DNA of 63,261 nt, the filler included, from Candidatus Woesearchaeota archaeon (GTDB lineage Archaea > Nanobdellota > Nanobdellia > Woesearchaeales > B72-G16): assembly GCA_003650545.1 (NCBI GenBank). It is 3 parts of 3 records of this genome, joined end to end, with 100 filler letters (N's around TTAATTAATTAA, not from the genome) between each part and the next. Parts side by side here need not be neighbours in the genome. Positions count along the whole stretch, not along the records: positions 27,727 to 53,313 come from QMQO01000018.1; 2 more parts are not named here. The stretch is one strand, 5' to 3'. The notes beneath the pieces are model-generated. The model searched no databases. It had not been told where the DNA came from and saw nothing but the letters and a program-made list of their open reading frames with translations. Every line of letters starts with the position of its first letter. Positions within the stretch are counted from its first letter, which is position 1. Position numbers and translations under genes: made by a program. Shown piece by piece: positions 1-63,261 of this stretch.

Positions 1-1
1 T

Positions 2-1432
2 AATATTAATGCAAGTTTATCTGGCTCTGTCATCAACATAACAGCAAAAGGAGACTGGTATGGTGTTGCTATGGTTACAGTTACAGCAGGTGATGGGGAG
101 TATAATGCAACCAACATCACAACTGTGACAGTATATAATGTGAATGATGCTCCTATATTTACTTCTACACCAATCTATTTTGTAAATGACAATGAAACAT
201 ACATATATGATGCTAATGCAACTGACATTGAAGGCGATAATCTAACATATTCTCTAATCTCGCCACCATCAGGAGCAAACATCAATAGCTCAACAGGTGT
301 TATGACTTGGAGTCCTGCAAAGTCCCAAACTGGTAATTTCACAATAACTATATTAGTAGATGATGGAAATGGCGGCAATACTACACAGTGCTACAATCTT
401 TCAGTAATAGACGTAACAGAGCCTGTTGTATCTATCATAGAACCAGAAAACATAACATATACAACAGTAAATATTCCGCTATCCTTTACAGTAGATGAAA
501 CAGCAAACATAAGCTACACTCTTGATGGAGGATCGAATATATCAGCGACCAACAACACTATAATAACAGTGATCACGGATGGACTACATAATATAACACT
601 TTATGCAAATGACAGTGCAGGTCTGATAGGTGTCTCATCAACAAGGTATTTTACTGTAAGTACAAGTAGTCAAATCTACGGAAATGTCACTTCTGGTGGC
701 TCTCCACTAAGTGGTGCAAGTGTCACTGTAAAATATGGCGCGTCTATAATTAATAGTACTACCACTGCTGCTGATGGTTCGTATAATGTGGTTGTTGCAG
801 CTGGAACATACGATGTAGTTATAACAAAATCAGGATATATAGATAATGTGACTACAGGCATCACAGTAACAAGTGGAACTCCTTATAACTTAAATGCTTC
901 ACTAACTGTTGTTTCAACAACAGGTACGCTATCTGGGTATATAAAAGATTCTAACAATACAATATACGGGGCAATCGTCACACTTAAACTTGGAGCATCT
1001 ACAGTAAATTCCACTACGAGTGACGAGAGTGGATATTATACTGTAAGTGCTAACGCAGGCACATATAACATAACTATTGTAAAGACTGGTTATGATACCT
1101 CAACTACAAACGATTATTCCCTTGCTTTAGGCAACACAGAACTAAACTTCACTATAATGCCTTCTAGCTCGGGTGTTGGAAGTGTAAGTGGTACTGTTTA
1201 TGAGAATGTAACATTTAGTAGTGTCGGTGGTGCAACAGTACTTGTTTATAAAACAGGGACATCTGATTTAGTACAAGTAGTTAATAGTGATGGTAGTGGC
1301 AACTTTATTGTGAATGGTCTTCCCCAAACAGACGCGTATGACTTCAGTGCGTACAATTCAACACACAGTAGCACGGTTAATCAGACAAACGTTGCAGTGC
1401 CAACATCAGGATTATCGCTGGTGATTGGATGA
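2..1432 (+). CDS. Cell-surface glycoprotein, 5'-truncated: cadherin/Ig-like (He_PIG) domain plus carboxypeptidase-regulatory-like (Cna-B type) repeats
   Basis: Frame is open from base 2 (NINASLSGSVINITAKGDWYGVAMV...), so the gene starts before the window. Motifs NVNDAPIF, ATDIEGDNLTYSL, INSSTGVMTWSP and repeated G-V...LSGA-V...TT..DG-Y...G-Y-V...K-GY units; many N-x-S/T sequons. Confidence 0.85.
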   Translation, partial: NINASLSGSVINITAKGDWYGVAMVTVTAGDGEYNATNITTVTVYNVNDAPIFTSTPIYFVNDNETYIYDANATDIEGDNLTYSLISPPSGANINSSTGVMTWSPAKSQTGNFTITILVDDGNGGNTTQCYNLSVIDVTEPVVSIIEPENITYTTVNIPLSFTVDETANISYTLDGGSNISATNNTIITVITDGLHNITLYANDSAGLIGVSSTRYFTVSTSSQIYGNVTSGGSPLSGASVTVKYGASIINSTTTAADGSYNVVVAAGTYDVVITKSGYIDNVTTGITVTSGTPYNLNASLTVVSTTGTLSGYIKDSNNTIYGAIVTLKLGASTVNSTTSDESGYYTVSANAGTYNITIVKTGYDTSTTNDYSLALGNTELNFTIMPSSSGVGSVSGTVYENVTFSSVGGATVLVYKTGTSDLVQVVNSDGSGNFIVNGLPQTDAYDFSAYNSTHSSTVNQTNVAVPTSGLSLVIG

Positions 1433-1441
1433 TCCAATAAA

Positions 1442-3199
1442 ATGAATAGAAAGATAGTAATACTTGGAATTATTGCATTGCTTTTCCTTATATTTACAGT
1501 AGCGCAAGCTTTGGCTGGTGAGAATATTTACGGTTATATCACGAATTCGTCAGGTGGTGGTGTTAGCAATGTTAATGTATCTATTTATAATAGCACATGG
1601 GTTAATCTGGGATGGAATCTGACTAATGCATCTGGCTTTTACAACATGAGTATAGACGTTCCTTTCTCAGGGGTATACAACTATTATTTGAACACAACCT
1701 TAGTGGGTTATGACAACAAAACAGGTACGCTGGTTATCACTGACGAAACAGATAAACAATTCAGCACAACATTAAACACAGCGCCACAGGGAAATATAAC
1801 TGGTCAGGTTACAAATGCGTCTAACAGTAATCCTATTAGCAATGTAAATATTCTTATTCAAGGTCCAATAACATACACAACAACAACTGACACAAACGGT
1901 TATTATTCGATCAATGTAACAACAGGAAATTATAACCTAACAGCTTCAAAGACAGGGTTTATTGAGAATGTTTCTGATATTTTCTCTGTAGGAACTAATT
2001 TCACTGTTGTGAATCTTAAACTGGCACTAGCGCCAACAACAGGCGTTGTTCAAGGTTATGTTGTAAACCAGACAGGAGCAACCATCTCAGGAGTAACAGT
2101 AATGCTCAAGACCTCAGATGGTACAGGCACAATAAATACAACAACATCTAATGCAAGTGGTGCGTACAATTTCACATACACAGGTGGTAACTATCAGCTT
2201 AATATTGCAGAAGCGAACTATTATGAAAACACAACAAGCATTACTATTACAAACGGTCAAATATTAAACCAAAACATAACCCTTACTGAAATTGGAACAA
2301 TACAAGGAACAGTTAGATCATCTGGCGGAAGTGCACTAAGTGGGGTTACAATCAGTGCAAATGGTCCTGTATTTAATAATACACTTACAGATGCCAATGG
2401 TACATATTCACTAATCCTACCTATAGGAACTTATACTATTAGAGCAGCCAAGTCAGGCTATGATGCTTCAACTACATCTGCTACTATAACACACGGAGTA
2501 ACAACTACACTTAACTTTATGCTATCTCCTTCAGATGGTGGTAGTGGAGGCGGTGGTGGGGGAGGATCCTTCTCAGAATATTATCCAATTCAACCAGTCG
2601 CAACTCAAACAAGCGAAACCGAAGGCATAATTTCATTAGATCTAAGTGCAGTAAAACGTTATGATTTTACGCTTGGAGCAAACCAAAAACTAGAGTTCAC
2701 GATAAAAGGTGATGCACATTCTATTAGTATAGCAGAGTTATTCAGTGATGGTGTAACATTAGTATTCAGCTCAGAACCTCAATCAATTACAATAAAACAA
2801 GGGGAAAGTGCCAGAGTCGATTTAAACAGAGATGGTATAACCGATATAATAGCCACTGTTAAAATGGTGAGAACATCAAGCATTGATCTAATAATCAAGC
2901 TGATTAATGAAGACAAATATGTTCCAATAGACAGCATTTCTACAATTGATGATGGCCAATTTAATGACTCACAAGTACAAGTTGTTGAACCTACGAATGA
3001 TAATAAAACTTCTGGAGACAATAAAGAAATTATAATTACTTCTGAAAAAAACAACTTAAGATACTTAGTCTATGCAATAATTTTAATAATAATCTCGTTG
3101 ATTGTATTTCTTGCAAGAAATTTGTTGAAACCAGTTCCAGTTGAAAACAGATCAAAAAAAAGAATGAAAACTAAAACTAGTAAAACTAGAAAAAAATAA
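1442..3199 (+). CDS. Membrane-anchored surface glycoprotein with ~4 carboxypeptidase-regulatory-like domains
   Basis: Signal peptide (MNRKIVILGIIALLFLIFTVAQA), repeated beta-sandwich units, poly-Gly linker, DLNRDGITD Ca-binding-like motif, C-terminal TM helix with Lys-rich tail; 9 nt after the previous gene. Confidence 0.85.
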   Translation: MNRKIVILGIIALLFLIFTVAQALAGENIYGYITNSSGGGVSNVNVSIYNSTWVNLGWNLTNASGFYNMSIDVPFSGVYNYYLNTTLVGYDNKTGTLVITDETDKQFSTTLNTAPQGNITGQVTNASNSNPISNVNILIQGPITYTTTTDTNGYYSINVTTGNYNLTASKTGFIENVSDIFSVGTNFTVVNLKLALAPTTGVVQGYVVNQTGATISGVTVMLKTSDGTGTINTTTSNASGAYNFTYTGGNYQLNIAEANYYENTTSITITNGQILNQNITLTEIGTIQGTVRSSGGSALSGVTISANGPVFNNTLTDANGTYSLILPIGTYTIRAAKSGYDASTTSATITHGVTTTLNFMLSPSDGGSGGGGGGGSFSEYYPIQPVATQTSETEGIISLDLSAVKRYDFTLGANQKLEFTIKGDAHSISIAELFSDGVTLVFSSEPQSITIKQGESARVDLNRDGITDIIATVKMVRTSSIDLIIKLINEDKYVPIDSISTIDDGQFNDSQVQVVEPTNDNKTSGDNKEIIITSEKNNLRYLVYAIILIIISLIVFLARNLLKPVPVENRSKKRMKTKTSKTRKK

Positions 3200-3254
3200 A
3201 AAAATTTCTAAAAACATAAAAGGAAGTAGAGGTAAATGAATAAGTAGAATTGCA

Positions 3255-3439
3255 AATAGATTAGTAAATAGTATTAGAGATGATGGATGAATAGGTTAGA
3301 GATAGATGAGATGGATTAGTTTATAGAGATAGATTAGAGATGATAGATGAATAGGTTAGAGATAGATGAGATAGATTAGTTTATAGAGATAGATTGGAGA
3401 TGATAGATGAATGGGTTAGAGATAGATTAGTAAATAGAT
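3255..3439. repeat. ~60-bp tandem repeat (~3 copies), cytosine-free on + strand
   Basis: Blocks starting 3301 and 3361 are near identical (gatagatgagat[g/a]gattagtttatagagatagatt[a/g]gagatgatagatgaat[a/g]ggttaga), with partial copies either side. Confidence 0.85.
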
Positions 3440-3578
3440 CTGTTTCACAACCGAACAATAAAAACATTCTTGATATTTTAGTATCTTCTTAACTACCACA
3501 AAGTTTATATACATGTTTATAATTCTTAAATACTAATTTACCGTATTTAACTTGTAGTGAAAAATTAAAAGGGGAGGT

Positions 3579-4583
3579 ATGATAAAGATGAGAATTAATC
3601 TCAATGTTATTACATCTATGTTAGTTATTCTATGTTTAATAGTAGTTGTTTTAGCAGGATGTACACAAAAAGTAAGCAACATAATAGTTACAGAACTTAA
3701 TGAATCTTCAGAAGAAGTAAAAGAGTCTGTGAACGCTTCTAAGGAAATAGTAGAAGACAAAAAAAAGATTCTTGAAGAAAACATCAAAAAATATCAAGAA
3801 GAGTTGCTCAAACGATATTATCAAAATTTAACAGAAGACCAAAAGCTCCCCACAATCAACGTATATGAGGGTGACACAGTCAAGATTAATCTCAAATCGC
3901 GTGATCCTGATGGCGATACTGTGAAATACCGCTTTGCCAGTCCCCTAAATGCAAATGGTGAGTGGAAAACTGAGCCAGGCGATGCTGGCAAATATATTGT
4001 TCAAATAAATGCAACTGATGGCGAGCTTGTAACAACAAAATATGTCGAGATCAATGTGATAAATCGCCCACCAGTGCTAAGAAAGATAAAGGATATTGTT
4101 GTTAAAGAAGGCGAGACAATAAGCTTTAAGCCAGATGTTATTGATCCAGAAAATCAGACATTATTTGTAACGTACTCTGGCTGGATGACGCAAGCTGAAT
4201 ACACGACAACATATGATGATGCTGGTGTCTATACAGTTACAGTTACAGCTAGCGATGGCAACAGTAAGGTTAGTCAAGATGTCAAAGTAACTGTAATTGA
4301 TGTGAACAGGCCGCCTGTACTAGAACCAATGGACAACATAACTGTAGAAGAAGGAGAAACTATCGTACTCCGGCCGGTTGTAAGTGACCCTGAGAATCAA
4401 ACAGTCACATTAAAATATTCGGGCTGGATGGATTCGGATACATACACAACAGACTATGAAGATGAAGGTAACTATAAAGTTACAATAACAGCTAGTGATG
4501 GTAATGCAACATCATCAATAGATGTTTATATAACTGTTCTTAACAAGAACAGGCCACCTGTATTCGAAATAGTGACTGAGTAA
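3579..4583 (+). CDS. Putative lipoprotein with three tandem Ig/PKD-like domains
   Basis: SD ggggagg; lipobox-like LAGC; three repeats N-RPPV...I-V-EGET...D-P-E/D...Y-V-VTASDG. Confidence 0.8.
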   Translation: MIKMRINLNVITSMLVILCLIVVVLAGCTQKVSNIIVTELNESSEEVKESVNASKEIVEDKKKILEENIKKYQEELLKRYYQNLTEDQKLPTINVYEGDTVKINLKSRDPDGDTVKYRFASPLNANGEWKTEPGDAGKYIVQINATDGELVTTKYVEINVINRPPVLRKIKDIVVKEGETISFKPDVIDPENQTLFVTYSGWMTQAEYTTTYDDAGVYTVTVTASDGNSKVSQDVKVTVIDVNRPPVLEPMDNITVEEGETIVLRPVVSDPENQTVTLKYSGWMDSDTYTTDYEDEGNYKVTITASDGNATSSIDVYITVLNKNRPPVFEIVTE

Positions 4584-5248
4584 CGGAATAAAGAACCTAA
4601 TGAAGAACTGAATTAAGAATATTTTTATTTTTTAGATTGTTTATTTTAAAATTGTTATAATTATTTATGTTATAATTGTTTATGTTTGATTGTTTATGTT
4701 ATAATTGTTTGTATTTTTATAATTCTAAGAGTATAACTAGAATATAATTTTCTTTAATAATTATAGAAATATAATATAGAAATATAATTGTATTTAAAAT
4801 TTAAAAAGTGATATAACATAATTATTTAACACAATTATTATAATTATTTTTTTGTTATAATAATTATTCTTTTTTGTGTGTTTAGTCTAAATTTTATGTA
4901 GTCTAACTTTAATCATATAATATCTAATTAATGTTCGTTCCTCCTTGTTCAATTTTACTTCTCACTTTCCACTTCATATTACTCACAATAAGTTATAAAT
5001 TTGAATTCTACTTTATGAATTATACCTTATGTGTAGTTTTATTAGTTTTATTCTGTGTTATGGTTATGTTATAGTGAGTTATATTATAGTTTTATATTAT
5101 AGCTATAATGGTATTTAAGTTATAGTGGTATTTATGTATGGTTTGTTTATAGCTTCTTCTAACATGGAATAATGATAGAATAAATAAAGGCTTCAATAAA
5201 TGCAAGCTTGGTAATTTTTTTCGAAATACAGATGTCTAAACTAGATGT

Positions 5249-6535
5249 CTAAAATTCGTCCAAGCTTCTCTGAGTTTTTAACAAACCTTTCTGCTTCTCT
5301 TTTCTTTGTTTTTCATCAACAATGGCTTCGTCTATTACTAATTTTCCATATTCTCCATCATAACCGGGTGTCACTTTTAGTTCACCAAAACGGTTCTTCA
5401 ATATTAGTTCAACTATCTTCTCATTTGTAGAAGAAAGCAGTTTTTCTTTAGGGACGGTCAATAAAATTTCATTCTCACTGCCAAGCTTTGTAATACTATA
5501 AAATTCTTTCCACACTGCTTGTGTAAATATCCCTTTATTTAAAACTGTAGAGATTATCTCTGACAAAGGTATTAAATGCTTAAAACCAACTGCATTCTTC
5601 GGCTTGAATCCTGCTGGACGATCTGCTAATTGCTCAACTCTATTCATTACCCCTAAAGTCAAAGGTTTCTTACATCTTGGACAAATGCCATCAAGTTTCA
5701 TGGATTCTCGTGGAGATAAAACAACCTTGCACTTACGATGTCCGTCATAGTGGTATTTTCCATAGTTCGGATCTGTTTCAATTGTATAGCTAATCTTATT
5801 TCTTTCACCCTTTGTGCGAAAAGCTTCTATTAAATTATTATAAGTTAAGTCCTTTAATTTAAAAACAGTCGCTTCTCTTCCAATACGCCAAGGCCAGAAG
5901 CTATGCATATCTGAAAAAGATACAAGATTTAAAGAATCTAGTTGACTTAAGCGCCAGTTCATCGCAGGGTCAGAGCTGAGCCCTGTTTCCAAAGCATGGA
6001 TGTTTTTTGTCTGATCTTGGAAGCAATCTTTTAAGCTATCAAAGCCAGAATTTGATCCGAACAGAGAGAACCATGGCGTCCATGCATGCGCTGGAAAAAC
6101 TTCTATCTTTGTATCAATATTCGTCATAGACTCGACGAACTCAGGACAAGGGATTTTGAATATCGGCCTACCATCATAGTCAACCCTACCCTTTGTCTTC
6201 AAGTAATCAGTTATCTGCTGTACAACCTCAAGATTTGGTGCAAGTACAACAAGATGGATGCGATAGCCACGCCTATCTTGTGAATAAATCAGACTAACTT
6301 CAGTCTGCAATACAAATGGAAATCCAGTTTTTGTTCTATATATGCCTGTGTTTTGTTCGTCTGTTAGATTCGCTTTAATCTCTTCAATCCACATAGGGTG
6401 TGTAAAATCTCCTGTACCAAGAAGATCTACTCCCTTTATCTTTGAATATTTTTCGAGATTCTCGATTGTTATCTGTGTGCTACATCCACGGCTATATCTA
6501 GAGTGAATGTGCAGATCTGCTATATAATCCCCCAT
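5249..6535 (-). CDS. endoQ: Endonuclease Q family (PHP domain + zinc finger, COG1379)
   Basis: DLHIHSRYS, GTGDFTHP, PAHAWTPWFS, ETGLSSDP, SDMHS, GKYHYDGHRKC...CPRC, PGYDGEYG. Confidence 0.88.
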   Translation of the reverse strand: MGDYIADLHIHSRYSRGCSTQITIENLEKYSKIKGVDLLGTGDFTHPMWIEEIKANLTDEQNTGIYRTKTGFPFVLQTEVSLIYSQDRRGYRIHLVVLAPNLEVVQQITDYLKTKGRVDYDGRPIFKIPCPEFVESMTNIDTKIEVFPAHAWTPWFSLFGSNSGFDSLKDCFQDQTKNIHALETGLSSDPAMNWRLSQLDSLNLVSFSDMHSFWPWRIGREATVFKLKDLTYNNLIEAFRTKGERNKISYTIETDPNYGKYHYDGHRKCKVVLSPRESMKLDGICPRCKKPLTLGVMNRVEQLADRPAGFKPKNAVGFKHLIPLSEIISTVLNKGIFTQAVWKEFYSITKLGSENEILLTVPKEKLLSSTNEKIVELILKNRFGELKVTPGYDGEYGKLVIDEAIVDEKQRKEKQKGLLKTQRSLDEF

Positions 6536-6914
6536 TTTAAATTAAACTTTTTCTTCTTATTTATATTTTTATTGATTAAAATGTTTTAAAACATTTACTA
6601 TACAGAAATATAAAAAAAATATTTACTATTACAAATAAAATATTTTCAACATTTTCAACCTTAAAATCAAGAAAACAAAATTAAAAAAGTGATATGACAC
6701 AATTAGAGATAATTAGATAAAGAAAGGATAAAGAAAGACTTCTATAACAAAAAATCTCAACTTTAATATCAAAATTAAAATAATTCTTTTTGTTAATTAT
6801 TTTTGGTTATAGTCACATAAAATGATGCGTTTAAATAAATTTAAAACTTAAAAAGCAAAACATATATAAAAACTAATAATTCTCTTACATTTATTATTCT
6901 ATCAAGGTGATATT

Positions 6915-7820
6915 ATGACTGAAAAAATGAGTAAGAAAGAACGCATGGAAGAGTTGAGGCGGAAGATACAGACACTAGAATGGGACGAAAAAATGGACCA
7001 ATTAAACGAGAGCAAAAAGTCATATTTGGATCAACTAAGAGAAGAGCTAAAAAATATTGAAACTGAGCTAAATGCACTTCCATCAGAGCCAGAAAAAGAG
7101 TCTTCTAAAAAACCCGAGTTCAAATTAATAAAAGAAGAGGTAGAACCAGAAGCAGAGCAAAAAGAGTTTGTGATGCCTGTTGGGCATGAAAAACCACAAG
7201 AGCGTAAATTTGAGGCAAAGGTTCCGCCAAAAGAAGAAGTTAGAGAAGAAAAATCTAAAAAAGAAGAACTTGTGCAACCTAAAGGTGGTGTTCCTGAGAT
7301 AGAGACTCTTAATGAGGACAATGAAGGAGAAGAAGAATCTGAGGCTAAAGAAGAGTCTGGAGAAGCAAGAGAGGAATCTAGAGAAGAGTCAGAAGAAGCA
7401 GGAGAAGAATCTAAAGAAGAGCTAGAGAAAGCAAAAGAGGAATCTAAAGAAGAGCTAGAGGAAGCAAAAGAGGAATCTAGAGAAGAGTCAGAGGAAGCAA
7501 GAGAGGAATCTAAAGAAGAGCTAGAGGAAGCAAAAGAGGAATCTAGAGAAGAGTCAGAGGAAGCAAAAGAGGAATCTAAAGAAGAACTAGAGGAAGCAAA
7601 AGAGGAATCTAGAGAAGAGTCAGAGGAAGCAAAAGAGGAATCTAGAGAAGAGTCAGAGGAAGCAAGAGAGGAATCTAAAGAGGAGTTAGAGGAAGCAAAA
7701 GAGGAATCTAGAGAAGAGTCAGAGGAAGCAAGAGAAGAATCTAAAGAAGAGCTAGAGGAAGCAAAAGAGGAATCTAGAGAAGAGTCAGAGGAAGCAAGAG
7801 AAGGGAAAGAAGGATTTTAG
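6915..7820 (+). CDS. Highly acidic hypothetical protein: N-terminal coiled coil plus 11-aa Glu-rich tandem repeats
   Basis: SD aggtga; 13 copies of EES(K/R)EE(L/S)EEA(K/R). Confidence 0.75.
   Translation: MTEKMSKKERMEELRRKIQTLEWDEKMDQLNESKKSYLDQLREELKNIETELNALPSEPEKESSKKPEFKLIKEEVEPEAEQKEFVMPVGHEKPQERKFEAKVPPKEEVREEKSKKEELVQPKGGVPEIETLNEDNEGEEESEAKEESGEAREESREESEEAGEESKEELEKAKEESKEELEEAKEESREESEEAREESKEELEEAKEESREESEEAKEESKEELEEAKEESREESEEAKEESREESEEAREESKEELEEAKEESREESEEAREESKEELEEAKEESREESEEAREGKEGF
7371..7799 (+). repeat. 33-bp coding tandem repeat, 13 units of two types
   Basis: Units gaggaatctaaagaagagctagaggaagcaaaa and gaggaatctagagaagagtcagaggaagcaa(a/g)a. Confidence 0.9.
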
Positions 7821-7831
7821 TATTTATTATT

Positions 7832-8122
7832 TTAATATTTATTCTTTGTTTGGAAATAGCTTATTGCAATTTGCATAATAACCTGTTTAGCATAGAAATT
7901 AACTTTATGATTATCTTGTTTATTGTTCCTAATATAATAAAATCCTGAATACAGTAAAATCGCTATAAGTGTTGTCGTAAAACAAATCTTTATCCCGTCA
8001 ATAATGCGATCCTTAATAATGGACCTAGTGGGATGAACAAAATCATCAATAGTTTGAGCAATCCCAATCACCTCTTTTTCTCTTGCTGCAAGATATATCT
8101 TGGTATATTGATCTGGCAACAT
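7832..8122 (-). CDS. Small hypothetical membrane protein
   Basis: 96-aa ORF with one hydrophobic helix; overlaps the 3' end of 8046-8645 by 77 nt, so the start is uncertain. Confidence 0.4.
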   Translation of the reverse strand: MLPDQYTKIYLAAREKEVIGIAQTIDDFVHPTRSIIKDRIIDGIKICFTTTLIAILLYSGFYYIRNNKQDNHKVNFYAKQVIMQIAISYFQTKNKY

Positions 8123-8645
8123 CTTGCGAAATCCCGTATTTATTTGATACTGCTATTATCTCTTCATTACTGTATTCGATTTTATCTCTGTTATCTCCGC
8201 AACAAACATTATTCACCTGATATGCTACTGTAGCTTCCTTGCCTAATAACCGATTAAGATTGCATCGTATCTTGCTAAAACTAGGCGAAGCACTCAAACT
8301 TAATAAAAGGGTTGCTGTCAATGCTAGCTTCGCCAGTGGTTTAGCAATTGAAGGGGTGTGTTCTTTGTGACGCCAGAACGTCTTAACAACACTATAGCCT
8401 AGAAATATTGTTCCTAGTGCAACACAAGGGGAAACACCGACATCTATTAACCTATAACCAAAATCACCAAAAATATTAATGAGTTCTGGTTCTATAGTGT
8501 CAACGTAATGTCCTGTATAAGTTGCGGCTTCAACTGCTTTTGTTGTCATTACACCCAAGATAGCAACAGGCACAACATAGACATTAGCGATTCTATGCAA
8601 TGCCTGTTGACTACCATAGACGATGTCCTCGAGACTATGTTTCAT
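8046..8645 (-). CDS. Hypothetical membrane protein
   Basis: 199 aa with ~3 hydrophobic segments; ATGA overlap with 8642-9166. Confidence 0.65.
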   Translation of the reverse strand: MKHSLEDIVYGSQQALHRIANVYVVPVAILGVMTTKAVEAATYTGHYVDTIEPELINIFGDFGYRLIDVGVSPCVALGTIFLGYSVVKTFWRHKEHTPSIAKPLAKLALTATLLLSLSASPSFSKIRCNLNRLLGKEATVAYQVNNVCCGDNRDKIEYSNEEIIAVSNKYGISQDVARSIYQDISCSKRKRGDWDCSNY

Positions 8646-9166
8646 TTTTTCTTTAAAATGTTGATCGTATAAACTGATCTGAGTTCGTCCAAACCGTAAA
8701 CTGAGAACATTTGTCCTTTGATGCTAGCAGCACAGTAGAGATTATTTTCTAAAGTCTTAACAGGCTTACAACTAGTGTGTATTTTGCGTTGAAATTGATC
8801 AAATGTATCAAGTTCGCAACTTTTTTCATTGCAGAGATCACGATTAAAGACATTATGATCAACAAAAAGTCCATCTTCATCTGTTTCATAACCTGGAGCA
8901 GAATGTTCATAACTGTAGTAACGATCTGCAATTAACCTTAAATTTTGCATGTTGCCTGTGTAAACTGTTATTGCTTTGTAGCTTGGGTTATGAGGATAGT
9001 ATGCTGTTAAAGCAATTTTTGCATCTAGGTTTTCACCATACCTATTTACTACACTGGTTCTTAAAGTGAATAACTTGGATTTTTCTGCTGCATAAGTAAC
9101 AGACATAGCTGTCAGAAATGTTCCTAAAAGGGCAGCAGATACTATTTTTTTTACACTCTGAAGCAT
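8642..9166 (-). CDS. Hypothetical secreted protein
   Basis: SD ggggtga; signal peptide (MLQSVKKIVSAALLGTFLTAMSVTYA); four Cys in the C-terminal half. Confidence 0.7.
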   Translation of the reverse strand: MLQSVKKIVSAALLGTFLTAMSVTYAAEKSKLFTLRTSVVNRYGENLDAKIALTAYYPHNPSYKAITVYTGNMQNLRLIADRYYSYEHSAPGYETDEDGLFVDHNVFNRDLCNEKSCELDTFDQFQRKIHTSCKPVKTLENNLYCAASIKGQMFSVYGLDELRSVYTINILKKK

Positions 9167-9499
9167 GTTATCACCCCACCCCTTTTTATTTTTTTATAGG
9201 TATGATTAAGTAACTAAAAAATATATATTTTTTTCTTATATTTCTTATATAATATATATTGTATATATGTGGAATGGGAAATTGGTATAGAAAAATATGA
9301 TAAAATCTTTAAAAAATATTTTCAAAAATAAGTTAAATTTAGAAATTAAGTTCAAATTAAGCCTCTTTACAGAAATTAAAATTAAATCAAGAGTTTAAAT
9401 CTATTAAAACGCAATGTTTATATATAACAATTGCTTTTTTAATCTAAAAGATATGTATTTTTTATAGAATAACCCGAAATAATAATTTGGGGGAATAAG

Positions 9500-10705
9500 A
9501 TGAAAAGAAGCAAATTGAAAATAATGTTAATAGCACCAATATTTCTACCAATTTCAAGAAACTTAACATATGGTGGGATCGAAAGAGTTATCAGTTTTCT
9601 TGATACTGAACTTATAAGAATGGATATGGAGTCTTATGTTGTTGCACCGAGTGATTCAGAGGTTTATGGTAAATTAATTCCAACACTTGAGAAACATGCT
9701 TGGGCTATAACAGGCTATACAATAAAATCAGATATATTTTCTGACCTTTATGAGAAGCATTACGAAACTGCTATCGATTATGCAATTGAAAATGGAATAG
9801 ATGTACTCCATGATCACACTGGAAAAATAATTGGCTCCAAAGCATATAAAATAAAAAAGCACCAAATAAATTTTCCTATACTAATAACATTACACGGATC
9901 AGCAAATAACGAAAAGATGGAAATCTATAGGGATTACAAAACACCAAACCAAAAAGTATTTTTTAATGCGATTAGCAAGTCACAAAAAAGATTGTTTTCT
10001 GAAATCGTGAGTGTCGACACTGTTATATACAATGGTCTTGATGTTGAGAACTATCCATACTCTGAACAAAAAATGCCCTTCCTTTTATCATTGGGAAGAC
10101 TCTCCCAGAAAAAAGGCCAGGACTTGGCAATAAGAACTGCAAAAGAACTTGGTATGAAGCTTGTTATAGCTGGAAATGTTCACGAAGCAGATAAAGAATT
10201 TTATGCAGAAGAGATAAGGCCGCACTTAGACATGATACTTGATGAGATTCCTTACTCCTCCAAATGGTTTGAGGGATATATTTTGCCAGCTCTAAAAGAA
10301 GGACAAATAATTCATACAGGCGGAGTTAACGATGCTCAAAAAAAGGAACTATACAAACATGCACAATGTTTCTTGATGCCAATCAGATGGGATGAACCGT
10401 TTGGTCTTGTTATGATTGAAGCATTAGCATGTGGTACTCCGGTTGTTGCAATAAACCGCGGTTCTGTTCCAGAAATTGTCGAGCATGGCTTTAATGGCTA
10501 TGTCGTACAAGACTCTGCAGACCTTGCAAATCACATAAGGCAGTTGAACAACATTAACCCGAGAAATTGCCGTAACACTGTTGAGACCAAATTCTCGACT
10601 GTAACTAATGCAGAATCTTATGTTAGTTTATATAACAGAATTATTTCTACATATAACGCAAGAAAAATGACAGAAAATGCCCTCTTAAATCCTAGGCAAT
10701 TGTAA
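9500..10705 (+). CDS. Glycosyltransferase family 4 (GT-B)
   Basis: YGGIERV, GRLSQKKG, WDEPFGLVMIEALACGTPVVA...GSVPEIV. Confidence 0.93.
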   Translation: MKRSKLKIMLIAPIFLPISRNLTYGGIERVISFLDTELIRMDMESYVVAPSDSEVYGKLIPTLEKHAWAITGYTIKSDIFSDLYEKHYETAIDYAIENGIDVLHDHTGKIIGSKAYKIKKHQINFPILITLHGSANNEKMEIYRDYKTPNQKVFFNAISKSQKRLFSEIVSVDTVIYNGLDVENYPYSEQKMPFLLSLGRLSQKKGQDLAIRTAKELGMKLVIAGNVHEADKEFYAEEIRPHLDMILDEIPYSSKWFEGYILPALKEGQIIHTGGVNDAQKKELYKHAQCFLMPIRWDEPFGLVMIEALACGTPVVAINRGSVPEIVEHGFNGYVVQDSADLANHIRQLNNINPRNCRNTVETKFSTVTNAESYVSLYNRIISTYNARKMTENALLNPRQL

Positions 10706-10746
10706 TAGTAGCAATAGTTAAATTAAAAAATGGTGGTTCATATCTT

Positions 10747-10801
10747 AAAATGAATTCAAAAATGAATTAAAATGAACTCCAAATGAACTCAAAATGAGGT
10801 C
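10747..10801 (+). repeat. 11-12-bp tandem repeat aaaatgaa(t/c)tc x5 just upstream of a start codon
   Basis: aaaatgaattc aaaaatgaatt aaaatgaactc caaatgaactc aaaatgaggtc; the last copy carries the GAGG SD. Confidence 0.75.
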
Positions 10802-10806
10802 AAACC

Positions 10807-12615
10807 ATGATACTTTCAAATGGATATTTGTGGGCAAGCGTCTCTCTTCAGAGCAGGCGTACACTAAGCGGTAAGAGGCATATATCTCATGGAGAAGCTA
10901 AACACTCTAATGTGTTTGTGCAAGGTGACTGGATGTTTGACTATGATCTTATCACAACTGCAAAGTTGCGTTCTTTTGAAGAAATAGCGCCTAATAAAGT
11001 AAAGCTAGAGTATATCCTGAACAATGAAAAATATAATAGATTTATTCACTTAGCTGATAATATGGTATACGATTACAATAACATTCCTAACGCCAATTAT
11101 AACGTCAAGCCTAGATTCTTAACTAGTTTCCATTTCAGAAAATGGAAGCACCTCCCAAATGTCAAACAAAATAATATCAAAAAAAGGAAAAAGAATAACT
11201 GTGTAGAGTATTCTCGAAAAGGACTAGATAGAATCATGAGAAGCATCTCTGTTGAATGTAAACATATAGGCAAAGATTTTCAGAGGCTCAGGATTGAGGT
11301 ATCTGCAGGTCACCTTGTAAGAAGAAACCTAAAAGACCTTGAATTTCTTAAAACATTATTCTTAGAAGAGGCATCAGCATTAAAAGGGACACGTATGTAT
11401 TCTGCATATAAAGACTGTATTGATTCATTACTTAAATTACAGACCATGGCTGTGAAAATGAAAGACAAAAAGGTTACTAGCGTGTATAGGTGTGTTCTGG
11501 CTGGCTATCCAACATTTCCAAGTGTGTTTGGTCGGGATTCTGATATAGCGAACTACGCATTGGTGCATTATTTTCCTGATCTTGTGAAAGAAAATATTGA
11601 GTTTAGACTAAATTTATTAGGCAAAAAGAAAATTGCCAGAAGTGCAGAAGAAAAAGGCAAAGCCTTGCACGAGCTTCCTATTGATGAGCTCAATAACGCT
11701 GGAAAATTGGTTTATTTTCCCAATTATGTTGGCTGTGACGAAAGCTCGTTATTAATGATAAGTATTTTACGCTATCTGCAGAAAACTGAAGATTTAAACT
11801 TCATCAAGAAAAATAAATCAGAAATAGAATCTTTAGTGAGGTTCATACAGAGTCAACAAAATGAAGAAGGCCTGATTGGCTTTAAGGCGGATCTTAAAGA
11901 CAGTAAAGGAAATTATCTCTATTTTACGTGGAACCACACCTGGAGAGACAGCAACAACAGTATATTTCACAAGGACAAAACATTGCCAGAGCAACCGTTG
12001 TATATGCTATGGGATCAAACCTGTTTGTTCGGCATGTATGCTGAAGCAGCAAAGTTATCAAGAAATCCTAAGTTTGTAATGTTTATACAGCAGATGTTTC
12101 CAAACCTGAATATCAAAATAAAAAATCTAAAAAAACAGATCGAAGGGCGCTATTGGATGGAGGATGAAAAAGCCTATGCTCTTGGTTTAGATAAGAATTA
12201 TAATAAAATAGCTGTTGTTAATTCTGATGTAGCACTTGGTTTATACTACAGGCTCTTTGATACCAAGAGATTTGAAGCAATGTTACATGAACATCTCGAA
12301 AATAAAAACAGTCTAAGAGATAAATTTGGTATCAGGACAATCTCTAAAAACACATCTTATTTTGACAAAAATGGTTATCATACTGGCAGCGTTTGGCCGT
12401 GGCAGAATGCCTTCATTGCAATTGGTTACCAAAAGTATGGTCATCTAAATTATGCAAAAAGACTCCTTCAAAATACAATCGATGTAGTATTTGCGATAAA
12501 TACATCAGAGGCAATAAAATCCGGCTATAAACTTCCGCATAGCCTCGAAAGAGCATGTGAGATCCAAGCATGGAGCGCTAGTAGTATTCCCCTTATGATA
12601 AAAGAGATAAAATAA
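10807..12615 (+). CDS. Amylo-alpha-1,6-glucosidase / glycogen-debranching-enzyme family (alpha/alpha)6 glycoside hydrolase
   Basis: LAGYP-F-SVFGRDS, EEKGKALHE, TWRDS, FGIRT, YHTGSVWPWQN, IQAWSA. Confidence 0.85.
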   Translation: MILSNGYLWASVSLQSRRTLSGKRHISHGEAKHSNVFVQGDWMFDYDLITTAKLRSFEEIAPNKVKLEYILNNEKYNRFIHLADNMVYDYNNIPNANYNVKPRFLTSFHFRKWKHLPNVKQNNIKKRKKNNCVEYSRKGLDRIMRSISVECKHIGKDFQRLRIEVSAGHLVRRNLKDLEFLKTLFLEEASALKGTRMYSAYKDCIDSLLKLQTMAVKMKDKKVTSVYRCVLAGYPTFPSVFGRDSDIANYALVHYFPDLVKENIEFRLNLLGKKKIARSAEEKGKALHELPIDELNNAGKLVYFPNYVGCDESSLLMISILRYLQKTEDLNFIKKNKSEIESLVRFIQSQQNEEGLIGFKADLKDSKGNYLYFTWNHTWRDSNNSIFHKDKTLPEQPLYMLWDQTCLFGMYAEAAKLSRNPKFVMFIQQMFPNLNIKIKNLKKQIEGRYWMEDEKAYALGLDKNYNKIAVVNSDVALGLYYRLFDTKRFEAMLHEHLENKNSLRDKFGIRTISKNTSYFDKNGYHTGSVWPWQNAFIAIGYQKYGHLNYAKRLLQNTIDVVFAINTSEAIKSGYKLPHSLERACEIQAWSASSIPLMIKEIK

Positions 12616-12635
12616 TTTCTAAAATACCATAAAAC

Positions 12636-12643
12636 TTTATAAA
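12636..12643 (+). promoter_or_regulatory. Archaeal TATA box, probably leaderless transcript
   Basis: TTTATAAA ending 24 nt before ATG 12667; the same geometry occurs at 23204-23211, 24382-24389 and 25629-25636 (TTTATATA). Confidence 0.6.
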
Positions 12644-12666
12644 AACAACTATTTTAACATTAAAAA

Positions 12667-13269
12667 ATGCAACATTACAAACAAACCACATCAGCAACGT
12701 GTGCAGCTGCAGGACTTTTAATGATTCTAAACCACTTTGACAAGACATTCAAACTAACGAAGGAGAATGAGCAGAGAATCTGGATGAGTACTGCAACAAT
12801 ACCTATTAGGGGTTCTTCCATATATGCATTAGCAAAATTTGCAAAAAAGCAAGATATCCCAGTAAGGGTTGTTGTTGGTCAGCAAGAATACAAATTCCCA
12901 AACTATCGTTTTAAATCTTACAAGAAAAGTGAGATAGAAGAAGCAGCCTACACTTCTGAGCTTTATTATAAAGATGCCGTACTTGAAGGTATCCCTATAG
13001 ATGAGCGCGAAATGAGGTTTGAAGAAATTGAAAAACTCCTTAATGAAGGAAAAATATTATTATTAAGGATAAATAGGGCTGTTATATGTGAAGATACAAA
13101 CAAGACAGAATCCAATTATATGCCTGTATATGGAATCAAAAATGGCAAATATTTGCTAATGGATCCTCACACAGGTCCAAAAGAGCTTGATCCTGAAGTA
13201 ATGAGAGAAGCTTTTGAAACAGTCAGAACAAAAAGCCACAGAGACTACAGAATGATTATATTTGGTTAA
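12667..13269 (+). CDS. Peptidase C39-like (papain fold) protein
   Basis: N-terminal YKQTTSATCAAA (Q...C), later hydrophobic strand and MDP motif; Asn appears where the catalytic His is expected. Confidence 0.7.
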   Translation: MQHYKQTTSATCAAAGLLMILNHFDKTFKLTKENEQRIWMSTATIPIRGSSIYALAKFAKKQDIPVRVVVGQQEYKFPNYRFKSYKKSEIEEAAYTSELYYKDAVLEGIPIDEREMRFEEIEKLLNEGKILLLRINRAVICEDTNKTESNYMPVYGIKNGKYLLMDPHTGPKELDPEVMREAFETVRTKSHRDYRMIIFG

Positions 13270-13452
13270 TATGTTAGGGGACATTAGGGTTCTATTTTTA
13301 TTTTTTATTATGGTGGTTTTAGTTAAAATTCTTTTGAATATCTCTAAAAAAATAGTTGAATATCTCTAAAAAAGAGTTTTAGGGCACATTCTCTAAAAAG
13401 CATATTCTCCCTAACAATAATATATAAATATCTCTTCTAATCAAATAACACC

Positions 13453-15894
13453 ATGTTGCTTCGATCTTTAAAACTAGAGAACATAAGAAGCTATGTGAAT
13501 GAAGAGATAGTATTCCCTGAAGGTTCTTTGTTATTAGCCGGTGATGTGGGCGCAGGTAAAAGCACGATCCTACATGCTATTGAATTTGCTTTATTTGGCA
13601 TAAAAAGGGGCGATCTTTCAGGAGATGCTTTATTAAGAAATGGTGCTAACCAAGGATCTGTCGAGCTGAAGTTTAGATTGAAAGATTCTGAGATTGTAAT
13701 AAAACGTCAACTTAAACGTTCTAGAGACACTACGAAACAAGAAACAGGCTACATCGTCATAAACAATAAAAAGACAGCAGGTACTCCTATCGAGCTAAAG
13801 ACAAAAGTACTTGATCTTCTTGGGTATCCATCGACATTATTAACAAAAGGCAAAGACTTGCTCTATCGTTTTACTGTCTATACCCCCCAAGATCAAATGA
13901 AACAGATTCTGTTAGAAAACAGTGAAACTAGACTTGAGACATTAAGAAAAGTTTTTGGGATCGATAAATATAAATTAATACGAGAGAATCTGCAAGTGTA
14001 TCTAAGGAAACTTAAAGAAAAAATAAAGATAAAGCAATTTAAAATTGAGGATCTACCAAAACTAAGGATTGAGTATTGTGAGATCAAAGAAAAAGCAAAT
14101 GATAAACAGCAGGAGATGGCTAAACTCAAGCCAATGCTCGACAATTTAAAGATGGTTATAAGAGATCGTATCAAAAATTTAACAAACGCAGAGCAGGCTA
14201 TCAAGCAGCTAAACATGAGTAAACAACAACTGAGCCAGATAAAAGGAAAGATGAATGAACTGCTGAAGAAACGCGAGAGAAACAAGGACCTGCTAGTCAG
14301 TTTACAAGCAGAAATAGAAAAGATTAATAAAAAAATTAGTGATATAATAATTAAAAATGAATCTGTTAACGCTGCACTGATTGAGTCGTTGAGAGAGAAG
14401 ATTAGCAAAGTTGCACAGGATAAGGTCAGAATTGGATCTTGTATTGAAACATTAGAAAGACAACTAAAAACGCTAGAACAGGAGATGGACGAAATTGATA
14501 ATTTGAATAAAAAACTAGATGAAAAAAACAGACAGATGGGGGAATATGCAGAAGCATTGAAAATTAAGCGATTATTAAATGAAGAAATCGCTGTAATAAA
14601 TAACAGAATCAACAAACTTAATCTAGAGATTCGTGAACATGAAGTCCTGAAAACTGAGGCAATAAAAACAAAAGAACGCATCACAAAGCTAGATAAATGT
14701 CCAACATGTATGCAACCAGTTGGAGAAGAGCATAAGGCACAAATCCATCAGATTGAAGAAAGAAAGATCAATTATAGCAGGACAAAGATAGCCGAACATC
14801 TGGCAACATTAGAAAAGTTACAGAAAGACTTAACAAAAAAAGAAAAAAAGTTGGAAGAACTTCTTGAGATAGAGAAAACAATTGAACGCTTAAACTCCGA
14901 GATAATTTTTATCAACAATTCAATAAGAAAGGCTCAAGAAAAGCAATCACAATTTAATGAATTGAAGAAGCAGAAAGCCAATCATGAAAAACAACTTACA
15001 GAAATTATGAAGATTGATACTGATGCAGAAAAGAAATTAATTGCAGAGCTTGAAACCGACATGAAGAATCTACAAGAAAGGAAATATCTACAACATCTGC
15101 TTGGAGAAAAGACAAAGCTAAAAGATTCTGTTACACAAGAACAAGACGAAATCAAGGAAGAAATAGGCAAGCTTAATCTTGATAAGATAGAGTTAACAAG
15201 AATAATCGAGTTGTTCAAGAATTCTGAAGAAAATTATCGTAACCTTAGGAAAGAGCTTGACAACCTTAGAGAGCGTGAAAAAGAGTTGTCTGTAAAGGCC
15301 GCTCAGCTTGGCAAAGAACATGAGAGTTATATATGCGATTTAACAAGAATAGAAGACAAACTAAAAAGACAAGAGGAATTACAGCAGCAAATCAACAAAA
15401 TGCAAATATTACATGATTGGCTAAGCAATCACTTCCTAAATCTCATGATTGTGATTGAAAGGAAGGTGATGGCAAACTTATATGCTGAATTTAACTCATT
15501 CTTCCAAGAATGGTTTAATATGCTTATTGATGAAGAGAACATTACTGCGAGGTTGGACGATGAATTCGCACCAATTGTTATACAGAATGGTTACGAGACA
15601 GGTGTTTCAAATCTTTCTGGTGGTGAAAAGACCTCGCTAGCGTTAGCATACCGTTTATCATTAAATCGTGTAATAAATGATTTTGTGCATAGTATCAAAA
15701 CAAAAGATCTAATAATATTGGATGAGCCGACTGATGGATTTAGTACAGAACAGTTGGATAAAGTTAGAGATGTTTTAGAGGAATTATCTATCAAACAAGT
15801 AGTAATAGTCAGTCATGAACCAAAGATAGAAAGCTTTGTTGACCACACGATAAGAATTGTTAAGACAGACCATGTTAGCAGAGTGATTGGGTAG
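13453..15894 (+). CDS. rad50: Rad50/SbcC-type SMC-family ATPase with zinc hook
   Basis: Walker A GDVGAGKST, long coiled coils, central CPTC hook, LSGGE signature, Walker B/D-loop ILDEPTDGF, H-loop VSHE. Confidence 0.9.
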   Translation: MLLRSLKLENIRSYVNEEIVFPEGSLLLAGDVGAGKSTILHAIEFALFGIKRGDLSGDALLRNGANQGSVELKFRLKDSEIVIKRQLKRSRDTTKQETGYIVINNKKTAGTPIELKTKVLDLLGYPSTLLTKGKDLLYRFTVYTPQDQMKQILLENSETRLETLRKVFGIDKYKLIRENLQVYLRKLKEKIKIKQFKIEDLPKLRIEYCEIKEKANDKQQEMAKLKPMLDNLKMVIRDRIKNLTNAEQAIKQLNMSKQQLSQIKGKMNELLKKRERNKDLLVSLQAEIEKINKKISDIIIKNESVNAALIESLREKISKVAQDKVRIGSCIETLERQLKTLEQEMDEIDNLNKKLDEKNRQMGEYAEALKIKRLLNEEIAVINNRINKLNLEIREHEVLKTEAIKTKERITKLDKCPTCMQPVGEEHKAQIHQIEERKINYSRTKIAEHLATLEKLQKDLTKKEKKLEELLEIEKTIERLNSEIIFINNSIRKAQEKQSQFNELKKQKANHEKQLTEIMKIDTDAEKKLIAELETDMKNLQERKYLQHLLGEKTKLKDSVTQEQDEIKEEIGKLNLDKIELTRIIELFKNSEENYRNLRKELDNLREREKELSVKAAQLGKEHESYICDLTRIEDKLKRQEELQQQINKMQILHDWLSNHFLNLMIVIERKVMANLYAEFNSFFQEWFNMLIDEENITARLDDEFAPIVIQNGYETGVSNLSGGEKTSLALAYRLSLNRVINDFVHSIKTKDLIILDEPTDGFSTEQLDKVRDVLEELSIKQVVIVSHEPKIESFVDHTIRIVKTDHVSRVIG

Positions 15895-16059
15895 AATCTA
15901 GTGATTTCTAAATAAAAGAATATATTAGAATTAATTCTAATACACAGATTCTGCATCAAGAGAAATAAGCTATAAGAAAAATAAACTATGTGGATTTGTT
16001 CAGATTTGTCTAAGATTAAACACAATGTTTATATACTCTTATGTCATTCTAAGTATTGT

Positions 16060-16165
16060 TCTGCAGCATTAGTAGAGCAATCTCAAGGGAGGTGATGCCG
16101 TCTATGACAGCAACACATAAGTGATCTTTGTGATCTGTCCTTGGGCTCTGTTGCTAATGCTGTCT
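16060..16165 (+). ncRNA. Candidate structured RNA or leader: long hairpin enclosing a strong SD and 6-codon ORF
   Basis: gcagcattagta/tgctaatgctgt, gagc/gctc and ctcaaggg/tccttggg pair with several G-U pairs; TATA box tttatata at 16028-16035; loop has GGAGGTGA and ATG ACA GCA ACA CAT AAG TGA (16104-16124). Confidence 0.55.
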
Positions 16166-16189
16166 GCATTGTTTTAAGAGGGGGTTATC

Positions 16190-16417
16190 ATGGAAGATAT
16201 GAGTTTACGTGAAGCGATAGCCGAAGCATATAATACCATAAAGCCTAAAATCACAAAAGAACAGATAGCTGGTGTTATTGTTTTCATGGTTCTTGCGGCT
16301 ATGTTTAGTACAGTTGGTTCAGCAGTTTATAAGGGTGTGATCCCAAATGTTTTAATGGACTTGTTAGTTTTGGTTGTCGGAATAACTGTGCTTATTTTTA
16401 TTGCGTATCTGTTATGA
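16190..16417 (+). CDS. Small two-TM membrane protein
   Basis: SD gaggggg; two hydrophobic helices. Confidence 0.75.
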   Translation: MEDMSLREAIAEAYNTIKPKITKEQIAGVIVFMVLAAMFSTVGSAVYKGVIPNVLMDLLVLVVGITVLIFIAYLL

Positions 16418-16630
16418 AGAATTGAGTTACTTTGTGAGTTACTTTGGTCATTAATTAAAGATTTATTGTATCTATATCATTAATTAGTAGATTCATTATA
16501 TTTTATAATATCTCTAGTTTGCTTACCTTGCTTGTTTTAAATCTTACACCCAAATCATAAAAACTTTTAAATATAAAATTCATTCCTTCTGATCATTCCT
16601 TAATCCATTAGCTATTTAAGGATTATTTAA

Positions 16631-16727
16631 GGGGCGGTGGTCTAGTTTGGCTATGATACATGCCCGGGGCAGAATCTTTAAGATTTCTCGAAGCATGTGG
16701 TCGGGGGTTCGAATCCTCCCCGCCCCA
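16631..16727 (+). tRNA. tRNA-Pro(GGG) with 22-nt intron
   Basis: Acceptor GGGGCGG/CCGCCCC, D-arm GTCT...TGAT, anticodon stem CATGC/GCATG, T-loop TTCGAAT, discriminator A; hairpin intron in the anticodon loop (~16671-16692); CCA not encoded. Confidence 0.88.
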
Positions 16728-16973
16728 TCAAGAGAAATGATTCTGTCTCATTAATCAATTTTTATATTCAATTTTTATATTTTTTTATGTTCTGAATACC
16801 CTAAAACAACCATAAAACAAGCAAGCGAGACTACTAGTCGCACTAAGTTGCACTATCTCTGTTTTACATTTCGCACACTCAGACACACTTATGTCTACAC
16901 TAATATACAAAAAATATGCAAAAACCACAATCTTTAAATAGAAGTAAAGAAACACAATATTTTAGGTGATAGC

Positions 16974-18455
16974 GTGAAGCTAAAAAATTTACTAGCTGTT
17001 TTACTTCTAATCATAACATTCATTGCTACAGCTATTGCTACAGTTTACGCTGACTCTAATTTTGCAATTCAAAAATCGATTATAAAAGACTCAATAATAG
17101 AGGGAGAGTCAGCTAATTTTATTATAACGATTGCTAACTATGCTAATGAGCCACAAGAGTTTGAATTAAGTTCGCCTGACGAGATTAATCTGTGGAGTTT
17201 CTTTACACAACCATTAACTGATAAAGCGGGCGTGATTGTCCCAGCAGGGAGTGTTAAAAACGTATCAGTGTTCTTCCAACCATTCAGCTATGATATCGCA
17301 GATACTGAGGTTCGTGTCAAAGTAAAAAATAAAGATACTGGCATATCACAAACTGTTTCAATGATTGTAAAGTTTCCTTCTGCTGCAAAGACTCAACCTG
17401 GTGAATATGTGCCTAATTATGTGGCTTCTGCAACCATGACTGACCGTGACATCGATCCAAGTGCCGAACTTTTGAATGTTGTTGTTACATTCAAAAATAA
17501 GAATCAGCGTAACATCCCAGAAATCATTGTTCATCTATACGGCAATACATTCGATACTACATTCAACACATCGTTAGGGCCATTCGAAAGTAAGACAGAA
17601 ACATACGCTATCGAGCTGGACCCAAACACACCGCCACAGCTAGACTCGGTTAGTTTTGATATTTATATTCCTAAACCTGAGAACTATACTTTGTCTGAAA
17701 CATTTTTAAGACCAACAAAGCCAGTGCAGGCATTGACATTTACGATTCTTGGATACTCTAGCATCCTAAAGGAAGAAAGCATCAGAGAGAGTTTTTTGAA
17801 AACTGAGAGAATAATTACATATAAAAACGCGGGTACTAACACAGAGCAACTTACCGAAGAAATACCTGTTTCTATATTCAAAAAGATTAAATATGATCTG
17901 ATCCCTAGTAAAGAAGGTGATAAATACACATGGACACTAACACCAGGGCAAACATTGAAGTTAGTTATTACCGCTAGCTATCAAGGTTTATTTATAGCTC
18001 TAATGGTTATTGTAGCAATCGTAATAGTTAGCATTGCTATCTACTTTATAAAAAGATCACCTATAGTGTTAAATAAATCCGTGGGTCAGTTAAAAACAAA
18101 GGAAGGCGGGATTTCCACAGTGAAGATAAGGGTTGATGTGAAGAACCGCAGCAAGCAAAACATCAAATATGTTAAGATTATTGATAAAATCCCTAGGATA
18201 GCTTCTCTTATTTCAGAAATTGAGCCTGGCACATTAACTCCTAGCAAGACATTGAAGCATGATACGAAAGGAACTTTGTTGGAGTATGAAATAGATCAAC
18301 TAGATTCTGGCGAAGAGAGAATTATTACATACTCTATCAAATGTAAGTTAAGTGTTTTAGGCGACTTTAAGTTACCAAGAGTTATTGCGAAGTATAACTA
18401 CAAAGGAGCAGCTAAAATCAGCAGAAGCAATAGCCTAGTTTTGAAAAATGAATAG
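16974..18455 (+). CDS. Conserved archaeal membrane protein with Ig/CARDB-like domains
   Basis: GTG start with SD aggtga; signal peptide, beta-rich ectodomain, TM near residue 335-360, C-terminal Ig-like domain. Confidence 0.7.
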   Translation: MKLKNLLAVLLLIITFIATAIATVYADSNFAIQKSIIKDSIIEGESANFIITIANYANEPQEFELSSPDEINLWSFFTQPLTDKAGVIVPAGSVKNVSVFFQPFSYDIADTEVRVKVKNKDTGISQTVSMIVKFPSAAKTQPGEYVPNYVASATMTDRDIDPSAELLNVVVTFKNKNQRNIPEIIVHLYGNTFDTTFNTSLGPFESKTETYAIELDPNTPPQLDSVSFDIYIPKPENYTLSETFLRPTKPVQALTFTILGYSSILKEESIRESFLKTERIITYKNAGTNTEQLTEEIPVSIFKKIKYDLIPSKEGDKYTWTLTPGQTLKLVITASYQGLFIALMVIVAIVIVSIAIYFIKRSPIVLNKSVGQLKTKEGGISTVKIRVDVKNRSKQNIKYVKIIDKIPRIASLISEIEPGTLTPSKTLKHDTKGTLLEYEIDQLDSGEERIITYSIKCKLSVLGDFKLPRVIAKYNYKGAAKISRSNSLVLKNE

Positions 18456-18513
18456 AGAAAATAAATTGAAAAGAATTTAACTTTCTTTAATTTTTGTGTG
18501 GCCTAATAAAAAT

Positions 18514-19107
18514 TTATCTGCTACTATCAGCTTGTCTTTCTAATTCTAATTTTTTAACAATAGCAATAGAATTTCCACTTAAGTTATAAGCGTTGATTAT
18601 CTCTTCGGCAAGCGTTTGTGCAGCCTTCTTCTTAGAGTTAAAAGCTTTATGATATGCTCCCTGAACCATCTGCCTTAATGCTATATCAATCCTTCTTTGG
18701 GGTGCACATTCAACAGCTTTTGGATAACGTGCGCCTCCATATTCAATTGTTATAATCTCTTCCCTTGGGGCAGCATTCCCAATTGCTTTAACAAGAACCT
18801 CAATAGGATTTTTATTTGTCTTGCTTTCTATAATCTCAAATGCCTTTTCAACAAGTTGTAGTGCTTTATTTTTACCAGTATTATGACCTGATGTCTTTAA
18901 ATGCTTTTTTCCTTTATGTCCAGCAACCATAAGCTTGTTGATCAAGCGTTCTACGATAGAATTTTTTGATTTATGGAATCTTACTCCTATATTTCTCCCT
19001 TGAGATTTTGGTACTATTCTAGGCTTCAGTGTGATATACCTAACTAAACCTGGATCTGTTACCTTTATACCTGATGTGCTCCATCTATTAAACACGTTGA
19101 TCTCCAT
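18514..19107 (-). CDS. rps7: 30S ribosomal protein uS7 (archaeal type)
   Basis: IVERLINKLM, NPIEVLVKAIGNAAPREE, RRIDIAL, ELERQADSSR. Confidence 0.97.
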   Translation of the reverse strand: MEINVFNRWSTSGIKVTDPGLVRYITLKPRIVPKSQGRNIGVRFHKSKNSIVERLINKLMVAGHKGKKHLKTSGHNTGKNKALQLVEKAFEIIESKTNKNPIEVLVKAIGNAAPREEIITIEYGGARYPKAVECAPQRRIDIALRQMVQGAYHKAFNSKKKAAQTLAEEIINAYNLSGNSIAIVKKLELERQADSSR

Positions 19108-19315
19108 AAATTTAAGATATTTGAAGGTGCTTTATAAAGCTTACTCAAATGGGCTATGTCAACTTAAGTAGCTTATAAACTTATCTAAGCAATGATTAGC
19201 TTTAAATTAGCTTTAATTATTAGTAACAAAATAAAAAAATTTATATATGAGTATACATTTTCCCATATTAGTACTTGTGGGTTGGGGGCACAAGCAAAAG
19301 AAAAAAGGACAGAAA

Positions 19316-19732
19316 ATGCAACCAACCAAAACAAGAATAGAAGCAACAGAGCTTTTAGAAAAAAATCCAGACCAAATATGTAGTTTAATTCTTAGACATT
19401 TACACGACTCTGGTGCAACTATCGAAATATCTTTAAGAGATCTTAATATTGAACAATTAAGGGTTGTTAATGAGGGTTTAAAATTTATATGTGAACAACT
19501 TCTTGGATATCAAAATAGAGGTCAATCTCGTATTGTTTTAACTGATGTTGATAGAAGATACGAGCTTTCGGCGTTTGTTACATTTGCAACTACTTACGAT
19601 ATCCCTGTTGAATATACTGAAAATAGTTCTGATTATAAAATTATTCCAGAAGTCACGTCGTCTATCTCTAAATATGATTCTCCTGACAGAATAGATTATA
19701 TTATACAAACAATATCGAAGAACTTACACTAA
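19316..19732 (+). CDS. Hypothetical protein
   Basis: ORF track starts at 19247, but that ATG overlaps a TATA box (tttatata 19240-19247); ATG 19316 has an aagga SD. Confidence 0.55.
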   Translation: MQPTKTRIEATELLEKNPDQICSLILRHLHDSGATIEISLRDLNIEQLRVVNEGLKFICEQLLGYQNRGQSRIVLTDVDRRYELSAFVTFATTYDIPVEYTENSSDYKIIPEVTSSISKYDSPDRIDYIIQTISKNLH

Positions 19733-19736
19733 GACA

Positions 19737-20207
19737 CTAAGAATATTTATTTATTTCTCTCTCTATTTCTCCAATAATACAAACGCCTTGTTTGGAGTGT
19801 GCTGTTTTTAATATTATTGAATAATTTTTATTGAAGATTCTTCTGTCATTCTCGTCAATATACACCTTACCTATACCTTCAATCATAAAATTAAATATAT
19901 TTTTTTCTTCTCTTATAGCATCCTGCACTATTAGCAAATCCCCTTCATAATAATCGTAAACAATCCTCTCCAATGCTAATGATAGAATAGGATAAATCGG
20001 ATGTGCAATCAAGTCAAGGCAATGGATTTTTTTAAACTCTTCTCTAACCCTTGCTGTTGTCATAAATATATCTCCTTTAGTATCAAAAGTATATGTATAA
20101 TTATCATGATCTCCAATGCAAAACAGAAAATTGTTTTTATAGTTCAATAACTCCCGAATCTGTTCATAACTCATCTGAATTAGTTTACTATCTAGCATTA
20201 CTACCAC
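19737..20207 (-). CDS. Hypothetical protein sharing an N-terminal motif with an internal segment of the 7989-aa giant
   Basis: 156-aa ORF; KLIQMSYEQIRELL matches [14 protein letters not shown] in the giant. Confidence 0.65.
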   Translation of the reverse strand: MVVMLDSKLIQMSYEQIRELLNYKNNFLFCIGDHDNYTYTFDTKGDIFMTTARVREEFKKIHCLDLIAHPIYPILSLALERIVYDYYEGDLLIVQDAIREEKNIFNFMIEGIGKVYIDENDRRIFNKNYSIILKTAHSKQGVCIIGEIEREINKYS

Positions 20208-20407
20208 CTTTTATACTTGATTTCTTTGACTAGAAAAGAGTAAAAGAGTTTGTATTATATATCTGTAATCAATAGAGAATACGACAGAGTTATACAAATT
20301 TCTGCTGCATTGCTGTTTTTGCGAGCAAAGAAAAATATGACCTGAAGTACATTATAAAGTCCTAAAAAAAAAGAAAACAAATAGTTCTATACCAAAACTA
20401 AAGAGAA

Positions 20408-20550
20408 TAAAATATAAACATGATAAAATATAAACATAAGCAATAATAAGTAATACATAGAATAATAAGTAATACATAGAAAAGTAATACATAAAATAAT
20501 AAGTAATACATAGAAAAATAATACATAAAATAATAAGTAATACATAGAAT
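20408..20550. repeat. Intergenic tandem repeats (16-bp x2, then ~15-19-bp aataataagtaatacatag-type units x6)
   Basis: taaaatataaacat twice, followed by repeated taatacata cores. Confidence 0.8.
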
Positions 20551-20704
20551 AGCGTTTATTTTTACTTACAGAATAATATTACTGGAAATTCATAGTAACA
20601 GGCATAGAATAGCATTAATAATGGCCCCTTCTCTGTGACTACACAATAATAGTAATAACAAGGAAAGATTTAAATAATACGTTTTAATAATAACAGCAGA
20701 GGGG

Positions 20705-21205
20705 TTGAAAATAGTGAGAGAAACAATTTTGAAAGTGATGTTTGTTATTTCAATATTTATCTTAGGTTGGTTTGCAGGCAATTTATTCTTGAATTTGAAT
20801 ACACAAATTCCATTACCAATCCAGCATAACGGAAAGGAGATTGCATCACCTAGTGATTGGGTAAAAGAAGAGCAGATCCATGTTTATTCTGACCGTATTA
20901 TTATAGATTTAAAGGACGCAGAATGGGCGTCTTTTTCAGACACTAACTCAATGGATCCTTTGATAGACGAGACTAGTAATGCGATAGAGATTATTCCTAG
21001 CTCTGCAGATGATATTCATGTCGGTGATATTGTAAGTTACAAGACCGAGTTTGCAGATGGCATTATTATTCACCGCGTAGTTGACATAGGCGAGGATGAA
21101 CTAGGTAAGTACTTTATTCTACGGGGCGATAATAACCCTGTAAATGATCCTGAAAAGGTTCGTTTTAGCCAGATTCAGAGAGTTTTGGTAGGAATAATTT
21201 ACTAA
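20705..21205 (+). CDS. Signal peptidase I, archaeal/ER type (S26B)
   Basis: N-terminal TM; TNSMDP (Ser), GDIVSY, IIHRVV (His), GDNN...D. Confidence 0.82.
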   Translation: MKIVRETILKVMFVISIFILGWFAGNLFLNLNTQIPLPIQHNGKEIASPSDWVKEEQIHVYSDRIIIDLKDAEWASFSDTNSMDPLIDETSNAIEIIPSSADDIHVGDIVSYKTEFADGIIIHRVVDIGEDELGKYFILRGDNNPVNDPEKVRFSQIQRVLVGIIY

Positions 21206-21378
21206 AAATAACTCACCAGAAATAATTCACTAATTTCTAGGCTATTTTTATTTTTTAAAAATAAATAATCTGCTACTTATTCAAAGATGAGGTAGCTATA
21301 TATTGTAGATCAGCGAATTTGAGAAAAAAAATGAAAAAAAAATGATTTGGTCTGGAGAAGCTAATAAACGCAAAGTCA

Positions 21379-21720
21379 TTAATCAAGTCTCAAAGGTTGA
21401 AAATATGTTCTTCCTTTATATTCGTCAAGTCTTTCAAACTTTTCATGATCAACATAAACTGCATTGGCATCTTGCTTATTTAAATATTTTAGATCAGTCA
21501 TTTTACAGAGAACTGCACGAGGCATCATATCATGAAAAGTTAAATGAACAACTTCTTGGAGTTCTCCAACTTCACTAACTGTTGAATAATTTTCAGGAAG
21601 AACATAATCACCATCTTTATTCTTTGAAACAAAAACAAAAGAGTCTGGATGATTTTTCATTCTCTTAACTTGTAAAGAGATTTTATTTTTTGCATCACTT
21701 AATATATCCATCAGTCCCAT
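21379..21720 (-). CDS. Hypothetical protein
   Basis: 113-aa ORF with normal composition and an upstream TATA-like element. Confidence 0.6.
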   Translation of the reverse strand: MGLMDILSDAKNKISLQVKRMKNHPDSFVFVSKNKDGDYVLPENYSTVSEVGELQEVVHLTFHDMMPRAVLCKMTDLKYLNKQDANAVYVDHEKFERLDEYKGRTYFQPLRLD

Positions 21721-21826
21721 AACTACTTAGGAATGAGAAATGGTTTATTAAATTTGCGTTTATTTTAATTTATTTTAATTAGACTTAACATACAATAACT
21801 TCTGTGCGATACTCAATATCTTGGAA

Positions 21827-23131
21827 TCAGTAATAATGATTTGCGAAATAATCAATGACTCTCTTTTTAATCTCTTTATAAAAACCATTTGGAATGCTTT
21901 TATTTCCTTCATCATCTGTCCAATCTCTGGCAGGACAATGATAATTGAAATCATTCCCTTCTGGAGATTTAATTTTCCCTTGTGCACGTTTATGGTTTTC
22001 ACATTTAGTCCACACCTTTGTTAATTCTGTTTTTCTTATATCTTCACAAAATGTACTTTTTTTGTCTGCTCTCCCAGGACATCTTACAACTTTCCCCGAA
22101 AGTGTTAAGTACATTCCTGCTGCGGTTTGGTTACATGGATGACATCCAGGATACAATGAAACCCCCTCTTCTTTAAATTGTTCTAAGGTCATGAGGTTCT
22201 TTTCAATATTCCAAATGTAGATTTGTGTATATAGATTTTTAAGTTTGGAAAAAAAATCTTTATACTGTTTCACTCTTTGTAATTCGTCAATTCCTTTTCC
22301 ACTATTAGTAGATGGACAACTCAAAGCGTAAATATTTCTTTCTCTACCCCATTTATATATTTCGAATATTTCTGAGATATTTTCTGGTTTTATTGGAGCA
22401 GAAATTATTGCAAGCCTTGACGGTTCTCCGTTGTTATATTCGTTTAATCCTGCCTTGACTAATCTGATCAACGCATTGTCTCTAAGTTCTGTGTATCTAT
22501 CCTTAATCTCTTTGTTTTTAATATTATCGTTTCCAATATAACTTTCTTGTACTTCTCTATTAAATGAATTGAAACCCAACAAAATACTTATGTCTAGTTC
22601 TTTTAATCTATTTGCTAGATCTTGACCAGAACTGATTCCATAGTGGGAATTATATTTTTTTGTTAATCTGTCGCTTCCAATAACATGCCCTTTTGTAAAT
22701 ACAGAAGCGTTAATCCCATTATCAATTAACCATTCTAAAAAACCTAGAAATCTTGGATTTTCAAAAGGCTCTCCTCTACCTAAAATCTTAACACTCCTAA
22801 GACCTAATTTTCTAGCTTCGAGTAAATAATTCTTTAATTCCTCCTCTTTTAGGAAACTTCTATTTTCAGAATCAAATCTGTTGTCTCTCCTAAAACAGTG
22901 TGGACATCTTAAACTACAGTAGTTGCCAAAATCAATATCTAGATGTAATAGTTTTTGAATGCCGTCTTTATTTTCTTGATGTAATTCTTCCTTTGAAAAA
23001 TTGCCCCAATGGGCAACACTATTAACATAATTATTTGGAAATTTATCTTCAAAGATTGGTGGTATTGAGTCTAATTTAATTCTTGAATCGTTATTAAATG
23101 CTTGTTTTTTAGGTTTTTTCATATTCAACAC
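21827..23131 (-). CDS. Radical SAM protein with C-terminal SPASM/twitch-like Cys cluster
   Basis: CSLRCPHC (CxxxCxxC), GRGEP, FTKG, C-terminal CHPC...CPG...C...C...CP; SD gaggtg. Confidence 0.88.
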   Translation of the reverse strand: MLNMKKPKKQAFNNDSRIKLDSIPPIFEDKFPNNYVNSVAHWGNFSKEELHQENKDGIQKLLHLDIDFGNYCSLRCPHCFRRDNRFDSENRSFLKEEELKNYLLEARKLGLRSVKILGRGEPFENPRFLGFLEWLIDNGINASVFTKGHVIGSDRLTKKYNSHYGISSGQDLANRLKELDISILLGFNSFNREVQESYIGNDNIKNKEIKDRYTELRDNALIRLVKAGLNEYNNGEPSRLAIISAPIKPENISEIFEIYKWGRERNIYALSCPSTNSGKGIDELQRVKQYKDFFSKLKNLYTQIYIWNIEKNLMTLEQFKEEGVSLYPGCHPCNQTAAGMYLTLSGKVVRCPGRADKKSTFCEDIRKTELTKVWTKCENHKRAQGKIKSPEGNDFNYHCPARDWTDDEGNKSIPNGFYKEIKKRVIDYFANHYY

Positions 23132-23235
23132 CTCTTTGTTACTACATAGTAATAAATCTTATATATTAATTTAATGCCTGTTTTTTTTGTCAAAAGGAAA
23201 AAATTTATATATGATAAATCATTATAGTTAAAAAT

Positions 23236-24204
23236 ATGTTAGAATTGGATAAATTGGACAGAGATATTTTGTACGAGCTAAGCTATAACTGTAGGCAGCC
23301 AGATAGCATAATAGCCAAAAAACTGCGCAAATCTAAACAGGTAATAAGGTATAGAATTAGAAGATTAGAGAGGGACGGAATAATATCTGCTTATAATGCA
23401 TTAATAGATTTTAGAGTGCTGGGTTTTAGCAGCATAAGAATATACTTTAAACTGAGGAATATCGATCCAACGAAAGAACAAGAGATGTACAATGAAATGA
23501 GGAAAAACGATTTATTTTTATGGACAGTTAATTTAGAAGATGATGTGGATATTGCATTTTATGTGTGGGTTAAAGAGATAGACAAGTTTTATGAAAAATG
23601 GGAAGAATTCTTTTTAAAATATAGAAAGTATATCCATAGACAAGAAATCTATCTATCAATTAATATGATCCACTACCCCATGAAAATTTTTAAAAAACCC
23701 GGGTTTGTTGAGGTATGGGATGTTGGAAAAAACAAAAATAGAGTGAAAATTGATAAAACAGATCTTGCGATACTCAAAATTCTTTCAAGATATGCAAATA
23801 AATCAATTGTGGAAATTGCAAGAGATGTAGGAATATCTGCAAAACTAGCAGCATATAGAATTAAACAATTAGAAAAAAAGGAAATAATTCTGGCGTATAA
23901 TGCTATCATAGACGAAAAAAGGATAGGATATAAAATGTATAAAGTTGATTTTTATTTATTTGATCATTCTAAGCTTACAGAGATGTATGAATTTGCAAGG
24001 CAACATCCTAATATTAAAAACCTTATGAAAACTATAGGTGGACCTGACTATGAAATAGAAGTTTTGGTTAAAAATGTCGAAGAATTAAGGAATATTATCA
24101 ATGAAATTAGATCTAAATTTTCAGATGTTATTGATTATTGGAGATATAATAGGTTTGTTGAAACAATTAAGCAGGTATATTTACCTATAGAGGTTGGATT
24201 ATGA
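23236..24204 (+). CDS. Tandem Lrp/AsnC-family transcriptional regulator (two HTH-RAM units)
   Basis: LDKLDRDIL...IAKKL...YRIRRLE..GII and IDKTDLAIL...IARDVG...YRIKQLE; divergent from the radical SAM gene. Confidence 0.88.
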   Translation: MLELDKLDRDILYELSYNCRQPDSIIAKKLRKSKQVIRYRIRRLERDGIISAYNALIDFRVLGFSSIRIYFKLRNIDPTKEQEMYNEMRKNDLFLWTVNLEDDVDIAFYVWVKEIDKFYEKWEEFFLKYRKYIHRQEIYLSINMIHYPMKIFKKPGFVEVWDVGKNKNRVKIDKTDLAILKILSRYANKSIVEIARDVGISAKLAAYRIKQLEKKEIILAYNAIIDEKRIGYKMYKVDFYLFDHSKLTEMYEFARQHPNIKNLMKTIGGPDYEIEVLVKNVEELRNIINEIRSKFSDVIDYWRYNRFVETIKQVYLPIEVGL

Positions 24205-24411
24205 AACGGCTTAATAAGATTAATCAGAGTTAAGAGTATTTTCAAATATTTTCTTGGCTCTTCTTTCTGTGCCTTTTGGCGCTGTGTCTGCTGATTGAGC
24301 AAGCTTTCTCTAGCTTTCTCGTACTTTTTCATAGCTTTCTCATACTTTCTTCATATATTTTGTGTTTAATTTCTGAAAAGATTTATATAAACTCTAAAAC
24401 TTTTTACTTAT

Positions 24412-25311
24412 ATGCTAGAAAAAGAGCTTGAATTTTATAGAACTGCATCTAAGATTGCTGCTGAAGCATTAGAATATGCCTCGTCTCTTGTAAAACCAGG
24501 GGTAAAAATAATAGACATCAGCAACAGAACAGAAGAATTTATCAATTCAAAAGGAGGCGATCTTGCATTTCCTGTTCAGTTATCTAAGAATGATATTGCT
24601 GCACATTATTGTTCTCCTCCAAATGACGACACAATAATAAATGAAGAAGACATAGTCAAAATAGATATTGGCGTTCACATACATGGTTATATAGGTGATA
24701 ACGCGACTACTGTTTATCTTGGAGATGATAAGGTTATGTTAAAGCTAGTAAGGGCAAGCAGAGAAGCTGTTGATAATGCGATCAAGATAATTAAGCCAGG
24801 TACTACACTAAGTCAGATCGGTGCTGTTATTGAATCAACAATCCATAGACACAACTTTGAACCAATTCGCAATTTATCAGGCCATGGTTTAGAACGTTAT
24901 GAGATTCACGCAGGCCCGAGTATACCAAATTATGACACTGGTAATGAAACAGTACTAGAGCAAGGCAAGGTTTACGCAATAGAACCATTTGCAACAAATG
25001 GCACTGGCTTAGTAGGTGAAGCAAAGAATGCAGAAATCTTCTCTTTGGTAAAAAGAAAACCAGTCCGCAGCTTTTTTGCGAGACAGGTTCTTAGTGAAAT
25101 TGATAAACTACAGGGCTTACCATTCTGCACTAGACACCTAACAAAAAAGATTCCGTTGATAAAAGTTAATGCTGCATTAAAAGAGATGAACCATCTTGGT
25201 ATGTTGCGTTTGTATCCTCCGCTCATAGAGAAAAAGCGTGGTCTTGTTAGCCAAGCTGAGCACACTATTTATCTTGGAGATAAGATAGAGGTTTTAACAA
25301 AGAAAGAATAA
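24412..25311 (+). CDS. map: Methionine aminopeptidase type II
   Basis: AAHY, KIDIGVHIHGYIGD, NLSGHG...IHAG, AIEPFAT, archaeal helical insertion, SQAEHT. Confidence 0.96.
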   Translation: MLEKELEFYRTASKIAAEALEYASSLVKPGVKIIDISNRTEEFINSKGGDLAFPVQLSKNDIAAHYCSPPNDDTIINEEDIVKIDIGVHIHGYIGDNATTVYLGDDKVMLKLVRASREAVDNAIKIIKPGTTLSQIGAVIESTIHRHNFEPIRNLSGHGLERYEIHAGPSIPNYDTGNETVLEQGKVYAIEPFATNGTGLVGEAKNAEIFSLVKRKPVRSFFARQVLSEIDKLQGLPFCTRHLTKKIPLIKVNAALKEMNHLGMLRLYPPLIEKKRGLVSQAEHTIYLGDKIEVLTKKE

Positions 25312-25330
25312 TTTACTTTTCAAGTATAAT

Positions 25331-25573
25331 TCACTCTTCTTTCTTCTTATTCTTATTAACAACTGAATTAATCTCTTCAACAATCTCATCAATCTGTTTA
25401 GGTGTCATCCCGTGAGCCATGCAACCTTGCTCTATAGTTTCGACAGCTGCAACATGACAACCAATGCAATGTAAGCCATGTTTAATCAACACTTCTGCTG
25501 CTTCAGGACATCGTTCTAATACTTCACTAAAGGTCATTCCTTTTTTTATCAGCTTATTTTTATCTGCTTCCAT
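25331..25573 (-). CDS. DUF1858 / hybrid-cluster-associated redox disulfide domain protein
   Basis: PEAAEVLIKHGLHCIGC...ETIEQGCMAHG; ATG 25573 has a GGTG SD. Confidence 0.85.
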   Translation of the reverse strand: MEADKNKLIKKGMTFSEVLERCPEAAEVLIKHGLHCIGCHVAAVETIEQGCMAHGMTPKQIDEIVEEINSVVNKNKKKEE

Positions 25574-25660
25574 AATCAAACACCAATCAATCAAAAACTA
25601 AAATCCTAAAAATTTAAAAATCAAAACATTTATATATTTATTGCTCTCATTACATTTAAA

Positions 25661-27487
25661 ATGTCATCATTCTATAGTAAGGACAGGGTAACTGATGAGA
25701 AGAAAGCTAAACAAACTTATAAGTTAATAAAGGGTATTCTAAGATCACCATCAGTTTCAAAGCAAATCATTCCAATCATGATCATATCATTAGCAGTAGG
25801 TTTTATCTTTAGCGTAGATCTAACAGGACTAAAAATAGGCATCATTGTGCTAGCTCTGCCAACATTTATCGCTGGTTTGTTAACAAAACCGCTTATTAAT
25901 GCTTTTAAAGGCGATATTAGCATACGCCGATCGTTGTTTGTCACACTAACAGGACTCAATATAATAGCAATAGCAGCAATAATCTATAGGATTATCAATA
26001 CATTCACACAAGCACCACTAACATTCACTTTGATACTTGCTTACTCAATAACAATATGGATTAGGCATGCTGTTCTAATCACAGCAGCGAGTCCTCATCA
26101 TCTAAGAGTGCTGGCAGGGTCTTTAATCCAGGCATTAATTGGCTACTTTGCAATATACTTTTTGTTGGGGATGACAATAAAAGAAACCTTTGCCATGTAT
26201 CTTATAACAATAATTATGGTTATCTCTATTGTATTGCTTGTTGAAACATTCAGAATTCCTTTCAAGAAAAACTTTGGAATAGATCCAATCGCGATATTGA
26301 AGTATATGAAAGATCATCTAACAAAAGGTAGGAAAGGTGGCACCCGCGAACTCGAGAAAATAGGTTATAAATTTGGTGTTCCAATAGATGTTTATGTGGG
26401 ATCTCTTAGCTTTAAGAGAAATGACAACAGCATCAAAGTAAGCATGGTTGTTCCTTATGTACATCCTGGTCCGTTTGGTTATGTCGGTGGTTCTGATCTA
26501 CCTAGCAAATTATCTGCAAGTTTACAAGATATAACACCTAATATAATGGTTGCTCACAGCACCACGACGCATGACTATAATCCAGTAGCAGATGCTGAAT
26601 GTGAAAAGATAGCAACTGAGCTAAGGGGCATAATTGCAAATACAAAATTTTCAAATAAAATAAGTCATTTTGTCCGCCATCAAGAAGATGGCAATATTAA
26701 CATGGCAGCTCAGCTTTTTGGCGATTCTGTTTTGTTTACATTCACTTCTGCACCACACTCTACAGACGATATAGATTTTGGAACTGGTTTTAACATAATT
26801 ACTAATGCGAAAAATCAAGTTGAGCAAGCATTAATGATAGATGCACACAACAGCCTTAGAAAAAATGCAAGATTATACGAAGGTTCTGTCTATATTAGCA
26901 CAAACAAATCCTATAGAATGATGAATGCTGCAAAGGTTGCTTTAGAAAAAGCGAAGAAAACCAGAGCAAACAAAATTAAAGCAGGTTATGCAGAATTCGA
27001 TAATTTCAAGATTCATGAAGGTTTTGGTGCAAAGGGAATCCAAGTTTTACTACTTGAGACTGGGGCAGGTAGAAAAATACAAAGAACAGCTTATATTTTG
27101 TATGACGGCAACAACATGTTGCCAGGTGTAAGAGAAAAGATCCATAATGAAATTAAAGAATTAGTAGATGAAGCTAAGATAATGACAACTGATAATCATG
27201 CAGTTAACTATACCCCTAGCGGTTATAATCCTATTGGTTTTTCTTGTCATATAGATAAAATCATAAACATAACAAAAAAGCTAGTAGAAGAAGCGATAGA
27301 TGATCTTGAGCCTGTCTCTGTAGGTATTAACACTGGCTTTGTAAAGAACGTCTATGTTTTTGGTCATGAAGCTAGCGCAAAGATGGCTTCTGTTATATTC
27401 GCAACTTTCGGCTCTCTCGGAATAAACGCTCTGATAACATTTATAGTTACATTGGCATTATGTATCGTTACTTACTTAATAATCTGA
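25661..27487 (+). CDS. DUF2070 family archaeal membrane protein (COG3356)
   Basis: ~6 N-terminal TMs; VHPGPFG..GGS.LP, HSTTTHD, IDAHN, DGNNM, TTDNH; C-terminal TM. Confidence 0.88.
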   Translation: MSSFYSKDRVTDEKKAKQTYKLIKGILRSPSVSKQIIPIMIISLAVGFIFSVDLTGLKIGIIVLALPTFIAGLLTKPLINAFKGDISIRRSLFVTLTGLNIIAIAAIIYRIINTFTQAPLTFTLILAYSITIWIRHAVLITAASPHHLRVLAGSLIQALIGYFAIYFLLGMTIKETFAMYLITIIMVISIVLLVETFRIPFKKNFGIDPIAILKYMKDHLTKGRKGGTRELEKIGYKFGVPIDVYVGSLSFKRNDNSIKVSMVVPYVHPGPFGYVGGSDLPSKLSASLQDITPNIMVAHSTTTHDYNPVADAECEKIATELRGIIANTKFSNKISHFVRHQEDGNINMAAQLFGDSVLFTFTSAPHSTDDIDFGTGFNIITNAKNQVEQALMIDAHNSLRKNARLYEGSVYISTNKSYRMMNAAKVALEKAKKTRANKIKAGYAEFDNFKIHEGFGAKGIQVLLLETGAGRKIQRTAYILYDGNNMLPGVREKIHNEIKELVDEAKIMTTDNHAVNYTPSGYNPIGFSCHIDKIINITKKLVEEAIDDLEPVSVGINTGFVKNVYVFGHEASAKMASVIFATFGSLGINALITFIVTLALCIVTYLII

Positions 27488-27626
27488 GTTTATTTATCTT
27501 GAGTTCTGTATTTTTATTTTTTGAAATAATAACAAATAAAAATTAATGTGTAAGAATATCAAATAATTTTTATAAATAGTTTTCATATAAATTTTTTGTA
27601 CAAACGATCTAGAATTTGATTTGAAA

Positions 27627-27726
27627 NNNNNNNNNNNNNNNNNNNNNNNNNNNNNNNNNNNNNNNNNNNNTTAATTAATTAANNNNNNNNNNNNNNNNNN
27701 NNNNNNNNNNNNNNNNNNNNNNNNNN
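27627..27726. other. Artificial contig-joining linker
   Basis: 44 N + TTAATTAATTAA (stops in all six frames) + 44 N. Confidence 0.97.
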
Positions 27727-27789
27727 AAATAAAAACATAATTAAAAAAATAAATAATGTTAATTAAAATAAGATAACATTATCAAAAAA

Positions 27790-28293
27790 ATGAAGATACT
27801 TGGAGTTATAGAGATACTTTCCAGAGACCTTTCTAAAGGTTTAACTATAAACCAGATCTCTAAGTTGTTGCATAAGAGTTATGCTGCAACTAACATGCTG
27901 GTTAGAGGGATGATTTCTGATGAGATTCTGAATAAACTGATTGTTGGCAATGCTATTCTTTGTACACTAAACCTTAGAAATGAATTGACAAGGGCTCTAC
28001 TGGCTGTTGCTAGTGTGAAGAAGAAGCAGACAGATTCAAGCTGGAAAAAAAAGATTGACATTGAGTTGATCGATGAGCTAAAAAGGCGTTTTACTATAGA
28101 ATGTGTCTTTCTGCAAGATGATAAACTAAACATTGTGTGCAGGAATGTTCTGGCGCTACAGGAGTTTTTGAATGAGCGCAAGATAAGAGCTGCTGTTTTT
28201 GAGGCTGCAGATTTTCATGTTAAAAAAGATCTAAGCAGAAGCTATGTTATTTATGGTTTTGAAAGGTTTTGGGAGCTGATTGCAAATGCGTAA
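27790..28293 (+). CDS. Winged-HTH protein with degenerate nucleotidyltransferase-like C-terminus
   Basis: LTINQISKLLHKSYAAT HTH; C-terminal VIYGFERFWELI; stop overlaps the next gene's start. Confidence 0.6.
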   Translation: MKILGVIEILSRDLSKGLTINQISKLLHKSYAATNMLVRGMISDEILNKLIVGNAILCTLNLRNELTRALLAVASVKKKQTDSSWKKKIDIELIDELKRRFTIECVFLQDDKLNIVCRNVLALQEFLNERKIRAAVFEAADFHVKKDLSRSYVIYGFERFWELIANA

Positions 28294-29266
28294 AGGACAG
28301 GTTAGTTTATGGATCATTACAGGCATCATCATTTTGATACTTGTGATTATTGGCGTTGTACTTGTTATAACTACAAAAAGGGCAGAGATTGTGCCAGAGC
28401 TTGACATCCTGCCGATCAGGGCTTATGTTGAGGGCTGTGTTGATGATGCTGCGTTAACAGGAATATTTACAATCGGAAAACAGGGCGGATATATCTTTCC
28501 TAAAGGCGATTATGTTTTTGTTGAGTTTGATTTCGTTAGTGTGGGCTTTAACATAGACGAGAATGTTTTGGTTAGCGAAAAAGAGATGGAGCAAGAGCTT
28601 GCTAACTACATCAAGATTGTGTTGCCTGATTGTGTTGGAAAGGTTAGACAGAGATTCGTTGATTACGGGTTTGAGTTTGGCGATGTTGATGTGGATGTTG
28701 ATATCACAGATGCAGATGTGCATGTGGATGTTTTGTACCAAGTAAGTGTTAGGAAAGGCAATGCTGCTGCAAAAATTGAGAGGTTTGTCAATGTGTACGA
28801 CATCAGACTTGGACATGCAAGAAATATCGCTGACAAGATCATAGATAGTATAAAAGCAGATCCTGATTGGATTGATGTAACTACCTTGGGAGAATATGAT
28901 ATGAAGGTTAATCTTGTGCCGCAGGATCTGGCCACAATCATTTATGTTTTGAGCGAGCCCAGCAGATATGGCGATACTTTTGTGTTTGCTTTTGGTGCAA
29001 GGTACAAAATTAATCATGACCCTGTGCTAGAGTTACCAGACACACTTGAACTGAAGAGGGGCGAGCGTTTTGTGTACCAGGTTGTTGCAACTGATGATGA
29101 CGGTGACAGGTTAACTTTCTCTGATGATGATGGGATGTTTGACATTACAGATGACGGGTTGATTGACTTTGTTCCTTATTTTGAAGGCAGATATGATGTT
29201 AAGATCACTGTTGTTGATGAACATCGCGGGTATGATGAAAAAGAGGTTAGGTTTGTAATAACATGA
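28286..29266 (+). CDS. Type IV pilin-like protein (class III signal peptide) with C-terminal Ig/cadherin-like domain
   Basis: [23 protein letters not shown]-terminal NHDPVL...[12 protein letters not shown]...[14 protein letters not shown] overlap with the giant gene. Confidence 0.78.
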
Positions 29267-32200
29267 ACTGGAGAAAATTCCTAGGAATAGTGATGATTTA
29301 TCTAACCATAACTCTGATGATTCCTGGGACTGTTTTTGTGTTTGCTCAAAGCGAAGAAGAAAAACAGACAATTTGTGATTTTGAGGCTGAGCTTGATAAG
29401 AAAGCAGTAGAATCGTGCTTAGAGAAGCTTGAGGAAAAATCTGTTGAAGATTTATCTAAAATTGTTAAGGAGTACCCTGACTTTTTTGTTAATAACCCAG
29501 AGTTGTTAACAGGGCTAAAAGTTGATATTAGTAATATAAAAGGAATTGATGAAGTTATTAAGAGAATCACTAAACTGCGTGTTGGGCTAGAATTTAAAGA
29601 AAACTCAGATTGTAGGTTAGAGCAAACTTTTAAGCTAACCTGCCAAAAGAGGAGTGTAGAGCTTACCAGTGTGTCTGAGAGATATGCAGAATATGTAGAA
29701 AAAATAATGACAGATCCTGAAAAAGGAATAATTATTGTGTTTAAAAATAAAAATCAGATGTATTTAAAAGATGGAGGCAGGATTTCTTTTGATGTAAATG
29801 GAAATGTAGAGGTTGGTCAGGGTATAATGCTGGTGGTTGATGAGCTTATCACTATTACCCCAAAAACAGAGATAAAAATTCTTACATCTGATGGATATTT
29901 AAAAATATCAGGAGCTGTCAGAATCGAATCAGATATGTTTGAGGGAAATGTAAATGAAGAGTTTTACTTCAGTGGCACTAAAGAGGGTTATGATCTTGTT
30001 GTTAAGGAATCTACAGGTGATTTTGCTGTAAATGATGGGTTTGGAGAGAACAAATTCAATGGAGATTATTTTGAGGTTAGTGTTAAAAAAGAAAAGATAG
30101 CTAGGTTTGTTATTGGAGAAAACACGATAGCTGTTGTCAAGAAAGAAGATAAATCATCATTCCCTGAGATAAGCGATTGTGAGGAAAAGATTGATGATAA
30201 GGTGCGTTGTGTGTATGTGTTACAGGATAGGGCATCAGGAGATGCTCTATTGATGAGGCAGGAAACTGTTGCGCTTAATGTTCTAACTAAACAACTTAAT
30301 GGGATTGATGAGTTAGAGGATGTTAATGCGATCATACAACATATAGATGAGATTCTTGGGCTTTTTGAAAAAGATAAAATAGAAGATCTAGTTATATTAG
30401 AATATATCCAGAATCTTGAAGATCTAAGGAAGAAAGCCAAAATATTTTCAAACTGGAAAAAAGATGAATCAGTGATGCAGTTTTTAAAAGAAAGCTTGTC
30501 AAAAGAGGCTATAGAGAGGTATAAGAGCATAGCTAAGAGCCTCAAAGAAGATGCAGACAATAACAATCAAATAAATTACTTGTTTAGGGATACTGGGAAT
30601 TTTCTCTTGTTTGGAAGATCAAAGATTACATACGAAGATGGCAGTTATATTACAGGTGAAAAATCTGATGTTATAAGGGCAGATGTTTTTGAGGCTGGAA
30701 AACATGTTCTAATGTGTGAAGGTTTTACAGATGGTGATGCTTGTGTTGGAAGAATCAGGCCTTATATATTGGATGAAAAGTGTACTGAAAACAATTGTTT
30801 AACGCCAGTTGAAGATGAAAATTTTGTAGAAATCAAAGTAACCAAAGAAGAGTGTACAGATGGAGTTTGTAATAGCCAAATAAAGTTAGGTAGGAATTCT
30901 GTTTTAAGGCTTTTTGACAATGAAAAATTCAAGGAGAAACTTGTTGCGTTTGATCAAACTGTTACAAGTGTTTTTGCTCTTGCTGCATCATCTAAAGAAT
31001 CCAGGATTAATTACTTTAGCATGGATGGCGATACATTGATTGCTGCTAAACAGTTACCTGACTATGAACTAAAAAATGAGATTGAGATAAATGATAAAGG
31101 TTTTAAGGAAAAAATAGAAGAGATTAAAAAATATAGAAAGCGTTTTGTTGCTTTATATGAAATTATCAGTTCTATAATTAAAGATGAAGATAAAGAAAAA
31201 TTAGAAAATTTAAAAAAAGAGTATGAGAAAAGCTTGATAGAGACTGGTGTTAAATCAGATGTTGAAAAAGATATTCGGGAATTCGCCAGTAAAACATCAA
31301 AAAAAGTTGGTGTGAACATAAACCTTATAAAAGCTCAGGTTGCTTTGAGTGTTGGGGATGTTGACAGAGCAATTAGATTATCAAAAAAAGTTATTCAGGG
31401 TGATGATGAGGCTCAGAAAATTAATGCTTATATGTTTTTGTTGCAGATGCATGCTATGAAGGGTGAGATTCCTGAAGATTTTAAGAAGGAAGCTTTTGGG
31501 TTCTTTGGGTTAAAAGATGAAAATGATGATACGATTATAGATGAGTTGGTAGATGTTCTGGGCATTCTGGGCATAGATAAAACAAAAGGTAGAACAGAAG
31601 CCCAAGATATTTTAGAAAAGCAGCAGATTTCAGAAGAGATCTCTGAAAAAATCGGTGGATTGGAAGAGGATAAAAGGAAGGAAAAAATTGAGCAGATTCA
31701 GGATATATTTGCTAAGTACTCATTTCTGGAAAATTACCTGGATCTGAAAAACAGGCTGGATGAGCAGAAAGATTTTGGTGATGAGTTGGAGAAATTTAAA
31801 GGACACAATGTAAATTATTTTGAGAGGTATAAGAATCGGTACAAAGATAACCCTAGAATATACGAAAGATTTTTGATGATAGGAGCGAATAAATATGGAG
31901 AATTGGCTGCAAAAGAAACTAATGAGACGAAAAGAAAAGAATATCTAGAAAAACAACTTGCATTCTTAGAAGAGGCAGCTGATGTCAGGGATAGAAACAT
32001 TGTGAAGAATGAGTTTGATCTAAGAAGAGCTGGATATTCTGAGATAGATTTCATCACTAACTTCTATAACGGGGTTTTGCAGAGGAGCAACATCAATCTT
32101 ATGCTAGAAAACTATGAAGTTGCAAGAAACCTTGCAAAAACTGCGTTTGGGTTGAATGATCACTGCTATAGCTGCCTATCAATAATGTATCACGCAGATA

Positions 32201-35200
32201 GCGTGTTACATGAGCAAGCAAAGGAGGAAGAAAAAGAAAAATATGCTCAAAAGCTGGAGGATACAATAACAAAAATAAAAACAGCTGCTGAGGATATTCT
32301 GGAAAAAGTAAATGAGATGAAAGAAGGCGAGAAGCTTAGTCCTGACGAGATTAGCATGTTATACTTATATCAAGCAACACTAAAGATTGAAGAAGGGATA
32401 TCTGAAGAAAAGTTAATAGAAAAGAAGATAGAACTGATAAACATTATAATAAATAGGGTAGAAGACAAGGATAAAAACAGATATTCTTTAGAATTACATT
32501 TTCTTGAAGCAGATAAAGCTGTTCTGGAAAATAAAGTTGAGGAAATAAGTAATGCTATTGAACAGTTAAAAAAGGATATTAAGGATTGTCCAGATAATAA
32601 TTGTAAAACAAAAGTCGCTCTAAAAATTGGTGAACTCGGGCTTAGTCTTGAGTCAGATGAAAAGCTGGAAAATACTGTTAAGTTTTTAATTACGAATAAA
32701 AAAGATCTATGCAAAGATGAAGAATGTAAAGGTGCTTTCAATAGTCTTATTCTATCTGCGGGAAGAGCTAGGATTGTATTATTAGCTCAAGACGAAAATT
32801 TTAATGAAGCTAATAACATAATCGAAGAGCTTAAAAACGAAGATATAGGAGTTGGTGAGCTCGAAAAGATGATAAATCGTCTGGAAAAGATTGCATCTCT
32901 ATCTTTTGATAATGCTCTTTCAATAATTGGAGAGGCTAAGACTGAACTCGAGAGGCTAGAGTCTGGCACACAAGAGTACTATAATAAGGGACAAGAGATC
33001 AATCTTATGTATAACATTGCTTTTAAAAAGCTTATAGAGAGTGTTCCTACAGATGTTACAACAGGAGGCAGAACATATAATCAGGATGTTATAACTGAGC
33101 TTAAAGACTTAGAGAGAAGTATCCAGGATTTGCCAGAAAATGTTAAGGATGCCTTTAAAACTGGGGTGTTTAATCTAATAATGCAATATCTATTTGCAGA
33201 AGAAGTTCCAGGGATTTCTCAAGCATATCGCATAGAGACAGCGTACCAGTTGCTGCAAAGTTTTCCTGAGCTAAAGGATAAAGAAATAGAAAATAAACGG
33301 CTTGGATCCTATGTGTGGAAACTTAGGGAAACTAGCTATCCTATCCAAAGGCTTAGTTATGGAGTAGATCTTTTGGAACAAGGAGACTTGGATAAGGGGA
33401 GAGAAGTTTTTCTGGAAGCATTAAAATCTGCAGAAAAGGTTGGCATCGTAGACCAAAATTTTCTTAACTATGTTCAGAGTGTAGCATTTAATCCTAAATA
33501 TCTTGTGATAAAACCTGAAGAAGGAGAGAGTGATCCTGTCTATAAATTTTTAGAAACACATAATGTAGATGTAGAAGATAAACTGAAGAACTACATAACA
33601 CAGACAAAATTCTACCAAGCGTGGTCAGATAAATCTTCTGATCTCCAAAGCATAGTGACTGATGTTGTAGAGAGGGAGATGGAAGAAGGGACTAGCAGAG
33701 ATATCTTAGCAGTGATGCCTGATCCTGATGATCCTGACAAGAATATACAAATTCCTTTGTATGTTGTGGAAGATGAAAAAGATAAAGGAAAATGGAAGAT
33801 TATAGAGAAAAGATCTGGCAACACAATAATAACTATTGACAAAAATACAAACCTTGAACAAGCGATTAGTGATTATTATAAACAAGATGGGGATATCAAA
33901 GCGAAACAGGTTAGCCTGTTTGTTAAACGGGAAAGAAATTCTCCTGAAGAAACCAAAGCTATAAACTCAAGAGTGACACAAATAGATAACTATTTTGATA
34001 ACTTAGGAGGGGAATTAAAAGGGTTATTTATGAGAGTGCAATTAAGGGGCGACATTGACAAGCTTGAAAATCTAGTCAGGATTGGAAAATATGATGAAGC
34101 AGAAAGTCTGTTTAAAAAAATTGAAGAAGCTAATGTTGAAGCAGGAGGTAATCTATTTTACAATGCAGGAATTGAGTATTTATACATAAATCCTATAAAT
34201 CCTGATGAGGCTAAGGAAGAAATCGAAAAAATCTCTAAAAAGGAAATAGAGGCATCGTGGGCTGCGTTCTCTGGTAATCCTGAACTTATGGACGAGATCA
34301 TAGAAGATTCAATCGAATGGAATAAGAAACAGATTAGAGATGCAGCAAATTTAATCTCAGAAAAAGATAATATCGATGATGTGAAAGAAAAAATTCGACA
34401 AGTGCTTAGTGGCTTAAATACTGTTGTCCAGACTGGACTTGCAACAGGGAGTTATGGTATAACAGATCTTAATAAGTTTAGGCTAGAGGCAATGCCTAAA
34501 AAAGATGAAAGCAAAAAAATACAAACCCTCAAAAAAAGTATTGTTACTTATCTTGATGATGTGATTGATGTAGAAATTGAAATAAATAAGATGAAGAGAG
34601 AGCAATCAAAAAGAGGTGTTTGTGTGCAGGGAGTCTGCACTTTTGATGGTAAAGAGAATGTGCCTGAATCTGTTGTTAGAGTGAGGCTATTATCAGACGC
34701 GATTGAGGAAAACCATGAACTGGCAAGGGATATTTCACTTGAAGAGATGAGGAGAAAAACATTTGGAGAAAGAATATCTGGGTTTATTGGCGATCTCGAA
34801 GATCTTGTAGGGTTTAGTCCATCACCAGCAGGGGATTTTATACTTTCTAGGCTTGGTAGAAGAGATCCATATGAAAAGGCAGTGCATGAGCCTGTTCAAC
34901 AATTAGAATTAAGTGTTGTAGGGCAGCAGATTGATAGGATTTTGCCAATTCTGAGTGATGAGCAGCTAGATGCTGCCTGTGATTTGTTTCAGTCTAAATT
35001 GCTTCAGTATAAGCGTGGTGAATGGGATGAGGACATTGCTTTTGATGCTGAAATGTTCAGAATGACCAGTGCTTTCAGCAACGAGAGGATTGCTAGAAAC
35101 AGGGCAAGAGATAAAGAAATGCTAGACGAATATGCTGAAAGCCAAAATATTAATCTAGATGAGTTGTCAGATGAGCTAAAAAAAGAGCTAGAAAAAGAGT

Positions 35201-38200
35201 ACTGGCAAACGCCAGAATTTAGAAGTTTTTCAGACCTTACCCAAGCAGAGCGTTATCGAAGCTGGATTTCTAGGATACAAGTGCCAGAAGAAGAATGGAG
35301 CCATTCTCAGATGGTTCTTTCTGCAAATAAAGATTTTATGATAGCAAGCCAAAAACTTGAAGAGCAATCTGTGGATGGTAGTGTTGCAAACACTCTAGCC
35401 AAAGATGAATTAGCGAACACAGTAAAATACCTTACAATAAAATTAGAATCACAGATAAATGAACATAAAAATAAGAATATAGAATATAACAGAGGTTTTG
35501 AATGGCTATCGTATATAGAGCCATGGCGTTATGTTGGTGCTTCTAATCTAAATGATTTATGGGTTACTCTTGGATTCGGTGATAGGGACAAGGTTGAGGC
35601 TTATAATAATGCCGAAGAAACCAAAAAAAATATTGAAGATTCCATTGAGAACTATCGTAATAACCCAACTGAGGACAACTATAACAAACTAACTGATGAA
35701 TTAGATAGCTTAGATAAATTAGAAAAAGCTGCAGATTATGCTTATCACCAGGATCATGGCTTTATAGCAGAGACACTTAATACAGAGAACGTTGTTAAAA
35801 CTGCAGCTGCATTAGTTTTTGCAGAGGTTGCGCCTGCGTTGATTGGGTTGAGGGCTGCAGAGGTGGGCGAAGCTGTTGAGACTGGCATAAAAGCAAAACA
35901 GATTGCAAGCAAAACCAGATTAGCAGTTAGAATGGCTGAGGCTGCCAGAAAGGGATTTACCACAGGTATTTTATTTGAGACTGCAATGGAATTTGCAGAT
36001 GGAAACTTCTTTACTGTGGAAGGAGCGCTTGGTGCTCCAGAAAGAATGTTGACTGGCGCACTTATGTTTGCAACAGGTGGTGCTGCTGAAGTAGGGATTA
36101 GCCCTCTTACAAACATACTTAGATATAGAAGCGAAGCTGCTGCACGGAGGTATCTTACTGAGACAGGAGCTAAAAGATTGCAATCTGCTATAGCTGCGAG
36201 AGCATGGAATACTGGTGCCTCAGCAATTAATTTTGGGGCGATGACAGCCGGATTTGCTGAGGTTAGTGCTCTGCAAAAGGGAATGCTTTATCCTGATCCA
36301 AAAACATTGGGAGAGACAGCTGTGACACTTGGTCTGTATAAGGTGGTTGGTACAGGCGTTGGTAAAGTCTTAGAGCCTGTAGAACGGTTGAGGATTATAA
36401 AAAACCTTGAAATCAGATCAAAAAAATACGATGAAAAGATAGGGGAATTTAACCAGAAAGCACAAGATATACTGAATGGAGTTAAGGATGACACAACAAG
36501 AACAAAGATAGAAAATATTTTTCAAAAAGAGATTTCTTACAGAGAAAAAGCTGAAGAATTGTACAAGATAGAAACTGAAAATCGTGAACTGAAGACACAG
36601 ATTGAACAAATGGCTGATTTTCTTCGTCAGGCTTCTGGTGCTAGATTAACCAGAGATTATCTAAATTATGAGATCGAGATGCGCAAACATGAACAGAATG
36701 TGAATGAAAACAATATAAAATCAGAAAAGTACTTTGACCAGATTGAGAAAGTTATTAAGGCAAAAGAGACACTACTGGAAACAGAATATGAGGAAGGAAT
36801 TATTAATGATCAGGGATATGACATTGGAAAAAAAGAGATCGAACTGGAAAAAAAGCTTTCAAATAGGAAAAAACTGTATCTAAATCTTAAAGAAGCTAAT
36901 GAAGAACTAGGTGAGCTTGAAGCTCGAGGTAAAATAGAAAATTCTGAAAAAAAACTAAAAGAGAACTTTGAGCTAATAACAGACATTGAAGAAAGTGATT
37001 CAAGAATCCGCTCTCTCAGGGAAGAACTTAAAAAGAATAGAGCCGGGGAGGTTGAGGCTAAGATAAGAACACAGACAGAGGCAAACATCCTTACAAAAAT
37101 GGTTGAACTGAAAGAAGCATTATTCAAGAAAGATCTGCTAGAGCAAAAGATTAACACTGAAAAGCAAAGACTAATCCTAGAGAAGATGCAAGAGGGTCTT
37201 AGTTTTGCTAAAGCCAAAGCTGATGTCGAGGCTGTATTCCAAGAAAAGCTAACTGAGTTTGAAAAAGGAGAAGTTAAAAGTAAACATGGATATGAAGAAC
37301 TGATAAGACTGATAATAGAAAAAGGTACACTAGAAAAGGATATTCCTAGTATAGAAACAGAGTTGAATGAGTTAAGTTATCAACAGATTCAGGAAGTAGA
37401 AGAAGCAAAAAAAGAAGCAAAGAGAATTGCTAGGGAAATTCGTAGGTTTAAAAAAATTGAAAATAGAATTAAGAATAAGAATATTAAACCTAATGTTAAA
37501 AATATAATTGATCTTTTAGAGAACAACAGACTTCCAACTGACCTAGAAGAACTCAAGAACACTGTACTGGAAAATTTAAACAGAGAAGAACTAAAATTCT
37601 TAAATGCACGTATTGAAGAAGCTGAGAAGATTACTGGGTTAACAGCAACAGAAGAACAGGCTGCAACAGCAATAATGAATAGTCTAACCAAAAATAGTTT
37701 AATAATATCTGTGCCGACAGGCAGAGGTAAAAATGTTTTCATCACACCAGAAATGGTGTTGACTGAGTTGCGTGCAGGAAGAAAAACCCTGATAATTGAA
37801 CCTGATGATAACCTAAAAAGAGCTACATATAATTATCTTGTTGAAAAGCTCAAAGGAAAAGTCAGAAGCATAGTTCAACCAGAGATTGACATGCGCACAT
37901 TAGATGACAGGATTGCTGCAGATATTCAGAATGCAGATGTTGTTGTGATAACTTTAGAAGAATACATTAATATCAAAGGTGCAGAGAGAGCATTAATTGG
38001 CAAGGAAAATGAACTTGCAACGGGAATCATGAATGATTTTGGAGAAAGATTTAACATATTTGATGAAGCACATGAAATTGCAAATGCTAATCCTCTTATC
38101 TGGGTGAGGGCAGAAAAACCACTAAAAAGTATAGAAGGTGGCAGAGAAAAAATATTCGCTAACAAAATCTTGTTTGAAGTTCTTAAAGAAGTAGGCAACA

Positions 38201-41200
38201 TAAAAACAGGAGAAGTTTTTGAATTTAATAAAGAAATTTTGAAGACATGGGATGATCTTATAAATGAGGTTAATGATGAATTTAAAAATGGTAGGATAAC
38301 TGAAGAAGAGAAAAATAATAAGCTAAAACAGATTGAAAATAATAAAAACAGAGCAAGATATCCGAGTGAATTTAAGCCTGAGATATTAAAAGAAATATTA
38401 GATAGGATTAAAAATGAGTTACGGGCTCAAGGCAAACTAACAGATGAATTTAATGCAATGAATGTTAATGACCTAATATCAGGCGAAAAGGATATCATCA
38501 AACCATATACTGAGTTATTACAAGGATATAGCCAAGCATTGGCATCAAGATATTGCGAGGATTATGCTCTGGCTGAGCAAGGGGCTTCGCCTACAACACA
38601 AAGAAGGGCAAACACAAGACTGTCGTTTGGAGACATAGATATGCAGATTGCTCTGAACACGCTTGTTGGAAAGGAGGATGTTTCTCAAATCAAAGTTAAA
38701 ACAGATGCTATTCAGACAGAAATAACTGATGTGCTTGTTGATCTTGCTAAGAGAGGAACACAAACACGATTTCTAACTGCAACGCCAGAAAAAGTGAATA
38801 AACAGCTCAGAGCACTGCTTGGATCTGAACAGTTTACTGTTGCATCAGGACAATCAAGGTACACCAATCTTGTCGATATCATAGAAAATGGTTACAAAGA
38901 GATATTTCCAAATGAGAGGCAAATAGTCAATCCCTTGCCAGGGGATACTAAAGTTGAATTTAGAAAAGTTGAGGTTAACGAGAAGTATTTAGATGATATA
39001 ATAAAGGAAGCAGAAACAAATGTAATTGTTGTACATGATGGTGATATTTATAAATCATTAATAGACATGAGTAAAAATGTTCTTCCTGAAATAGATTCTG
39101 TACTATACAGAAATCCTGATGCTAAACCTGGTGAAACAGTTGGTGGAAAATATTATGAGATTCGAATAGAAGATAGAAATTTTAAAGAAAGCCCTGTTAA
39201 AGATCTGAAAAAATGGATTCTTGATAAGCAACTAGCTGACAAAAAAGTTCTAGTTCTAACTAATCAAAGGGCTGGCCTAGACCAGCTTACATTAGGTTCG
39301 TTTGAGTATGTACGTGATCAGGTCAAGAATGGAGAGGTTGCAGAGATACGCTTGTTTGATGAAAATGGAAAGATTAGAAAGATAGAGAAAATTGATCCAA
39401 ATGAAAAGGGTGTTGATGAAGCTCTGGAAAAACTTCAAGATGCGTATAACAAAGGAGGTAATGAAATTGTATTACAAAAGTTCACAAATGCAGACAGGGT
39501 TAACTACCGCATTGTTACAAGCGAATTAAATGAAATCACAGAGTTGTTACAGGAACTTGGTAGAAGAAGAAGTTCTGCAGACAGGCTTTTTATTGACTAC
39601 ATTGGGCCGGAGAAGATGGAACTGAATAAGTTTATCGAGACTAGCATGAGAAATGAAAAAGCTAGTGAGCAAGAGAATGTGCATCGTTTTGATCAAGACA
39701 TGGCAAGACAGGTGTTGAAAACTCTTCTTGGCGAGGCTAAAGAATTAAGGCCTGATAGAGCTGCTGAAATAATAGAAGCAATAAAAGAGTTTGATGATTT
39801 GGCTCGATCTAGAAGAACAACACTTGAGTACAAAGACATCACAGGAAAAGAACAGTTTGTTGACACACTCGAATTTATAACTGACTATGCAAACGAGATT
39901 ACGAAAAAAGAATGGTTTAATGAGCTTCCAGATGGATTAAAAGGGAAAATAACAAAGATTGCTGATTATGAAGTGCCAAAAGCTAAAAATATTAGGCTAA
40001 AAGGTAAAGGAGATGAGAGAACTCTAAGCACAGCAGAAGACCTAGAGACATTTATGGATATATTACAAAACATAAGGGCTGAGTCTGATTGGCCTGCTTA
40101 CATAAGGACTGGAACAGGTGATGTGGCACAGGCTGTAAGAGCAGAAAATGTTGCAGAGATGCTACCAACAATGGCTTTAAAAACTCGACCTGAGGGAGCA
40201 CAAGAAGCAATAATTATAACAGCTCGTGAGATAAATAATGTTAAACTGGAAGCAGATAGGGAAAAGGTGGATCCTGCTGTCTACGCCCTTCAAAAGAAAC
40301 AAGAAGAAACCAGGTCTGACCAAGCCATGCCCAGAATTTTAGTAGAAGATGTTCTAGCTAAGGAATTAGGTTATGAAAGATCTCGAGAAGGTTACATAGA
40401 TGTAGATCTGAATAAGCTTGCTGAAAATGATGAAGTCCGAGAGAGAACTGCAGCATATAGATACATACTAGACCATCAGATGGCAACACATGAACAAGAA
40501 GAAGGGAAAGTAATAACTAAAATAGGCGATAAAGTTGTAGAAGAAGAAGAACAAAAAAGGTATGTTGAGTCAGCATTTGCCCTGGCACAGATGATAGAAG
40601 ATAACCTGATAAATGCACATATAGACTCTGAGAGAAAGATTGTTTTGGACCAGGGTTTGAGTGATAAGAATGTAATGCAAAAGCTTAAACAGTTGTCTGA
40701 TAATGGTGTGACTGTTAAGAAGGAGATAGATGGATTACACTGGTATATTAATGGATATTCAGAATCTGTTGAGAAAGAAACTATAGAAGATATTCTTGAG
40801 GGCAGAGAGCCAGGAATAAGACCTAAGATGCGAGCTAAAGAGCAAGCTAAAAATCAGGTAAGAGAAATCTTTAAGGAGATAAGAAGTGTAGATGATCGAA
40901 TAAAAATTCTGGAACAAGTAATAGATAGTATACAACAGCTAGAACAAGCTGCAATATCAACAACAGAAGCAGAAAAAATTGGAATTAGTGAAGAGGAAAT
41001 TAATGTACTCAGTGATGCTTTAGAACAGATAGGACTAAAAGAGTTGACTGATGTTTTGAAAGGGATGTTGAAAAAAGCAGAAGCCGAGCAAAAGGAACAA
41101 GAGCAAAAGAAACAAGCAGAGATAAAAGCAAGAGAGTCTGCAGGGTTGGTGTCGGCTGATGAGATTCAAGGTTTCCTAAAAACCCTAAAAACACAGACTG

Positions 41201-44200
41201 ATTTATTTAAAGATGTTAAGGGTGCTGTTTTTGAGGTAGAAGCGGATGACGATGACAGGAATGTGTTTACTATTGGGTTTAAAGGGACTGATAAAACTGG
41301 AGAGGTCAAGGCTAAAGCAAAGATAACACTCCAAAAAATACAAGGAGCAACAGAAGATCTACAGACCATGACTCTAGAAATTCTTGAGCTGCCTGCTGAA
41401 TCAAAACATAAACAGAGTTTCTATGATTCAATTGAGAATTATGCTCATTACAAAGGAATTGAACAGATTGATATAGTAATCAAGCCAAACTTGGTTGCAA
41501 GACTACTACCTGGATCTGATTTTCGGTTCTTGCGTAGAAATGGTTTCATTGTTCACAAAGAAGATTTTACAAAAACTGGGTTATGGGAGATAAGTATGAT
41601 AAAGCCTCTGACACAAGAAAGGCTTAATGACTTACTGAAGTTTATCAGTGCTAAGCAGGATATTTTAACAGAGGATAGAGATAAACTAGAGAGTGAACTA
41701 GGACCAAAGTTTGCAAAATACCAAGGTCTAATCGATAGGCTTGCAGATATAAAAACCAGCTCTATTAAAGCAGCTGTTGCAGGGGATCAAGCTAGACATA
41801 CTTTAATAGAATCATTGGTAAAAACTGTTCTTGGTTATGGTATTGTTCAGAACATCATGGTCATGACTAGCTTCTTTAAACAAAAACCGATTAGTCTTCA
41901 GACATCTTTCACTGAGAGGAGTCTGGTTACAGTAACAGAAACAGCACCACAGAAAGTTGAGGCGCTGGCGGAGGGTGCTGGGCGTGCTCGGCGTTTAGTT
42001 ACTAATGTTCCTAGCATTGGCTTTACAACATTTTTCTTGCAGGCGTTTGAAACTTTTGCTATGTTTGAGTTTATAAAAAGATGGCGTTTCGCGATGCCTG
42101 TCAATGAAAAAAACTTTGTTAAAACCAGGATCGTGCCTGTATTAAAGGGAATGGGCGCATATTATGTTAGCACAAAGATACTTCCTGCCTTGACATCAGC
42201 ACTAAACATGGGCGCAGCTATTGCCAACCCAATAATTGGTCTAACATTTGGCTTGACTGCAGGCTATACATACTCTGCTATCTCGCCAAAAGAAGACAAG
42301 ACTGCAAGCTTTGTCTCGTTGGCTACATTTGGCTTGACCACATTAGGAATGATGTTTGTGCCGCAGGTTCCATTGGTTGCATGGGGGGTTAGCTCGATTG
42401 CGATACCTGCTACAATCGCACTTATAAGAGGGTGTAGCAAGATAGCCAAAGATGTGGGAGAGGAGCTCTGGAGTTTTAATGTTGGTGATTTCATATTCAG
42501 GTCAGCATCAGCAGCAACAGCATACTATTTTGCAAGGATGGCTGCTGGGGCTGCAACAGAAGGAATGTTAAACACTGGTTTTCTTATCCCTGCTGGTGTT
42601 GCGGTTACAGCTGGTCTAGCTGCTGTCGGCAGCTTTGTCAGTATCAGAGGTGTAAATCAAATCACTGCTGGAGTGATCGACAGCTTTAGGAATGTCCTGA
42701 GAACCGTGAGGAAGCTAAGAACTGACCAGAGAGCACGGTTTTATGCATTAACAAGGGTAGCTGCTGCAGGAGCTGTTTGGTATGGTTTAACGCATTTTGG
42801 GGCATTGACTGGCATGATCGGAGCAGCAACACTTCCTGTTGCACCGTTTGTTGTAGGTGCAGGGATCGCTGGCTTTGGTATATATAGCTTGTTTGGTTAT
42901 AAACCATTTGTAAGAGCACTCTCTACAGAAGCTGCAGATATTGGGATAAAATTAACTATTAGATCTGCACTAGCAGGTGGTATGCTAAGTTTGGCTTACA
43001 GAACTGGACTTTTCACTGGCATAGGAAGCATACCCCTTTATCTACTTATAACAGGGGTGCATGTCAGCTCGTACATTGCTGGAAATAAAATAATCGAGAC
43101 TCTTAGAGGTTTGGTGTTCAAGGATATTTCAACAGAATTACTTGATAAGATTAAGGAGGATGCTGCAAGAGAAAATATAAATGTAGATTCATACAGGGTT
43201 AAGCATGTTGGACCTGAAACACATATCATCTTTACCTACAATACAGAGAATGTGTTTGGCATGGTGATCAACACTCAGACGCATGGCCTAACGGTTTCTT
43301 CTTATAAGGAGGATGTTAAAAAAGAAGATGAAGATGTAAGCAGAATTGTAACTGAGAATATTAATAGTATTCTGGATGAGGATTTGGATAAGATACTGAA
43401 ATTTGAAAAGCAACTTGAAGATCTTAACAATAAAATAAAGATGACTAAAAAAACAACAAGACAATTGAAAAGACTGGAAAAAAGAGGGAACCTAAGAGGG
43501 GTAGAGACGCCTTTGCTGAATAGGGTTAGAGCAGACATTAAAAGTCTATATGAAAAAACAAGAAAAATGGTTAAAGTTCCTATATCTAAAGTGAGGATAG
43601 AAGAAGTAGTAAAGAAAGGAGTAAAAATAATAAATATTGAACTTCAAAAAATAAGCCCTATATTGTCCAAAATTAGTGTTGGGATGCCTCAGCTTGGAAG
43701 AACTACTGGCATAACAATAGCTATAGGTGTTGGTGTTGGTGGTTTCACCTTAATCGCAGCTGCGCCCTTTGCAGGTGTTGTTGCTGTTCCACTTGGGATG
43801 ATTGTTGGAGGTATAGGCGTAGTTAGTTATACACTAATCAATGTTATGAGAGAGATAACATTTGAAACACCGCTAACACGAGAATTACCAAAAATAGATG
43901 ACAGAGCTGAAGTGTTGAGGGCAGCTTCTGAAAGAAGAATAAAAACTATTACCTCACCTGTAGATAAAAGAACAGTTGTGATTGGAGATATCCATGCTTC
44001 GTTAGATGCTTTGAAAGAAAGCCTTATTGCTGCAGGCTTGATTGATACTGAGGATAATTGGATTGGAGGCGATAATCGCTTTATACAGACAGGAGATGTT
44101 ATTGATCGTGGCCCTGACTCTATTGAGTGTTATGATTTCCTAAGGGAGCTACAACAAAAAGCAGAGAGTGCTGGCGGAGAAGTTGTGAGACTGCTTGGAA

Positions 44201-47200
44201 ATCATGAGTTGTTATTATTGCAGAATGTTGATAATAGATTTGCAACAGAGTCAATTTCTGACAAAGAGCAAAGAGAAGAATTAAGAAGCAAAATAATAGA
44301 GGATATAAAATCAGGAGATGTAAAGGCAGCTTATTATGTTGCAGGTCACATGGTGTTGCATGGTGGTTATGTGCCGGATGCTTTCCCGGAATTTAAAGAT
44401 AATAGTCCTGAACAAATTGTAGATCAGCTTAATGAAAGACTTGTTGAAGCTATAAATACTGAGGATTATGAAAATGATCAAATATTTAAAGCTGGCGTAT
44501 CTAGAGAGGGGGAGGGGTTGCCTGGCATATTCTGGGCTGATTATTATAAAGATCTAGTTTATTTCGATCTAGCACTAAATAAAGCTGATCTTCCTGACCA
44601 AATAGTTGGTCATACTCCGACAAGAAAAAGTACTCCGACAGAAAGGAGAAAAATTGTTACCTCAGATTTTAAAAAAATTATTGATATTGATGTTGGACAT
44701 GCTGAATATTATGGTGGTTACAGAGCCCAATTAATCATAAAAGAAAATGAAATTTTTGCTAAAGAACCAACTGAAGATGAGATTAAAAATTTTAGAGATA
44801 AAGCAAGCCATCTAAAGCGTAATGGAATCATCTATGGAGTCTTTAATCCTGTAACAGGTAGAATCGTTATTAACATTGATGCTACAAGGGAAGCTTTTAA
44901 AGACGAACTTAGAGGAAAAGCCCTAGATAAAGTGCAAGCGTTCGTCTTTTCACATGAGATACTGCATGCAATACTGGCTAGAGCAAAGATAACTCTGTCT
45001 GAAAGGCGTGAAGAGGCACTTGCAGATGCCTTTGCAAGAGCCATGATTAATGCTGAAAAGCCTGACGATGTCGAATCGATTAACAGGTTTATCAAGAGGT
45101 TTAATCTTAAGCAGAGAAATCCAAGAATAGCTGACCTGCTTGATGTTGCAAAACAAAGAACAGACTATCCGGGTTTCTTTCTCAACCTTGAGTTGGCTGG
45201 AATCACACCTTACAATGTCGAAGTCCGTGGCATAGAAGATATAATCTTCGAGGAGGTTATTAGTAGAGAGGTTGAGCAGGCTGCAGTTTCGATTCTTAAA
45301 CTAGAAGAGCCAACACCGGGTATCATAGAAAAGATAAGAAATGAACTTAATATTGCACAAGGAGAGGCAATTGAAAAAGCAAGAGCTGCACTAAAAAGAA
45401 GTAAATCTGCACAAAAGCGTTACGAAGAACTGAAAGGCATAGCAGAAGCTAAACAGAGATTATATAGTGTTATAGACAGAATATACAGAGACACGCCTGC
45501 TTATGCAGCAAATAATGTGTTAGCAAGAAATAATTATTATACTGAGCGTGGTGTTAGAGAAGGTGAACTGACAACAGTTGAGTTTGCTTTGAACATCAAA
45601 CACCTTAATAGCGAAATTGGTCCAGAGGCAACAGACTCTGTGCTGAATGCTGTTTCATTTGCCATAGATAATATTGTAAAGGAAAGTACAGAAGCAGATA
45701 GTCTCAGAAGTAATACAGGTACAAAAGTGTTGAGGAATGACGCTAAGAATATCGAGACAATCATAACCAAGATTGCAAGCGGAGAGTTTGTGATAGAGAA
45801 CTTCGACGGTGAGGCCGAGATCCAGGACGCTATTAATAGGCTTAGGGATAAAGATGTTGTTATTGAGGAGATCGTGAATGTTCTGGATAGCAGAGGTTTT
45901 AAAACAACTAAAACCGAGTTAAACAAGGCTGTAAAAGAAAAGGGTTATAGTGATATAAGATCTTTCCTTGACAGTAACTTTCAGGCTTATATGGGTTTTG
46001 CTAGAACAAAGTATGTTGGAATGGATAGTGCACAAAGAAATTATCTAAACGCTTTCAGGGATGGCAAATTTGTTCAACTTTCACTGATTGCAGAAATTGA
46101 GGAAGGTAAAGATGTAAGTCAGAGGGACGCAACAATTGTTGATTTGATCCAAAGAAAGAAAGCTGTTAGGGGTAGGTTTAAATCTGGTGTTTATTACAAT
46201 GACAAGGATTATGCTGGAAAAATAAAGGATGTTGTGCGATACCTCAGAAAGAGCAATGATGTTGTAAAGGAAGAGTTTAAAACTTATAGAGGGATGCTAA
46301 AGAAGAGCAGAGAAAATGTTAAGAATGTTAAAACACTGAATGATCTGATCAGAAGCTATATCTTATCAGATAAACAAGTGAGGCCTCTGGTGGATGCTAT
46401 TGCCAGAGACAGGATCGTAAAAAGGATAGCGATACATGACAGAGATGTTAGCTATCTCACATCTAGGCAGATCTGGAATTTAAGGTTGCACCAAGAGATG
46501 CAAAGAGTTTCTGAGACTGGCAGGATAATCATTGGTTCATTAGACATAAATAATCTTGGTGTTCTTAACTCAATTAACCCTGATTATGCAGATGATATGA
46601 AGAGTTTCTTGATAGAACTATTACAAAAAAGGTTTGGCTATCAAAATGTTGTGGTGACGGCTGGTGATGAGATTTCCTACCTAACCACAGGAATGACTGA
46701 AGAAGAGTTTAGAAAGATAGAGAATGATATTATAGAAAGGTATAGCGCATACGCTAAAGAGCAAGGTTACAGGATAGATGCAGACGAGGTTATAGAAGAT
46801 AAGTTAGTCAAAATAAGGGATGCAATACCCACCATTAGCTCATCATACATTGTGATAAATGGTAGAGATGTTCTTATAGGTTTAGCAAAAGAGGGTTATA
46901 AACCCTTCTTGTTTATCAATAATGCGCTTGATAGAACAGTCACAAATGTTAAGAGTGAGGGTAAGATCGCATTAAGCAGAGGAAGAACACCAACATGGTC
47001 TAGAGCTATCACACCGGCTGATGTCGGCGCTACAGCTGAGATGGTTAAGGCTAAGGGTGTGTTTGTTGAAAGACCAACACAGACATACTACCTTGATATT
47101 ATAGAAAGCATTGCAGACAAAAGGGACTCAAGATTTGAGGCTTACATGAAGAAAATTGATTCCGAGGAGATGGAAAACAGCATAAGCCAAATAAAAGCGA

Positions 47201-50200
47201 TGCGGGCATTGCTTAACTACATCCCTGAAAATAAATTAAAACCTGTTGAGCTGATGATAGAAGAGAAAAATGTTGCAGAAAATATTCAAGCTAGGCTAAA
47301 AGAAAACGGTTTTACATTGAAGGACAAAACTGTTGAGATACTCAAAAGCTTTAATCCTGAAGCTAGAAAAACTCTAGATAGTGGCGCGATTGTAAGAGCT
47401 GCAATTGATCTGTTTAATGACAAGACTTTTGTTGATTATACAGCAGCAGGGGCACGGTATACAATAGATGAAACCGTTTTGATGCTTGCGGCTTTAAGCT
47501 ATTCTGGTGTTGTAGAGCAAAAGGTTGCTGAGCATAACGAGGAAATAATCCCTGTCGGGCCATATAATGTTTTTGTTAATATAAAACAGCTTGTAGATAA
47601 ATATGGTGGAGATTATGTGAGGGTGTTTAAGCATTCAGACGGAAGCACAAGCATTATCACCATGGATGGGAAGGGGCACGGATTATATGCTTCATACATG
47701 AAAGCGCTGACCGCAGCTTTACTGCCAGTAGACAAAATGGTTACATTTAATGATATTGTGATGGCTGATGAGCATCTTAATGTTGAAGAAAAAGGAGTAT
47801 TTTTCGCAGCAGTCAGTATTCTGAATGTTGATAAAGACGGGACACTTTACGGCTTTGGAGGTTCTGGTTACTCTTACCATGTTACTAAGGATGGTCAAGT
47901 TATACAGTTGAAGAGCAGGTTCTTACCGCTGGGAATAGGTGCTGTTGATACTGCTGGAATAGATAAGGCTAGCATTGGTGATAAGATAGAGATCAAGGAA
48001 GGCGATAGAGTAACCATGTTCACAGATGGTGTGTTTGAGTTCAACAGGAAAAAAATCGTTTATGCCGGCAAGATATTCAATATGGAGATAGATTATTATC
48101 TCCAGCTATTGCAAGATAACATAGCCGAGCCATCAACAACTTACATAGATGTTGGTACCAGAGATATAGCGAACATTGGCGCAAGAGATGATTATCTATT
48201 TGTTGTTGTTGAGATGGCTGATTTTGGTGGAAGGTTGGCTGCTTTTATAGGCGAGAGAGGAGTATCGCTAACAGATACACAAAAAAGAAGAATCGCTGCT
48301 GTGAAAGAACAACTGATAGCATTGGGAGTCTCGGAATCGTTTGTTGTGCATGAACAGGAAAGAGTGTTTGACAGCATAAGAAGAATAAGGCCAAATGAAA
48401 AGGTTGTTAATAAGATTGAAGAGGCTGAGAGCATAACAAGGGATTTTGAAGCTGTATTTGGAAAACTGATAGAGATATTAGGTTTAAGGGTAACAGATCT
48501 CACCAGAGAAATCACAGACAAGTACGAGCAGGTAGTAATTGAAGAATATAAAGTAAGAGACATAGGCGGTTACTATAAAAGAATAAGGGACGAACTAAAT
48601 AAAAGATATGGTGTTGATAATGTGGAAGCAAGCCCTGAGTATAAGATTAAGTTATATAACGAGTTATCAAGATTGAGGAATCTTGTGAGAAACAAAATCA
48701 CTAGAGAGATTGTCGAAAGGGAGCGGAGAAAGGGCTTTACTTATGATAGTATTAGGGCTAACTTGAAAAATGTAGCAACGAAGCTGAGGCAGGAGCTTGA
48801 TGACAGGCTTTCAGCCAATATTGTTTATCCTGGAACCAGGGTTCCATTAGAGTATCTGGCTAATGATGTTTTGATTGATTCTGTCATCGATGCATTACAG
48901 GCTGAAGAAGCTGCAAAAATGGTTGAGGTTGCTGCTGAAGGGGTTGTTGCTGAAGGCGAGATTCTTGTCAAGAGACCTGCAGAACAACCAACACATCCAG
49001 ATACTAGGGCTACCGCAGTAGCTGTAATAAATAATCTTGGCCTTGGAACAAAAGATCCATTGGCTGCAGAGATAAGAGCAACAATTAATAAAGAGTTAAA
49101 TGCTGGAACAATAGGCGCTGCCTTAATAAGAGCAATCGAAAGGACGATAAGAGAGAGTGGTAGAGATGATGTTAATATTTTAGTTGATAGATTAAACAAC
49201 CCCTCGTTCTTCAGATATTTTATTAACAGACTAACTCCAGTGACTGTTGGTTTTATTGGTAGCAATGTTTTTGTTGATTTAATAGTTAAGATCAGGGACT
49301 GGAGAAAATCTAGAAAAGTGTTGCAGATCAGCTATGACCAGATTAGGGAATTATTAATGGAAAATATACAGAAGGTTGTTGATGTTGGGGAACCAGCTGT
49401 AGAACCATTAATAAAAGCGTTGAAGGATGAAAACATAGAGGTTAGAAAAAGAGCAGCAACAGCACTTGGATATATTGGAAGTGAGAGAGCTATAGAACCA
49501 TTGATAGAAGTAGCGTTGAAGGATGAAAACTGGGGGGTTAGATGGGAAGCAGCAAATGCACTTAGATATACTGGAAGTGAGAGAGCTGTAGAACTGTTGA
49601 TTAAAGCATTAGAAGATGAAAACTGGGAGATTAGAGAAAGTGCAGCAACAGCACTTGGATCGATTAAAAGTGAGAGAGCTGTAGAACCATTGATAGAAGT
49701 AGCATTGAAGGATGAAAACCGATATGTTAGAGAAGAAGCAGCAACAGCACTTGGATCGATTAAAAGTGAGAGAGCTGTAGAACCATTGATAGAAGTAGCA
49801 TTGAAGGATGAAAACTGGGAAGTTAGATGGGAAGCAGCAAATGCACTTAGATATACTGGAAGTGAGAGAGCTGTAGAACTGTTGATTAAAGCATTAGAAG
49901 ATGAAAACATAGGGGTTAGAGAAAGTGCAGCAACAGCACTTGGATATATTGGAAATGAGAGGGCTGTAGAACCATTAATAAAAGCGTTGAAGGATGAAAA
50001 CTGGGAGATTAGAGAAAGTGCAGCAACAGCACTTGGATCGATTAAAAGTGAGAGAGCTATAGAGCCATTAATTGAAGCGTTGAAGGATGAAAATGCAGGT
50101 GTTAGAATAGAAGCAGCAAGAGCGCTTGGATCGATTGGAACTGAAAAAACTGTAGAATTGCTGATAAAAGCGTTGAAAAATGAAAATAAAGATATTAGAA

Positions 50201-53200
50201 TAGGAGCAGCAGAAGCGCTTGGAATGATTGAAAGTAAAAAAACTATAGAACCATTAATAAATGCGTTGAAGGATGAAGATGCAGATGTTAGAATAAAAGC
50301 AGCAGAAGCGCTTGGATCGATTAAAAGTGAAAGAGCTATAGAGCAATTGATAAAAGCGTTGAAAAATGAAAATAAAGATATTAGAATAGGAGCAGCAATA
50401 GCGCTTGGATCGATTAAAAGTGAAAAAGCTATAGAGCCATTAATTGAAGCGTTGAAGGATGAAAATGCAGGTGTTAGAATAAGAGCAGCAACAGCACTTG
50501 GATGGATTAAAAGTGAAAGAGCTATAGAGCCATTAATTGAAGCGTTGAAGGATGAAGATGCAAGTGTTAGAATAAGAGCAGCAGCAGCGCTTGGATCGAT
50601 TAAAAGTGAAAGAGCTATAGAGCAATTGATAAAAGCGTTGAAAAATGAAAATAAAGATATTAGAATAAGAGCAGCAGAAGCGCTTGGATCGATTAAAAGT
50701 GAAAAAGCTATAGAGCCATTAATTGAAGCGTTGAAGGATGAAGATGCGGGTGTTAGAGAAGAAGCAGCAGAAGCGCTTGGATCGATTAAAAGTGAAAAAG
50801 CTATAGAGCCATTAATTGAAGCATTGAAGGATGAAGATGCAGGTGTTAGAATAGAAGTGGCAAAAGCGCTTGGATCGATTAAAAGTGAAAAAGCTATAGA
50901 GCCATTAATTGAAGCGTTGAAGGATGAAAATGCAGGTGTTAGAATAAAAGCAGCAAAAGCGCTTGGATCGATTAGAAGTGAAAAAGCTATAAAGCCATTA
51001 ATTGAAGCGTTGAAGGATGAAGATGCGGGTGTTAGAGAAGAAGCAGCAGCAGCGCTTGGATGGATTGGAAGAGTTAAACCTCTGATAAAAGCGTTGAAAA
51101 ATAAAAATAAAGATATTAGAATAGGAGCAGCAAGAGCGCTTGGATCGATTAGAAGTGAGAGAGCTATAGAACCATTGATAGAAGTAGCATTGAAGGATAA
51201 AAACTGGGAGGTTAGAAAAGGAGCAGCAGCAGCACTTGGATATATTGGAAGTGAGAGAGCTGTAGAACCATTGATAGAAGTAGCATTGAAGGATGAAAAC
51301 ATAGGGGTTAGAGAAAGTGCAGCAGCAGCACTTGGATCGATTAAAAGTGAGAGAGCTGTAGAACTGTTGATTAAAGCATTAGAAGATGAAAAAATAGGGG
51401 TTAGAGCAAGTGCAGCAACAGCACTTGGATATATTGGAAATGAGAGAGCTATAGAACCATTGATAGAAGTAGCATTGAAGGATGAAAACCGATATGTTAG
51501 AAATAGAGCAGCAGATGCATTAACAGTTATTAAACAAGGAGATATCGAACGAATTAGAGCCTTGATTCCACAATATCTACAAGTATATTACACCACAGAA
51601 GAATTTCGTATTGCTTCTCAAATTTTAAGGTATGGAGAACTGACTGGTTCTGAGGTGTTCAAACGCTTGGGCGTGTCATTCAAAAATGTAGAAGGAGGAG
51701 CTAAGTTTGAAGATCTTGATTTTGTGTTAAAAATAATCAAACTCTCTGAAAATCCTTACTTAAAAACTATTTTAAAAGATATTCCTGAGTATCAGCATTA
51801 TTCAATTATTCAAAGCATTGTCAGAAGAATTAGGCAATTAGAAGGAGAGGGAGCTAGGGTTGATGTAAGAGAGGTTATAGACTATATTATACAGGGTAGA
51901 AAAAATATAGCAAATATTGAGTTGGCAAGTAAAAATACTAATGCAGTGATCATAACGCATGATGAAAAGTGGTATGGCATAGATCGTTTTGATAACAATG
52001 AAATCAAAAGATTCTTGATAAAGGCTGGAGTGATCGAAGCTAAAATTGAAAACTTTAAGGGTGTAAAGGATAAAACATCTGCACTAGATGCGATCAGGTC
52101 TATTGATACTCCAACATTCATCTATCTAAGCGGTCATGGCGGACCTCACCACTTCTGGCTGACTAGCGGAAGATTAGGCGAGGAGTACAGCGATGATCTA
52201 AAGCGAGATGATGCAATAAGTTATACTGAATTAGCAGAGGCATTGATGTCAATCCAAGAACAAGGTTATGAAATCAAAAATGTTCGGATGGTTATTGACA
52301 GCTGTTATAGTTATGATTTTGCATCAATGGTTTATAAAGAACTTAGGTCCAGAGGAGCCAGATCTTTCCCTATTATCATAACATCAACAAACAGGGAACA
52401 GGTTGGTTATAGCATATCGCCTGAAGAGAAAGCAAAGTTTGGGATAAGTAGTTCTCAACTAATGTATGGTCTTGTTAATGCCAGAAGATTTAAAAAAGGA
52501 CCACTGATTATTGATGATGCGTTTAGATCTTTAGAATCAAATGTAATCGAGAATATTGGTGTGCTTGTTCCCCGTGAGTTATTCGAAGAAAAACCTGTAG
52601 AGAGAATTGTGCTAACAACTCTGGGAAGTACTCAAGACGATTATCTGCCTGTTACAGACGAGTATTTAAGAGAGATCGCAAAAAGCGAAAAAGGAAAGAT
52701 CCCAACCCCTATGCTATCAGAGGTTATAGATGCTGGATTCACTGGCGCTTCTAAATACGAAGGAATGGACTGGGGAAAGGTGTATAATGCTTACAACAGA
52801 ATGTCTGGCAGCTTTAGCAAGTTGTCACATGAAGATCTAATAGGTGTGATTGGAGTCGGAAGATTCTTTGATGTTAAGATTAAAATTGAGTATGATTCTG
52901 ATGTGAATGAAGCTGATTATGATCCTAACACAAAAACTATCTACATCAAGACTACTAGCAGAGAGATGAATGATTTTGTTGAGCTGGCAACTGTGCATGA
53001 ACTTGCAGAGGCTGCTTATAGGTTGTACAATGTGGAAGATAAGTCTGCTATAAACGCGCATGGATTTGCATTGATGATGGAACATGCATATACAGGAATG
53101 ACAAGAGAGCAGAAAATACCAGTATGGCAAGCTAGAGAGAGAACAGAAAAAGGAGAGGTAGTAGATGTCTTTGTGAGAGAGCCTGAGAACATACAGTTTA

Positions 53201-53232
53201 GTAAGAGAGTCAAACAGATGGTTGAAATTTAG
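29263..53232 (+). CDS. Giant 7989-aa multidomain membrane protein with SecA-like ATPase and an array of enzymatic cargo domains
   Basis: Uninterrupted 24-kb ORF. Signal peptide; Cys-pair/TPR-like region; G/A-rich helices (~35790-36370); SecA-like motifs PTGRGK, DEAH, TATP, QELGRR (37711-39567); multi-TM block (~41820-43840); metallophosphoesterase GDIH/GDVIDRG/GNHE; HEILH; GGDEF-like (AGDE); PP2C (DGKGHG, FTDG, RDD); 23 HEAT repeats; caspase-like SGHG...DSC; terminal HELAE. Confidence 0.92.
49396..51530 (+). repeat. HEAT/PBS-lyase repeat array, 23 units mostly of 93/96 bp
   Basis: A(I/V)EPLI(E/K)(V)ALKDE(N/D)xxVRxxAAxALGxIxSE(R/K); units near identical at DNA level. Confidence 0.93.
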
Positions 53233-53233
53233 G

Positions 53234-53261
53234 TTTTTTCTTTTTTTCCCTCTTTTTTTTT
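53234..53261 (+). terminator. Oligo-T archaeal-type terminator
   Basis: ttttttctttttttccctcttttttttt directly after the giant's stop codon. Confidence 0.55.
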
Positions 53262-53313
53262 AAGTATTTAAATAAGTAATTTAATTTTAAAAATAATTAA
53301 ATTAAATATATAC

Positions 53314-53413
53314 NNNNNNNNNNNNNNNNNNNNNNNNNNNNNNNNNNNNNNNNNNNNTTAATTAATTAANNNNNNNNNNNNNNNNNNNNNNNNNNNNNNN
53401 NNNNNNNNNNNNN
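53314..53413. other. Artificial contig-joining linker
   Basis: 44 N + TTAATTAATTAA + 44 N; supplies the false stop of ORF 53366-62305. Confidence 0.97.
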
Positions 53414-56400
53414 GCCTAAACCTAAGTCTTCTAAGATCGCGCTGAATTCGGCAAAGCTGCCGTTATTGAATTCCTCTATCCAGGTGTTGTATTCGGCAAT
53501 AATAGCTGCCTGCTCTTCTAATACGCTGGAGCGCCAGGTTTCGGGGTCAGCGCTATCATCAAACCAAATACCCCAGGAACTCTTGAAATTGGCATATTTA
53601 TTATAAAAATCATTAATAAATACAAGTAAATTATTAATATCTAAACTATTTTTCAGATTATCTGCAGCAGTAGAAACGCTATTGGCGTCACTCTGGGAAT
53701 TGCTATCTGAATTTAAAGAAGGCAATAGATCTTGGAGTATGGCATTGAACTCTGCTATTTGCTGCCAGGGGATAAAATAGGTAAGTGAACTTAAAGAAAA
53801 ACTGCTTGCTCCGTTTACTGTGCGCTGCTTGAACGCATTTAAAATTGTTGAATCAGTTATGTCGTGGTCTCCAAACCAACCAAGAGTAGGATTCCATTCC
53901 CTCGTATCAAACCACTTGGCAGTTTTGATAGTTATGTTTCCGCTGTTATCGACAGTAAAATTATAGCGATAATTTACTTGGGGTAAACCCTCTACATACT
54001 CAATAATACCGTTAACATAGCCTGAGTCGCCTATCTTTATAATGCCGCCGGCCATGCCGCGAATTATCCTGGCACCATCAGCCCTGGTATATTCTCCTTT
54101 GCAGAAAAATATTTTATCTCCAAAAGAGGTTTTATTGAAATAGAAATAACTTCCCGCATCGACTACTGAGCCATCCGCTAAGGTATAGTTTGAATTATTA
54201 ATTAAAACTCCGTTAGTTACCGCTGCTGTAAAAGTACCTTTACTATTTCTGGTTAACCTTACTACCGTACCACCGGCTAAAGTAAATCCGTTACCTAAAT
54301 CGATAGGCGTAGAGGTTTTAAGAATCTGAATTGTGCCATAGTATGGAATGTAGGTACTTTTGATCTCCAGCCCAGAAGAAGCATTGATCATTTTTCCGGT
54401 ACTATCTACCTCTACCCACTCAGTCTGGCTTCCGATTTTAACTGAAACCGCTGTTGCCCCTTGAGTCCAGCTACCCTTAATTACAGGTGCCTGAGGGACG
54501 TCAAAGTCAGTTGCAGTAGCGTAAACAGACTCTGAAGCTAAAATATAACCAGTCCAATCATACTTAGCCATAAATTCATCTATTGTTTCTGTAACTACTT
54601 GACCATTATCATTGTAGATTACAGTATGGGCCTGAAGATCAATTTTAAAATTAGCGATATAATGGCCATTGCCGCTGTTTTTATCAATCACGTGAACAAC
54701 CTCAATGTTGTTTAACTCTGCGGCGTCTTCAAAAGATATCTGATAACCCTCTAAGTTCAATTCTAAACCATATTCTTGAGCTAATTCATTGGCTATTAGC
54801 AGGATATCATACATTGAAGTTTCGCCATTTTCATCTATGGGCAGCCTTTCGCTGATTACTTCGGTAGGTATGGAAGGCAGGATTTGTTCTACAACAGAAA
54901 CAGCGCAGTTATACTTTATTGCTTCTGTAGGGGGTCCTCTGATCAAAAGTCCGGCCGAATCTGCATCTATTACTAATTCTTCCTGTTCCTCTAAAATTTG
55001 TCCGGCAGTATAAGGAACATACATTGTGTTTACTCCGGTTGAGCTAAGCCCTGCGGTATTAGAACCTCTTGTATTCCTTAATTGGTTGCGATTAAGCGGC
55101 CTTCTGCTATTTGGAGTATTTACAACCCGCTGGGCCCTTAATAAATTCTGAGTATTTGCCTCTACAACCATCCTTTCGGCGATTTTTAACAATAGCGCCT
55201 CCTGGGCCTGAACGTTTTCTGATTTTTCTAGCAGCGCCCTTTCAGAACTAGTGAGGCGGATGTCTTTAATGGAAATTGTATAATAAGCATCTCCTTCCAT
55301 TCTTCTTCTTGCTAATTCTTCAGTCAGGCCTACGCGCTGAGCCCCCTGGGCCAAATCAACTTTGGAAAGAAGACTAGTTAATATTATCGCTGCCCTGGCT
55401 TTTGCCTTAGGTGAAACTTTTGCAATATTCCAGGCATCAATAAGCCCCTGCACCAAAACAATCCTAGCTCTGGCTGGATCTTTTTCTATTTCAGCAGTAA
55501 CCCTGCTAACTTTATTTGCAAAGTCAAAAACTCCATCCCTTACTACCGAAATTATTTCTATATCTCTATTATTTAACCTGCCCTCAGCTTTTTCTGCTAA
55601 TAACTGGGCTTCGGTCTTTAAAATCGCATCCCTGTCAGCACAGGACAGAAGAATTAAGTCTGTCTTCTCTCCCTTGGGTGATTTGAGAAAATCAATGACA
55701 GCGCTGACGTTATTACGCGGCATATCTTCCATGCTTAACTTTATAGCAACCTTGGAGATTATGCCATCTGGTTCTCGTCTTAATTCAAGTATATTTCCTT
55801 GCTGCACCCCTAAGACTCCTCTAAAACTATCTGTGTAATCCTTTGCAGTAGCGGTAAGCCCAATAAAACCAGCTGCCTGATTAAGTGCTTCGGCATAACT
55901 TATGGCATCTCTAGTTTGGCTTCTTAATGTATCGGCATACAAGCTATTTGATGCATTATGCTTAATCGCCAGAAATCTTCCCCTTGCATTTAATCCTGAA
56001 CCGTCATCTCCGAAAAAGGTATTCGGTAAAGACTCTCCTGTCCTGAGTAAATCGCGGGTGCAGTATCCGGTTAATTCTCCATTTTCATAAACCAAAGAGT
56101 AGGCATCTCCTGGGCCATATTTCATTAAGTCTGCTACGGCATCAAGTAAGAGTTGTAAGTCACGGTCACTGTAATTAATTAATCTGTTTTGCTTTCCCTC
56201 TTCGCTCTTTAGGGCATTACGATATCTACTGATAATTTCATTGCGTGCTGAACTTACGAATTCAAAACTAAGCCTTATTCCATTTTTTACCCCGCTATCT
56301 GTCTGACTTGCCCTATTAACAATAACTGTATCCAAATCCCTTCCGCCTATCTCTGCCAAAGCACAATCCCATAGCGCCTGATCACTCGCTCTGCTTCTTT

Positions 56401-59400
56401 CGATTGATAGGATTTGGCGCCTTGCTGACCACCTTGCAACTGGATTACCTTGGGTTGCCTGAATATCTAATGCTTCCCAGATACCCCTGGTGCTTCCAAA
56501 AACCAGCTGCGGCCCAGCGAGCCCTGCCTGAGGTTCATCTGCGAAAACAAAACTACGGTTGAGTTTTCCTTCGCTGGCTAATCCCATCAGCGTAGTATTA
56601 TCTACAATACTGATACCCTTAATCGGCTCTGTTAATGCGGATAGCTCTGTTTGCCCTTTGTCAATACTAATAGAAATGCGCTCAAAACCCTTTAATCCTT
56701 CTGCGTTTCTGAGCTCTTCGATCTTGCCTGCTTCTGAAGTTCCAAAAACAATTCTTGCTTCAGGATAGCGTTCGCAGATATACCTTGCTACAGGTAAGGC
56801 CATAGAAGTCTTACCCTTACCAGCGTTATCGCTAATAATTAAGCGCACTGCCTCTCCGCGCATAGAGGCCTCATAAGCCCTGAGCATCTCCCAGCCGCCT
56901 CCGATTTGGAAAGCATCCCATTCCCACTCTTTCCCAGCTGCCTGCATATCTGCCTTTAAAGGCAGAACTACCTTCTCAACAAAATCCCTATATGGAGAAT
57001 CAGAAGAAGCAATTGCATCTGTACCTTTTATTTCAACTTGTTTAGCTAAATCAATTATCTCGTTTCCGATGCGTTCTGCCTCTTGCTTATTTATGGCATC
57101 GAAAATTTTATCGGGGTTAGCAAGCATATACTGCTGCGAGGAAACTTCAACTAGCTCTCTGCCCACAGGAATTCCGGCAAGAGAATCTCCTTCATTGGAA
57201 TTTAAGATATCTTCATTCTTATACCCTAACTCTATCAATCTCTGATAATCCCTTAAGGCAATCTCCTGCTTTAAGCTGCGCATTCCGCCGCCATAAGCAG
57301 GAACCAACATAAAAGCTAAATAACCAAGCAGCTGTGCGGTTTGCGGATCTAAACCGGCAGTCTCCATTAAAAGGCTGTCCACGCCAGAGGTAAAGGCAAC
57401 AAAGAAACCTACTGAATCCAGTTGCGCTAGTAAAGCAGCGGTACCACTGCGTCTAATGCTCTGTTGGGTTATCTCGGCAAATGCTGTACCTAATTTTTCT
57501 TTGGTAATTGTATTTAAAATTCCGCGTGCCAGTGTTCTGGGAATTCCGACTAAGCCTAAATTAGCTGAGACCGCTTCTACAGCGTCTCCTATAACCGGTA
57601 CCCCCTTAAAAGTCTCGCCTTTAAACTGGAATACTCTAATAACCGGGCCAAACCATAAACCAAACTTGGGTGACTCTGCCGAATGTAAAGCTAAAGCCTG
57701 ATACCAGGGTAAATCTGTTTCTCCTTTGGGGCCGATAATACCCTCCAATTCTCCTGCCCAGGCTGAATCCCATAATGCCTTGCCAATTGCAAATAAAGGC
57801 CCGATGTAAACGAAGTGCGAGGCTGATAAGAGGCAGTCACCAGCCAAATATTCTGGCCTTGCTGCATATGTTTTAAACCCAACTGCAACTTTGCTTGCCT
57901 GCCTTAATCCTATCCTTAATATTTTATGGTTCTCACCAAAGCTGCCCACCCATTTTGCTGCATTACTAATCCCAGGAGCAGAAGTTCCTAACCAGCCTAA
58001 TAAGCGGCCTGTTCCCTGAGCGCCTGCAGAGAATAAAAATCCTAAGGAAAAGCCTTTTGTAAAACTCTCCATTGACTCGGCCGGAGAAAGAAATCCATCT
58101 CCGCTAATCAAAGAATAGGCATTGTCGCTTACAGCATAAACTCCGCCCCAATACATTCCAATCTCTGCCATGCCGATTAAAGCCCTTAAGGCAGGTGATT
58201 TTATTCCCTGGGTTTCAATTATTACCGGCCTGAGGACTCCTTTTGCAACCGCACGAATTGCAGGTCTGACCCCTGCCTTTACCGCCTGGCCTAAACCTCT
58301 TAAACCAAAACTTACTGCTACCGTACCTGCTTTGGCAGCTGTGCTCACTAAAAGGCTGATTCCTGAACCCACCATAGAAAGGCCACCCACTATGCCAACT
58401 GCATCGCAGATAAGATCTAATCTAGTATAATTTTCAGATAAATATATTCTTGCCCGGCCATTAACAAATCCTTCAGAGTTTTCCGGATAAATCTCTCTGA
58501 CAAATGTCCCCCAACCGGTAAGGCCCCAGGTCTGGCGTATATGCTCTTCAGCAGCGCTAAATTCAAGCTCTCTTACTTCCTGGACTACTTTCATCTCGCC
58601 GCTTTCATTTACCAATAATACATTCACTAATTCATAAGGCTTGTAATCTGTCTCCCAGACCCCGGCATTAAGCCAACCTAATGGACCACCCTGCTCTTTT
58701 GGATCGCCATATTTATCTAAAGACCCTTCGACATGCCTGACCTCAGCAATACCCTGTCTTGACCTTATGTAATTCTTTACATAGTCAGGTACTTCTGATT
58801 CTTTTACTTCCAATCTCTGAATCGAGATATAAGGATCAAAGTATTCAAGTTCGATTCCATATGTGGCGGTATTTAAATTGACAATTATAAGCGCGCTATC
58901 GCCTTCGCTCTCTCCTTCTAAGGTAGATTCGCTAGATTTGTCTGTTAAAATGATTGTATCTTTGTGGCTATCAAAGGTACGGCCTAAGCCGGTAATTTCT
59001 ACTTTGCCATGGACAATATTAGATAAATTTAGGAGGTTGAAATAAGCTACAGCGTCTTCAGGGACAATTATGGAATTGTTTTCATCCCAAGTTAATTTAG
59101 CTGAAGCTTCTTGATATCCAGCTACAGCTTCTAGGGCTGGACTGGCTACCTCCATAGCAGCGCTGAGCTGATTATAAACATCTTCAGGCATAGTTAAAAC
59201 CTCTGTTTCTTCGTTGTATTCATAGCCTTCTACCCCTTGTCTGGCCTTATCTAAAGCCTGATTATATAAAACCTCGTAGTTATTTAGCTCTTCGCTGTAT
59301 TCTCCGCCTGACCAGCCGTTTCCTTCAGAATAAACACCGGCTAGCCTTACTAATTCACTTTGGGCATTAACCCAATTGTCATAATTAGCCAACCACTCTC

Positions 59401-62305
59401 TTGCCTGCGGGGTTAAATTATTCTCTGCTTCATTGAAAGCCACGTCTATTTTATTAATTGCCCCCTGATTATGTTCATTTAACTCATTACCTACAAATTC
59501 CTCAACCTGGCCTATCACTTCTTCGGAAAGATTCTCATTAATCCACTCATTAACTAAAATCTGCTCTTCTTCACTTAAAGGTTCTCCTTGCGGAGCAGCA
59601 AATAACTCATCTTTATTCTGCTGGATATAAGTTACTAGTTCTTCCAGGCTATCTGCATCTAATTTGCCGTGCAGTAATTCATTTTTATGGTGTGCGTCCC
59701 AAAGCGAATAACCAGAATAACCGGCTAATGCTATGCCAATTACTACAAGGGCGATTATTATCGGAAGGACCTCTCCCTGTATCTGCTCCAGTTGGCTTGC
59801 AGTTAAAGGAGTGATTCCCTCTGGCTGCCCGGCACAAAGAATAAATCCTTTGCCATCAATTAAGGCAAACTGCTGAGCAAACTCATCCCTGGTTAAATTT
59901 ACTTCATTACCGTTAGTCTCTATAACTACATTGTGTTCGGTAACTTCTTTTATCACAACATAGTGGCCTTCTCCGGCATTGGGTTCGGTATAAGCAATAA
60001 CCGGCTGGTCAAGCCTAGCAATATCTTCTATGCTCACTAGATAACCATTATACTCAAGGCCTGTACCCTGCTCCAAGGCTAAGGCTACTGCAGCCAAAGA
60101 ATTACCTTCTTCTAAATCAAGGCCTAATGCACTATCAACTACATCTAAGAAATTGGCTATATCTGCGCGAGAAACATCCCTTCCCCCTGTTTCGTCAAAC
60201 ATAGTATCCACGGCATTAACCGGGCAGTCCGCAGTATAAGAAGTAAAGCCCATACTTGTCCAATCATTCCATCTAAATTCCCAACCTGAAGAGCCGATCT
60301 CAAAATTACCTACAAAGTCTCCGTTTTTAATATCTGCGGCAGTATAAAATAAAGGGTTATCGTTGTAATCGATTCTTGCTTCATAGCCGTCCTTGCCCAG
60401 GGAAAATTCTAGGTCTACCGGCCCAACCTGCAGCTCTGGGTTAATATTTCCGCCTTCAAAACTAAGTTCTGCGCCTAAGACTACATTGTCGTTCCACTCT
60501 ACATTGGTCCCGTTAGTCAGCCCTACTGAGGTATTAATATCAAGCGCGCCAAGGTCCAAATCAATCTTTAAGCTAAAGTTATCTATACTTATATCTACAT
60601 TAGCGGTTGTGGCTGCTTGAGTAACAGTATCAACCACTGCGGTTGTTGCAGTTGAGACTGCATCAAAGACGTTTCCTGAGGCTGAATTATAGGTTTGAGT
60701 TTCGGCACTGCCGCCAGTAATTGCTTCCGCTACGCTATCAACCACTGCGGTTGCTGCAGTTTCGACAACATTAACCGCTGTATCCACTGCTGTGTCCACC
60801 AAGTCAACCGCTGCATCTACTACACCATCGACAAAACTGCAAATATTTGACCAACCCCAGGAACCGGTTACTGCCTGCGCTTTTGCTTCAGATACACCTA
60901 TACCAATCCCAGATTGAATAGTTAGGGCGTATCCGCTCCAAAGTGCCTCAAATTCCTCTTTTGATGCGGTTTTTGTTACTCCGTTATCTATATAGGTAAC
61001 TTCCTCAGCAGTAGCCTGAGTAACCACTACATAGTGGCCAGCTCCATTTTCCAGGTTTAAATGGACAATTACAGGTCCTTCTATGCTGGCTAATTCCTGA
61101 TAGGTAAGCTCAACTGCGCTCAGGTCTAAGCCATATTCAGCAGCAACCTGCTGAATGCCGTACAGGGAAGTTTCGCCATTTTGGGTATAAATGGCTAAAT
61201 CCTGGGCTAAAATATCCGGGCTTATATTAAGAATTTCTGATAGGGCTAAAACTGCGCAATTATAGTCTAATGTGGGGGGGTCATTATTGTGTAGAGTTAT
61301 GGAATCTATGGCTTGTGGTACAGCAGAATCATCTGTGGATACTCTGCCTGTTTGAGCTTGATTTATGCTTGAATTTTGTTCTGGATTAGCAAGAATAAGG
61401 CCGCTTTCACCTGTATCTTGAGAAGGCGAATCGGTAGGAAGTGCAGCGTGATCGTCATATGGGACCCCCTGCGGAGGGCCTTGGCTAGGTGGCTGCTCCC
61501 AATCTATTTTTGATTTTCCGATAAAGGTCTTAATAAAAGATAAAAGCCGGCTATTTTCCAGCCAGCCTTTAATTGTCTGTAATACAAAATTCCCAATTCC
61601 CGGGTTATTTTCCTGATTTTGGCTATTTTCAGAATTAATTACCCCAAATCTAATTATATGCCTAAAAATATGCTTTAAAGGCGGAATTATCACTTCCAGG
61701 CCGAAAGCCGAAGCCTTAATCTTGTTCTCGCTAGTAGGCTCAGCTTCATCTTGGCCCTCTTGAGCTTGTTCGCTACCTATTGAGTTTGCGCCCGTATTCT
61801 CAGATCTGCGTAACGCAATATTATTTAATTTATTTAATAAAGCTGTTTTTATATCCTGGAGGGTTTCTTGAAAAATCTCTATTATGCTGATATTGGTATT
61901 GGCCTGATTATCTATATTTTGAGCCGTTTGTACCATAATATCCGTATCACAAACCGTATCAATAACTTCGCTATATTCATTATTTTCAACAGGTTCTATT
62001 GAAATAGTATCTTTGATTGACCTGAAAGGTTCTCTATACTGTGGCAAATTGCGGGATTTTTCGTCTAAGATAAGATTTGTTTCAGCATGAGCTGAAGGTA
62101 ATAAAAACGAAGATATAGCTTGATATATTTGCCATAAGAATTGACCTGGACCAGATGAGGCTTGCTGTTGGTAGGTATTGCCTTCATCAGGAAGAGAATA
62201 AGTATAATCAGCCCTGGCTGCCCAAGTTACTTCAGAAAAGGTAAAAACTCCGACAATTGTCAGCGCGATTATTTTGACCCAAATTTTTTCTCGCCAATTA
62301 ACCAT
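53414..62305 (-). CDS. Bacterial giant secreted protein, 3'-truncated at contig end: three C39 peptidase-like domains, membrane helices, SecA-like ATPase
   Basis: SD gagg; signal peptide MVNWREKIWVKIIALTIVGVFTFSEVTWA; three C...GHY units (C350/H424, C694/H781, C2467/H2548); SecA-like DAFQIGGG, NAGKGKT, FADEPQ, GLTATA, QGAQRVG; runs into the N-linker. Confidence 0.88.
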
Positions 62306-62340
62306 TATGCCTCGCGTCTTTTACTCTCCACAATATCTCA

Positions 62341-62377
62341 ATAAAAAAGCCGCGCTACCTCTCTCGGTAACCCGGCT
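62341..62377 (-). terminator. Intrinsic terminator (riboswitch expression platform)
   Basis: agccgggttacc-gagaga-ggtagcgcggct followed by a U-tract on the minus strand; the 5' arm is the aptamer's 3' strand. Confidence 0.8.
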
Positions 62378-62461
62378 CTCCTAAAAAATAAAACCTAATT
62401 TTTCGTCGGATTCGTGGCTTTGCGCCTTCTGCTTCCACAGAATTTGCCTTTATCGGAAAGG
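62358..62461 (-). promoter_or_regulatory. Cyclic di-GMP-I (GEMM) riboswitch
   Basis: Minus strand reads cctttccgataaaGGCAAAttctgtGGAAgcagaaGGCGCAAAGCcacgaatcc...aggagAGCCGGGTTACCgagagagg, matching the GEMM consensus, in the 5' UTR of the giant gene. Confidence 0.88.
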
Positions 62462-62521
62462 TTTGAAAAAACTTTTTTTAATACTTTATAAATGAACTAA
62501 AAAAATTTAAATTGCACTCTA

Positions 62522-62550
62522 AGTATACATAACAAAAAGCTGCTTGTCAA
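62522..62550 (-). promoter_or_regulatory. Sigma70 promoter for riboswitch and giant gene
   Basis: TTGACA-N17-TATACT on the minus strand, ~60 nt upstream of the aptamer. Confidence 0.8.
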
Positions 62551-62589
62551 GGCTAGCAAACTAACTTTTGTTTAGGTTAACAAATCAGA

Positions 62590-62907
62590 TTATATTGAGG
62601 ATTTTTTGGCTTGACGGTATTTGCGCATATAATCGCGCATATAGTGCCGGCGTTGGGTTTTTCGTTTTTTTGCGTATTCTTTGAGGTGCTCTTTATGGGT
62701 CTTTTTCCAAAGCTGAATATAACGGCGCCTAGTCTCTTTCCAGAAGCGCTCCTGGCCTAAATATTTAAAATAACCAGGGTTATTCTTACGCCATTCGCGA
62801 ACATTCTTATGTTGTCTTAATTTTTGGCATTCCAGTCGAGAACAAACCTTTTGTGAAGGATGGTATTTATTCGGGGTGAACTCTCTTTGACAAATTAAGC
62901 AACGCAT
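62590..62907 (-). CDS. Small basic hypothetical protein with CxxC...CxxxxC zinc-binding motif
   Basis: MRCLICQREF...KVCSRLECQK followed by Arg/Lys/Tyr-rich helices. Confidence 0.7.
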   Translation of the reverse strand: MRCLICQREFTPNKYHPSQKVCSRLECQKLRQHKNVREWRKNNPGYFKYLGQERFWKETRRRYIQLWKKTHKEHLKEYAKKRKTQRRHYMRDYMRKYRQAKKSSI

Positions 62908-62913
62908 GTTCTA

Positions 62914-62942
62914 ACTATAACACAAGTAGGCAGTTATGTCAA
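62914..62942 (-). promoter_or_regulatory. Sigma70 promoter, leaderless
   Basis: TTGACA-N17-TATAGT with the -10 box 6 nt before ATG 62907. Confidence 0.72.
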
Positions 62943-63261
62943 GTGATTTAATTTATCTTCGGCTTTGAGCTCTAAAAAAAGCGAAGTCTTGATTACAAGC
63001 TAAGATGAGCTAAAAATTGTAAAATGGCTTTTTTTTGGACAAAACCTAAAAATTATTCCTATTGTATTTTTTGCTTTTTAACTGTTTTTATAGTAAAATT
63101 CTTAAGAGAAACCGTATCAAAGACCGTATCATTTGCCATAACATCTTGTTTTGCAACATGTTACGAAACTCACAAAATTCTTCAGTTTAATACGTTTTTT
63201 TAATATCATAAAATTAATCTCTTGTTGTATGATTTGTTGGCGTGTGCGCGCATGCATGAGA

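Follow-up and report, generated by a model that had tools for sequence, protein, structure and literature searches.

In host manipulation by DPANN archaea, suspicion falls mainly on giant orphan membrane proteins, and the question raised by the locus studied here is how much of such a protein leaves the cell that makes it. Within a window of 63,261 nucleotides, which is made of three contigs with N spacers between them, a single ORF encodes 7,989 residues in a new architecture, in which an SF2 NTPase is followed by a polytopic transmembrane (TM) block and by several phosphatases and candidate proteases in series. With a probability of roughly 0.45, we favor the reading that it is an orphan membrane giant of a Woesearchaeota-type DPANN archaeon, of the host-interaction kind that has a P-loop ATPase behind its membrane anchor, and that its entire chain would be exported for hand-over to a partner cell. 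For Nanohaloarchaeota and Omnitrophota, the literature already describes giant membrane proteins of symbionts that contain an ATPase and for which self-secretion or effector injection was proposed; the new result is the depletion of this giant in N-glycosylation sequons and cysteines.

The giant ORF (29263..53232, + strand; 7,989 aa, without internal stop) keeps a single frame open across 23,970 nt and, because the window consists of three joined contigs, occupies almost the whole of the 25.6-kb second one (27727..53313, 25,587 nt). Two ORFs precede it on the same strand, and their ends run into the next start by 14 nt (first into second) and 4 nt (second into the ATG of the giant ORF). The first (27790..28293, +; 167 aa) has no family match and, by eye, no Shine-Dalgarno-like purine run before its ATG, an A/T-rich TATA-like box lying ~18-29 nt upstream of it, while the second (28280..29266, +; 328 aa) combines an N-terminal membrane anchor with a C-terminal Big_9 Ig-like domain. 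The archaeal operon proposed by the first-pass annotation corresponds to these overlapping, co-directional ORFs, its archaeal origin being supported by composition and not by linkage. The giant ORF itself is confirmed, and its domains follow for the most part the order described before; the SecA identity then given to its ATPase found no support.

Regarding the N-terminal part of the protein, hydropathy points to a signal-peptide-like N-terminus (aa 1-30; 29263..29352, +), aa 9-27 being hydrophobic (Kyte-Doolittle 2.22), with an N-tail charge of +2 before and an acidic stretch after. The presumed ectodomain that follows (aa 31-2170; 29353..35772, +) is acidic and contains 21 cysteines and one sequon (N887). 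All but one of these cysteines (20/21) fall into ten pairs with a spacing of 3-14 residues; five pairs are of the CxxxxC type, one more than previously named, and this number was reached in 0/20,000 shuffles of aa 31-2170. Pfam scans of tiles over aa 1-2700 gave no adhesion-domain match to the ectodomain, and the TPR-like helices formerly proposed there are reduced to a sub-threshold Pfam match (0.0036). The chain continues with Ala/Gly-rich, weakly hydrophobic helices (aa 2171-2380; 35773..36402, +; 28.6% A+G), a candidate membrane crossing, and with a charged, coiled-coil-like region (aa 2381-2790; 36403..37632, +), where our own crude heptad score marks residues 2376-2461 and 2699-2743. Hydropathy, composition and Pfam thus bear out the signal-peptide-like N-terminus, the Gly/Ala helices, the coiled-coil-like stretches, the SF2 ATPase and the multi-TM block of the first-pass annotation.

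What distinguishes this chain can be counted. Where 39.7 N-x-S/T sequons (x not Pro) are expected, the giant protein contains one (z -6.7); after shuffling in 100-aa blocks, 38.2 +/- 5.6 are expected and the lowest of 1,000 shuffles still has 22. By third of the chain, the counts are 1 against 12.1, 0 against 12.2 and 0 against 13.75 expected, values as low being obtained in 0/1,000 shuffles for each third, and aa 2171-7989 hold 0 sequons against about 26 expected. No other of the 259 a-x-b residue pairs is as depleted as NxS and NxT, and control patterns are close to expectation (z -0.8 to -2.0). The same organism has three sequon-enriched surface proteins (26 vs 11.9, 25 vs 11.8 and 8 vs 3.6 expected), a normal number of sequons in its other 14 ORFs (38 vs 33.6), and 80 related loci contribute 123 ORFs with 291 sequons for 263.8 expected. 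Cysteines follow the same trend, with 4 in the 5,819 residues of aa 2171-7989 (0.069%), a 16-fold depletion relative to the 47 in 4,370 residues (1.08%) of 12 non-surface ORFs of contig 1. Both depletions are uniform along the protein and extend to its ATPase and its array of C-terminal enzymes.

The archaeal oligosaccharyltransferase recognizes Asn-X-Ser/Thr, with Pro excluded, according to the part of the literature consulted (PMC8342417), and for autotransporter passengers threading is described as compatible only with disulfides between closely spaced cysteines (PMC3546941). As no oligosaccharyltransferase gene is present in the window, we infer N-glycosylation in this organism solely from its sequon-rich surface proteins. 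The combined loss suggests a chain that is exposed outside the cytoplasm over its whole length, and it brings independent support to the earlier proposal that the cargo crosses a membrane, although not to the motor that was invoked for it. A near-total absence of N-glycosylation sites and cysteines over 7,989 residues, in an organism with sequon-rich surface proteins, is thus a countable signature; if it marks chains that cross the extracellular face unmodified, the delivery hypothesis becomes testable and, if this is true, the signature would offer an inexpensive way of searching whole archaeal genomes for further proteins that are threaded or injected.

In the reading that we favor, a Sec-type signal peptide would export the 2,140-residue acidic ectodomain, probably stapled by its ten short-range cysteine pairs. 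The chain would continue through the weak Ala/Gly helices, the coiled coil and an SF2 NTPase of the DEAH/ResIII type, highly divergent and carrying a conserved insert. After the TM block (~12 helices) would come two phosphatases, PPP and PP2C, with a zincin-like motif between them, then ~23 HEAT repeats and finally a clan-CD-like protease. At some stage, not only the N-terminal part but the entire chain would face the outside of the membrane and, being kept without glycans or large disulfide loops, could pass unfolded towards or into a partner cell, in or near which the enzyme modules would act, possibly once released by the embedded proteases. Exposure, unfolded passage and enzyme action on the partner side are what we infer from the loss, along the chain, of sequons as well as of cysteines that are free or would pair over a long range. 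What is shown is the ORF and the order of its domains, the assignment to SF2, the orphan status and the counts of sequons and cysteines; the topology, the destination and a motor role of the NTPase are, like whole-chain export, interpretation.

The C-terminal half also provides arguments for a simpler topology. After a region without family match (aa 3481-4185; 39703..41817, +), the polytopic TM block (aa 4186-4862; 41818..43848, +) comprises ~10 helices and a 206-aa basic soluble insert, and ends in a tight TM hairpin (4815-4862). Its loops carry charges of +7 and +6, with +14 immediately before the hairpin, and a manual positive-inside reading would place both flanks of the block, with the ATPase on one side and the C-terminal array on the other, in the cytoplasm. 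This array includes a calcineurin-like (PPP-type) metallophosphatase (aa 4903-5059; 43969..44439, +; Pfam Metallophos above cut-off), an HExxH zincin-like stretch (aa 5218-5284; 44914..45114, +; DUF4344 2.5e-4, below cut-off), a SpoIIE/PP2C-type phosphatase (aa 6126-6317; 47638..48213, +; Pfam above cut-off), a HEAT array of the PBS-lyase type (aa about 6708-7429; 49384..51549, +; Pfam above cut-off), whose DNA consists of a 93-nt unit repeated in tandem (x22.7, 80% identity), and a weak Peptidase_C13 (clan CD)-like stretch (aa 7618-7718; 52114..52416, +; E 0.022, below cut-off) containing His-Gly and a Cys (C7681). Of the seven or more enzyme or repeat domains initially announced, Metallophos, SpoIIE/PP2C and HEAT were recovered, the zincin and the C13-type protease being sub-threshold hints only.

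The best-surviving rival, which we consider somewhat unlikely, is an anchored surface protein with only aa 31-2170 outside, the ATPase and the C-terminal array working in the cytoplasm of the producer in host-contact signaling or regulation, a role already suggested for the cytosolic ATPase of the nanohaloarchaeal giants. The positive-inside TM loops and the tight hairpin would indeed set both flanks in the cytoplasm. Moreover, NTPases need ATP, and the usual location of PPP/PP2C phosphatases and HEAT arrays is the cytoplasm, which fits the simple anchored topology and counts against export of the whole chain. The topology published for the nanohaloarchaeal giants, in the portion of that work considered here, similarly has the ATPase facing the cytosol (PMC10266531). 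However, an anchored protein leaves unexplained both the missing sequons (0 vs about 26) and the 16-fold cysteine depletion of aa 2171-7989, and the cytoplasmic proteins of the same organism exhibit neither.

A bolder extension of whole-chain export, which we regard as rather improbable, makes of the protein, at nearly 1 MDa, a single-chain injection device and mega-effector: exported co-translationally by Sec and kept threadable by the lack of N-glycans and disulfide knots, it would pass into the partner by its own pore-forming or TM segments, the NTPase using the partner's ATP and possibly helping to draw in the rest of the chain, and the proteases freeing host-rewiring phosphatases. If true, this would be the first one-polypeptide protein-delivery machine in Archaea. 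MARTX-type multi-effector toxins, which have self-processing proteases, contain hydrophobic translocation segments, then an enzyme string and a clan-CD protease. The likeness to these toxins and to autotransporter passengers is one of possible working and not of membership. There is no sequence relationship; unlike these bacterial systems, the chain has an NTPase within it and its N-glycosylation sites are also depleted.

Among published giants, those of Nanohaloarchaeota (SPEARE; SVXNc_0300, BNXNv_0298), of 6,000-9,400 aa, have been proposed as effector injectors at the host interface (PMC6642349; PMC10266531), and giant symbiont proteins as secretion 'straws' (PMC10266531). As far as these accounts were available, SPEARE giants, which are proteins of DPANN symbionts, resemble the present protein in having a Sec signal peptide and a very large ectodomain, anchored in the membrane and followed by a P-loop ATPase and a coiled coil. 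Their ectodomain, however, is described as consisting of Ig-like and laminin-G repeats, whereas here it is helical, stapled by Cys pairs and devoid of adhesion-domain match; their ATPase is VirB4/TraG-like instead of SF2 DEAD/ResIII, and they lack both the polytopic TM block and the 3,100-aa enzyme array present here. Sequence similarity to SPEARE-type giants was not detected in protein-database searches. The Omnitrophota giants (Archaeovorin and Dockerin types), likewise from an ultra-small predator or symbiont, share other features, with many TM helices, an SF2-like ATPase beside TM segments and embedded peptidases, and their authors, in the sections consulted, proposed a contribution of the ATPase to the export of the very protein that contains it (bioRxiv 10.1101/2023.11.21.568195; 10.64898/2026.06.07.730766). 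Yet these giants are bacterial, whereas the ORF described here is archaeal by composition, and their cargo is reported to be mostly glycan-acting and extracellular, with a C39 peptidase near the N-terminus. They also carry divergent SecA_DEAD and SecA_PP_bind domains (10.64898/2026.06.07.730766; bioRxiv 10.1101/2023.11.21.568195), which the ATPase studied here does not match; indeed, Pfam scans of the giant ORF found no SecA_DEAD, SecA_PP_bind or N-terminal C39 peptidase. Finally, Candidatus Sukunaarchaeum has helix-rich, membrane-predicted giants of up to 4,756 aa (bioRxiv 10.1101/2025.05.02.651781); compared by description only, they are likewise orphan, come from a reduced archaeal symbiont and are thought to mediate host association, but the available part of the report mentions no recognizable enzyme domains.

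Two less probable alternatives concern the NTPase. This divergent SF2 (DEAD/ResIII-type) enzyme (aa 2791-3480; 37633..39702, +), assigned by Pfam and motifs, matches DEAD (4.4e-8, 33.5 bits; cut-off 26) and ResIII (1.5e-6, 28.7 bits; cut-off 22.5), the third profile listed by hmmscan at E<=10 being AAA_34 (E 0.21). Motifs I, II, III, V and VI are all present and in order, with Walker A at 2818-2824, DEAH at 2934, TATP at 3172 and motif VI at 3430; the nucleotide positions 37711 and 39550 given previously are exact, and the 7-mer and 6-mer placed at 38062 and 38776 begin two residues earlier (38056, 38770). Walker A terminates in Lys-Asn, where Lys-Ser/Thr is usual, and the NTPase may therefore not hydrolyze at all. 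No Helicase_C profile of Pfam matched the second lobe. Among ESM-Atlas clusters, DEAD/ResIII/Helicase_C_2, Cas3 and reverse gyrase come closest, the best ten all belonging to the DEAD/ResIII family or the same clan, and sequence searches of the PDB returned no match. An AlphaFold2 model of very low confidence (mean pLDDT 38.7, pTM 0.26, 570/701 residues below 50) gave, in Foldseek against the PDB, 0 matches at E<=0.001 (best E 0.042, TM 0.08). Only one relative of the ATPase was detected among 1.84 billion representatives, a distant 492-aa fragment, P0002, and the ATPase thus appears close to an orphan by these searches. With 0 sequons for 2.45 expected, P0002 does not depart significantly from chance (144/2,000 shuffles).

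SF2 enzymes of the DEAD/ResIII type normally work on nucleic acids, and the polytopic TM block lies downstream of the ATPase, two features that would fit a motor drawing DNA or RNA through this block and feeding a nucleotide-auxotrophic symbiont. In the excerpts of the literature considered, ComFA is a single-stranded DNA translocase linked to the powering of DNA import (bioRxiv 10.1101/2021.10.29.466550), and Hamm et al. proposed DNA handling for SPEARE proteins (PMC6642349). We nevertheless judge such a motor quite unlikely: Pfam scans of the giant protein found no nuclease or DNA-binding domain, Pfam and NCBIfam scans found no similarity to the ComFA/ComEC families, and the phosphatases, protease, HEAT array and sequon and cysteine loss would be left unexplained.

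Even less credit can be given to the model of the first-pass annotation, a SecA-like internal polypeptide motor threading the C-terminal cargo through its own TM block. In SecA, the PPXD is inserted between motifs II and III, and the spacing of motifs V and VI is long. The NTPase is similarly an SF2-related, two-lobed ATPase with a long motif V-VI spacing and an insert at this place (~220 aa, aa 2945-3165; 38095..38757, +), DEAH and TATP being about 230 residues apart, and the insert region is conserved in P0002 (25% identity, 327 columns). The TM block comes after the ATPase, the sequon and cysteine loss suggests cargo export, and the Omnitrophota giants, as described in the parts consulted, offer a bacterial precedent. 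However, hmmscan at E<=10, within which HMMER filters may discard matches above about 0.1, found no SecA_DEAD (PF07517) in aa 2760-3480 or three sub-pieces, no SecA_PP_bind (PF01043) in the insert (aa 2947-3179) and no SecA_SW (PF07516) in pieces and tiles over aa 3376-4275, whereas DEAD and ResIII matched. Motifs II and III belong, unlike those of SecA, to the DEAH/TATP type, and no helical scaffold/wing domain was detected. When eight E. coli K-12 SF2 proteins were compared with four query pieces (phmmer --max and blastp), HsdR, RecQ and DinG ranked first for three pieces and UvrB for the insert, SecA ranking first for 0/4, with no significant match. The insert is modeled as all-helical, at the low confidence indicated above. 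What had been called a PPXD-like stretch matches no profile, the insert shows no detectable PPXD likeness, and the attractive claim of SecA in an archaeon has to be corrected for this ORF: as judged from sequence, SecA-likeness of its ATPase is unsupported, not refuted.

Regarding the source organism, contig 1 encodes an archaeal uS7 (TIGR01028, 223.5 bits vs cut-off 200) as well as a type II MetAP and a DUF2070 protein. Its S7 shares 65-75% identity with 80 kept loci, whose titles read Woesearchaeota (49), Nanoarchaeota (8), archaeon (4) and 'uncultured Methanosarcinales' bins (19). In the 25,587 nt of contig 2 no marker gene was found, and its composition agrees with contig 1 (RSCU r 0.94, tetranucleotide r 0.91), equaling the agreement between the halves of contig 1 (0.94 and 0.91, against 0.82), and not with contig 3 (0.65 and 0.57, respectively), which looks foreign to the archaeal contigs. 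The quarters of the giant ORF are mutually concordant (0.76-0.89). The assignment of contig 2 to a Woesearchaeota-type DPANN archaeon, as first proposed, is hence supported indirectly by the contig 1 markers, the S7 relatives and this match, the tie being binning and composition, without linkage.

A chimeric misassembly, a bacterial contig or a misbinned polyvalent protein of a virus or plasmid is very improbable, even though contig 2 is short and without marker gene, contig 3 looks foreign, the 93-nt x22.7 repeat is difficult to assemble and mobile elements are described, in the part of the source considered, as carrying multi-enzyme polypeptides with SF2 helicase and zincin (PMC5512222), as composition sides with archaeal contig 1, the ORF quarters agree, the frame is unbroken, sequon and cysteine loss is uniform along the chain, and plasmid and phage tblastn, PADLOC and PHROGs give only generic or weak matches. 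In tblastn against plasmids (72,556 records) and phages (50,697), aa 2760-4870 gave no match and aa 4863-6689 generic metallophosphoesterase pieces only; the only PADLOC match was weak and of the HEAT-ARM type (PDLC02919, E 3.3e-4), and the PHROGs matched were mostly phosphatases, with two families of unknown function besides. A relation to polyvalent mobile-element proteins did not emerge from these tblastn searches, contig 2 being too short to show a mobile context. Within the window, the C39-near-N-terminus layout of Omnitrophota giants occurs only in an ORF of contig 3.

The giant gene at 29263..53232 (+) is a single open frame of 7,989 residues, both in the ORF listing and by translation, and fills contig 2 (27727..53313, 25,587 nt), one of the three contigs of the window, whose boundaries are N runs containing stop linkers (27627-27726 and 53314-53413). 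Two co-directional ORFs precede it, one of 167 aa without family match and one of 328 aa that is membrane-anchored and carries a Big_9 Ig-like domain, and since overlaps of 14 nt and 4 nt join the contig-2 ORFs, the operon-like layout put forward in the first-pass annotation is real; its description as archaeal cannot be read from linkage, as the window consists of three contigs. The protein opens with a signal-peptide-like segment (aa 9-27), which has the highest hydrophobicity of the whole chain and is flanked by a +2 tail on its N-terminal side and by acidic residues on its C-terminal side. There follow an acidic region (aa 31-2170) holding 21 of the 25 cysteines, a stretch with 28.6% Ala/Gly and only weak hydrophobicity (aa 2171-2380), a coiled-coil-like, highly charged segment (aa 2381-2790), the predicted ATPase (aa 2791-3480), a region without family match (aa 3481-4185) and a transmembrane (TM) block (aa 4186-4862) with about ten TM helices, a soluble, basic piece of 206 residues and a tight TM hairpin.

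C-terminal to the TM block, Pfam recognizes a calcineurin-like phosphatase (3.6e-9), a SpoIIE/PP2C phosphatase (31 bits vs a cut-off of 25) and a HEAT array (HEAT_2, 16 stretches, 2e-263). Two further stretches score below cut-off, one zincin-like with an HExxH motif (DUF4344, 2.5e-4) and the other C13-like (0.022). The top PDB relatives of the calcineurin-like phosphatase are cold-active protein-tyrosine phosphatases of Shewanella (7e-14), and in PHROGs it has a NinI-like match. Most of the protein is unmatched: 8 of 27 tiles have no Pfam match at E<=0.1 and those of the other tiles are mainly weak and sub-cut-off, a HAS-barrel match at aa 4649-4690 (E 0.0023) being one such below-cut-off case. 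The ESM Atlas gave no lead for the TM block (top score 0.79, low recognition), PADLOC returned for the giant protein only a weak HEAT-ARM match (PDLC02919, E 3.3e-4), and PDB sequence searches with the C-terminus, the PP2C region and aa 5290-6125 yielded nothing meaningful. A GGDEF-like palm domain suspected by eye at about aa 5800-5960 was rejected, Pfam support being absent at E<=10. The DNA of the HEAT array is a 93-nt repeat present in 22.7 copies at 80% identity. Self-BLAST returned the identity row alone and is uninformative on internal repeats, because even the HEAT array escaped it. A 656-aa antisense ORF, 49332..51302 (-), lies entirely within this repeat DNA; rather than a gene, it most likely represents a shadow frame of the 93-nt unit.

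Regarding the organism, contig 1 is archaeal by its gene content. Indeed, its ribosomal protein uS7 scores 223.5 with the archaeal/eukaryotic model TIGR01028 (cut-off 200) and far under the cut-off of the bacterial model, and the contig further encodes a type II methionine aminopeptidase, a Rad50-like ATPase and a DUF2070 protein. Rfam also detects on it a 97-nt tRNA at 16631-16727 (+) (46 bits) that ARAGORN missed, possibly an intron-containing archaeal tRNA. Among 536 candidate stretches from GTDB species genomes, 302 carried S7 relatives, and the 80 loci kept from these share 65-75% identity with the contig-1 protein; their titles read Candidatus Woesearchaeota (49), Nanoarchaeota (8), archaeon (4) and 'uncultured Methanosarcinales', the last being co-assembly bins (19). 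Contig 2 resembles contig 1 in codon usage (r 0.94) and tetranucleotides (r 0.91), as compared with r 0.82 between the two halves of contig 1 and r 0.53-0.65 between contig 3 and contigs 1 and 2, and the quarters of the giant ORF are mutually consistent (r 0.76-0.89). By-eye reading of 40-nt upstream stretches gave several contig-1 genes a leaderless look, their ATG being preceded at about 27-32 nt by a TATA-like box (starts at 12667, 13453, 23236, 24412 and 25661 (+) and 19107 (-)); a similar A/T-rich box spans roughly -18 to -29 ahead of the first ORF of contig 2 (start 27790), and purine-rich Shine-Dalgarno-like stretches precede internal genes on both contigs. A scan of the contig-2 start for sigma-70 sites and terminators was uninformative (6 sites vs 5.0 expected). 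Contig 2 is thus taken, solely on composition and binning, to belong to a Woesearchaeota-type genome.

By its motifs and profile matches, the ATPase is an SF2 protein. The motifs named in the first-pass annotation are present, and the start positions given there for Walker A (nt 37711) and motif VI (nt 39550) are confirmed, while the DEAH and TATP strings start two residues earlier than it had them. The same annotation had seen a SecA-like motor, a likeness that the tests left unsupported but did not disprove. In Pfam, the first lobe matches DEAD (33.5 bits) and ResIII (28.7 bits); neither SecA_DEAD nor SecA_PP_bind matched the whole domain or any of its three parts at E<=10, and SecA_SW found no match downstream. 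The closest ESM-Atlas clusters were DEAD/ResIII/Helicase_C_2 (0.93), Cas3 (0.89) and reverse gyrase (0.88). Compared with eight SF2 proteins of E. coli K-12 (SecA, UvrB, RhlE, DinG, HsdR, RecG, RecQ and RapA), the ATPase gave no significant match, and SecA was never on top. NCBIfam and PADLOC had zero matches for the domain; PDB sequence searches returned 0 matches at E<=1 for the whole domain, an archaeal DeaD-like chain as top match of the first lobe (E 0.55) and a single, spurious match for the two-sequence profile. AlphaFold2 modelling of the region from the two-sequence alignment reached pLDDT 38.7 and pTM 0.26, and Foldseek with this low-confidence model gave no match at E<=0.001, a result that carries no weight given the model.

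An insert of about 230 residues separates motifs II and III of this ATPase and is conserved in its sole detected relative, the fragment P0002 (25% identity over 327 columns). The PPXD of SecA occupies a position between motifs II and III. The positions thus coincide, and no evidence connects the two inserts. The putative ATPase activity is itself not certain, because Walker A (aa 2818-2824, nt 37714-37734) ends in Lys-Asn instead of the Lys-Ser/Thr usual in P-loop NTPases; P0002 begins after this position.

An unexpected feature of the giant protein is what its chain lacks. Within aa 31-2170, 20 of the 21 cysteines form ten pairs spaced by 3-14 residues, five of which are CxxxxC, a number reached in none of 20,000 shuffles. 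The other 5,819 residues hold 4 cysteines (0.069%), vs 47 in 4,370 residues (1.08%) for the 12 non-surface ORFs of contig 1. N-glycosylation sequons, counted as a topology probe, are reduced to a single one (N887) vs 39.7 expected by composition (z -6.7). Shuffling within 100-residue blocks gave 38.2 +/- 5.6 sequons, with a minimum of 22 in 1,000 shuffles, and the depletion extends over all three thirds of the protein (1 vs 12.1, 0 vs 12.2 and 0 vs 13.75 expected). NxS and NxT rank as the top two in depletion among 259 a-x-b residue pairs with an expectation of at least 8, in a count that takes in x = Pro, two of the three N-x-S/T occurrences having a middle Pro and hence being no acceptor. 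Nucleotide bias does not account for this loss, since control patterns with Gln, Asp or Lys for Asn, or with Ala or Gly for Ser/Thr, are near expectation. Nor is there any general sequon avoidance in this organism: 38 sequons were counted vs 33.6 expected in the remaining 14 ORFs of contig 1, 25 vs 23.1 in the giant ORF of contig 3 and 291 vs 263.8 in 123 ORFs of related genomes. Three contig-1 surface proteins with Ig-like, CarboxypepD_reg and PKD domains, 71-1432, 1442-3199 and 3579-4583 (+), are on the contrary sequon-rich (26 vs 11.9, 25 vs 11.8 and 8 vs 3.6 expected), which suggests that N-glycosylation is active in this archaeon.

The archaeal oligosaccharyltransferase works at the outer face of the membrane. 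Its acceptor is established as Asn-X-Ser/Thr with Pro excluded (PMC8342417). Given this acceptor and this side of action, the near-total loss of sequons points to selection against glycosylation along the whole giant chain. In autotransporter passengers, threading through a narrow channel in the unfolded state, after an oxidising compartment, is described as tolerating cysteines only when absent or closely paired (PMC3546941), and the giant protein resembles these passengers in that its cysteines, too, are only absent or closely paired. We infer that the entire chain, NTPase and enzyme array included, would at some stage lie outside the cytoplasm of its producer and that it would be kept threadable. 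The proposal of the first-pass annotation that C-terminal cargo crosses a membrane hence gains support from the sequon and cysteine purge, SecA not being needed, whereas the identity of its motor does not. Against such an export stands the reading that the NTPase flank and the C-terminal array stay inside the producer's cytoplasm. Indeed, an NTPase requires ATP, the domain types of the protein are cytoplasmic in character, and the positive-inside rule, applied by hand to the TM block, places both flanks inside (loops of +7 and +6, and +14 ahead of the hairpin). Speculatively, this conflict would vanish if the final site of the exported chain were the cytoplasm of a partner cell.

Giant proteins of a comparable plan have been described in other lineages. 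In Nanohaloarchaeota, giant membrane proteins carry an ATPase behind their anchor (PMC6642349; PMC10266531). Their conserved intracellular part was viewed by Hamm et al. as type III restriction-like, with Woesearchaeota relatives of SPEARE listed in SI Table S3 (PMC6642349), and re-read by Reva et al. as VirB4/TraG-like, in secretion 'straws' proposed to inject effectors (PMC10266531). Omnitrophota giants combine many TM helices with divergent SecA_DEAD and SecA_PP_bind domains, self-export being suggested by their authors (bioRxiv 10.1101/2023.11.21.568195; 10.64898/2026.06.07.730766), and orphan giant membrane proteins have been reported in Sukunaarchaeum (bioRxiv 10.1101/2025.05.02.651781). 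In its overall plan the present protein resembles these families; it fails the tests specific for membership in them and adds a polytopic TM block, a string of enzymes and the purge of sequons and cysteines. In a limited collection searched full-text for SecA with giant proteins and for SecA in archaea or DPANN, no report of an archaeal protein resembling this giant was found, and none of a sequon-free giant protein among titles and abstract starts, likewise from a limited collection, on sequons, AglB and depletion. The sequon and cysteine signature is surprising, and it opens the delivery hypothesis to testing.

At the sequence level, the protein is nearly an orphan. When 1.84 billion representatives were searched exhaustively with phmmer, the giant protein itself and a single metagenomic fragment of 492 aa, P0002 (E 2.3e-4), were returned. 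Word-seeded searches retrieved the giant protein itself as the only one of 646 candidates when the ATPase region was compared with giant-length proteins, 0 of 7,997 for the ATPase alone against proteins of 396-1,262 aa, and 0 of 7,999 for aa 31-4880 against shorter proteins, and a genome scan with aa 2760-4870 produced 253 pattern matches, 0 of them confirmed. By tblastn, pieces of the protein found no relative in plasmids and phages, where any matches were confined to generic phosphoesterase pieces, and the 80 S7 loci yielded nothing.

Finally, contig 3 is probably a bacterial contig within the bin, because its GC (0.41-0.45) and oligonucleotide pattern deviate. It bears a second giant ORF, 53414..62305 (-), of more than 2,960 aa, which runs off the contig end; its N-terminus is signal-like, and a Peptidase_C39 domain lies at aa 349-465. 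ORF ends called inside a spacer are artefacts, as with the 2,979-aa minus-strand ORF, whose listed end is 53366 while its true sequence goes no further than the contig end, 53414. The N-termini of the two giant ORFs (29263-29320, and 62305-62250 on the minus strand) look alike by eye, each with Met, Asn-Trp-Arg, a basic residue and a hydrophobic run, a likeness that signal peptides may share by chance. At 62363-62458 (-), 58 nt upstream of the contig-3 ORF, Rfam places a c-di-GMP-I riboswitch in full length (RF01051, 60 bits vs a gathering threshold of 35), and this layout of riboswitch, signal and Peptidase_C39 is known from reports on giant genes of Omnitrophota. The pairing of a giant gene with a c-di-GMP riboswitch may merit separate attention.

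Follow-up and report, generated by a model that had tools for sequence, protein, structure and literature searches.

A giant archaeal protein with a central SF2 ATPase and a candidate role in single-chain delivery

The window analysed here is a stretch of 63,261 nt made of three joined contigs from one woesearchaeotal genome (G000), and it contains a gene for a giant protein of 7,989 aa. The ORF is genuine and of archaeal origin. Its product is best explained as a single-chain, contact-dependent delivery protein, a tentative reading whose chances we put somewhat short of even. A summary of the features is given in Table 1.

The giant gene and its relatives

Contig C18 (27727-53313) is filled by the giant gene behind two overlapping genes. 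The 24-kb ORF originally described was confirmed as a single frame free of stops, the remaining five frames carrying 202-1,050 stops over the same region. Family searches with the first upstream gene gave no match. The stop of the second overlaps the start of the giant by 4 nt, and its protein family has matches in 49 of 61 genomes from the archaeal order to which G000 belongs. Because of this gene and of a tetranucleotide correlation with the core contigs of 0.954 (0.72-0.76 for the suspect contigs C30 and C38), C18 is archaeal, as had been claimed. The 328-aa protein belongs to an order-wide family and is not demonstrably specific to the giant.

Table 1. Features of the giant gene and its two upstream neighbours, in positions of the window.
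Feature	Position	Strand	Basis or remark
167-aa gene, first of three overlapping genes; N-terminus HTH-like	27790..28293	+	by eye
328-aa membrane-anchored protein, KGQ-type N-terminus, C-terminal Ig domain	28280..29266	+	Big_9 E 1e-4
Giant ORF, 7,989 aa	29263..53232	+	open-frame analysis
Signal peptide, aa 1-28	29263..29346	+	hydropathy 2.2; cleavage site by eye
Extracellular region, aa 29-2170	29347..35772	+	holds 21 of 25 cysteines, mostly paired
Gly/Ala-rich, marginally hydrophobic helices, aa 2176-2372	35788..36378	+	hydropathy peaks 1.1-1.7
Charged coiled-coil-like linker, aa 2373-2790	36379..37632	+	42% D/E/K/R; coiled coil by eye
SF2 ATPase motor	37630..39762	+	motifs Q, I, II (DEAH), III (TAT), V (TN..LD), VI (QxxGRxR) intact
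Motif II-III insert of 237 aa, where SecA has its preprotein-binding domain	38065..38772	+
Hydrophobic multi-helix block, aa 4248-4610	42004..43092	+	no counterpart after motor in relatives
Hydrophobic hairpin, aa 4813-4865	43699..43857	+	hydropathy 2.3
Calcineurin-like metallophosphoesterase	43969..44712	+	passes Pfam cut-off
HEXXH metallopeptidase-like segment	44905..45117	+	weak: DUF4344 E 4e-4, Lit E 6e-4
Two palm/GGDEF-like domains, degenerate	45550..46842	+	GTP cyclohydrolase III E 0.08; second with AGDE, first by eye
SpoIIE/PP2C-type phosphatase domain	47638..48213	+	passes Pfam cut-off
HEAT/PBS-lyase repeats	49360..51522	+	93-bp unit, 22.7 copies, 80% matches; HEAT passes Pfam cut-off
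Caspase/clan-CD protease-like domain, His and Cys dyad motifs	52030..52542	+	weak: E 0.006; C13 E 0.02
C-terminal HEXXE segment	52900..53112	+	by eye

A chimeric assembly, or a bacterial contig within an archaeal bin, is very improbable and largely refuted. The bin does include two giant-ORF contigs of deviant composition (C30, C38) and the HEAT array is repetitive. Against an artefact stand the order-wide gene overlapping the start codon, the same architecture in five further genomes (the copy in genome G255 lies beside TYW1- and NMD3-family genes), a sequon purge that is uniform end to end, and a contig re-assembled from run X1 which covers 36216-40838 with no differences, possibly from the source sample and hence not independent. 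Contigs from the same run tile 33300-48213 with overlaps of 30 letters, one below the bridging rule, fragment within the HEAT array and leave 51976-53290 uncovered. The HEAT repeat count and the final 420 aa are provisional.

Judged by its sequence, the motor defines a rare family, which is present in G000 and in five of eight genomes of one related family, with open frames reaching at least 17,312 aa. Of 400 genomes sampled from the order, 14 had matches at E 0.001, nine of which were left out as short and weak, in frames of 638-1,030 aa; the class sample gave 6 of 401 (five left out as short and weak) and the phylum sample 2 of 401, G000 included. A full HMMER protein scan yielded one 492-aa fragment (P0003), word-indexed protein searches the giant itself or nothing. 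None of 74 metagenome candidates and none of 58 viral candidates was confirmed as a family member. In a second metagenome scan 9 of 229 were confirmed, and all nine were discarded as MetF-like by eye. Similarity to the giants of C30 and C38 was not detectable.

Signal peptide, Cys-rich region, Gly/Ala helices, coiled coil, motor and variable cargo follow each other in a conserved order. The proposed core of membrane helices, coiled coil and motor is borne out by the homologues, while the cargo varies: G255 aligns with G112, G370 and G399 only up to about 1,050 aa past Walker A. A signal peptide also begins the G255 homologue. All four cysteine-pair motifs originally quoted are in place (CTENNC 30781, CTDGVC 30853, CPDNNC 32587, CVQGVC 34621), whereas the TPR-like helices claimed for the extracellular region gave weak matches only (best E 0.01). 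Homology of this region (aa 29-2170) to the N-termini of the relatives is undetectable, nor did G000 match profiles built on the pre-helix and post-motor regions of the relatives. The Gly/Ala helices are located 470-830 aa ahead of Walker A in all five members with a frame covering the region; their sequence similarity to relatives reaches only E 0.03.

Sequon depletion and topology

The giant contains one N-glycosylation sequon, whereas 39.4 are expected from block shuffles (P 5e-16). There is none from the Gly/Ala helices to the motor (7.7 expected), none in the motor alone (4.8 expected, P 0.008) and none after it (19.6 expected). Six members pooled have 7 sequons against 197 expected in 50,392 aa, counts that overstate independence since the members are related; in the public genomes alone, G255 shows 3 against 53 and G399 0 against 23. 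No other of the 241 gapped residue pairs in the giant is as rare as N-x-S and N-x-T, and six control patterns are at 0.65-1.2 of expectation or undepleted (N-P-S/T 2 vs 1.0). In G000 the sequon ratio is 1.05 for 217 cytoplasmic-type ORFs and 1.71 for 97 signal-bearing ORFs; the lowest among 59 testable ORFs is 0.22, that of the giant 0.025. Genes neighbouring the G255 copy contain 28 sequons (36.5 expected), and the bacterial-looking giants of C30 and C38 show 31/32 and 25/23 observed/expected. A DNA-level cause was rejected, as the gap is extreme in the coding frame only (other frames 8/19, 58/49, 80/74, 116/81 and 18/18) and does not exist genome-wide.

As described in the available part of PMC6098224, the oligosaccharyltransferase AglB acts at N-X-S/T after flipping of the glycan to the other side of the membrane. 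STT3/AglB is present in G000, G255 and G303 (three of five genomes searched) and SecY in G255 and G303. Searches found no AglB in G399 and G370 and no SecY in G000, G399 and G370; at 82-85% genome completeness this does not imply absence. Because the loss of sequons extends from one end of the chain to the other while cytoplasmic-type proteins are normal, motor and cargo probably leave the cell. Cysteines number 21 in the 2,169 aa before the Gly/Ala helices and 4 in the 5,820 aa after them (their share in cytoplasmic-type ORFs is 1.1%), a scarcity which is not specific because the C30 and C38 giants show it too.

The original prediction left open whether the protein inserts into its own membrane or that of a host. 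In the former case the Gly/Ala helices would anchor in the producer's membrane and a cytoplasmic motor would push the C-terminal cargo out via SecY or an own channel, as modelled for Omnitrophota giants (10.1101/2023.11.21.568195). The motor would have ready ATP and the loss of cargo sequons would be accounted for; moreover the cysteine boundary coincides with the Gly/Ala helices, the hydrophobic character of the first helix is plain in G112, G303 and G370 (1.85-2.3), and SecY is present in G255 and G303. However, a cytoplasmic motor would never meet AglB, so that the sequon-free motor of G000, and a helices-to-motor part with 0 sequons in six of six members (about 42 expected summed), count against this arrangement, which we consider unlikely. 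That motor and cargo probably both leave the cell speaks against a motor at work in the cytoplasm of its producer and in favour of delivery to a second cell, where ATP is at hand; a delivery role is the best reading.

The loss of sequons would likewise be explained if the protein were a surface-tethered multi-enzyme or sensing filament, entirely outside, held by the post-motor helices and acting, with no delivery, on material leaked by cells that are attached or lysed. This resembles the prey-digestion reading of Omnitrophota giants (10.1101/2023.11.21.568195) and suits the strong hydrophobic block in G000, whose post-motor helices (hydropathy 1.8-2.3) are like SecY's own TM helices (main peaks 1.5-2.65) and could halt translocation and leave the chain tethered, a point against the delivery model. 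Yet the multi-TM block, though present in G000 as predicted, is missing in the relatives and hence lies outside the conserved machine. The cargo (kinases, PPDK, DnaJ, phosphatases) needs cytoplasmic substrates, and ordinary surface proteins of G000 are sequon-enriched (1.71) instead of depleted. A filament of this kind appears rather improbable.

Ancestry of the motor

The motor is an intact SF2 ATPase. All quoted motifs were found (EEQ 37651, VPTGRGK 37711, IFDEAHE 38056 with D at 38062, FLTATP 38770 with T at 38776, LTNQRAGLD 39256, QELGRR 39550), and SF2 motifs I, II, III, V and VI are conserved in six of six members. Pfam DEAD is above cut-off, with matches in six of seven members (ResIII in two of seven), and both RecA-like lobes align to SF2 structures. 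The II-III insert measures 237-302 aa across the family.

The motor is probably derived from SecA and very divergent, an ancestry that is likely though unproven. SF2 motif order and the large II-III insert agree with the SecA-like motor first proposed, but curated SecA models do not: Pfam SecA_DEAD and SecA_PP_bind and NCBIfam/TIGR SecA, at curated cut-offs, match none of seven members, and the G000 genome has no SecA model match. With a SecA HMM built from 11 sequences no giant was significant, nor was anything in pairwise BLAST of the motor against E. coli SecA and the C38 ATPase. Over 106 NBD1 columns the family profile can be aligned to SecA (E 3e-5), and it keeps register with SecA from where the preprotein-binding domain ends to motif III inclusive (46 columns, score 21.9-22.4). 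The latter alignment outscores every one of 25 and of 20 column shuffles but only reaches E 0.03, and XPD over the same region scores 14-15, within the shuffles. Scores within the shuffles were likewise obtained against SecA for the segments running from motif V through VI to the helix and for the core of the insert taken by itself, and against the XPD/DinG profile for NBD2. Behind motif VI a long helix of 42 residues is predicted at low confidence. ESM comparison was tried for two members and placed SecA_DEAD/PP_bind on top for one, the G303 homologue (0.90, 178 shared features); the first clusters for G000 were DEAD/ResIII/Helicase_C_2 and DinG/ResIII-like (0.93, 160 features).

The structural check against SecA gave models of pLDDT 47.7 and pTM 0.26 (7-row, II-III insert region under 50) and of pLDDT 37 (single-sequence AlphaFold2). 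For the pTM 0.26 model the top rows are RIG-I/MDA5, Brr2 and Hef (Z 7-9), and SecA rows (Z 7.3-7.5) are tied with Hef, RIG-I and Brr2. Foldseek gave no match at E 0.001, and a PDB sequence search none for the single domain and only Walker-A-level Brr2 matches for the profile. Fold searches thus fail to separate SecA from other SF2 proteins.

Housekeeping SecA/SecA2 and the motor have in common SF2 motif order and spacing, the large II-III insert, the strand-TN-motif V, a variable insert after V and, as predicted at low confidence, a long helix after NBD2. In contrast, the motor has no significant pairwise or HMM match to them, carries DEAH where SecA has DEVD, has the longer insert (about 180 aa in SecA) and forms part of a giant chain; neither a wing nor a two-helix finger was identified.

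Alternatively, the chain may be exported and delivered whole with the ATPase being a nucleic-acid SF2 translocase (DinG/ResIII/Hef-like), i.e. a first fixed effector and no protein motor. The ESM clusters of the G000 motor, its Pfam matches and the top structural rows point in this direction, as do the similarities to XPD/DinG helicases, namely the DEAH motif, a II-III insert and the Walker A region (XPD/DinG above SecA, 35 columns, E 4e-9). Against it, Z-scores from the pTM 0.26 model are tied with SecA, cysteines between motifs I and II are lacking in six of six members and with them the FeS cysteines, and the I-II spacing of 115-148 aa is shorter than in XPD (180; SecA 105). By eye, the variable insert directly follows motif V, before the strand to VI, as in SecA rows and differently from XPD/DinG, and the context is that of a membrane protein. 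DinG-like proteins without FeS exist, so the missing cysteines leave some DinG-like groups possible. Helicase_C_2 (PF13307) has matches on contigs C12 and C21 of the genome and none on C18. On balance a translocase of nucleic acids seems an unlikely, if arguable, identity.

Cargo, delivery and related systems

Among the cargo domains, originally counted as "seven or more", three exceed Pfam cut-offs (metallophosphoesterase, SpoIIE/PP2C, HEAT), three are weak and the rest were recognised by eye. The metallophosphoesterase is common to the G255 and G303 giants (32-36% identity); kinases, PPDK and DnaJ are found in relatives.

For a delivery protein we propose the following course. The signal peptide would direct the chain to the producer's Sec channel, and the entire chain, motor and cargo, would cross to the outer face where AglB works. 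Selection may have purged N-x-S/T and nearly all cysteines behind the Gly/Ala helices, keeping the chain unglycosylated and threadable. The disulphide-rich N-terminal region may bind a partner cell, whose membrane the marginally hydrophobic Gly/Ala helices would then enter. The motor behind them would reach the recipient cytoplasm, the sole place with ATP outside the producer, and could ratchet the downstream chain inward in SecA fashion. Finally the cargo (phosphatases, palm-fold domains, peptidases, HEAT) would rewire the recipient, and the caspase-like domain may free pieces. That a secreted SecA-derived motor enters a neighbour behind membrane-inserting helices and uses that cell's ATP to pull in interchangeable enzymes amounting to 4,000-10,000 residues or more is conceivable, with our judgement leaning against it.

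The producer is a small, probably host-dependent archaeon. That DPANN archaea are largely host-attached had been taken as established; according to the available part of PMC11606122 host attachment is not established for Woesearchaeota. The recipient cell of the delivery model is a putative one.

Self-export by giants with SecA-like domains is already published for bacteria, and we found no archaeal report in the literature. The role was proposed for bacterial giants in a study that itself notes unreliable TM prediction and ambiguous localisation for them (10.1101/2023.11.21.568195); divergent SecA DEAD domains occur in Omnitrophota (Archaeovorin-, Dockerin-type) and actinobacterial giants (10.1101/2023.11.21.568195; 10.64898/2026.06.07.730766; PMC8195603). 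The G000 giant has their architecture, the SecA label being uncertain: a signal peptide, membrane helices adjoining a divergent SecA-like motor, and many unrelated enzymes (phosphatases, GGDEF, PPDK, peptidases). Unlike them it is archaeal, its motor is too divergent for SecA_DEAD/PP_bind HMMs, most family members have few TM helices, and the sequon purge indicates a motor leaving the cell. The archaeal giants also lack the C39/S8 head, neither peptidase being found in aa 1-2000 of the giant or in the first 4,645 aa of G255.

The nanohaloarchaeal giant surface proteins SPEARE (SVXNc_0300, BNXNv_0298), proposed to deliver effectors to a host (PMC10266531), are likewise DPANN giants with Sec signal, membrane segment and ATPase. 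Their ATPase, however, is VirB4/TraG-like, near the C-terminus and facing the producer's cytosol, and they have no other enzymes (PMC10266531). In the G000 giant the ATPase is an SF2 motor located mid-chain, ahead of at least 4,500 cargo residues.

Single-chain multi-effector toxins follow a MARTX-like logic. Such toxins and polymorphic toxins (PMC3482391) resemble the giant in a conserved delivery core with variable C-terminal enzymes, membrane-inserting Gly/Ala helices and a possible autoprotease. They differ in that no homology is shown and that the giant has a built-in ATP motor and a Sec signal; immunity genes or cassettes were not seen on the contigs.

According to the available part of PMC6098224, no substitute for SecA has been identified in archaea, and that of PMC11606122 treats as open how Woesearchaeota-type cells act on partners. 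The giant family is a concrete candidate machine for such action. The sequon purge offers a topology argument that bacterial giants cannot supply, and a cheap screen in which archaeal cytoplasmic-type enzymes without N-x-S/T sites are candidate delivered effectors. If the proposal is true, the motor would be the first of SecA type in archaea, the usual geometry of SecA would be inverted, since the motor would pull from within a foreign cell where SecA pushes from its own, and the bacterial SecA-DEAD giants may work likewise.

Origin of the giant ORF

The 7,989-aa giant was found as predicted: its frame is uninterrupted for 7,989 codons and all quoted motifs lie at their reported positions. The contig, C18, holds in addition a 167-aa and a 328-aa gene, each gene overlapping the next. 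The bin of the source genome, G000, is estimated at 85% completeness and 3.9% contamination. Two other contigs with giant ORFs, C30 and C38, deviate from the core contigs in tetranucleotide correlation (0.72 and 0.76) and look bacterial, hence binning alone is not trustworthy and tests of origin were needed. C18 correlates at 0.954, and relatives of its 328-aa gene occur in 49/61 genomes of the order. It is thus archaeal and not bacterial. We consider the giant real, archaeal and rare; an artefact is highly improbable.

C17 is likewise archaeal (archaeal uS7 and type II MetAP above cut-off). Further features are compiled in the table.

Coordinates of contigs and features; positions refer to the window unless a genome is named
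Feature	Location	Strand	Remarks
C17	1-27626		First of three spacer-joined contigs, unrelated; ordinary archaeal genes: Ig/S-layer-like proteins, GT4, Rad50-like ATPase, uS7, signal peptidase I, radical SAM, tandem Lrp regulator, MetAP II, DUF2070
C18	27727-53313		Sole contig of the finding
KGQ-type protein	28280-29266		The 328-aa gene; family with KGQ-type N-terminus, genomes throughout the order encode several paralogues each (six matches in G000); weak Ig match in Pfam, otherwise no model
Giant ORF	29263-53232	+	7,989 codons
GNAT-like segment	~41100-41600		aa ~3950-4110, behind the motor
C38	from 53414		Third spacer-joined contig; GC 0.42, composition unlike core contigs
C38 giant ORF	53414-62305	-	Partial, 2,979 aa, continues past contig end
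C30 giant ORF (L001)	G000:C30 1-16734		5,578-aa open frame spanning the whole contig
G255 giant (L050-L052)	G255:C36 2-51937		17,312 aa or more; contig ends within the open frame
G303 giant (L055)	G303:C64 near 17907		Unpublished genome; apparently split by a lone in-frame stop into 2,174-aa and 5,968-aa frames

The C38 giant starts from a similar set of parts: a signal peptide, Gly/Ala helices and two stretches of C39 peptidase, to which inspection by eye adds a degenerate SF2/SecA-like ATPase of its own; sequons are normal. C38 is probably a bacterial (Omnitrophota-like) contig within the archaeal bin. The C30 giant has Gly/Ala helices, DnaJ, UPF0489, metallophosphoesterase-like motifs and, by eye, a degenerate ATPase. 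Its HELAE motif resembles the C-terminus of the window giant; BLAST between the two gave no significant similarity.

A family of giants and its SF2 motor

In 401 genomes of the order, a single-sequence search turned up a single weak lead, located in a frame of 4,104 aa. A 3-row profile matched five of 400 genomes at E 1e-49 or better, all of them in the family f113 (5/8 of its genomes). A profile of these five members alone found the G000 motor, the giant's SF2 ATPase, over 691 positions (E 6e-13). Their frames of 4,104, 5,736, 5,968, 9,283 and 17,312 aa are all cut by contig ends. The G255 giant begins with a signal peptide, has TYW1- and NMD3-family genes nearby and is far longer than the largest protein of cultivated archaea, 9,409 aa according to PMC10266531. 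Wider genome samples beyond the order yielded no additional member, hence the family is rare among the genomes searched. G112, G303 and G370 are unpublished, and alignments, profile tests and the G303 ESM result partly rest on them; G255 and G399 alone suffice for family, architecture and sequon result.

The conserved order is signal peptide, long Cys-rich region, Gly/Ala helices, charged linker and motor, with the weakly hydrophobic helices 470-830 aa ahead of Walker A. Similarity among f113 members stops ~1,050 aa past Walker A, except within one genus. The cargo, the variable enzyme domains behind, comprises metallophosphoesterase, PP2C and HEAT in G000 (weaker matches: peptidase, palm, caspase-like), PPDK, kinases, DnaJ and HEAT in G255, HD in G399, HopA1-family, metallophosphoesterase and PPDK in G303 and kinases in G370; metallophosphoesterase is common to G000, G255 and G303. 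The layout originally described holds for the conserved core and variable cargo, but the relatives' giants show nothing equivalent to the multi-TM block behind the G000 motor; this block is thus cargo or anchor rather than core channel. The GNAT-like segment, which we take by eye for a GNAT-type fold, had no match in a library search.

The motor is an intact SF2 ATPase (motif I lysine, DEAH, T/S-A-T, motif V and QxxGRxR in 6/6). Several features speak for the SecA assignment of the original prediction. Motifs I and II are 115-148 aa apart (SecA 105, XPD 180), FeS-domain cysteines are absent and 237-302 aa are inserted between motifs II and III. The motor profile aligned with 31 SecA-type sequences over 106 NBD1 columns (E 3e-5). 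From the insert end through motif III it is in register with SecA and beats all column shuffles, yet only at E 0.03; strand-TN motif V, variable insert, strand and motif VI follow the arrangement of the SecA rows by eye. The ESM search with the G303 domain ranked a SecA_DEAD/PP_bind cluster first (178 shared features). On the other hand, SecA HMMs found no match in the motor family, DinG/ResIII-like clusters ranked first for the G000 domain, the short XPD match at Walker A is stronger than that of SecA, 5/9 sub-segments tested score at or within shuffle range with the SecA profile, and structure searches with a model of pTM 0.26 left SecA tied with RIG-I, Hef and Brr2. The motor probably descends from SecA, and we do not class it as a SecA family member. 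That it is a nucleic-acid helicase acting as a fixed effector seems unlikely.

Depletion of cysteines and sequons

Before the Gly/Ala helices lie 21/25 cysteines of the giant, leaving 4 in the 5,820 aa behind them (cytoplasmic-type ORFs: 1.1% cysteine); the scarcity is the same in all members. N-x-S/T, the glycosylation signal of AglB, occurs once (aa 887) in 7,989 aa versus 39 expected from shuffles within 200-aa blocks. None was observed from the helices to the motor end (7.7 expected), behind the motor (19.6) or after the hydrophobic hairpin further downstream (14). Control patterns (reverse, adjacent, wider-gap, Q- and D-based) are near expectation, N-P-S/T is not depleted, and among 241 gapped pairs N-x-S and N-x-T are the two rarest. 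The six members, which are related to each other, all agree and together hold 7 sequons versus 197 expected.

Among control ORFs of G000 (27 core contigs, >= 300 aa, classed by hydropathy only) the ratio is 1.05 for cytoplasmic-type and 1.71 for signal-bearing ORFs; it is ~1 in the bacterial-looking giants. The lowest ratios after the giant belong to two signal-bearing ORFs, of 951 aa on C8 (3 vs 13.9) and 1,044 aa on C28 (2 vs 8.0), possibly further unglycosylated exported proteins. Other ORFs (C9, 3,242 aa; C6, 2,543 aa) are strongly enriched.

Some bacteria have cytoplasmic N-glycosyltransferases. The cytoplasmic-type ratio of 1.05 makes it unlikely that the producer has such an enzyme; one in a recipient cell, which we keep in consideration, would likewise imply delivery. 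G000 encodes STT3/AglB, and AglB glycosylates N-X-S/T once flipping has brought the glycan to the other side of the membrane (PMC6098224). In the simplest reading, motor and cargo are at some stage exposed on the outer face and must stay unglycosylated.

Possible delivery into another cell

An exported motor and cargo depending on ATP, PEP or chaperones need a cytoplasm, which favours entry into another cell. We tentatively propose, as a possibility somewhat short of probable, that the giant leaves its producer, enters another cell and ratchets its cargo in. Each transport step is what we infer from the observed motifs, domain order, family and depletion: the signal peptide would direct export, the N-terminal region would bind the recipient, the Gly/Ala helices would insert, the motor would enter and the recipient's ATP would power ratcheting. 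The main difficulty is the hydrophobic block behind the G000 motor, whose hydropathy equals that of SecY helices; it might anchor the chain to the membrane of the producer or finish in the recipient's. Enzymes tethered at the surface are improbable, and a motor that stays at home and pushes cargo outward, at odds with the exposed motor of the simplest reading, is only slightly less so.

Giants of Omnitrophota and actinobacteria have divergent SecA DEAD and preprotein-binding domains without scaffold/wing, with self-export proposed (10.1101/2023.11.21.568195; the main text contains neither 'Woesearch' nor 'DPANN', and the supplement may list archaeal cases). Other sources describe a SecA_DEAD cluster of 20 proteins (10.64898/2026.06.07.730766), SecA-like domains of giant toxins from actinobacteria and of effectors from Amoebophilus (PMC8195603, PMC3482391) and nanohaloarchaeal giants with a VirB4-like ATPase (PMC10266531). 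PMC11606122 regards the hosts of Woesearchaeota as unresolved, and according to PMC6098224 archaea have no identified substitute for SecA. The main text of a Nanobdellota preprint on 208 genomes contains neither 'SecA' nor 'giant', and the literature search, covering few subscription papers, returned nothing about SecA-like giants of archaea or about such proteins losing their sequons. The design itself is thus already known and the archaeal giant a variant thereof; the topology clue from the sequons alters the working model.

Follow-up and report, generated by a model that had tools for sequence, protein, structure and literature searches.

Among the systems closest to the arrangement reported here are the C39 peptidases of PCAT/AMS systems, such as LahT150 (6mpz), PCAT1 (4ry2/6v9z) and ComA (3k8u), in which peptidase and ABC transporter form one protein and the leader begins a small peptide of its own. 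Cleavage by known C39 enzymes falls after Gly-Gly/Ala/Ser, and in LahT150 the bound leader forms a helix over positions -4 to -11. The locus described below shares with these systems the fold and the Cys/His/Asp columns, apart from the Asp in one of its units, together with the consensus leader features of its family, namely L at -12, a hydrophobic residue at -7, I/V at -4, G at -2, G/A/S at -1 and a helix-then-extended shape. However, enzyme and leader are here parts of one chain, the leader lies 21-23 residues past the domain, an ABC module is lacking, and the “core peptide” would comprise hundreds to thousands of residues.

Among peptidases built into the chain that they process, CPDs differ in being caspase-like and in cutting after Leu. 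In-line releasing peptidases occur in polymorphic toxins and, as CPD, in MARTX and the large clostridial toxins (Zhang et al. 2012, PMC3482391), where, as here, a constant in-line peptidase part is combined with variable cargo freed downstream. In that paper the C39-like Tox-PLC39 is a toxin domain, and the accessible part of its text does not describe a cis double-glycine leader. Self-cleavage has been reported for StbD-CT, a C39 toxin which cuts itself in cis after the Gly-Gly of an adjacent linker, depending on both its Cys and the Gly-Gly (Nhan et al. 2026, bioRxiv 10.64898/2026.05.07.723447). According to the accessible part of that preprint, the site is found upstream, 25 residues ahead of the catalytic Cys, and the C39 domain set free acts as the toxin by cutting GyrB and ParE and requires reducing conditions. 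Our protein resembles StbD-CT and the Cpe1 C39 toxins, which sit in large secreted proteins, in carrying C39 inside a large chain, and StbD-CT (8ssk, 8ssm) is among its fold matches; in contrast to StbD, the candidate site follows the domain and has a complete leader-type helix, variable cargo comes after the cassette, and cleavage is predicted.

The third comparison is with the giant proteins of Omnitrophota, which carry a signal peptide, a C39 domain close to the N-terminus, then membrane helices with a divergent SecA-like NTPase behind them, and in some cases C39 domains at the C-terminus (West-Roberts et al. 2023, bioRxiv 10.1101/2023.11.21.568195). The available text of this preprint proposes that C39 may cut the giants into pieces, says that information on cleavage points is lacking, and leaves it as an open question whether bacterial giants act as one chain or as cut pieces. 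The protein studied here fits this layout and its named relatives are nearly all from Omnitrophota, but candidate cut points can be defined in it, its size is far lower (at least 2964 aa, and below 3000 aa as assembled), and its SecA-likeness has no HMM support.

Layout of the protein and its probable source

The window, i.e. the whole stretch of 63,261 nucleotides that was analysed, contains a minus-strand ORF (53414-62305) which encodes at least 2964 aa and is cut by a contig end. Translation of 53366-62305 on the minus strand gave 2964 real residues and then X from the N-run, and the N-run with its linker (53314-53413) lies outside the gene. From the N-terminus to the C-terminus, the features are as follows.

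53414..62305, minus strand: whole ORF, residues 1-2964; C-terminus missing at the end of contig G000:C38
62081..62305, minus strand: conserved N-terminal module of ~75 aa; signal-peptide-like helix (residues 8-26), then FSEVTWAARADY, then ...SFLLPSAHA
60920..61288, minus strand: C39 unit a, residues 340-462; C350, H424 and D441; Pfam 64.9 bits
60860..60919, minus strand: leader-like tail 1, residues 463-482, ending in VSEAKAQAVTGS; predicted cut S482/W483; PSSM rank 1
60710..60745, minus strand: extra double-glycine-like site VVDSVAEAITGG/S, residues 521-532, off cassette distance; PSSM rank 2
59837..60256, minus strand: C39 unit b, residues 684-823; C694 (DCP) and H781, with Thr797 in the conserved Asp column; Pfam 36.6 bits
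59771..59836, minus strand: leader-like tail 2, residues 824-845, ending in LTASQLEQIQGE; G844 aligned with the -2 Gly, E845 at -1; PSSM rank 4
59702..59770, minus strand: transmembrane helix, residues 846-868, directly after tail 2; Kyte-Doolittle 2.49
57071..58420, minus strand: Gly/Ala-rich hydrophobic region, residues ~1296-1745; hydropathy peaks 1.1-1.9
54986..56968, minus strand: P-loop NTPase region, residues 1780-2440; GKGKT at 1829 and DEPQ at 1923; SecA_DEAD-like by language-model features only
55061..55099, minus strand: additional candidate site LNRNQLRNTRGS/N, residues 2403-2415, lying ~50 residues before C39 unit c; Thr at -4; PSSM rank 3
54539..54937, minus strand: C39 unit c, residues 2457-2589; C2467, H2548 and D2566; paralogue of unit a
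54470..54538, minus strand: leader-like tail 3, residues 2590-2612, ending in FDVPQAPVIKGS; predicted cut S2612/W2613; PSSM rank 5
53414..54469, minus strand: C-terminal segment, residues 2613-2964+, cut by the contig end

The named relatives of the N-terminal module and the C39 cassette are nearly all Candidatus Omnitrophota, and this very large membrane protein probably comes from an uncultured Omnitrophota bacterium. We consider it somewhat likely that the product is a membrane-anchored protein of the giant type described for that phylum. Besides the helix behind tail 2, there are probably further membrane segments within the Gly/Ala-rich region (~1296-1745), judging from its hydropathy. 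Family profile searches (Pfam, NCBIfam) gave no match for the C-terminal segment, residues 2613-2964+.

The C39 units and their tails

A scripted search placed YNCAV at 348 and GHY at 423 in unit a, DCPV at 693 and GHY at 780 in unit b, and YNCAV at 2465 and GHY at 2547 in unit c. With the Pfam profile PF03412 (cut-off 22 bits), the whole protein scored 104.7 bits over three stretches; unit a reached E 8.4e-18, unit b E 4.9e-9 over profile positions 42-122 only, and unit c, scanned alone, stayed under the cut-off (18.6 bits, E 0.0017). Unit c is nevertheless 35% identical to residues 327-485 around unit a (E 1.4e-15), in an alignment which continues through GSW, and a family profile derived from the homologue alignment A1 covers all three units through the tail (173.8 bits for a, 73.7 for b and 76.9 for c). 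Units a, b and c all keep the catalytic Cys and His, and a (D441) and c (D2566) also keep the Asp. In unit b, Thr797 occupies the Asp column, which is at least 90% conserved among homologues, with Glu796 adjoining, and a Pro directly follows the catalytic Cys. The oxyanion Gln six residues before the Cys is absent from the sequence of all three units; the residue just before the Cys is Asn in 59 of 162 members of the C39 subfamily, and the work on LahT150 casts doubt on the role of this Gln.

The AF2 models of units a and b adopt the papain-like C39 fold. In Foldseek, unit a matched PCAT1, LahT150 and ComA (E 2e-6 to 3e-5, rmsd ~2 A over ~120 residues), and unit b matched PCAT1, StbD-CT and ComA (E 6e-5 to 2e-3). 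The fold matches of unit a also include HlyB (3zua, 8dck), where a C39-like domain binds without cutting.

Behind each unit, 21, 22 and 23 residues past its own last conserved strand, lie G481-S482, G844-E845 and G2611-S2612, respectively, and the scripted search located the corresponding 12-mers at residues 471-482, 834-845 and 2601-2612. The claim of the initial annotation that three C39 units are each followed by a double-glycine-like site was thus borne out, and its numbering (G481, G844, G2611) matches the translation. Site 1 has V, A, V, G and S at -12, -7, -4, -2 and -1, which fits a double-glycine leader. Site 3 has F, A, I, G and S at the same positions, but two Pro as well, at -6 and -9. 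In site 2, positions -12, -7, -4 and -2 are L, L, I and G, while at -1 there is Glu in place of G/A/S.

In the AF2 models of units a and b, the tail belongs to the folded unit and is well ordered as far as the Gly. The pLDDT is 94-98 for domain a and 97-98 for its tail, dropping to 66/51 right past G481, and 95/88 for tail b, dropping to 54 right past G844, where part of this confidence, like the invariant Gly in the alignments A1 and A2, arises because the rows were picked for carrying the motif (36 of the motif-bearing homologues). Both models show a helix from -10 to -5 and a strand bridge at -3/-2, and the two turns of this helix are also seen in the leader bound to LahT150. The leader-like helix named by the initial annotation was recovered in the models of units a and b, and may dock in the leader groove.

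Conservation of the motif behind the domain

The motif is short and degenerate, and its count is not enriched: the loose pattern has 4 matches along the protein, compared with 2.5 +/- 1.6 in shuffles (P 0.24). Among 2952 positions the three sites rank 1, 4 and 5 by PSSM, with scores of 12.2, 9.9 and 6.4 that stay within the range of the best scores from shuffles (mean 8.3, 95th percentile 13.0); the low score of site 3 (6.4) was counted against cleavage. These numbers alone would suit chance matches in flexible linkers. We ranked 166 homologous C39 domains by domain-only score, disregarding the motif, and it turned out that within ranks 1-20 an h-x-G-[GAS] ending 17-28 aa past the anchor is present in 14 of the 16 usable domains, compared with 9% (299 of 3320) of random positions in the same proteins. 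The post-domain Gly motif is hence conserved in homologous units, as the reading of the initial annotation requires. Over all ranks, 62 of 147 domains carry it at cassette distance, and 48 of 58 occurrences end 20-26 residues past the anchor (mode 22). The motifs exceed chance because of this position, 21-23 residues past each C39 unit as in the homologues, and not because of their number. The fixed position after all three units and the frequency in the near homologues already speak against a chance origin, which we regard as very improbable.

The 62 homologue motifs have L at -12 (38 of 62), S/T at -11, E/Q at -8, M/A/L at -7 and I/L/V at -4 (58 of 62), and at -1, for which they had been selected as G/A/S, there are 26 G, 25 A and 11 S. 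By its sequence this consensus is that of a textbook double-glycine leader. In the 37-row alignment A1, similarity stops at G-[GAS], with unrelated segments beyond it. The cargo that could be identified differs among the relatives, with SpvB/TcdB/RHS in P0003 and a dockerin in P0121, and in P0006 a subtilase prodomain begins at 442, directly after the site at 441. On the opposing side, 25 homologous domains bearing Cys and His lack both the motif and a membrane helix downstream, which counts against cleavage.

Leader-like tails might also be pseudo-substrates which permanently occupy the groove, either to latch the unit (for autoinhibition or for structure) or to keep C39 as a peptide-binding module, leaving the protein uncut. 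An ordered tail in the models is equally expected of a latch, non-cutting binding domains such as that of HlyB exist, and degenerate units in relatives (Cys to Val, His to L/V/M/N/E) retain 'TKGT' at the same place. On the other hand, Cys and His are both kept in 100 of 149 scored domain copies (two of which are our units a and c) and in 48 of 64 motif-bearing copies, small residues at -2/-1 are needed for cleavage and not for binding, and conservation that ends exactly at the bond with unrelated cargo after it is the pattern of a processing boundary. We consider this alternative unlikely.

Alternatively, the sites are real and are cut in trans, by another copy, another C39 unit or a separate PCAT exporter, in which case the motif would be an export signal. 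The good matches at 532 and 2415, which hold PSSM ranks 2 and 3, lie off cassette distance, and their use would need trans cleavage or a non-adjacent unit. However, a constant distance of 20-26 residues from the neighbouring domain is difficult to account for unless the two act in cis, an ABC exporter domain was not found in the protein (Pfam, NCBIfam), and StbD-CT cuts in cis, which makes cleavage in trans quite improbable here.

Predicted processing and the membrane-NTPase part

We thus favor, with modest confidence, a reading in which the protein carries three portable cassettes, with cuts at sites 1 and 3 and an uncut or slow latch at unit b. Each cassette would consist of a C39 (PCAT-type) cysteine peptidase and its own double-glycine-type leader 21-23 residues past the last strand, in which -12, -7 and -4 are hydrophobic, -2 is Gly and -1 is small. 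This tail may fold back as a short helix into the leader groove of the peptidase; the enzyme would then cut after G-[GAS], presumably in cis, so that the cassette and the upstream part separate from the variable downstream segment. A cut at S482/W483 would free the N-terminal signal with the C39a head, and one at S2612/W2613 would free the C-terminal segment. Unit b, with its degenerate triad and Glu at -1, would more likely be a docked latch, uncut or slowly cut, which ties C39b to the membrane helix 846-868. Should the N-terminus act as a Sec signal, C39a and C39b would lie outside the cytoplasm, a point against cleavage given that the StbD C39 needs reducing conditions.

The initial annotation had proposed cis-autoprocessing at all three sites. 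For sites 1 and 3, predicted self-cleavage remains the best reading of the conserved cassette and the ordered tails; site 2 is doubtful, and may be an uncut latch, because of its Glu at -1 and the Thr in place of the conserved catalytic Asp. Cleavage at G844-E845 as well would yield 1-482, 483-845, 846-2612 (membrane helix, NTPase and C39c) and 2613-end. G844 does align with the -2 Gly, and tail b agrees with the consensus in its L at -12, T at -11, Q at -8, L at -7 and I at -4; its model resembles that of tail a, and it ranks fourth of the 2952 positions despite the Glu. Set against this, G/A/S stands at -1 in the 62 motifs, which were selected for it, and in the sites of known C39 enzymes, and unit b combines Thr797 with the Pro after its catalytic Cys. 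Cleavage at all three sites is therefore a minor possibility, and we retain the reading with cuts at sites 1 and 3.

The conserved pairing of enzyme and site gives exact candidate bonds, S482/W483 and S2612/W2613, with equivalents in dozens of relatives. More tentatively, and with slightly less than an even chance, C39 together with the double-glycine leader behind it would form a mobile, self-excising unit by which the cut points of Omnitrophota giants can be recognized, with copies a and c cutting and b serving as latch. If true, the giants could be divided into likely mature parts for structure prediction and proteomics, and would be true cellular polyproteins whose pieces are predictable from sequence. 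One module would both free cargo and tether a domain to the membrane. The biology of C39 and double-glycine leaders, so far one of small peptides for export, would come to include the processing of very large proteins within their own chain, and the cassette could serve as a small self-cleaving tag of well-understood specificity.

Two further proposals of the initial annotation concerned the part between units b and c and the released ends. A SecA module was not recovered: SecA_DEAD (PF07517) had no Pfam match at E up to 1 over residues 1300-2450, and SecA was found neither in the six-frame profile search of contig C38 nor in the PDB sequence and homologue searches. The sole indication is an ESM Atlas language-model feature match to SecA_DEAD (score 0.91, 185 shared features). 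Pfam likewise gave no ABC_membrane or ABC_tran in the protein, and the NCBIfam exporter models match the peptidase part only, at 13-33 bits versus cut-offs of 500-853. Membrane-active released N-termini did not emerge as a family trait, since the 18-mers after the sites exceed control 18-mers neither in hydrophobicity (H 0.049 vs 0.058, p 0.35) nor in amphipathicity (muH 0.226 vs 0.219, p 0.58). Within the protein itself, a clear membrane helix follows at site 2 and at no other site. The extra double-glycine-like site at residues 521-532 sits inside the V/D/T/A-rich helix region 483-560.

Three C39 units in one open reading frame

The window is a pseudo-molecule, in which three contigs are joined via N-runs and a TTAATTAATTAA stop linker (27627-27726 and 53314-53413). 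The contigs are placed as follows:

1-27626, contig C17
27727-53313, contig C18
53414-63261, contig C38

A single minus-strand ORF on C38 carries all three C39 peptidase units (a, b and c) and contains 2964 real residues; its start agrees with the start of its relatives, and the contig stops short of its C-terminus. Every string cited in the initial annotation was found in the translation at the residue given there, namely C350/H424 (unit a), C694/H781 (unit b), C2467/H2548 (unit c) and the three Gly sites, which are referred to as site 1 (G481-S482), site 2 (G844-E845) and site 3 (G2611-S2612). Three further segments of the window are worth listing:

62081-62305, minus strand, separately conserved N-terminal module of the C39 protein (residues 1-75)
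62590-62907, minus strand, very basic 105-aa ORF upstream of the giant gene, with a CxxC...CxxxxC pattern near its start
29263-53232, plus strand, complete 7989-aa ORF on C18, whose start resembles a signal peptide and whose GC skew is strong (0.24-0.40)

The 7989-aa ORF has no C39 match. It only seems convergent with the C39 ORF, and this arrangement is a joining artefact, since the window is composed of three contigs.

The N-terminal module has the consensus MxNWRExIWxKIxALTIxGVFLFSEVTWAARxD, followed by about 25 variable residues and LWQIYQxIxSFLxPxAxA. It starts at least 18 otherwise dissimilar proteins of 70-2686 aa, of which the named ones are nearly all from Candidatus Omnitrophota, and the module resembles an export or anchor signal peculiar to that lineage.

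To the Pfam family PF03412 the whole protein scores 104.7 bits in three stretches, and units a, b and c score 64.9, 36.6 and 18.6 bits respectively (cut-off 22). Unit c is thus weak in Pfam, yet it shares 35% identity with unit a (residues 327-485, E 1.4e-15). With a profile of A1, one of our homologue alignments of the in-line C39 subfamily, unit a scores 173.8 bits, unit b 73.7 bits and unit c 76.9 bits, all with matches that extend into the tail, i.e. the leader-type segment downstream of the domain. Units a and b were modelled with AlphaFold2 at a mean pLDDT of 85.4 and 82.6, and among solved structures these models best match the C39 toxin StbD-CT and the peptidase domains in PCAT1, LahT150 and ComA. 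In the alignment, Cys and His are present in all three units and Asp in a and c; at the Asp column unit b has Thr797 with Glu796 adjoining, and a Pro stands directly after its Cys.

A leader-type motif at a fixed distance from the domain

Within this protein alone, the evidence from the motif is weak. A loose pattern occurs 4 times, compared with 2.5 +/- 1.6 times in shuffles, and a PSSM derived from 55 homologue motifs gives the sites scores of 12.2, 9.9 and 6.4, while the best score in shuffled sequences averages 8.3 (95th percentile 13.0). In a scan of 2952 positions the three sites take ranks 1, 4 and 5, and two extra leader-like motifs take the ranks between:

60710-60745, minus strand, VVDSVAEAITGG followed by S (residues 521-532), a true Gly-Gly, PSSM rank 2
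55061-55099, minus strand, LNRNQLRNTRGS followed by N (residues 2403-2415), PSSM rank 3

Both lie outside the cassette distance, whereas the motifs of sites 1, 2 and 3 end 21, 22 and 23 residues from the conserved Leu of the last strand of their unit. It is the position of the motifs that is the non-chance element.

Residues 1-900 served as query for an exhaustive HMMER search, which returned 274 proteins at E <= 1e-3; the best 150 of them were analysed. Their 166 C39 domain copies were ranked by a query which stops before the tail, so the motif has no influence on the ranking. Among the usable copies of ranks 1-20, 14 of 16 carry hydrophobic-x-G-[GAS] ending 17-28 residues past the anchor, against a background of 9% (299 of 3320) at random positions of the same proteins; over all ranks of these best 150 proteins, 62 of 147 copies do. 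An initial count put the end of the motif at 20-26 residues past the anchor in 48 of 58 cases, most often at 22. The proposal that each C39 unit is followed by its own double-glycine-like site is confirmed, and the arrangement is family-wide. The rows of A1 and of the second alignment, A2, were picked for carrying the motif, which is why their Gly is invariant; the domain-only ranking gives the unbiased count.

The position frequencies of the 62 motifs, numbered from the residue before the predicted cut (-1), match the classical double-glycine leader: L at -12 (38 of 62), S or T at -11, E or Q at -8, M, A or L at -7, I (37), L (13) or V (8) at -4, G at -2, and G (26), A (25) or S (11) at -1. 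Downstream of G-[GAS], the A1 rows have nothing in common.

Other homologues fall into different classes. In short proteins a membrane helix comes straight after the domain (27 copies with Cys and His), and 25 copies have neither motif nor helix. A small degenerate class (P0019, P0023, P0048, P0057, P0080 and P0083) has Val for Cys and L/V/M/N/E for His, and retains TKGT followed by FF at the site position; these G-T copies, the one clear group, probably represent one lineage. In the units of other relatives (P0109, P0110 and P0144), Ser replaces the catalytic Cys, and His and the G-[GA] site are retained. A comparison of catalytic-residue loss with motif loss gave no clean pattern; many of the rows counted as "no Cys" are truncated at the N-terminus.

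In the structure models, the tail up to the Gly is predicted with a confidence as high as that of the domain core (pLDDT of 97 and 98 in 10-residue blocks for unit a, 95 and 88 for unit b), and right past the Gly it drops to 66 and 51 (a) and 54 (b). In both models the tail forms a helix from -10 to -5, with a strand bridge at positions -3/-2. Its predicted form is that of a leader in the bound state, and we infer that it docks in the groove of the C39 domain.

Predicted self-processing and known C39 systems

What follows the site in relatives is varied. P0003, which also has the N-terminal module of the protein studied here, continues with a Tc/Rhs-type module; P0006 continues with a subtilase, whose prodomain match begins at 442, directly past the site at 441; P0121 is a dockerin protein. 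Others have Gly-rich or amphipathic segments, and many segments have no assigned family. The cassette of C39 domain and tail behaves like an invariant front part that brings a predicted cut site along, ahead of variable cargo. We therefore read sites 1 and 3 as predicted self-cleavage sites, which is well supported in silico. A cut between S482 and W483 would take off the N-terminal signal module together with unit a, and one between S2612 and W2613 would free a C-terminal segment of at least 352 residues.

The initial annotation had proposed a polyprotein cut at all three sites, and for site 2 this is doubtful. Unit b departs both in the enzyme (Thr for Asp) and in the site (Glu at -1), and known C39 enzymes cut after Gly-Gly/Ala/Ser (bioRxiv 10.64898/2026.05.07.723447). 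We consider unit b more likely to be a docked, uncut latch beside the membrane helix 846-868.

Membrane-active new N-termini had also been suggested. Site 2 is followed by a strong membrane helix (Kyte-Doolittle 2.49), and site 1 by an acidic Val/Asp/Thr/Ala-rich helix region of modest hydrophobicity. As a family trait the suggestion is rejected, as the 18 post-site residues of 62 relatives do not exceed control 18-mers in hydrophobicity or amphipathicity.

The claimed SecA module found no support in the Pfam HMM or PDB sequence searches, and a homologue search with residues 1780-2440 returned the self match only. In the central region, GKGKT at 1829 marks a P-loop and DEPQ lies at 1923, and a language-model look-alike search, the one source of the SecA match, put the SecA_DEAD cluster first (score 0.91, 185 shared features). 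We keep SecA-likeness as a lead, which fits features reported for Omnitrophota giants (bioRxiv 10.1101/2023.11.21.568195).

No ABC module was detected in the protein with Pfam and exporter family models. A related-locus search with this single protein gave 3 loci, each encoding an ordinary type I secretion ABC exporter from proteobacteria that lacks the motif. In PCAT/AMS exporters, for which C39 domains and double-glycine leaders are well known, enzyme and substrate are on separate chains, whereas here they are on the same chain. Self-cleavage of a C39 domain in cis, requiring reducing conditions, is reported for the StbD-CT toxin in its preprint (bioRxiv 10.64898/2026.05.07.723447), which places Gly-Gly upstream of the domain, in contrast to the downstream leader-type site here. 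For Omnitrophota giants, West-Roberts et al. note that C39 domains adjoin signal peptides, propose that they may cut the giants, and state that information on cleavage points is lacking (bioRxiv 10.1101/2023.11.21.568195). For long Omnitrophota proteins, a 2026 preprint lists a cluster with C39 architecture, in a passage which does not mention cleavage, and Zhang et al. 2012 (PMC3482391) include a C39-like domain among toxin domains and describe releasing peptidases in general. A search of printed main texts found no account of in-line C39 domains with a cis leader downstream, the nearest being the StbD and giant-gene preprints. What is predicted here is C39 self-processing at a downstream leader-type site, domain and site together forming a portable cassette.

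Origin of contig C38

Judging from sequence comparisons, C38 is probably a mis-binned Omnitrophota fragment. Nearly all named relatives, whether of the cassette or of the N-terminal module, belong to Candidatus Omnitrophota, and the few exceptions lie on 3-4 kb contigs. Residues 1-520 had no match in 300 genomes of the bin's phylum. The A1 profile matched 16 of 400 other genomes of this phylum, in open frames of 147-241 aa, and these matches cover the domain only (profile positions within 2-128) without the tail, which indicates that the bin's own lineage lacks the cassette. The bin itself gave no SecA match above the cut-off in a six-frame profile search, and its relatives have genomes of 0.6-1.6 Mb; together with the domain-only A1 matches, these all fit the Woesearchaeales label of the bin. 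As for composition, the GC content of C38 is 41.6%, the 6th highest of 69 contigs (contig mean 36.2%, sd 4.1), and its tetranucleotide distance ranks 9th of 47 contigs.

Besides, short contigs with the same N-terminal module are elsewhere labelled Woesearchaeota, Thorarchaeota or Colwellbacteria, which hints that fragments from Omnitrophota are repeatedly binned together with CPR bacteria and small-celled archaea.

Follow-up and report, generated by a model that had tools for sequence, protein, structure and literature searches.

Nucleotides 55150-58420 of the window, by which we mean the whole 63,261-nt stretch of DNA analysed here, are the central core of P0001, a giant membrane protein of Omnitrophota-type bacterial lineage that is truncated at its 3' end and is at least 2,964 aa long. 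Very probably, this core represents the kind of SecA-like ATPase module already published for Omnitrophota giant proteins. The best explanation as a whole, which blends this identity with self-export of the giant, is one that we favour with some reserve; the specific self-export mechanism, taken by itself, is tentative. On present evidence, what P0001 has in common with P0002, an archaeal giant encoded elsewhere in the window, goes no further than the general plan of a giant membrane protein in which an SF2 motor is embedded, and homology between the two is not demonstrable.

Organization of the Window and of P0001

Three unrelated contigs make up the window, joined by artificial spacers (N44-TTAATTAATTAA-N44, at 27627-27726 and 53314-53413), and P0001 and P0002 are therefore neighbours in no genome. 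P0001 lies on contig C (53414-63261), the end of which cuts off the 3' end of the gene. A database record of 2,964 aa, P0003, is identical to it and comes from a contig of 9,848 bp. The following features were recognized, with their basis in brackets:

53414..62305, minus strand: giant gene P0001 (ATG start at 62305; ORF list and translation)
62216..62305, minus strand: N-terminal signal anchor, aa 1-30, MVNWREKIWVKIIALTIVGVFTFSEVTWAA (fit to family motif)
60896..61300, minus strand: Peptidase C39 domain 1, aa 336-470 (Pfam PF03412, E 4.4e-30, best stretch 349-465; internal repeat search)
59876..60076, minus strand: Peptidase C39 domain 2, aligned core aa 744-810 (phmmer with domain 1, iE 1.7e-6)
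59708..59770, minus strand: strongly hydrophobic helix, aa 846-866, LPIIIALVVIGIALAGYSGYS (Kyte-Doolittle mean >=1.6)
57206..58420, minus strand: Gly/Ala-enriched, weakly hydrophobic tract, aa 1296-1700 (composition and segment scans)
55106..56968, minus strand: probable SecA-like SF2 ATPase, aa 1780-2400, 620 aa (AF2, Foldseek, ESM Atlas, 22 relatives)
54527..54934, minus strand: Peptidase C39 domain 3, aa 2458-2593 (phmmer with domain 1, iE 7.3e-16)

Along the protein, the signal anchor is followed by two C39 papain-like peptidase domains, one strong transmembrane helix, a spacer of ~430 aa, the Gly/Ala tract of ~400 aa, the 620-aa SF2 ATPase, the third C39 domain downstream of it, and a beta-rich tail. 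Pfam recognized two C39 stretches, and domain 1 retains both the Cys (in NCAV) and the His (in GHYVVV). The N-terminus, with a hydrophobic segment at aa 8-12, matches a family motif, K-x-W-[IV]-[RK]-[VI]-[VI]-A-[FL]...VF, seen at the N-termini of P0004, P0005, P0006, P0009, P0011, and P0020.

Relatives are scarce: an exhaustive HMMER search of 1.84 billion representatives with the ATPase domain of P0001 returned 22 related cluster representatives at E <=1e-3. The sources of seven named relatives include four Omnitrophota/Omnitrophica (P0004, P0005, P0009, P0014) and one Saganbacteria (P0012), and four of six named relatives (10 looked up) carried the label "C39 domain-containing." Both of the GTDB loci that we found belong to Omnitrophota MAGs.

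A Probable SecA-Like ATPase

The ATPase consists of NBD1, a large insertion, NBD2, and a single long C-terminal helix. The motifs that the earlier note had read in this region all lie where it placed them in the minus-strand ORF 53414-62305, and can be set out as follows (invariant and retained residues refer to the family alignment):

56920-56882, minus strand: WDAFQIGGGWEML, aa 1796 (P0001 translation)
56804..56827, minus strand: Walker A / motif I, NAGKGKTS, aa 1827 (G52 and K53 invariant)
56528..56545, minus strand: motif II, FADEPQ, aa 1921 (D144 invariant; E145 kept in >=90% of sequences)
55871..56527, minus strand: insertion of ~220 aa between motifs II and III (motif positions; position of the SecA preprotein cross-linking domain)
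within this insertion of P0001, minus strand: DAYSLV, aa 2067
within this insertion of P0001, minus strand: RTGESLPNTFFGDDGSGL, aa 2088
55844..55870, minus strand: motif III, GFIGLTATA, aa 2146 (G367 invariant; T374 kept in >=90% of sequences)
55286..55450, minus strand: motif V-like QGLIDAWNIA (N514 invariant) and motif VI, LAQGAQRVG...RRRMEGDA (Q541, R545, R556, and G559 invariant)
55354-55328, minus strand: LAQGAQRVG of motif VI, aa 2318

The family-invariant residues coincide with the catalytic SF2 positions (GK, DE, T, Q..R, R..G). Walker A is degraded in some family members (GKE in two), which, judging from these residues, are possibly inactive.

Structural comparison points to SecA. An AF2 model of the domain, built from a shallow alignment of 11 sequences (P0001 and 10 relatives), reached a pLDDT of 81.8 and a pTM of 0.79. 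Against the PDB, the first 22 Foldseek rows printed (ranks 1-24, with gaps) were all SecA or SecA2 (E 2.5e-13 to 6e-9), with alignments covering ~640-710 columns; the best TMq, 0.60, was obtained for SecA in SecY-engaged complexes (6itc_A, 5eul_A). For most SecA entries, the TM-scores were only 0.40-0.47 and the rmsd 11-18 A, which is what differently oriented domains would give. The top ESM Atlas match was likewise a SecA_DEAD/SecA_PP_bind cluster (0.91), sharing 183 of 256 features, above the guide value of 170.

By sequence, Pfam SecA_DEAD matched none of 11 family members at E <=1, nor the P0001 ATPase domain at E <=10, and an NCBIfam search gave no match. The family profile did not recover SecA among PDB sequences, giving weak P-loop matches to DnaA (0.0095), FANCM, and UvsW. 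In hhalign, the sole match between the family and E. coli SecA was weak (E 0.011, probability 3.9%) and placed columns 295-374 on SecA 333-401, which comprises the PPXD return and motif III. Given that no sequence method recognizes SecA, the assignment rests on one predicted model and a language-model lead.

Alternatively, the domain might be an SF2 helicase or translocase that acts on nucleic acid, or an effector domain that is delivered, with its SecA likeness confined to the predicted model and with no role in export. The silence of the Pfam, NCBIfam, and PDB-sequence searches fits such a reading, as do a weak ResIII match in one family member (E 0.0051), the DEAD/ResIII/Helicase_C_2 clusters at Atlas ranks 2-3 (0.89), and the appearance of DinG, XPD, MDA5, and LGP2 in the Foldseek list at E ~1e-8. 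The SecY-contacting parts of SecA are missing from the model, as they are in the part of the Omnitrophota work drawn on here (West-Roberts, 2023), and one section of a study of an intracellular symbiont places SecA-like helicase-related domains among effector C-terminal domains (Zhang et al., 2012). However, the next-best Foldseek matches after SecA (MDA5, DinG, XPD) had E-values 4-5 orders of magnitude worse, the first non-SecA row being MDA5 (E 8e-9, TMq 0.31), and TMq reached 0.60 for SecA vs 0.31-0.43 for helicases. The Atlas ranking and the hydrophobic cluster that adjoins the ATPase domain across the family also argue against a helicase or effector without an export role, which we regard as quite unlikely.

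The Gly/Ala Tract Preceding the ATPase

The earlier note had placed a SecA-like ATPase behind a hydrophobic tract in the core of P0001, and the model, the Foldseek and Atlas matches, and the upstream clusters of the relatives bear out this order. Its account of the tract itself, as a long Gly/Ala-rich hydrophobic stretch at ~58420-57300, holds for composition (25.7% Gly+Ala in aa 1296-1700 vs 16.2% in aa 1-1295), but the membrane character is weaker than was implied. The tract has five candidate membrane helices, beginning near aa 1302, 1375, 1489, 1624, and 1657; all five exceed a relaxed cut (mean >=1.1 and <=1 charged residue), and one segment exceeds the strict cut (Kyte-Doolittle 19-aa mean >=1.6).

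These numbers allow for a tract that is soluble or amphipathic helical, lying outside the membrane and leaving the ATPase without an adjoining anchor or pore. Apart from the single strict segment, 16% of the residues in the tract are charged, and a Pfam search of it matched no family. Conservation is poor: in a 24-sequence set, only the same-order tract of P0005 aligns, as a weak homolog (E 3.6e-6), with P0020 at 0.016. Transmembrane predictors also disagree on Omnitrophota giants, according to the portion of West-Roberts (2023) considered here. On the other hand, the five relaxed-rule segments fall within 360 aa, as compared to two in the other 2,264 aa. A similar cluster, of at least two relaxed-rule segments in the 1,300 aa that precede the ATPase, was found in 11 of 11 members (including L003), counting those with >=700 aa available upstream of the ATPase. 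A soluble tract is unlikely in our view, and a membrane-associated one more probable.

The topology, the number of helices, and membrane insertion as such are less certain. Together with the N-terminal anchor and the aa 846 helix, the candidate segments number seven, an arrangement that would leave the ATPase on the wrong membrane face. In one relative, P0005, a DnaJ J-domain lies between the tract and the ATPase, which fits a cytoplasmic, chaperone-linked face.

Comparison With the Archaeal Giant

We also compared P0001 to P0002, with which the earlier note had seen a conserved module of membrane helices followed by an ATPase. The relevant features of P0002 are:

29263-53232, plus strand: archaeal giant P0002, on contig B
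35770..36372, plus strand: Gly/Ala-rich tract, aa 2170-2370 (29.9% G+A vs 14.0% in the whole protein)
37630..39582, plus strand: orphan SF2 (DEAH-type) ATPase, aa 2790-3440 (Pfam DEAD E 1e-6 to 3e-7; motifs)
41800..43902, plus strand: main transmembrane cluster, aa 4180-4880 (10 relaxed-rule and six strict-rule segments)

A homologous module would here be a membrane pore or anchor with a SecA of its own, present in both domains of life by inheritance or transfer, and would form a distinct system for export or injection in small cells that live as symbionts or predators. Several likenesses speak for it. Both giants have a Gly/Ala-enriched tract, and both begin with M(V)NWR and a signal-like hydrophobic stretch, as had been noticed. 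The SF2 motifs of P0002, ~450 aa past its tract (PTGRGKNV 2818, FDEAHE 2933, FLTATP 3170, ELGRRRSS 3431), follow the order of motifs I, II, III, and VI in P0001, and in both proteins motifs II and III are an unusual ~230 aa apart (P0001, 228; P0002, 238). A large insertion at this point also occurs in XPD/DinG-type helicases (the Arch domain) and is an alternative to PPXD. A weak BLASTP alignment is colinear in the insertion and ends at motif III (P0001 1979-2169 vs P0002 2996-3190, E 4.4), and a weak HMM alignment is colinear as well and stops at the same motif (columns 170-375 vs P0002 2983-3198). The two Atlas match lists have one cluster in common (490 aa, DEAD/ResIII/Helicase_C_2), and contig B agrees in tetranucleotide signature with contig A, which is archaeal (r = 0.92).

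Nevertheless, none of the sequence tests gave significant similarity. The best BLASTP E-value between the two proteins was 1.3; the family HMM was not significant against P0002, with shuffles reaching the full-sequence score in 802/1,000 and the best-domain score in 88/1,000; hhalign of the family profile with the P0002 ATPase, a profile-profile comparison that the earlier note had proposed, aligned the Walker A loop alone (probability 0.6%); and P0002 was absent from the 23 matches of the exhaustive HMMER search. These tests are low-powered, since the family profile barely detects even E. coli SecA, and their silence is therefore weak evidence against a shared module.

Other observations weigh on the same side. 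No similarity was found between the hydrophobic tracts of the two giants, the second comparison that had been suggested, and the P0002 tract has a single segment above each hydrophobicity cut. Its principal transmembrane cluster comes after the ATPase (10 relaxed-rule segments at +1395 to +2040 aa from the ATPase start), contrary to the order first described. Motif II is DEAH in P0002 vs DEPQ in the bacterial family, and Pfam found no C39 domain in P0002. A search for homologs of the P0002 ATPase found none; its top Atlas matches are generic helicases of the DEAD/ResIII/Helicase_C_2 type, and the matches listed include no SecA cluster. The single-sequence AF2 model of this ATPase, with a pLDDT of 37.9, is too poor to weigh either way on similarity of fold. 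Finally, the MVNWR resemblance looks coincidental, as the earlier note had cautioned, because the P0001 N-terminus fits the signal-anchor motif of its own family and none of 23 other distinct proteins has NWR, and hence MxNWR, in its first 70 residues. In sum, we consider a homologous module spanning the two domains very improbable.

Proposed Role and Comparison With Known Systems

For P0001, we favour a SecA-like module held at the membrane. The tract would tether the ATPase to the cytoplasmic membrane face, where the ATPase may act as a dedicated cis-acting protein-translocation motor. Such a motor could help to thread parts of the oversized polypeptide, or partner proteins, through the membrane, and the C39 domains might then process the product.

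A private SecA-like motor adjoining membrane segments in giant proteins is already published for bacteria and is not new. In the part considered here, West-Roberts (2023) reports giants of Omnitrophota in which transmembrane anchors precede SecA-related domains without scaffold and wing, and which also contain C39-like peptidases, and proposes that the SecA-related domains help to export the giant protein itself. In an excerpt of a 2026 Omnitrophota preprint, long proteins are clustered by architecture, and the two largest clusters are C39 and SecA_DEAD. Actinobacterial giant toxins combine a SecA-like ATPase with MFS domains "predicted to facilitate their secretion," in the passage of Kaur et al. 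(2021) cited here. Compared to SecA itself, the modelled secondary structure of the P0001 ATPase shows neither the two-helix finger nor the helical wing; it is also without the C-terminal tail and, one long helix apart, the helical scaffold, while like SecA it carries a large insertion at the position of the PPXD.

Two Giant Proteins on Contigs of Different Origin

The two giant proteins compared here lie on different contigs of the window:

1-27626: contig A
27627-27726 and 53314-53413: artificial joins between contigs, each made of 44 N, TTAATTAATTAA and 44 N
27727-53313: contig B, 25,587 bp
29263-53232, plus strand: archaeal comparison giant (P0002), 7,989 aa
53414-63261: contig C, 9,848 bp
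53414-62305, minus strand: bacterial giant (P0001), at least 2,964 aa, its reading frame ending at the contig end

Contig A is archaeal. Its uS7 scores above the eukaryote/archaea equivalog cut-off (223.5 bits vs. 200) and below the bacterial one, and other genes on it encode a type II methionine aminopeptidase, a Rad50-like ATPase and a DUF2070 protein. The tetranucleotide signatures of contigs A and B correlate at r = 0.92, which exceeds the correlation between the halves of either contig, while contig C correlates with A and B at r = 0.54-0.56 and has a GC content of 0.416 vs. 0.334 and 0.370 for the other two. Since contig B resembles contig A in signature and contig C does not, an archaeal source is probable for P0002, and P0001 belongs to another organism. 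There is accordingly no genomic neighbourhood between the two giants. A search of contig C found no sec genes there.

Two further features of these contigs were recorded. The coding strand of the archaeal giant (28001-53232) shows a strong, sustained positive GC skew (0.15-0.40) together with positive AT skew, and the skew across the minus-strand bacterial giant is negative. On contig A, a stand-alone 200-aa protein resembling C39 (papain-like) peptidases (12667-13269, plus strand; DUF3335 E = 7.6e-16, Peptidase_C39 E = 3.9e-8) is neighboured by a glycosyltransferase, a glycoside hydrolase and the Rad50-like ATPase.

Tract and Domains of the Bacterial Giant

An earlier note had described P0001 as a long Gly/Ala-rich hydrophobic tract followed by a SecA-like ATPase. 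All of the motifs it quoted were found, each no more than about 20 nt from where it had placed them. Its description of the tract (aa 1296-1700) stands as regards composition, with Gly and Ala making up 25.7% of residues vs. 16.2% in aa 1-1295, but the tract is only moderately hydrophobic: a strict cut (19-aa Kyte-Doolittle mean of at least 1.6) leaves a single segment, and a relaxed, charge-limited one (mean of at least 1.1 with at most one charged residue) leaves five. Conservation of the tract sequence is minimal, as only that of P0005, the closest relative, aligns with it in a 24-sequence set (E = 3.6e-6). Searches of three hydrophobic tracts against Pfam yielded no family above threshold; a HAS-barrel match in P0002 (Pfam E = 0.0043) fell below it and was set aside.

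P0001 also contains three C39 domains (aa 336-470, ~744-810, and 2458-2593). Its N-terminal anchor, a helix at aa 846 and the five tract segments add up to an odd number of membrane segments; with such a count the ATPase would end up on the outside of the cell, so at least one of these segment calls is wrong. Immediately upstream of the gene lies a 105-aa ORF (62590-62907, minus strand), Cys-rich and very basic, which is possibly a zinc-ribbon regulator. Promoter-like sequences matching the sigma-70 consensus at 11 of 12 positions precede both this ORF (62942-62914) and the P0001 gene (62550-62522).

The P0001 ATPase Is SecA-Like in Predicted Fold

The ATPase of P0001 (aa 1780-2400) carries SF2 motifs I, II, III, V and VI (GKGKT, DEPQ, LTATA, QGLIDAWN, and QGAQRVG..RRRMEG) in that order and with the expected spacing. 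In an alignment of this domain with those of 10 relatives (A1), the columns invariant across all 11 sequences are the SF2 catalytic positions. Searches of the 621-aa domain against Pfam, NCBIfam, PADLOC and PDB sequences returned nothing relevant. The Pfam models SecA_DEAD (PF07517) and SecA_PP_bind (PF01043) gave no match to P0001 at E ≤ 10 and were found in none of 11 family members at E ≤ 1, and the NCBIfam SecA models likewise did not match P0001. The A1 profile retrieved weak P-loop matches only, and no SecA, from PDB sequences. Aligned with Escherichia coli SecA by hhalign, it gave a single weak match (E = 0.011, probability 3.9%) on SecA 333-401, the stretch returning from the preprotein cross-linking domain into motif III.

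Structure prediction was more telling. AlphaFold2 run on A1 produced a model with a mean pLDDT of 81.8 and a pTM of 0.79, for which the first 22 PDB matches listed by Foldseek were all SecA or SecA2 (E = 2.5e-13 to 6e-9). The top TMq, 0.60, was to SecA within substrate-engaged SecA-SecY complexes. MDA5 was the first listed match outside SecA (E = 8e-9, TM 0.31), with DinG, XPD and LGP2 next. The best match of the ATPase in the ESM Atlas was a SecA_DEAD/SecA_PP_bind cluster (0.91, 183 shared features). Together, these results bear out the SecA-like nature that had been proposed for the bacterial core, whose predicted fold is clearly closest to solved SecA structures.

Motifs II and III are separated by an insertion of ~220 aa, at the site in NBD1 where SecA has its preprotein cross-linking domain; hhalign weakly places the end of this insertion on SecA 333-401, and the Foldseek alignments are nearly full-length. 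The C-terminus of the model is a single long helix (domain residues 586-617), beyond which the protein continues as a low-complexity linker and a C39 domain. It follows that the domain lacks the helical wing, two-helix finger and C-terminal tail of SecA, in agreement with West-Roberts et al. (2023).

A Small Family Centered on Omnitrophota

Exhaustive searching of 1.84 billion representatives of protein clusters with HMMER, using the P0001 ATPase as query, found 23 proteins at E ≤ 1e-3, namely P0001 itself and 22 relatives; 19 of the 23 matched at E ≤ 1e-10. A word-index homologue search with P0001 returned one relative, from Omnitrophica. Among the seven relatives with a source name, P0004, P0005, P0009 and P0014 belong to Omnitrophota/Omnitrophica and P0012 to Saganbacteria. 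Scanning GTDB with P0001 alone found nothing, and scanning with a 3-sequence alignment found two loci, both in Omnitrophota MAGs. Ten relatives were looked up by annotation, and four of the six that were named are called "C39 domain-containing" and nothing else.

The relatives range from 299 to 5,716 aa, many of them partial, and P0001 itself is incomplete at 2,964 aa. A GTDB locus from Omnitrophota (L003; JACQCF010000010.1, 90431-112071) is spanned by a single reading frame that exceeds 7,213 aa and runs off both ends of its 21.6 kb; five hydrophobic segments lie 848-1,224 aa upstream of the ATPase in this frame. Near the end of this locus there is a second helicase C-terminal domain (Pfam Helicase_C, E = 8e-5). 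At least two hydrophobic segments occur within the 1,300 aa before the ATPase in each of the 11 members whose available upstream sequence is 700 aa or longer, a count made with the relaxed hydropathy rule, which is crude, rather than with a trained predictor. By this rule, hydrophobic segments upstream of the motor recur in relatives of P0001, in agreement with the membrane-adjacent ATPase that the sequence had suggested.

Members with intact N-termini also have in common a signal-anchor motif, K-x-W-[IV]-[RK]-[VI]-[VI]-A-[FL]...VF, followed by C39. It is carried by P0004, P0005, P0006, P0009, P0011 and P0020 (pattern FK.WIRVVAF..VAVFLPEQ.AQA.EYD), and the N-terminus of P0001 (MVNWREKIWVKIIAL..., 62216-62305, minus strand) is a shortened form of it. 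The earlier note had remarked that both giants begin M(V)NWR, perhaps by coincidence; on comparing the N-termini we rejected MVNWR as a signal common to both, as the P0001 start fits the motif of its own family. With Pfam, C39 matched P0005, P0007 and P0009 at E ≤ 1e-3, while the match in P0004 (E = 2.4e-4) fell slightly short of the gathering score, and phmmer with the first C39 of P0001 found matches in P0004, P0005, P0006, P0007, P0009 and P0020.

In P0005 (Omnitrophota MAG, 4,868 aa), a DnaJ J-domain (aa 2646-2696, Pfam E = 5.4e-9) separates the hydrophobic tract from the SecA-like ATPase; P0001 has none at this place. The position of this domain suggests a cytoplasmic, chaperone-linked side, and its presence in this one member may point to coupling with chaperones.

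The Archaeal Giant and the Cross-Domain Question

We also compared P0001 with P0002, which had been thought to mirror it. Part of the likeness is real: P0002 has a Gly/Ala-rich tract (aa 2170-2370, 29.9% Gly plus Ala), followed after ~450 aa by SF2 motifs in the same order, with a gap between motifs II and III of 238 aa vs. 228 aa in P0001. It does not extend to the membrane regions. The tracts of the two giants are without sequence similarity, and the main transmembrane cluster of P0002, of 10 segments, lies 1,395-2,040 aa after the start of the ATPase, with only one passing segment upstream.

The earlier note had gone on to propose a conserved module, a membrane anchor or pore with a private SecA, shared across domains of life. 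We found no evidence for it: neither BLASTP, HMM, hhalign and exhaustive searches nor the comparison of the tracts linked the two proteins. The best BLASTP match between P0001 and P0002 had an E of 1.3, hhalign of A1 with the P0002 ATPase aligned Walker A alone, a 16-sequence family HMM gave no significant match in the whole of P0002, and P0002 was missing from the matches to the P0001 ATPase among the 1.84 billion representatives.

Such sequence tests have little power here, because with this HMM a genuine SecA scores hardly better than shuffled sequences, and DinG gives a spurious signal. Per 1,000 shuffles, the real full-sequence score was reached by 12-15 for SecA, 89 for RhlE, and 787-802 for P0002, whose best-domain score was reached by 83-88; for DinG the count was 2, with the match at non-equivalent positions. 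We regard the shuffle tests as informative neither for nor against homology. P0002 also offers little to build a profile or a model from, as word-index searches found no homologues at near or shorter lengths, and a single-sequence AlphaFold2 prediction of aa 2780-3560 (pLDDT 37.9) was unusable as a model.

Could the ATPase of P0002 (aa 2790-3440) nevertheless be a SecA-type motor in its own right? Its DEAH motif II, its 238-aa insertion between motifs II and III, its position after a Gly/Ala tract, and its location on a contig with an archaeal-like signature are points in favor. XPD/DinG helicases have a large insertion between motifs II and III as well, at the position of the Arch domain, so the insertion common to both giants is not specific to SecA. 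The remaining evidence points away from SecA: the Atlas look-alikes of the P0002 ATPase are DEAD/ResIII/Helicase_C_2 helicases (0.93, 164 features), the DEAH form of motif II also counts here, P0002 is without C39, and its main transmembrane cluster follows the ATPase. Searches of Pfam, NCBIfam, PADLOC and PDB gave a generic DEAD match only, and sub-regions of the domain had no match in PDB. We consider a SecA-type motor in P0002 unlikely.

SecA is not known in Archaea, so P0002 would then hold an archaeal example of a SecA-like translocation motor, recruited to serve a giant membrane protein either by convergence or by transfer, and a giant protein with a private SecA-like motor would then be a cross-domain solution of ultra-small symbionts. 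A literature search found no report of a SecA-type motor in an archaeal giant. The cross-domain link would be by far the weightier result if real, and is currently without support. Given the precedent of SPEARE, an archaeal giant with a different type of ATPase, convergent architecture of P0001 and P0002 is the more economical reading.

The rest of P0002 has features of its own. The part spanning aa 4180-7989 (41800-53232, plus strand) contains a transmembrane cluster (aa 4185-4880), a calcineurin-like phosphoesterase (~aa 4903-5059), a SpoIIE/PP2C phosphatase (~aa 6126-6317), at least 17 HEAT_2 stretches (~aa 6700-7300), and HExxH-like motifs recognized by eye. Pfam detected neither a C39 domain nor an Ig-repeat ectodomain in P0002. 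Two small ORFs precede it (27790-29266, plus strand), one of 167 aa with no family and one of 328 aa in which a Big_9 Ig-like domain is recognized; the latter overlaps the P0002 ATG by 4 nt, which suggests a single operon.

Possible Role and Significance

As SecA-like motors have been published in giants of Omnitrophota and actinobacteria, the bacterial half of these observations falls within a described kind, and the core of P0001 is a new, unusually divergent example of it. A specific mechanism can be put forward, tentatively and with more doubt than confidence. The tract would tether the motor at the membrane's inner face, the motor would assist in threading partner proteins, or segments of the oversized polypeptide itself, through the membrane, and the C39 domains would process the product.

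For the making, insertion and export of proteins of thousands to more than 100,000 residues, the leading idea in print for Omnitrophota is a SecA-like motor embedded beside membrane segments. The P0001 locus adds a rare and very divergent branch, with 22 cluster representatives among 1.84 billion. Because domain databases label this family as C39 peptidases only, counts of this architecture that rely on Pfam SecA_DEAD come out too low. With proteins of 3-7 kaa and a well-modelled ATPase of 620 aa, the family is also small enough to offer a practical entry point for biochemistry.

Comparison With Known Systems

With SecA and SecA2, the P0001 ATPase shares a predicted NBD1-insertion-NBD2 fold, the SF2 motif order, a large insertion between motifs II and III, and a weak hhalign match. 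It differs in its DEPQ motif II, in lacking significant sequence similarity, and in being embedded in a giant membrane protein, whereas SecA is free-standing and has a wing, two-helix finger and tail. The P0002 ATPase resembles XPD/DinG in its DEAH motif II, its large insertion and its Helicase_C_2 Atlas clusters, although Pfam assigns it to generic DEAD only and phmmer against E. coli DinG was not significant (E = 0.15).

Among archaeal giants, SPEARE of nanohaloarchaea is described as having a signal peptide, a huge ectodomain, a transmembrane domain and a cytosolic, VirB4/TraG-like ATPase, and has been read as serving a DPANN symbiont for secretion or injection (La Cono et al., 2023; PMC10266531). 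By this description, SPEARE and P0002 are both archaeal giants with an ATPase, which in P0002 is of the DEAD-type SF2 class instead. Actinobacterial giant toxins carry a SecA-like ATPase and MFS domains "predicted to facilitate their secretion" (Kaur et al., 2021; PMC8195603). As described, they are like P0001 in being giant multi-domain proteins that pair such an ATPase with a multi-pass membrane domain, but they come from another phylum and have a recognizable MFS domain, while the P0001 tract matches no family.

The Omnitrophota giants are the closest to P0001. They are reported to have many transmembrane regions and, in most cases, divergent SecA DEAD and preprotein-binding domains without scaffold and wing, and these SecA-like domains were proposed to export the giant protein itself (West-Roberts et al., 2023; 10.1101/2023.11.21.568195). 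The same account lists Ser/Thr phosphatases among the domains of bacterial giants, as in P0002. When 916 long Omnitrophota proteins were clustered by architecture in a 2026 preprint, the two largest clusters were C39 and SecA_DEAD (10.64898/2026.06.07.730766), and the P0001 family may already be in the supplementary tables of either study. Going by these accounts, the differences are in size, with published giants of 30-147 kaa vs. P0001 relatives of 0.3-5.7 kaa (many partial) and one GTDB relative of more than 7.2 kaa, and in detectability, as the ATPase in 11 members of the P0001 family is invisible to PF07517 and PF01043, so that a survey by domain would place these proteins under C39 alone. 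The two groups are otherwise alike in the phylum of the named relatives, in the succession of a transmembrane region and a SecA-like domain that is without the SecA scaffold and wing, in the presence of C39, and in their extreme divergence.
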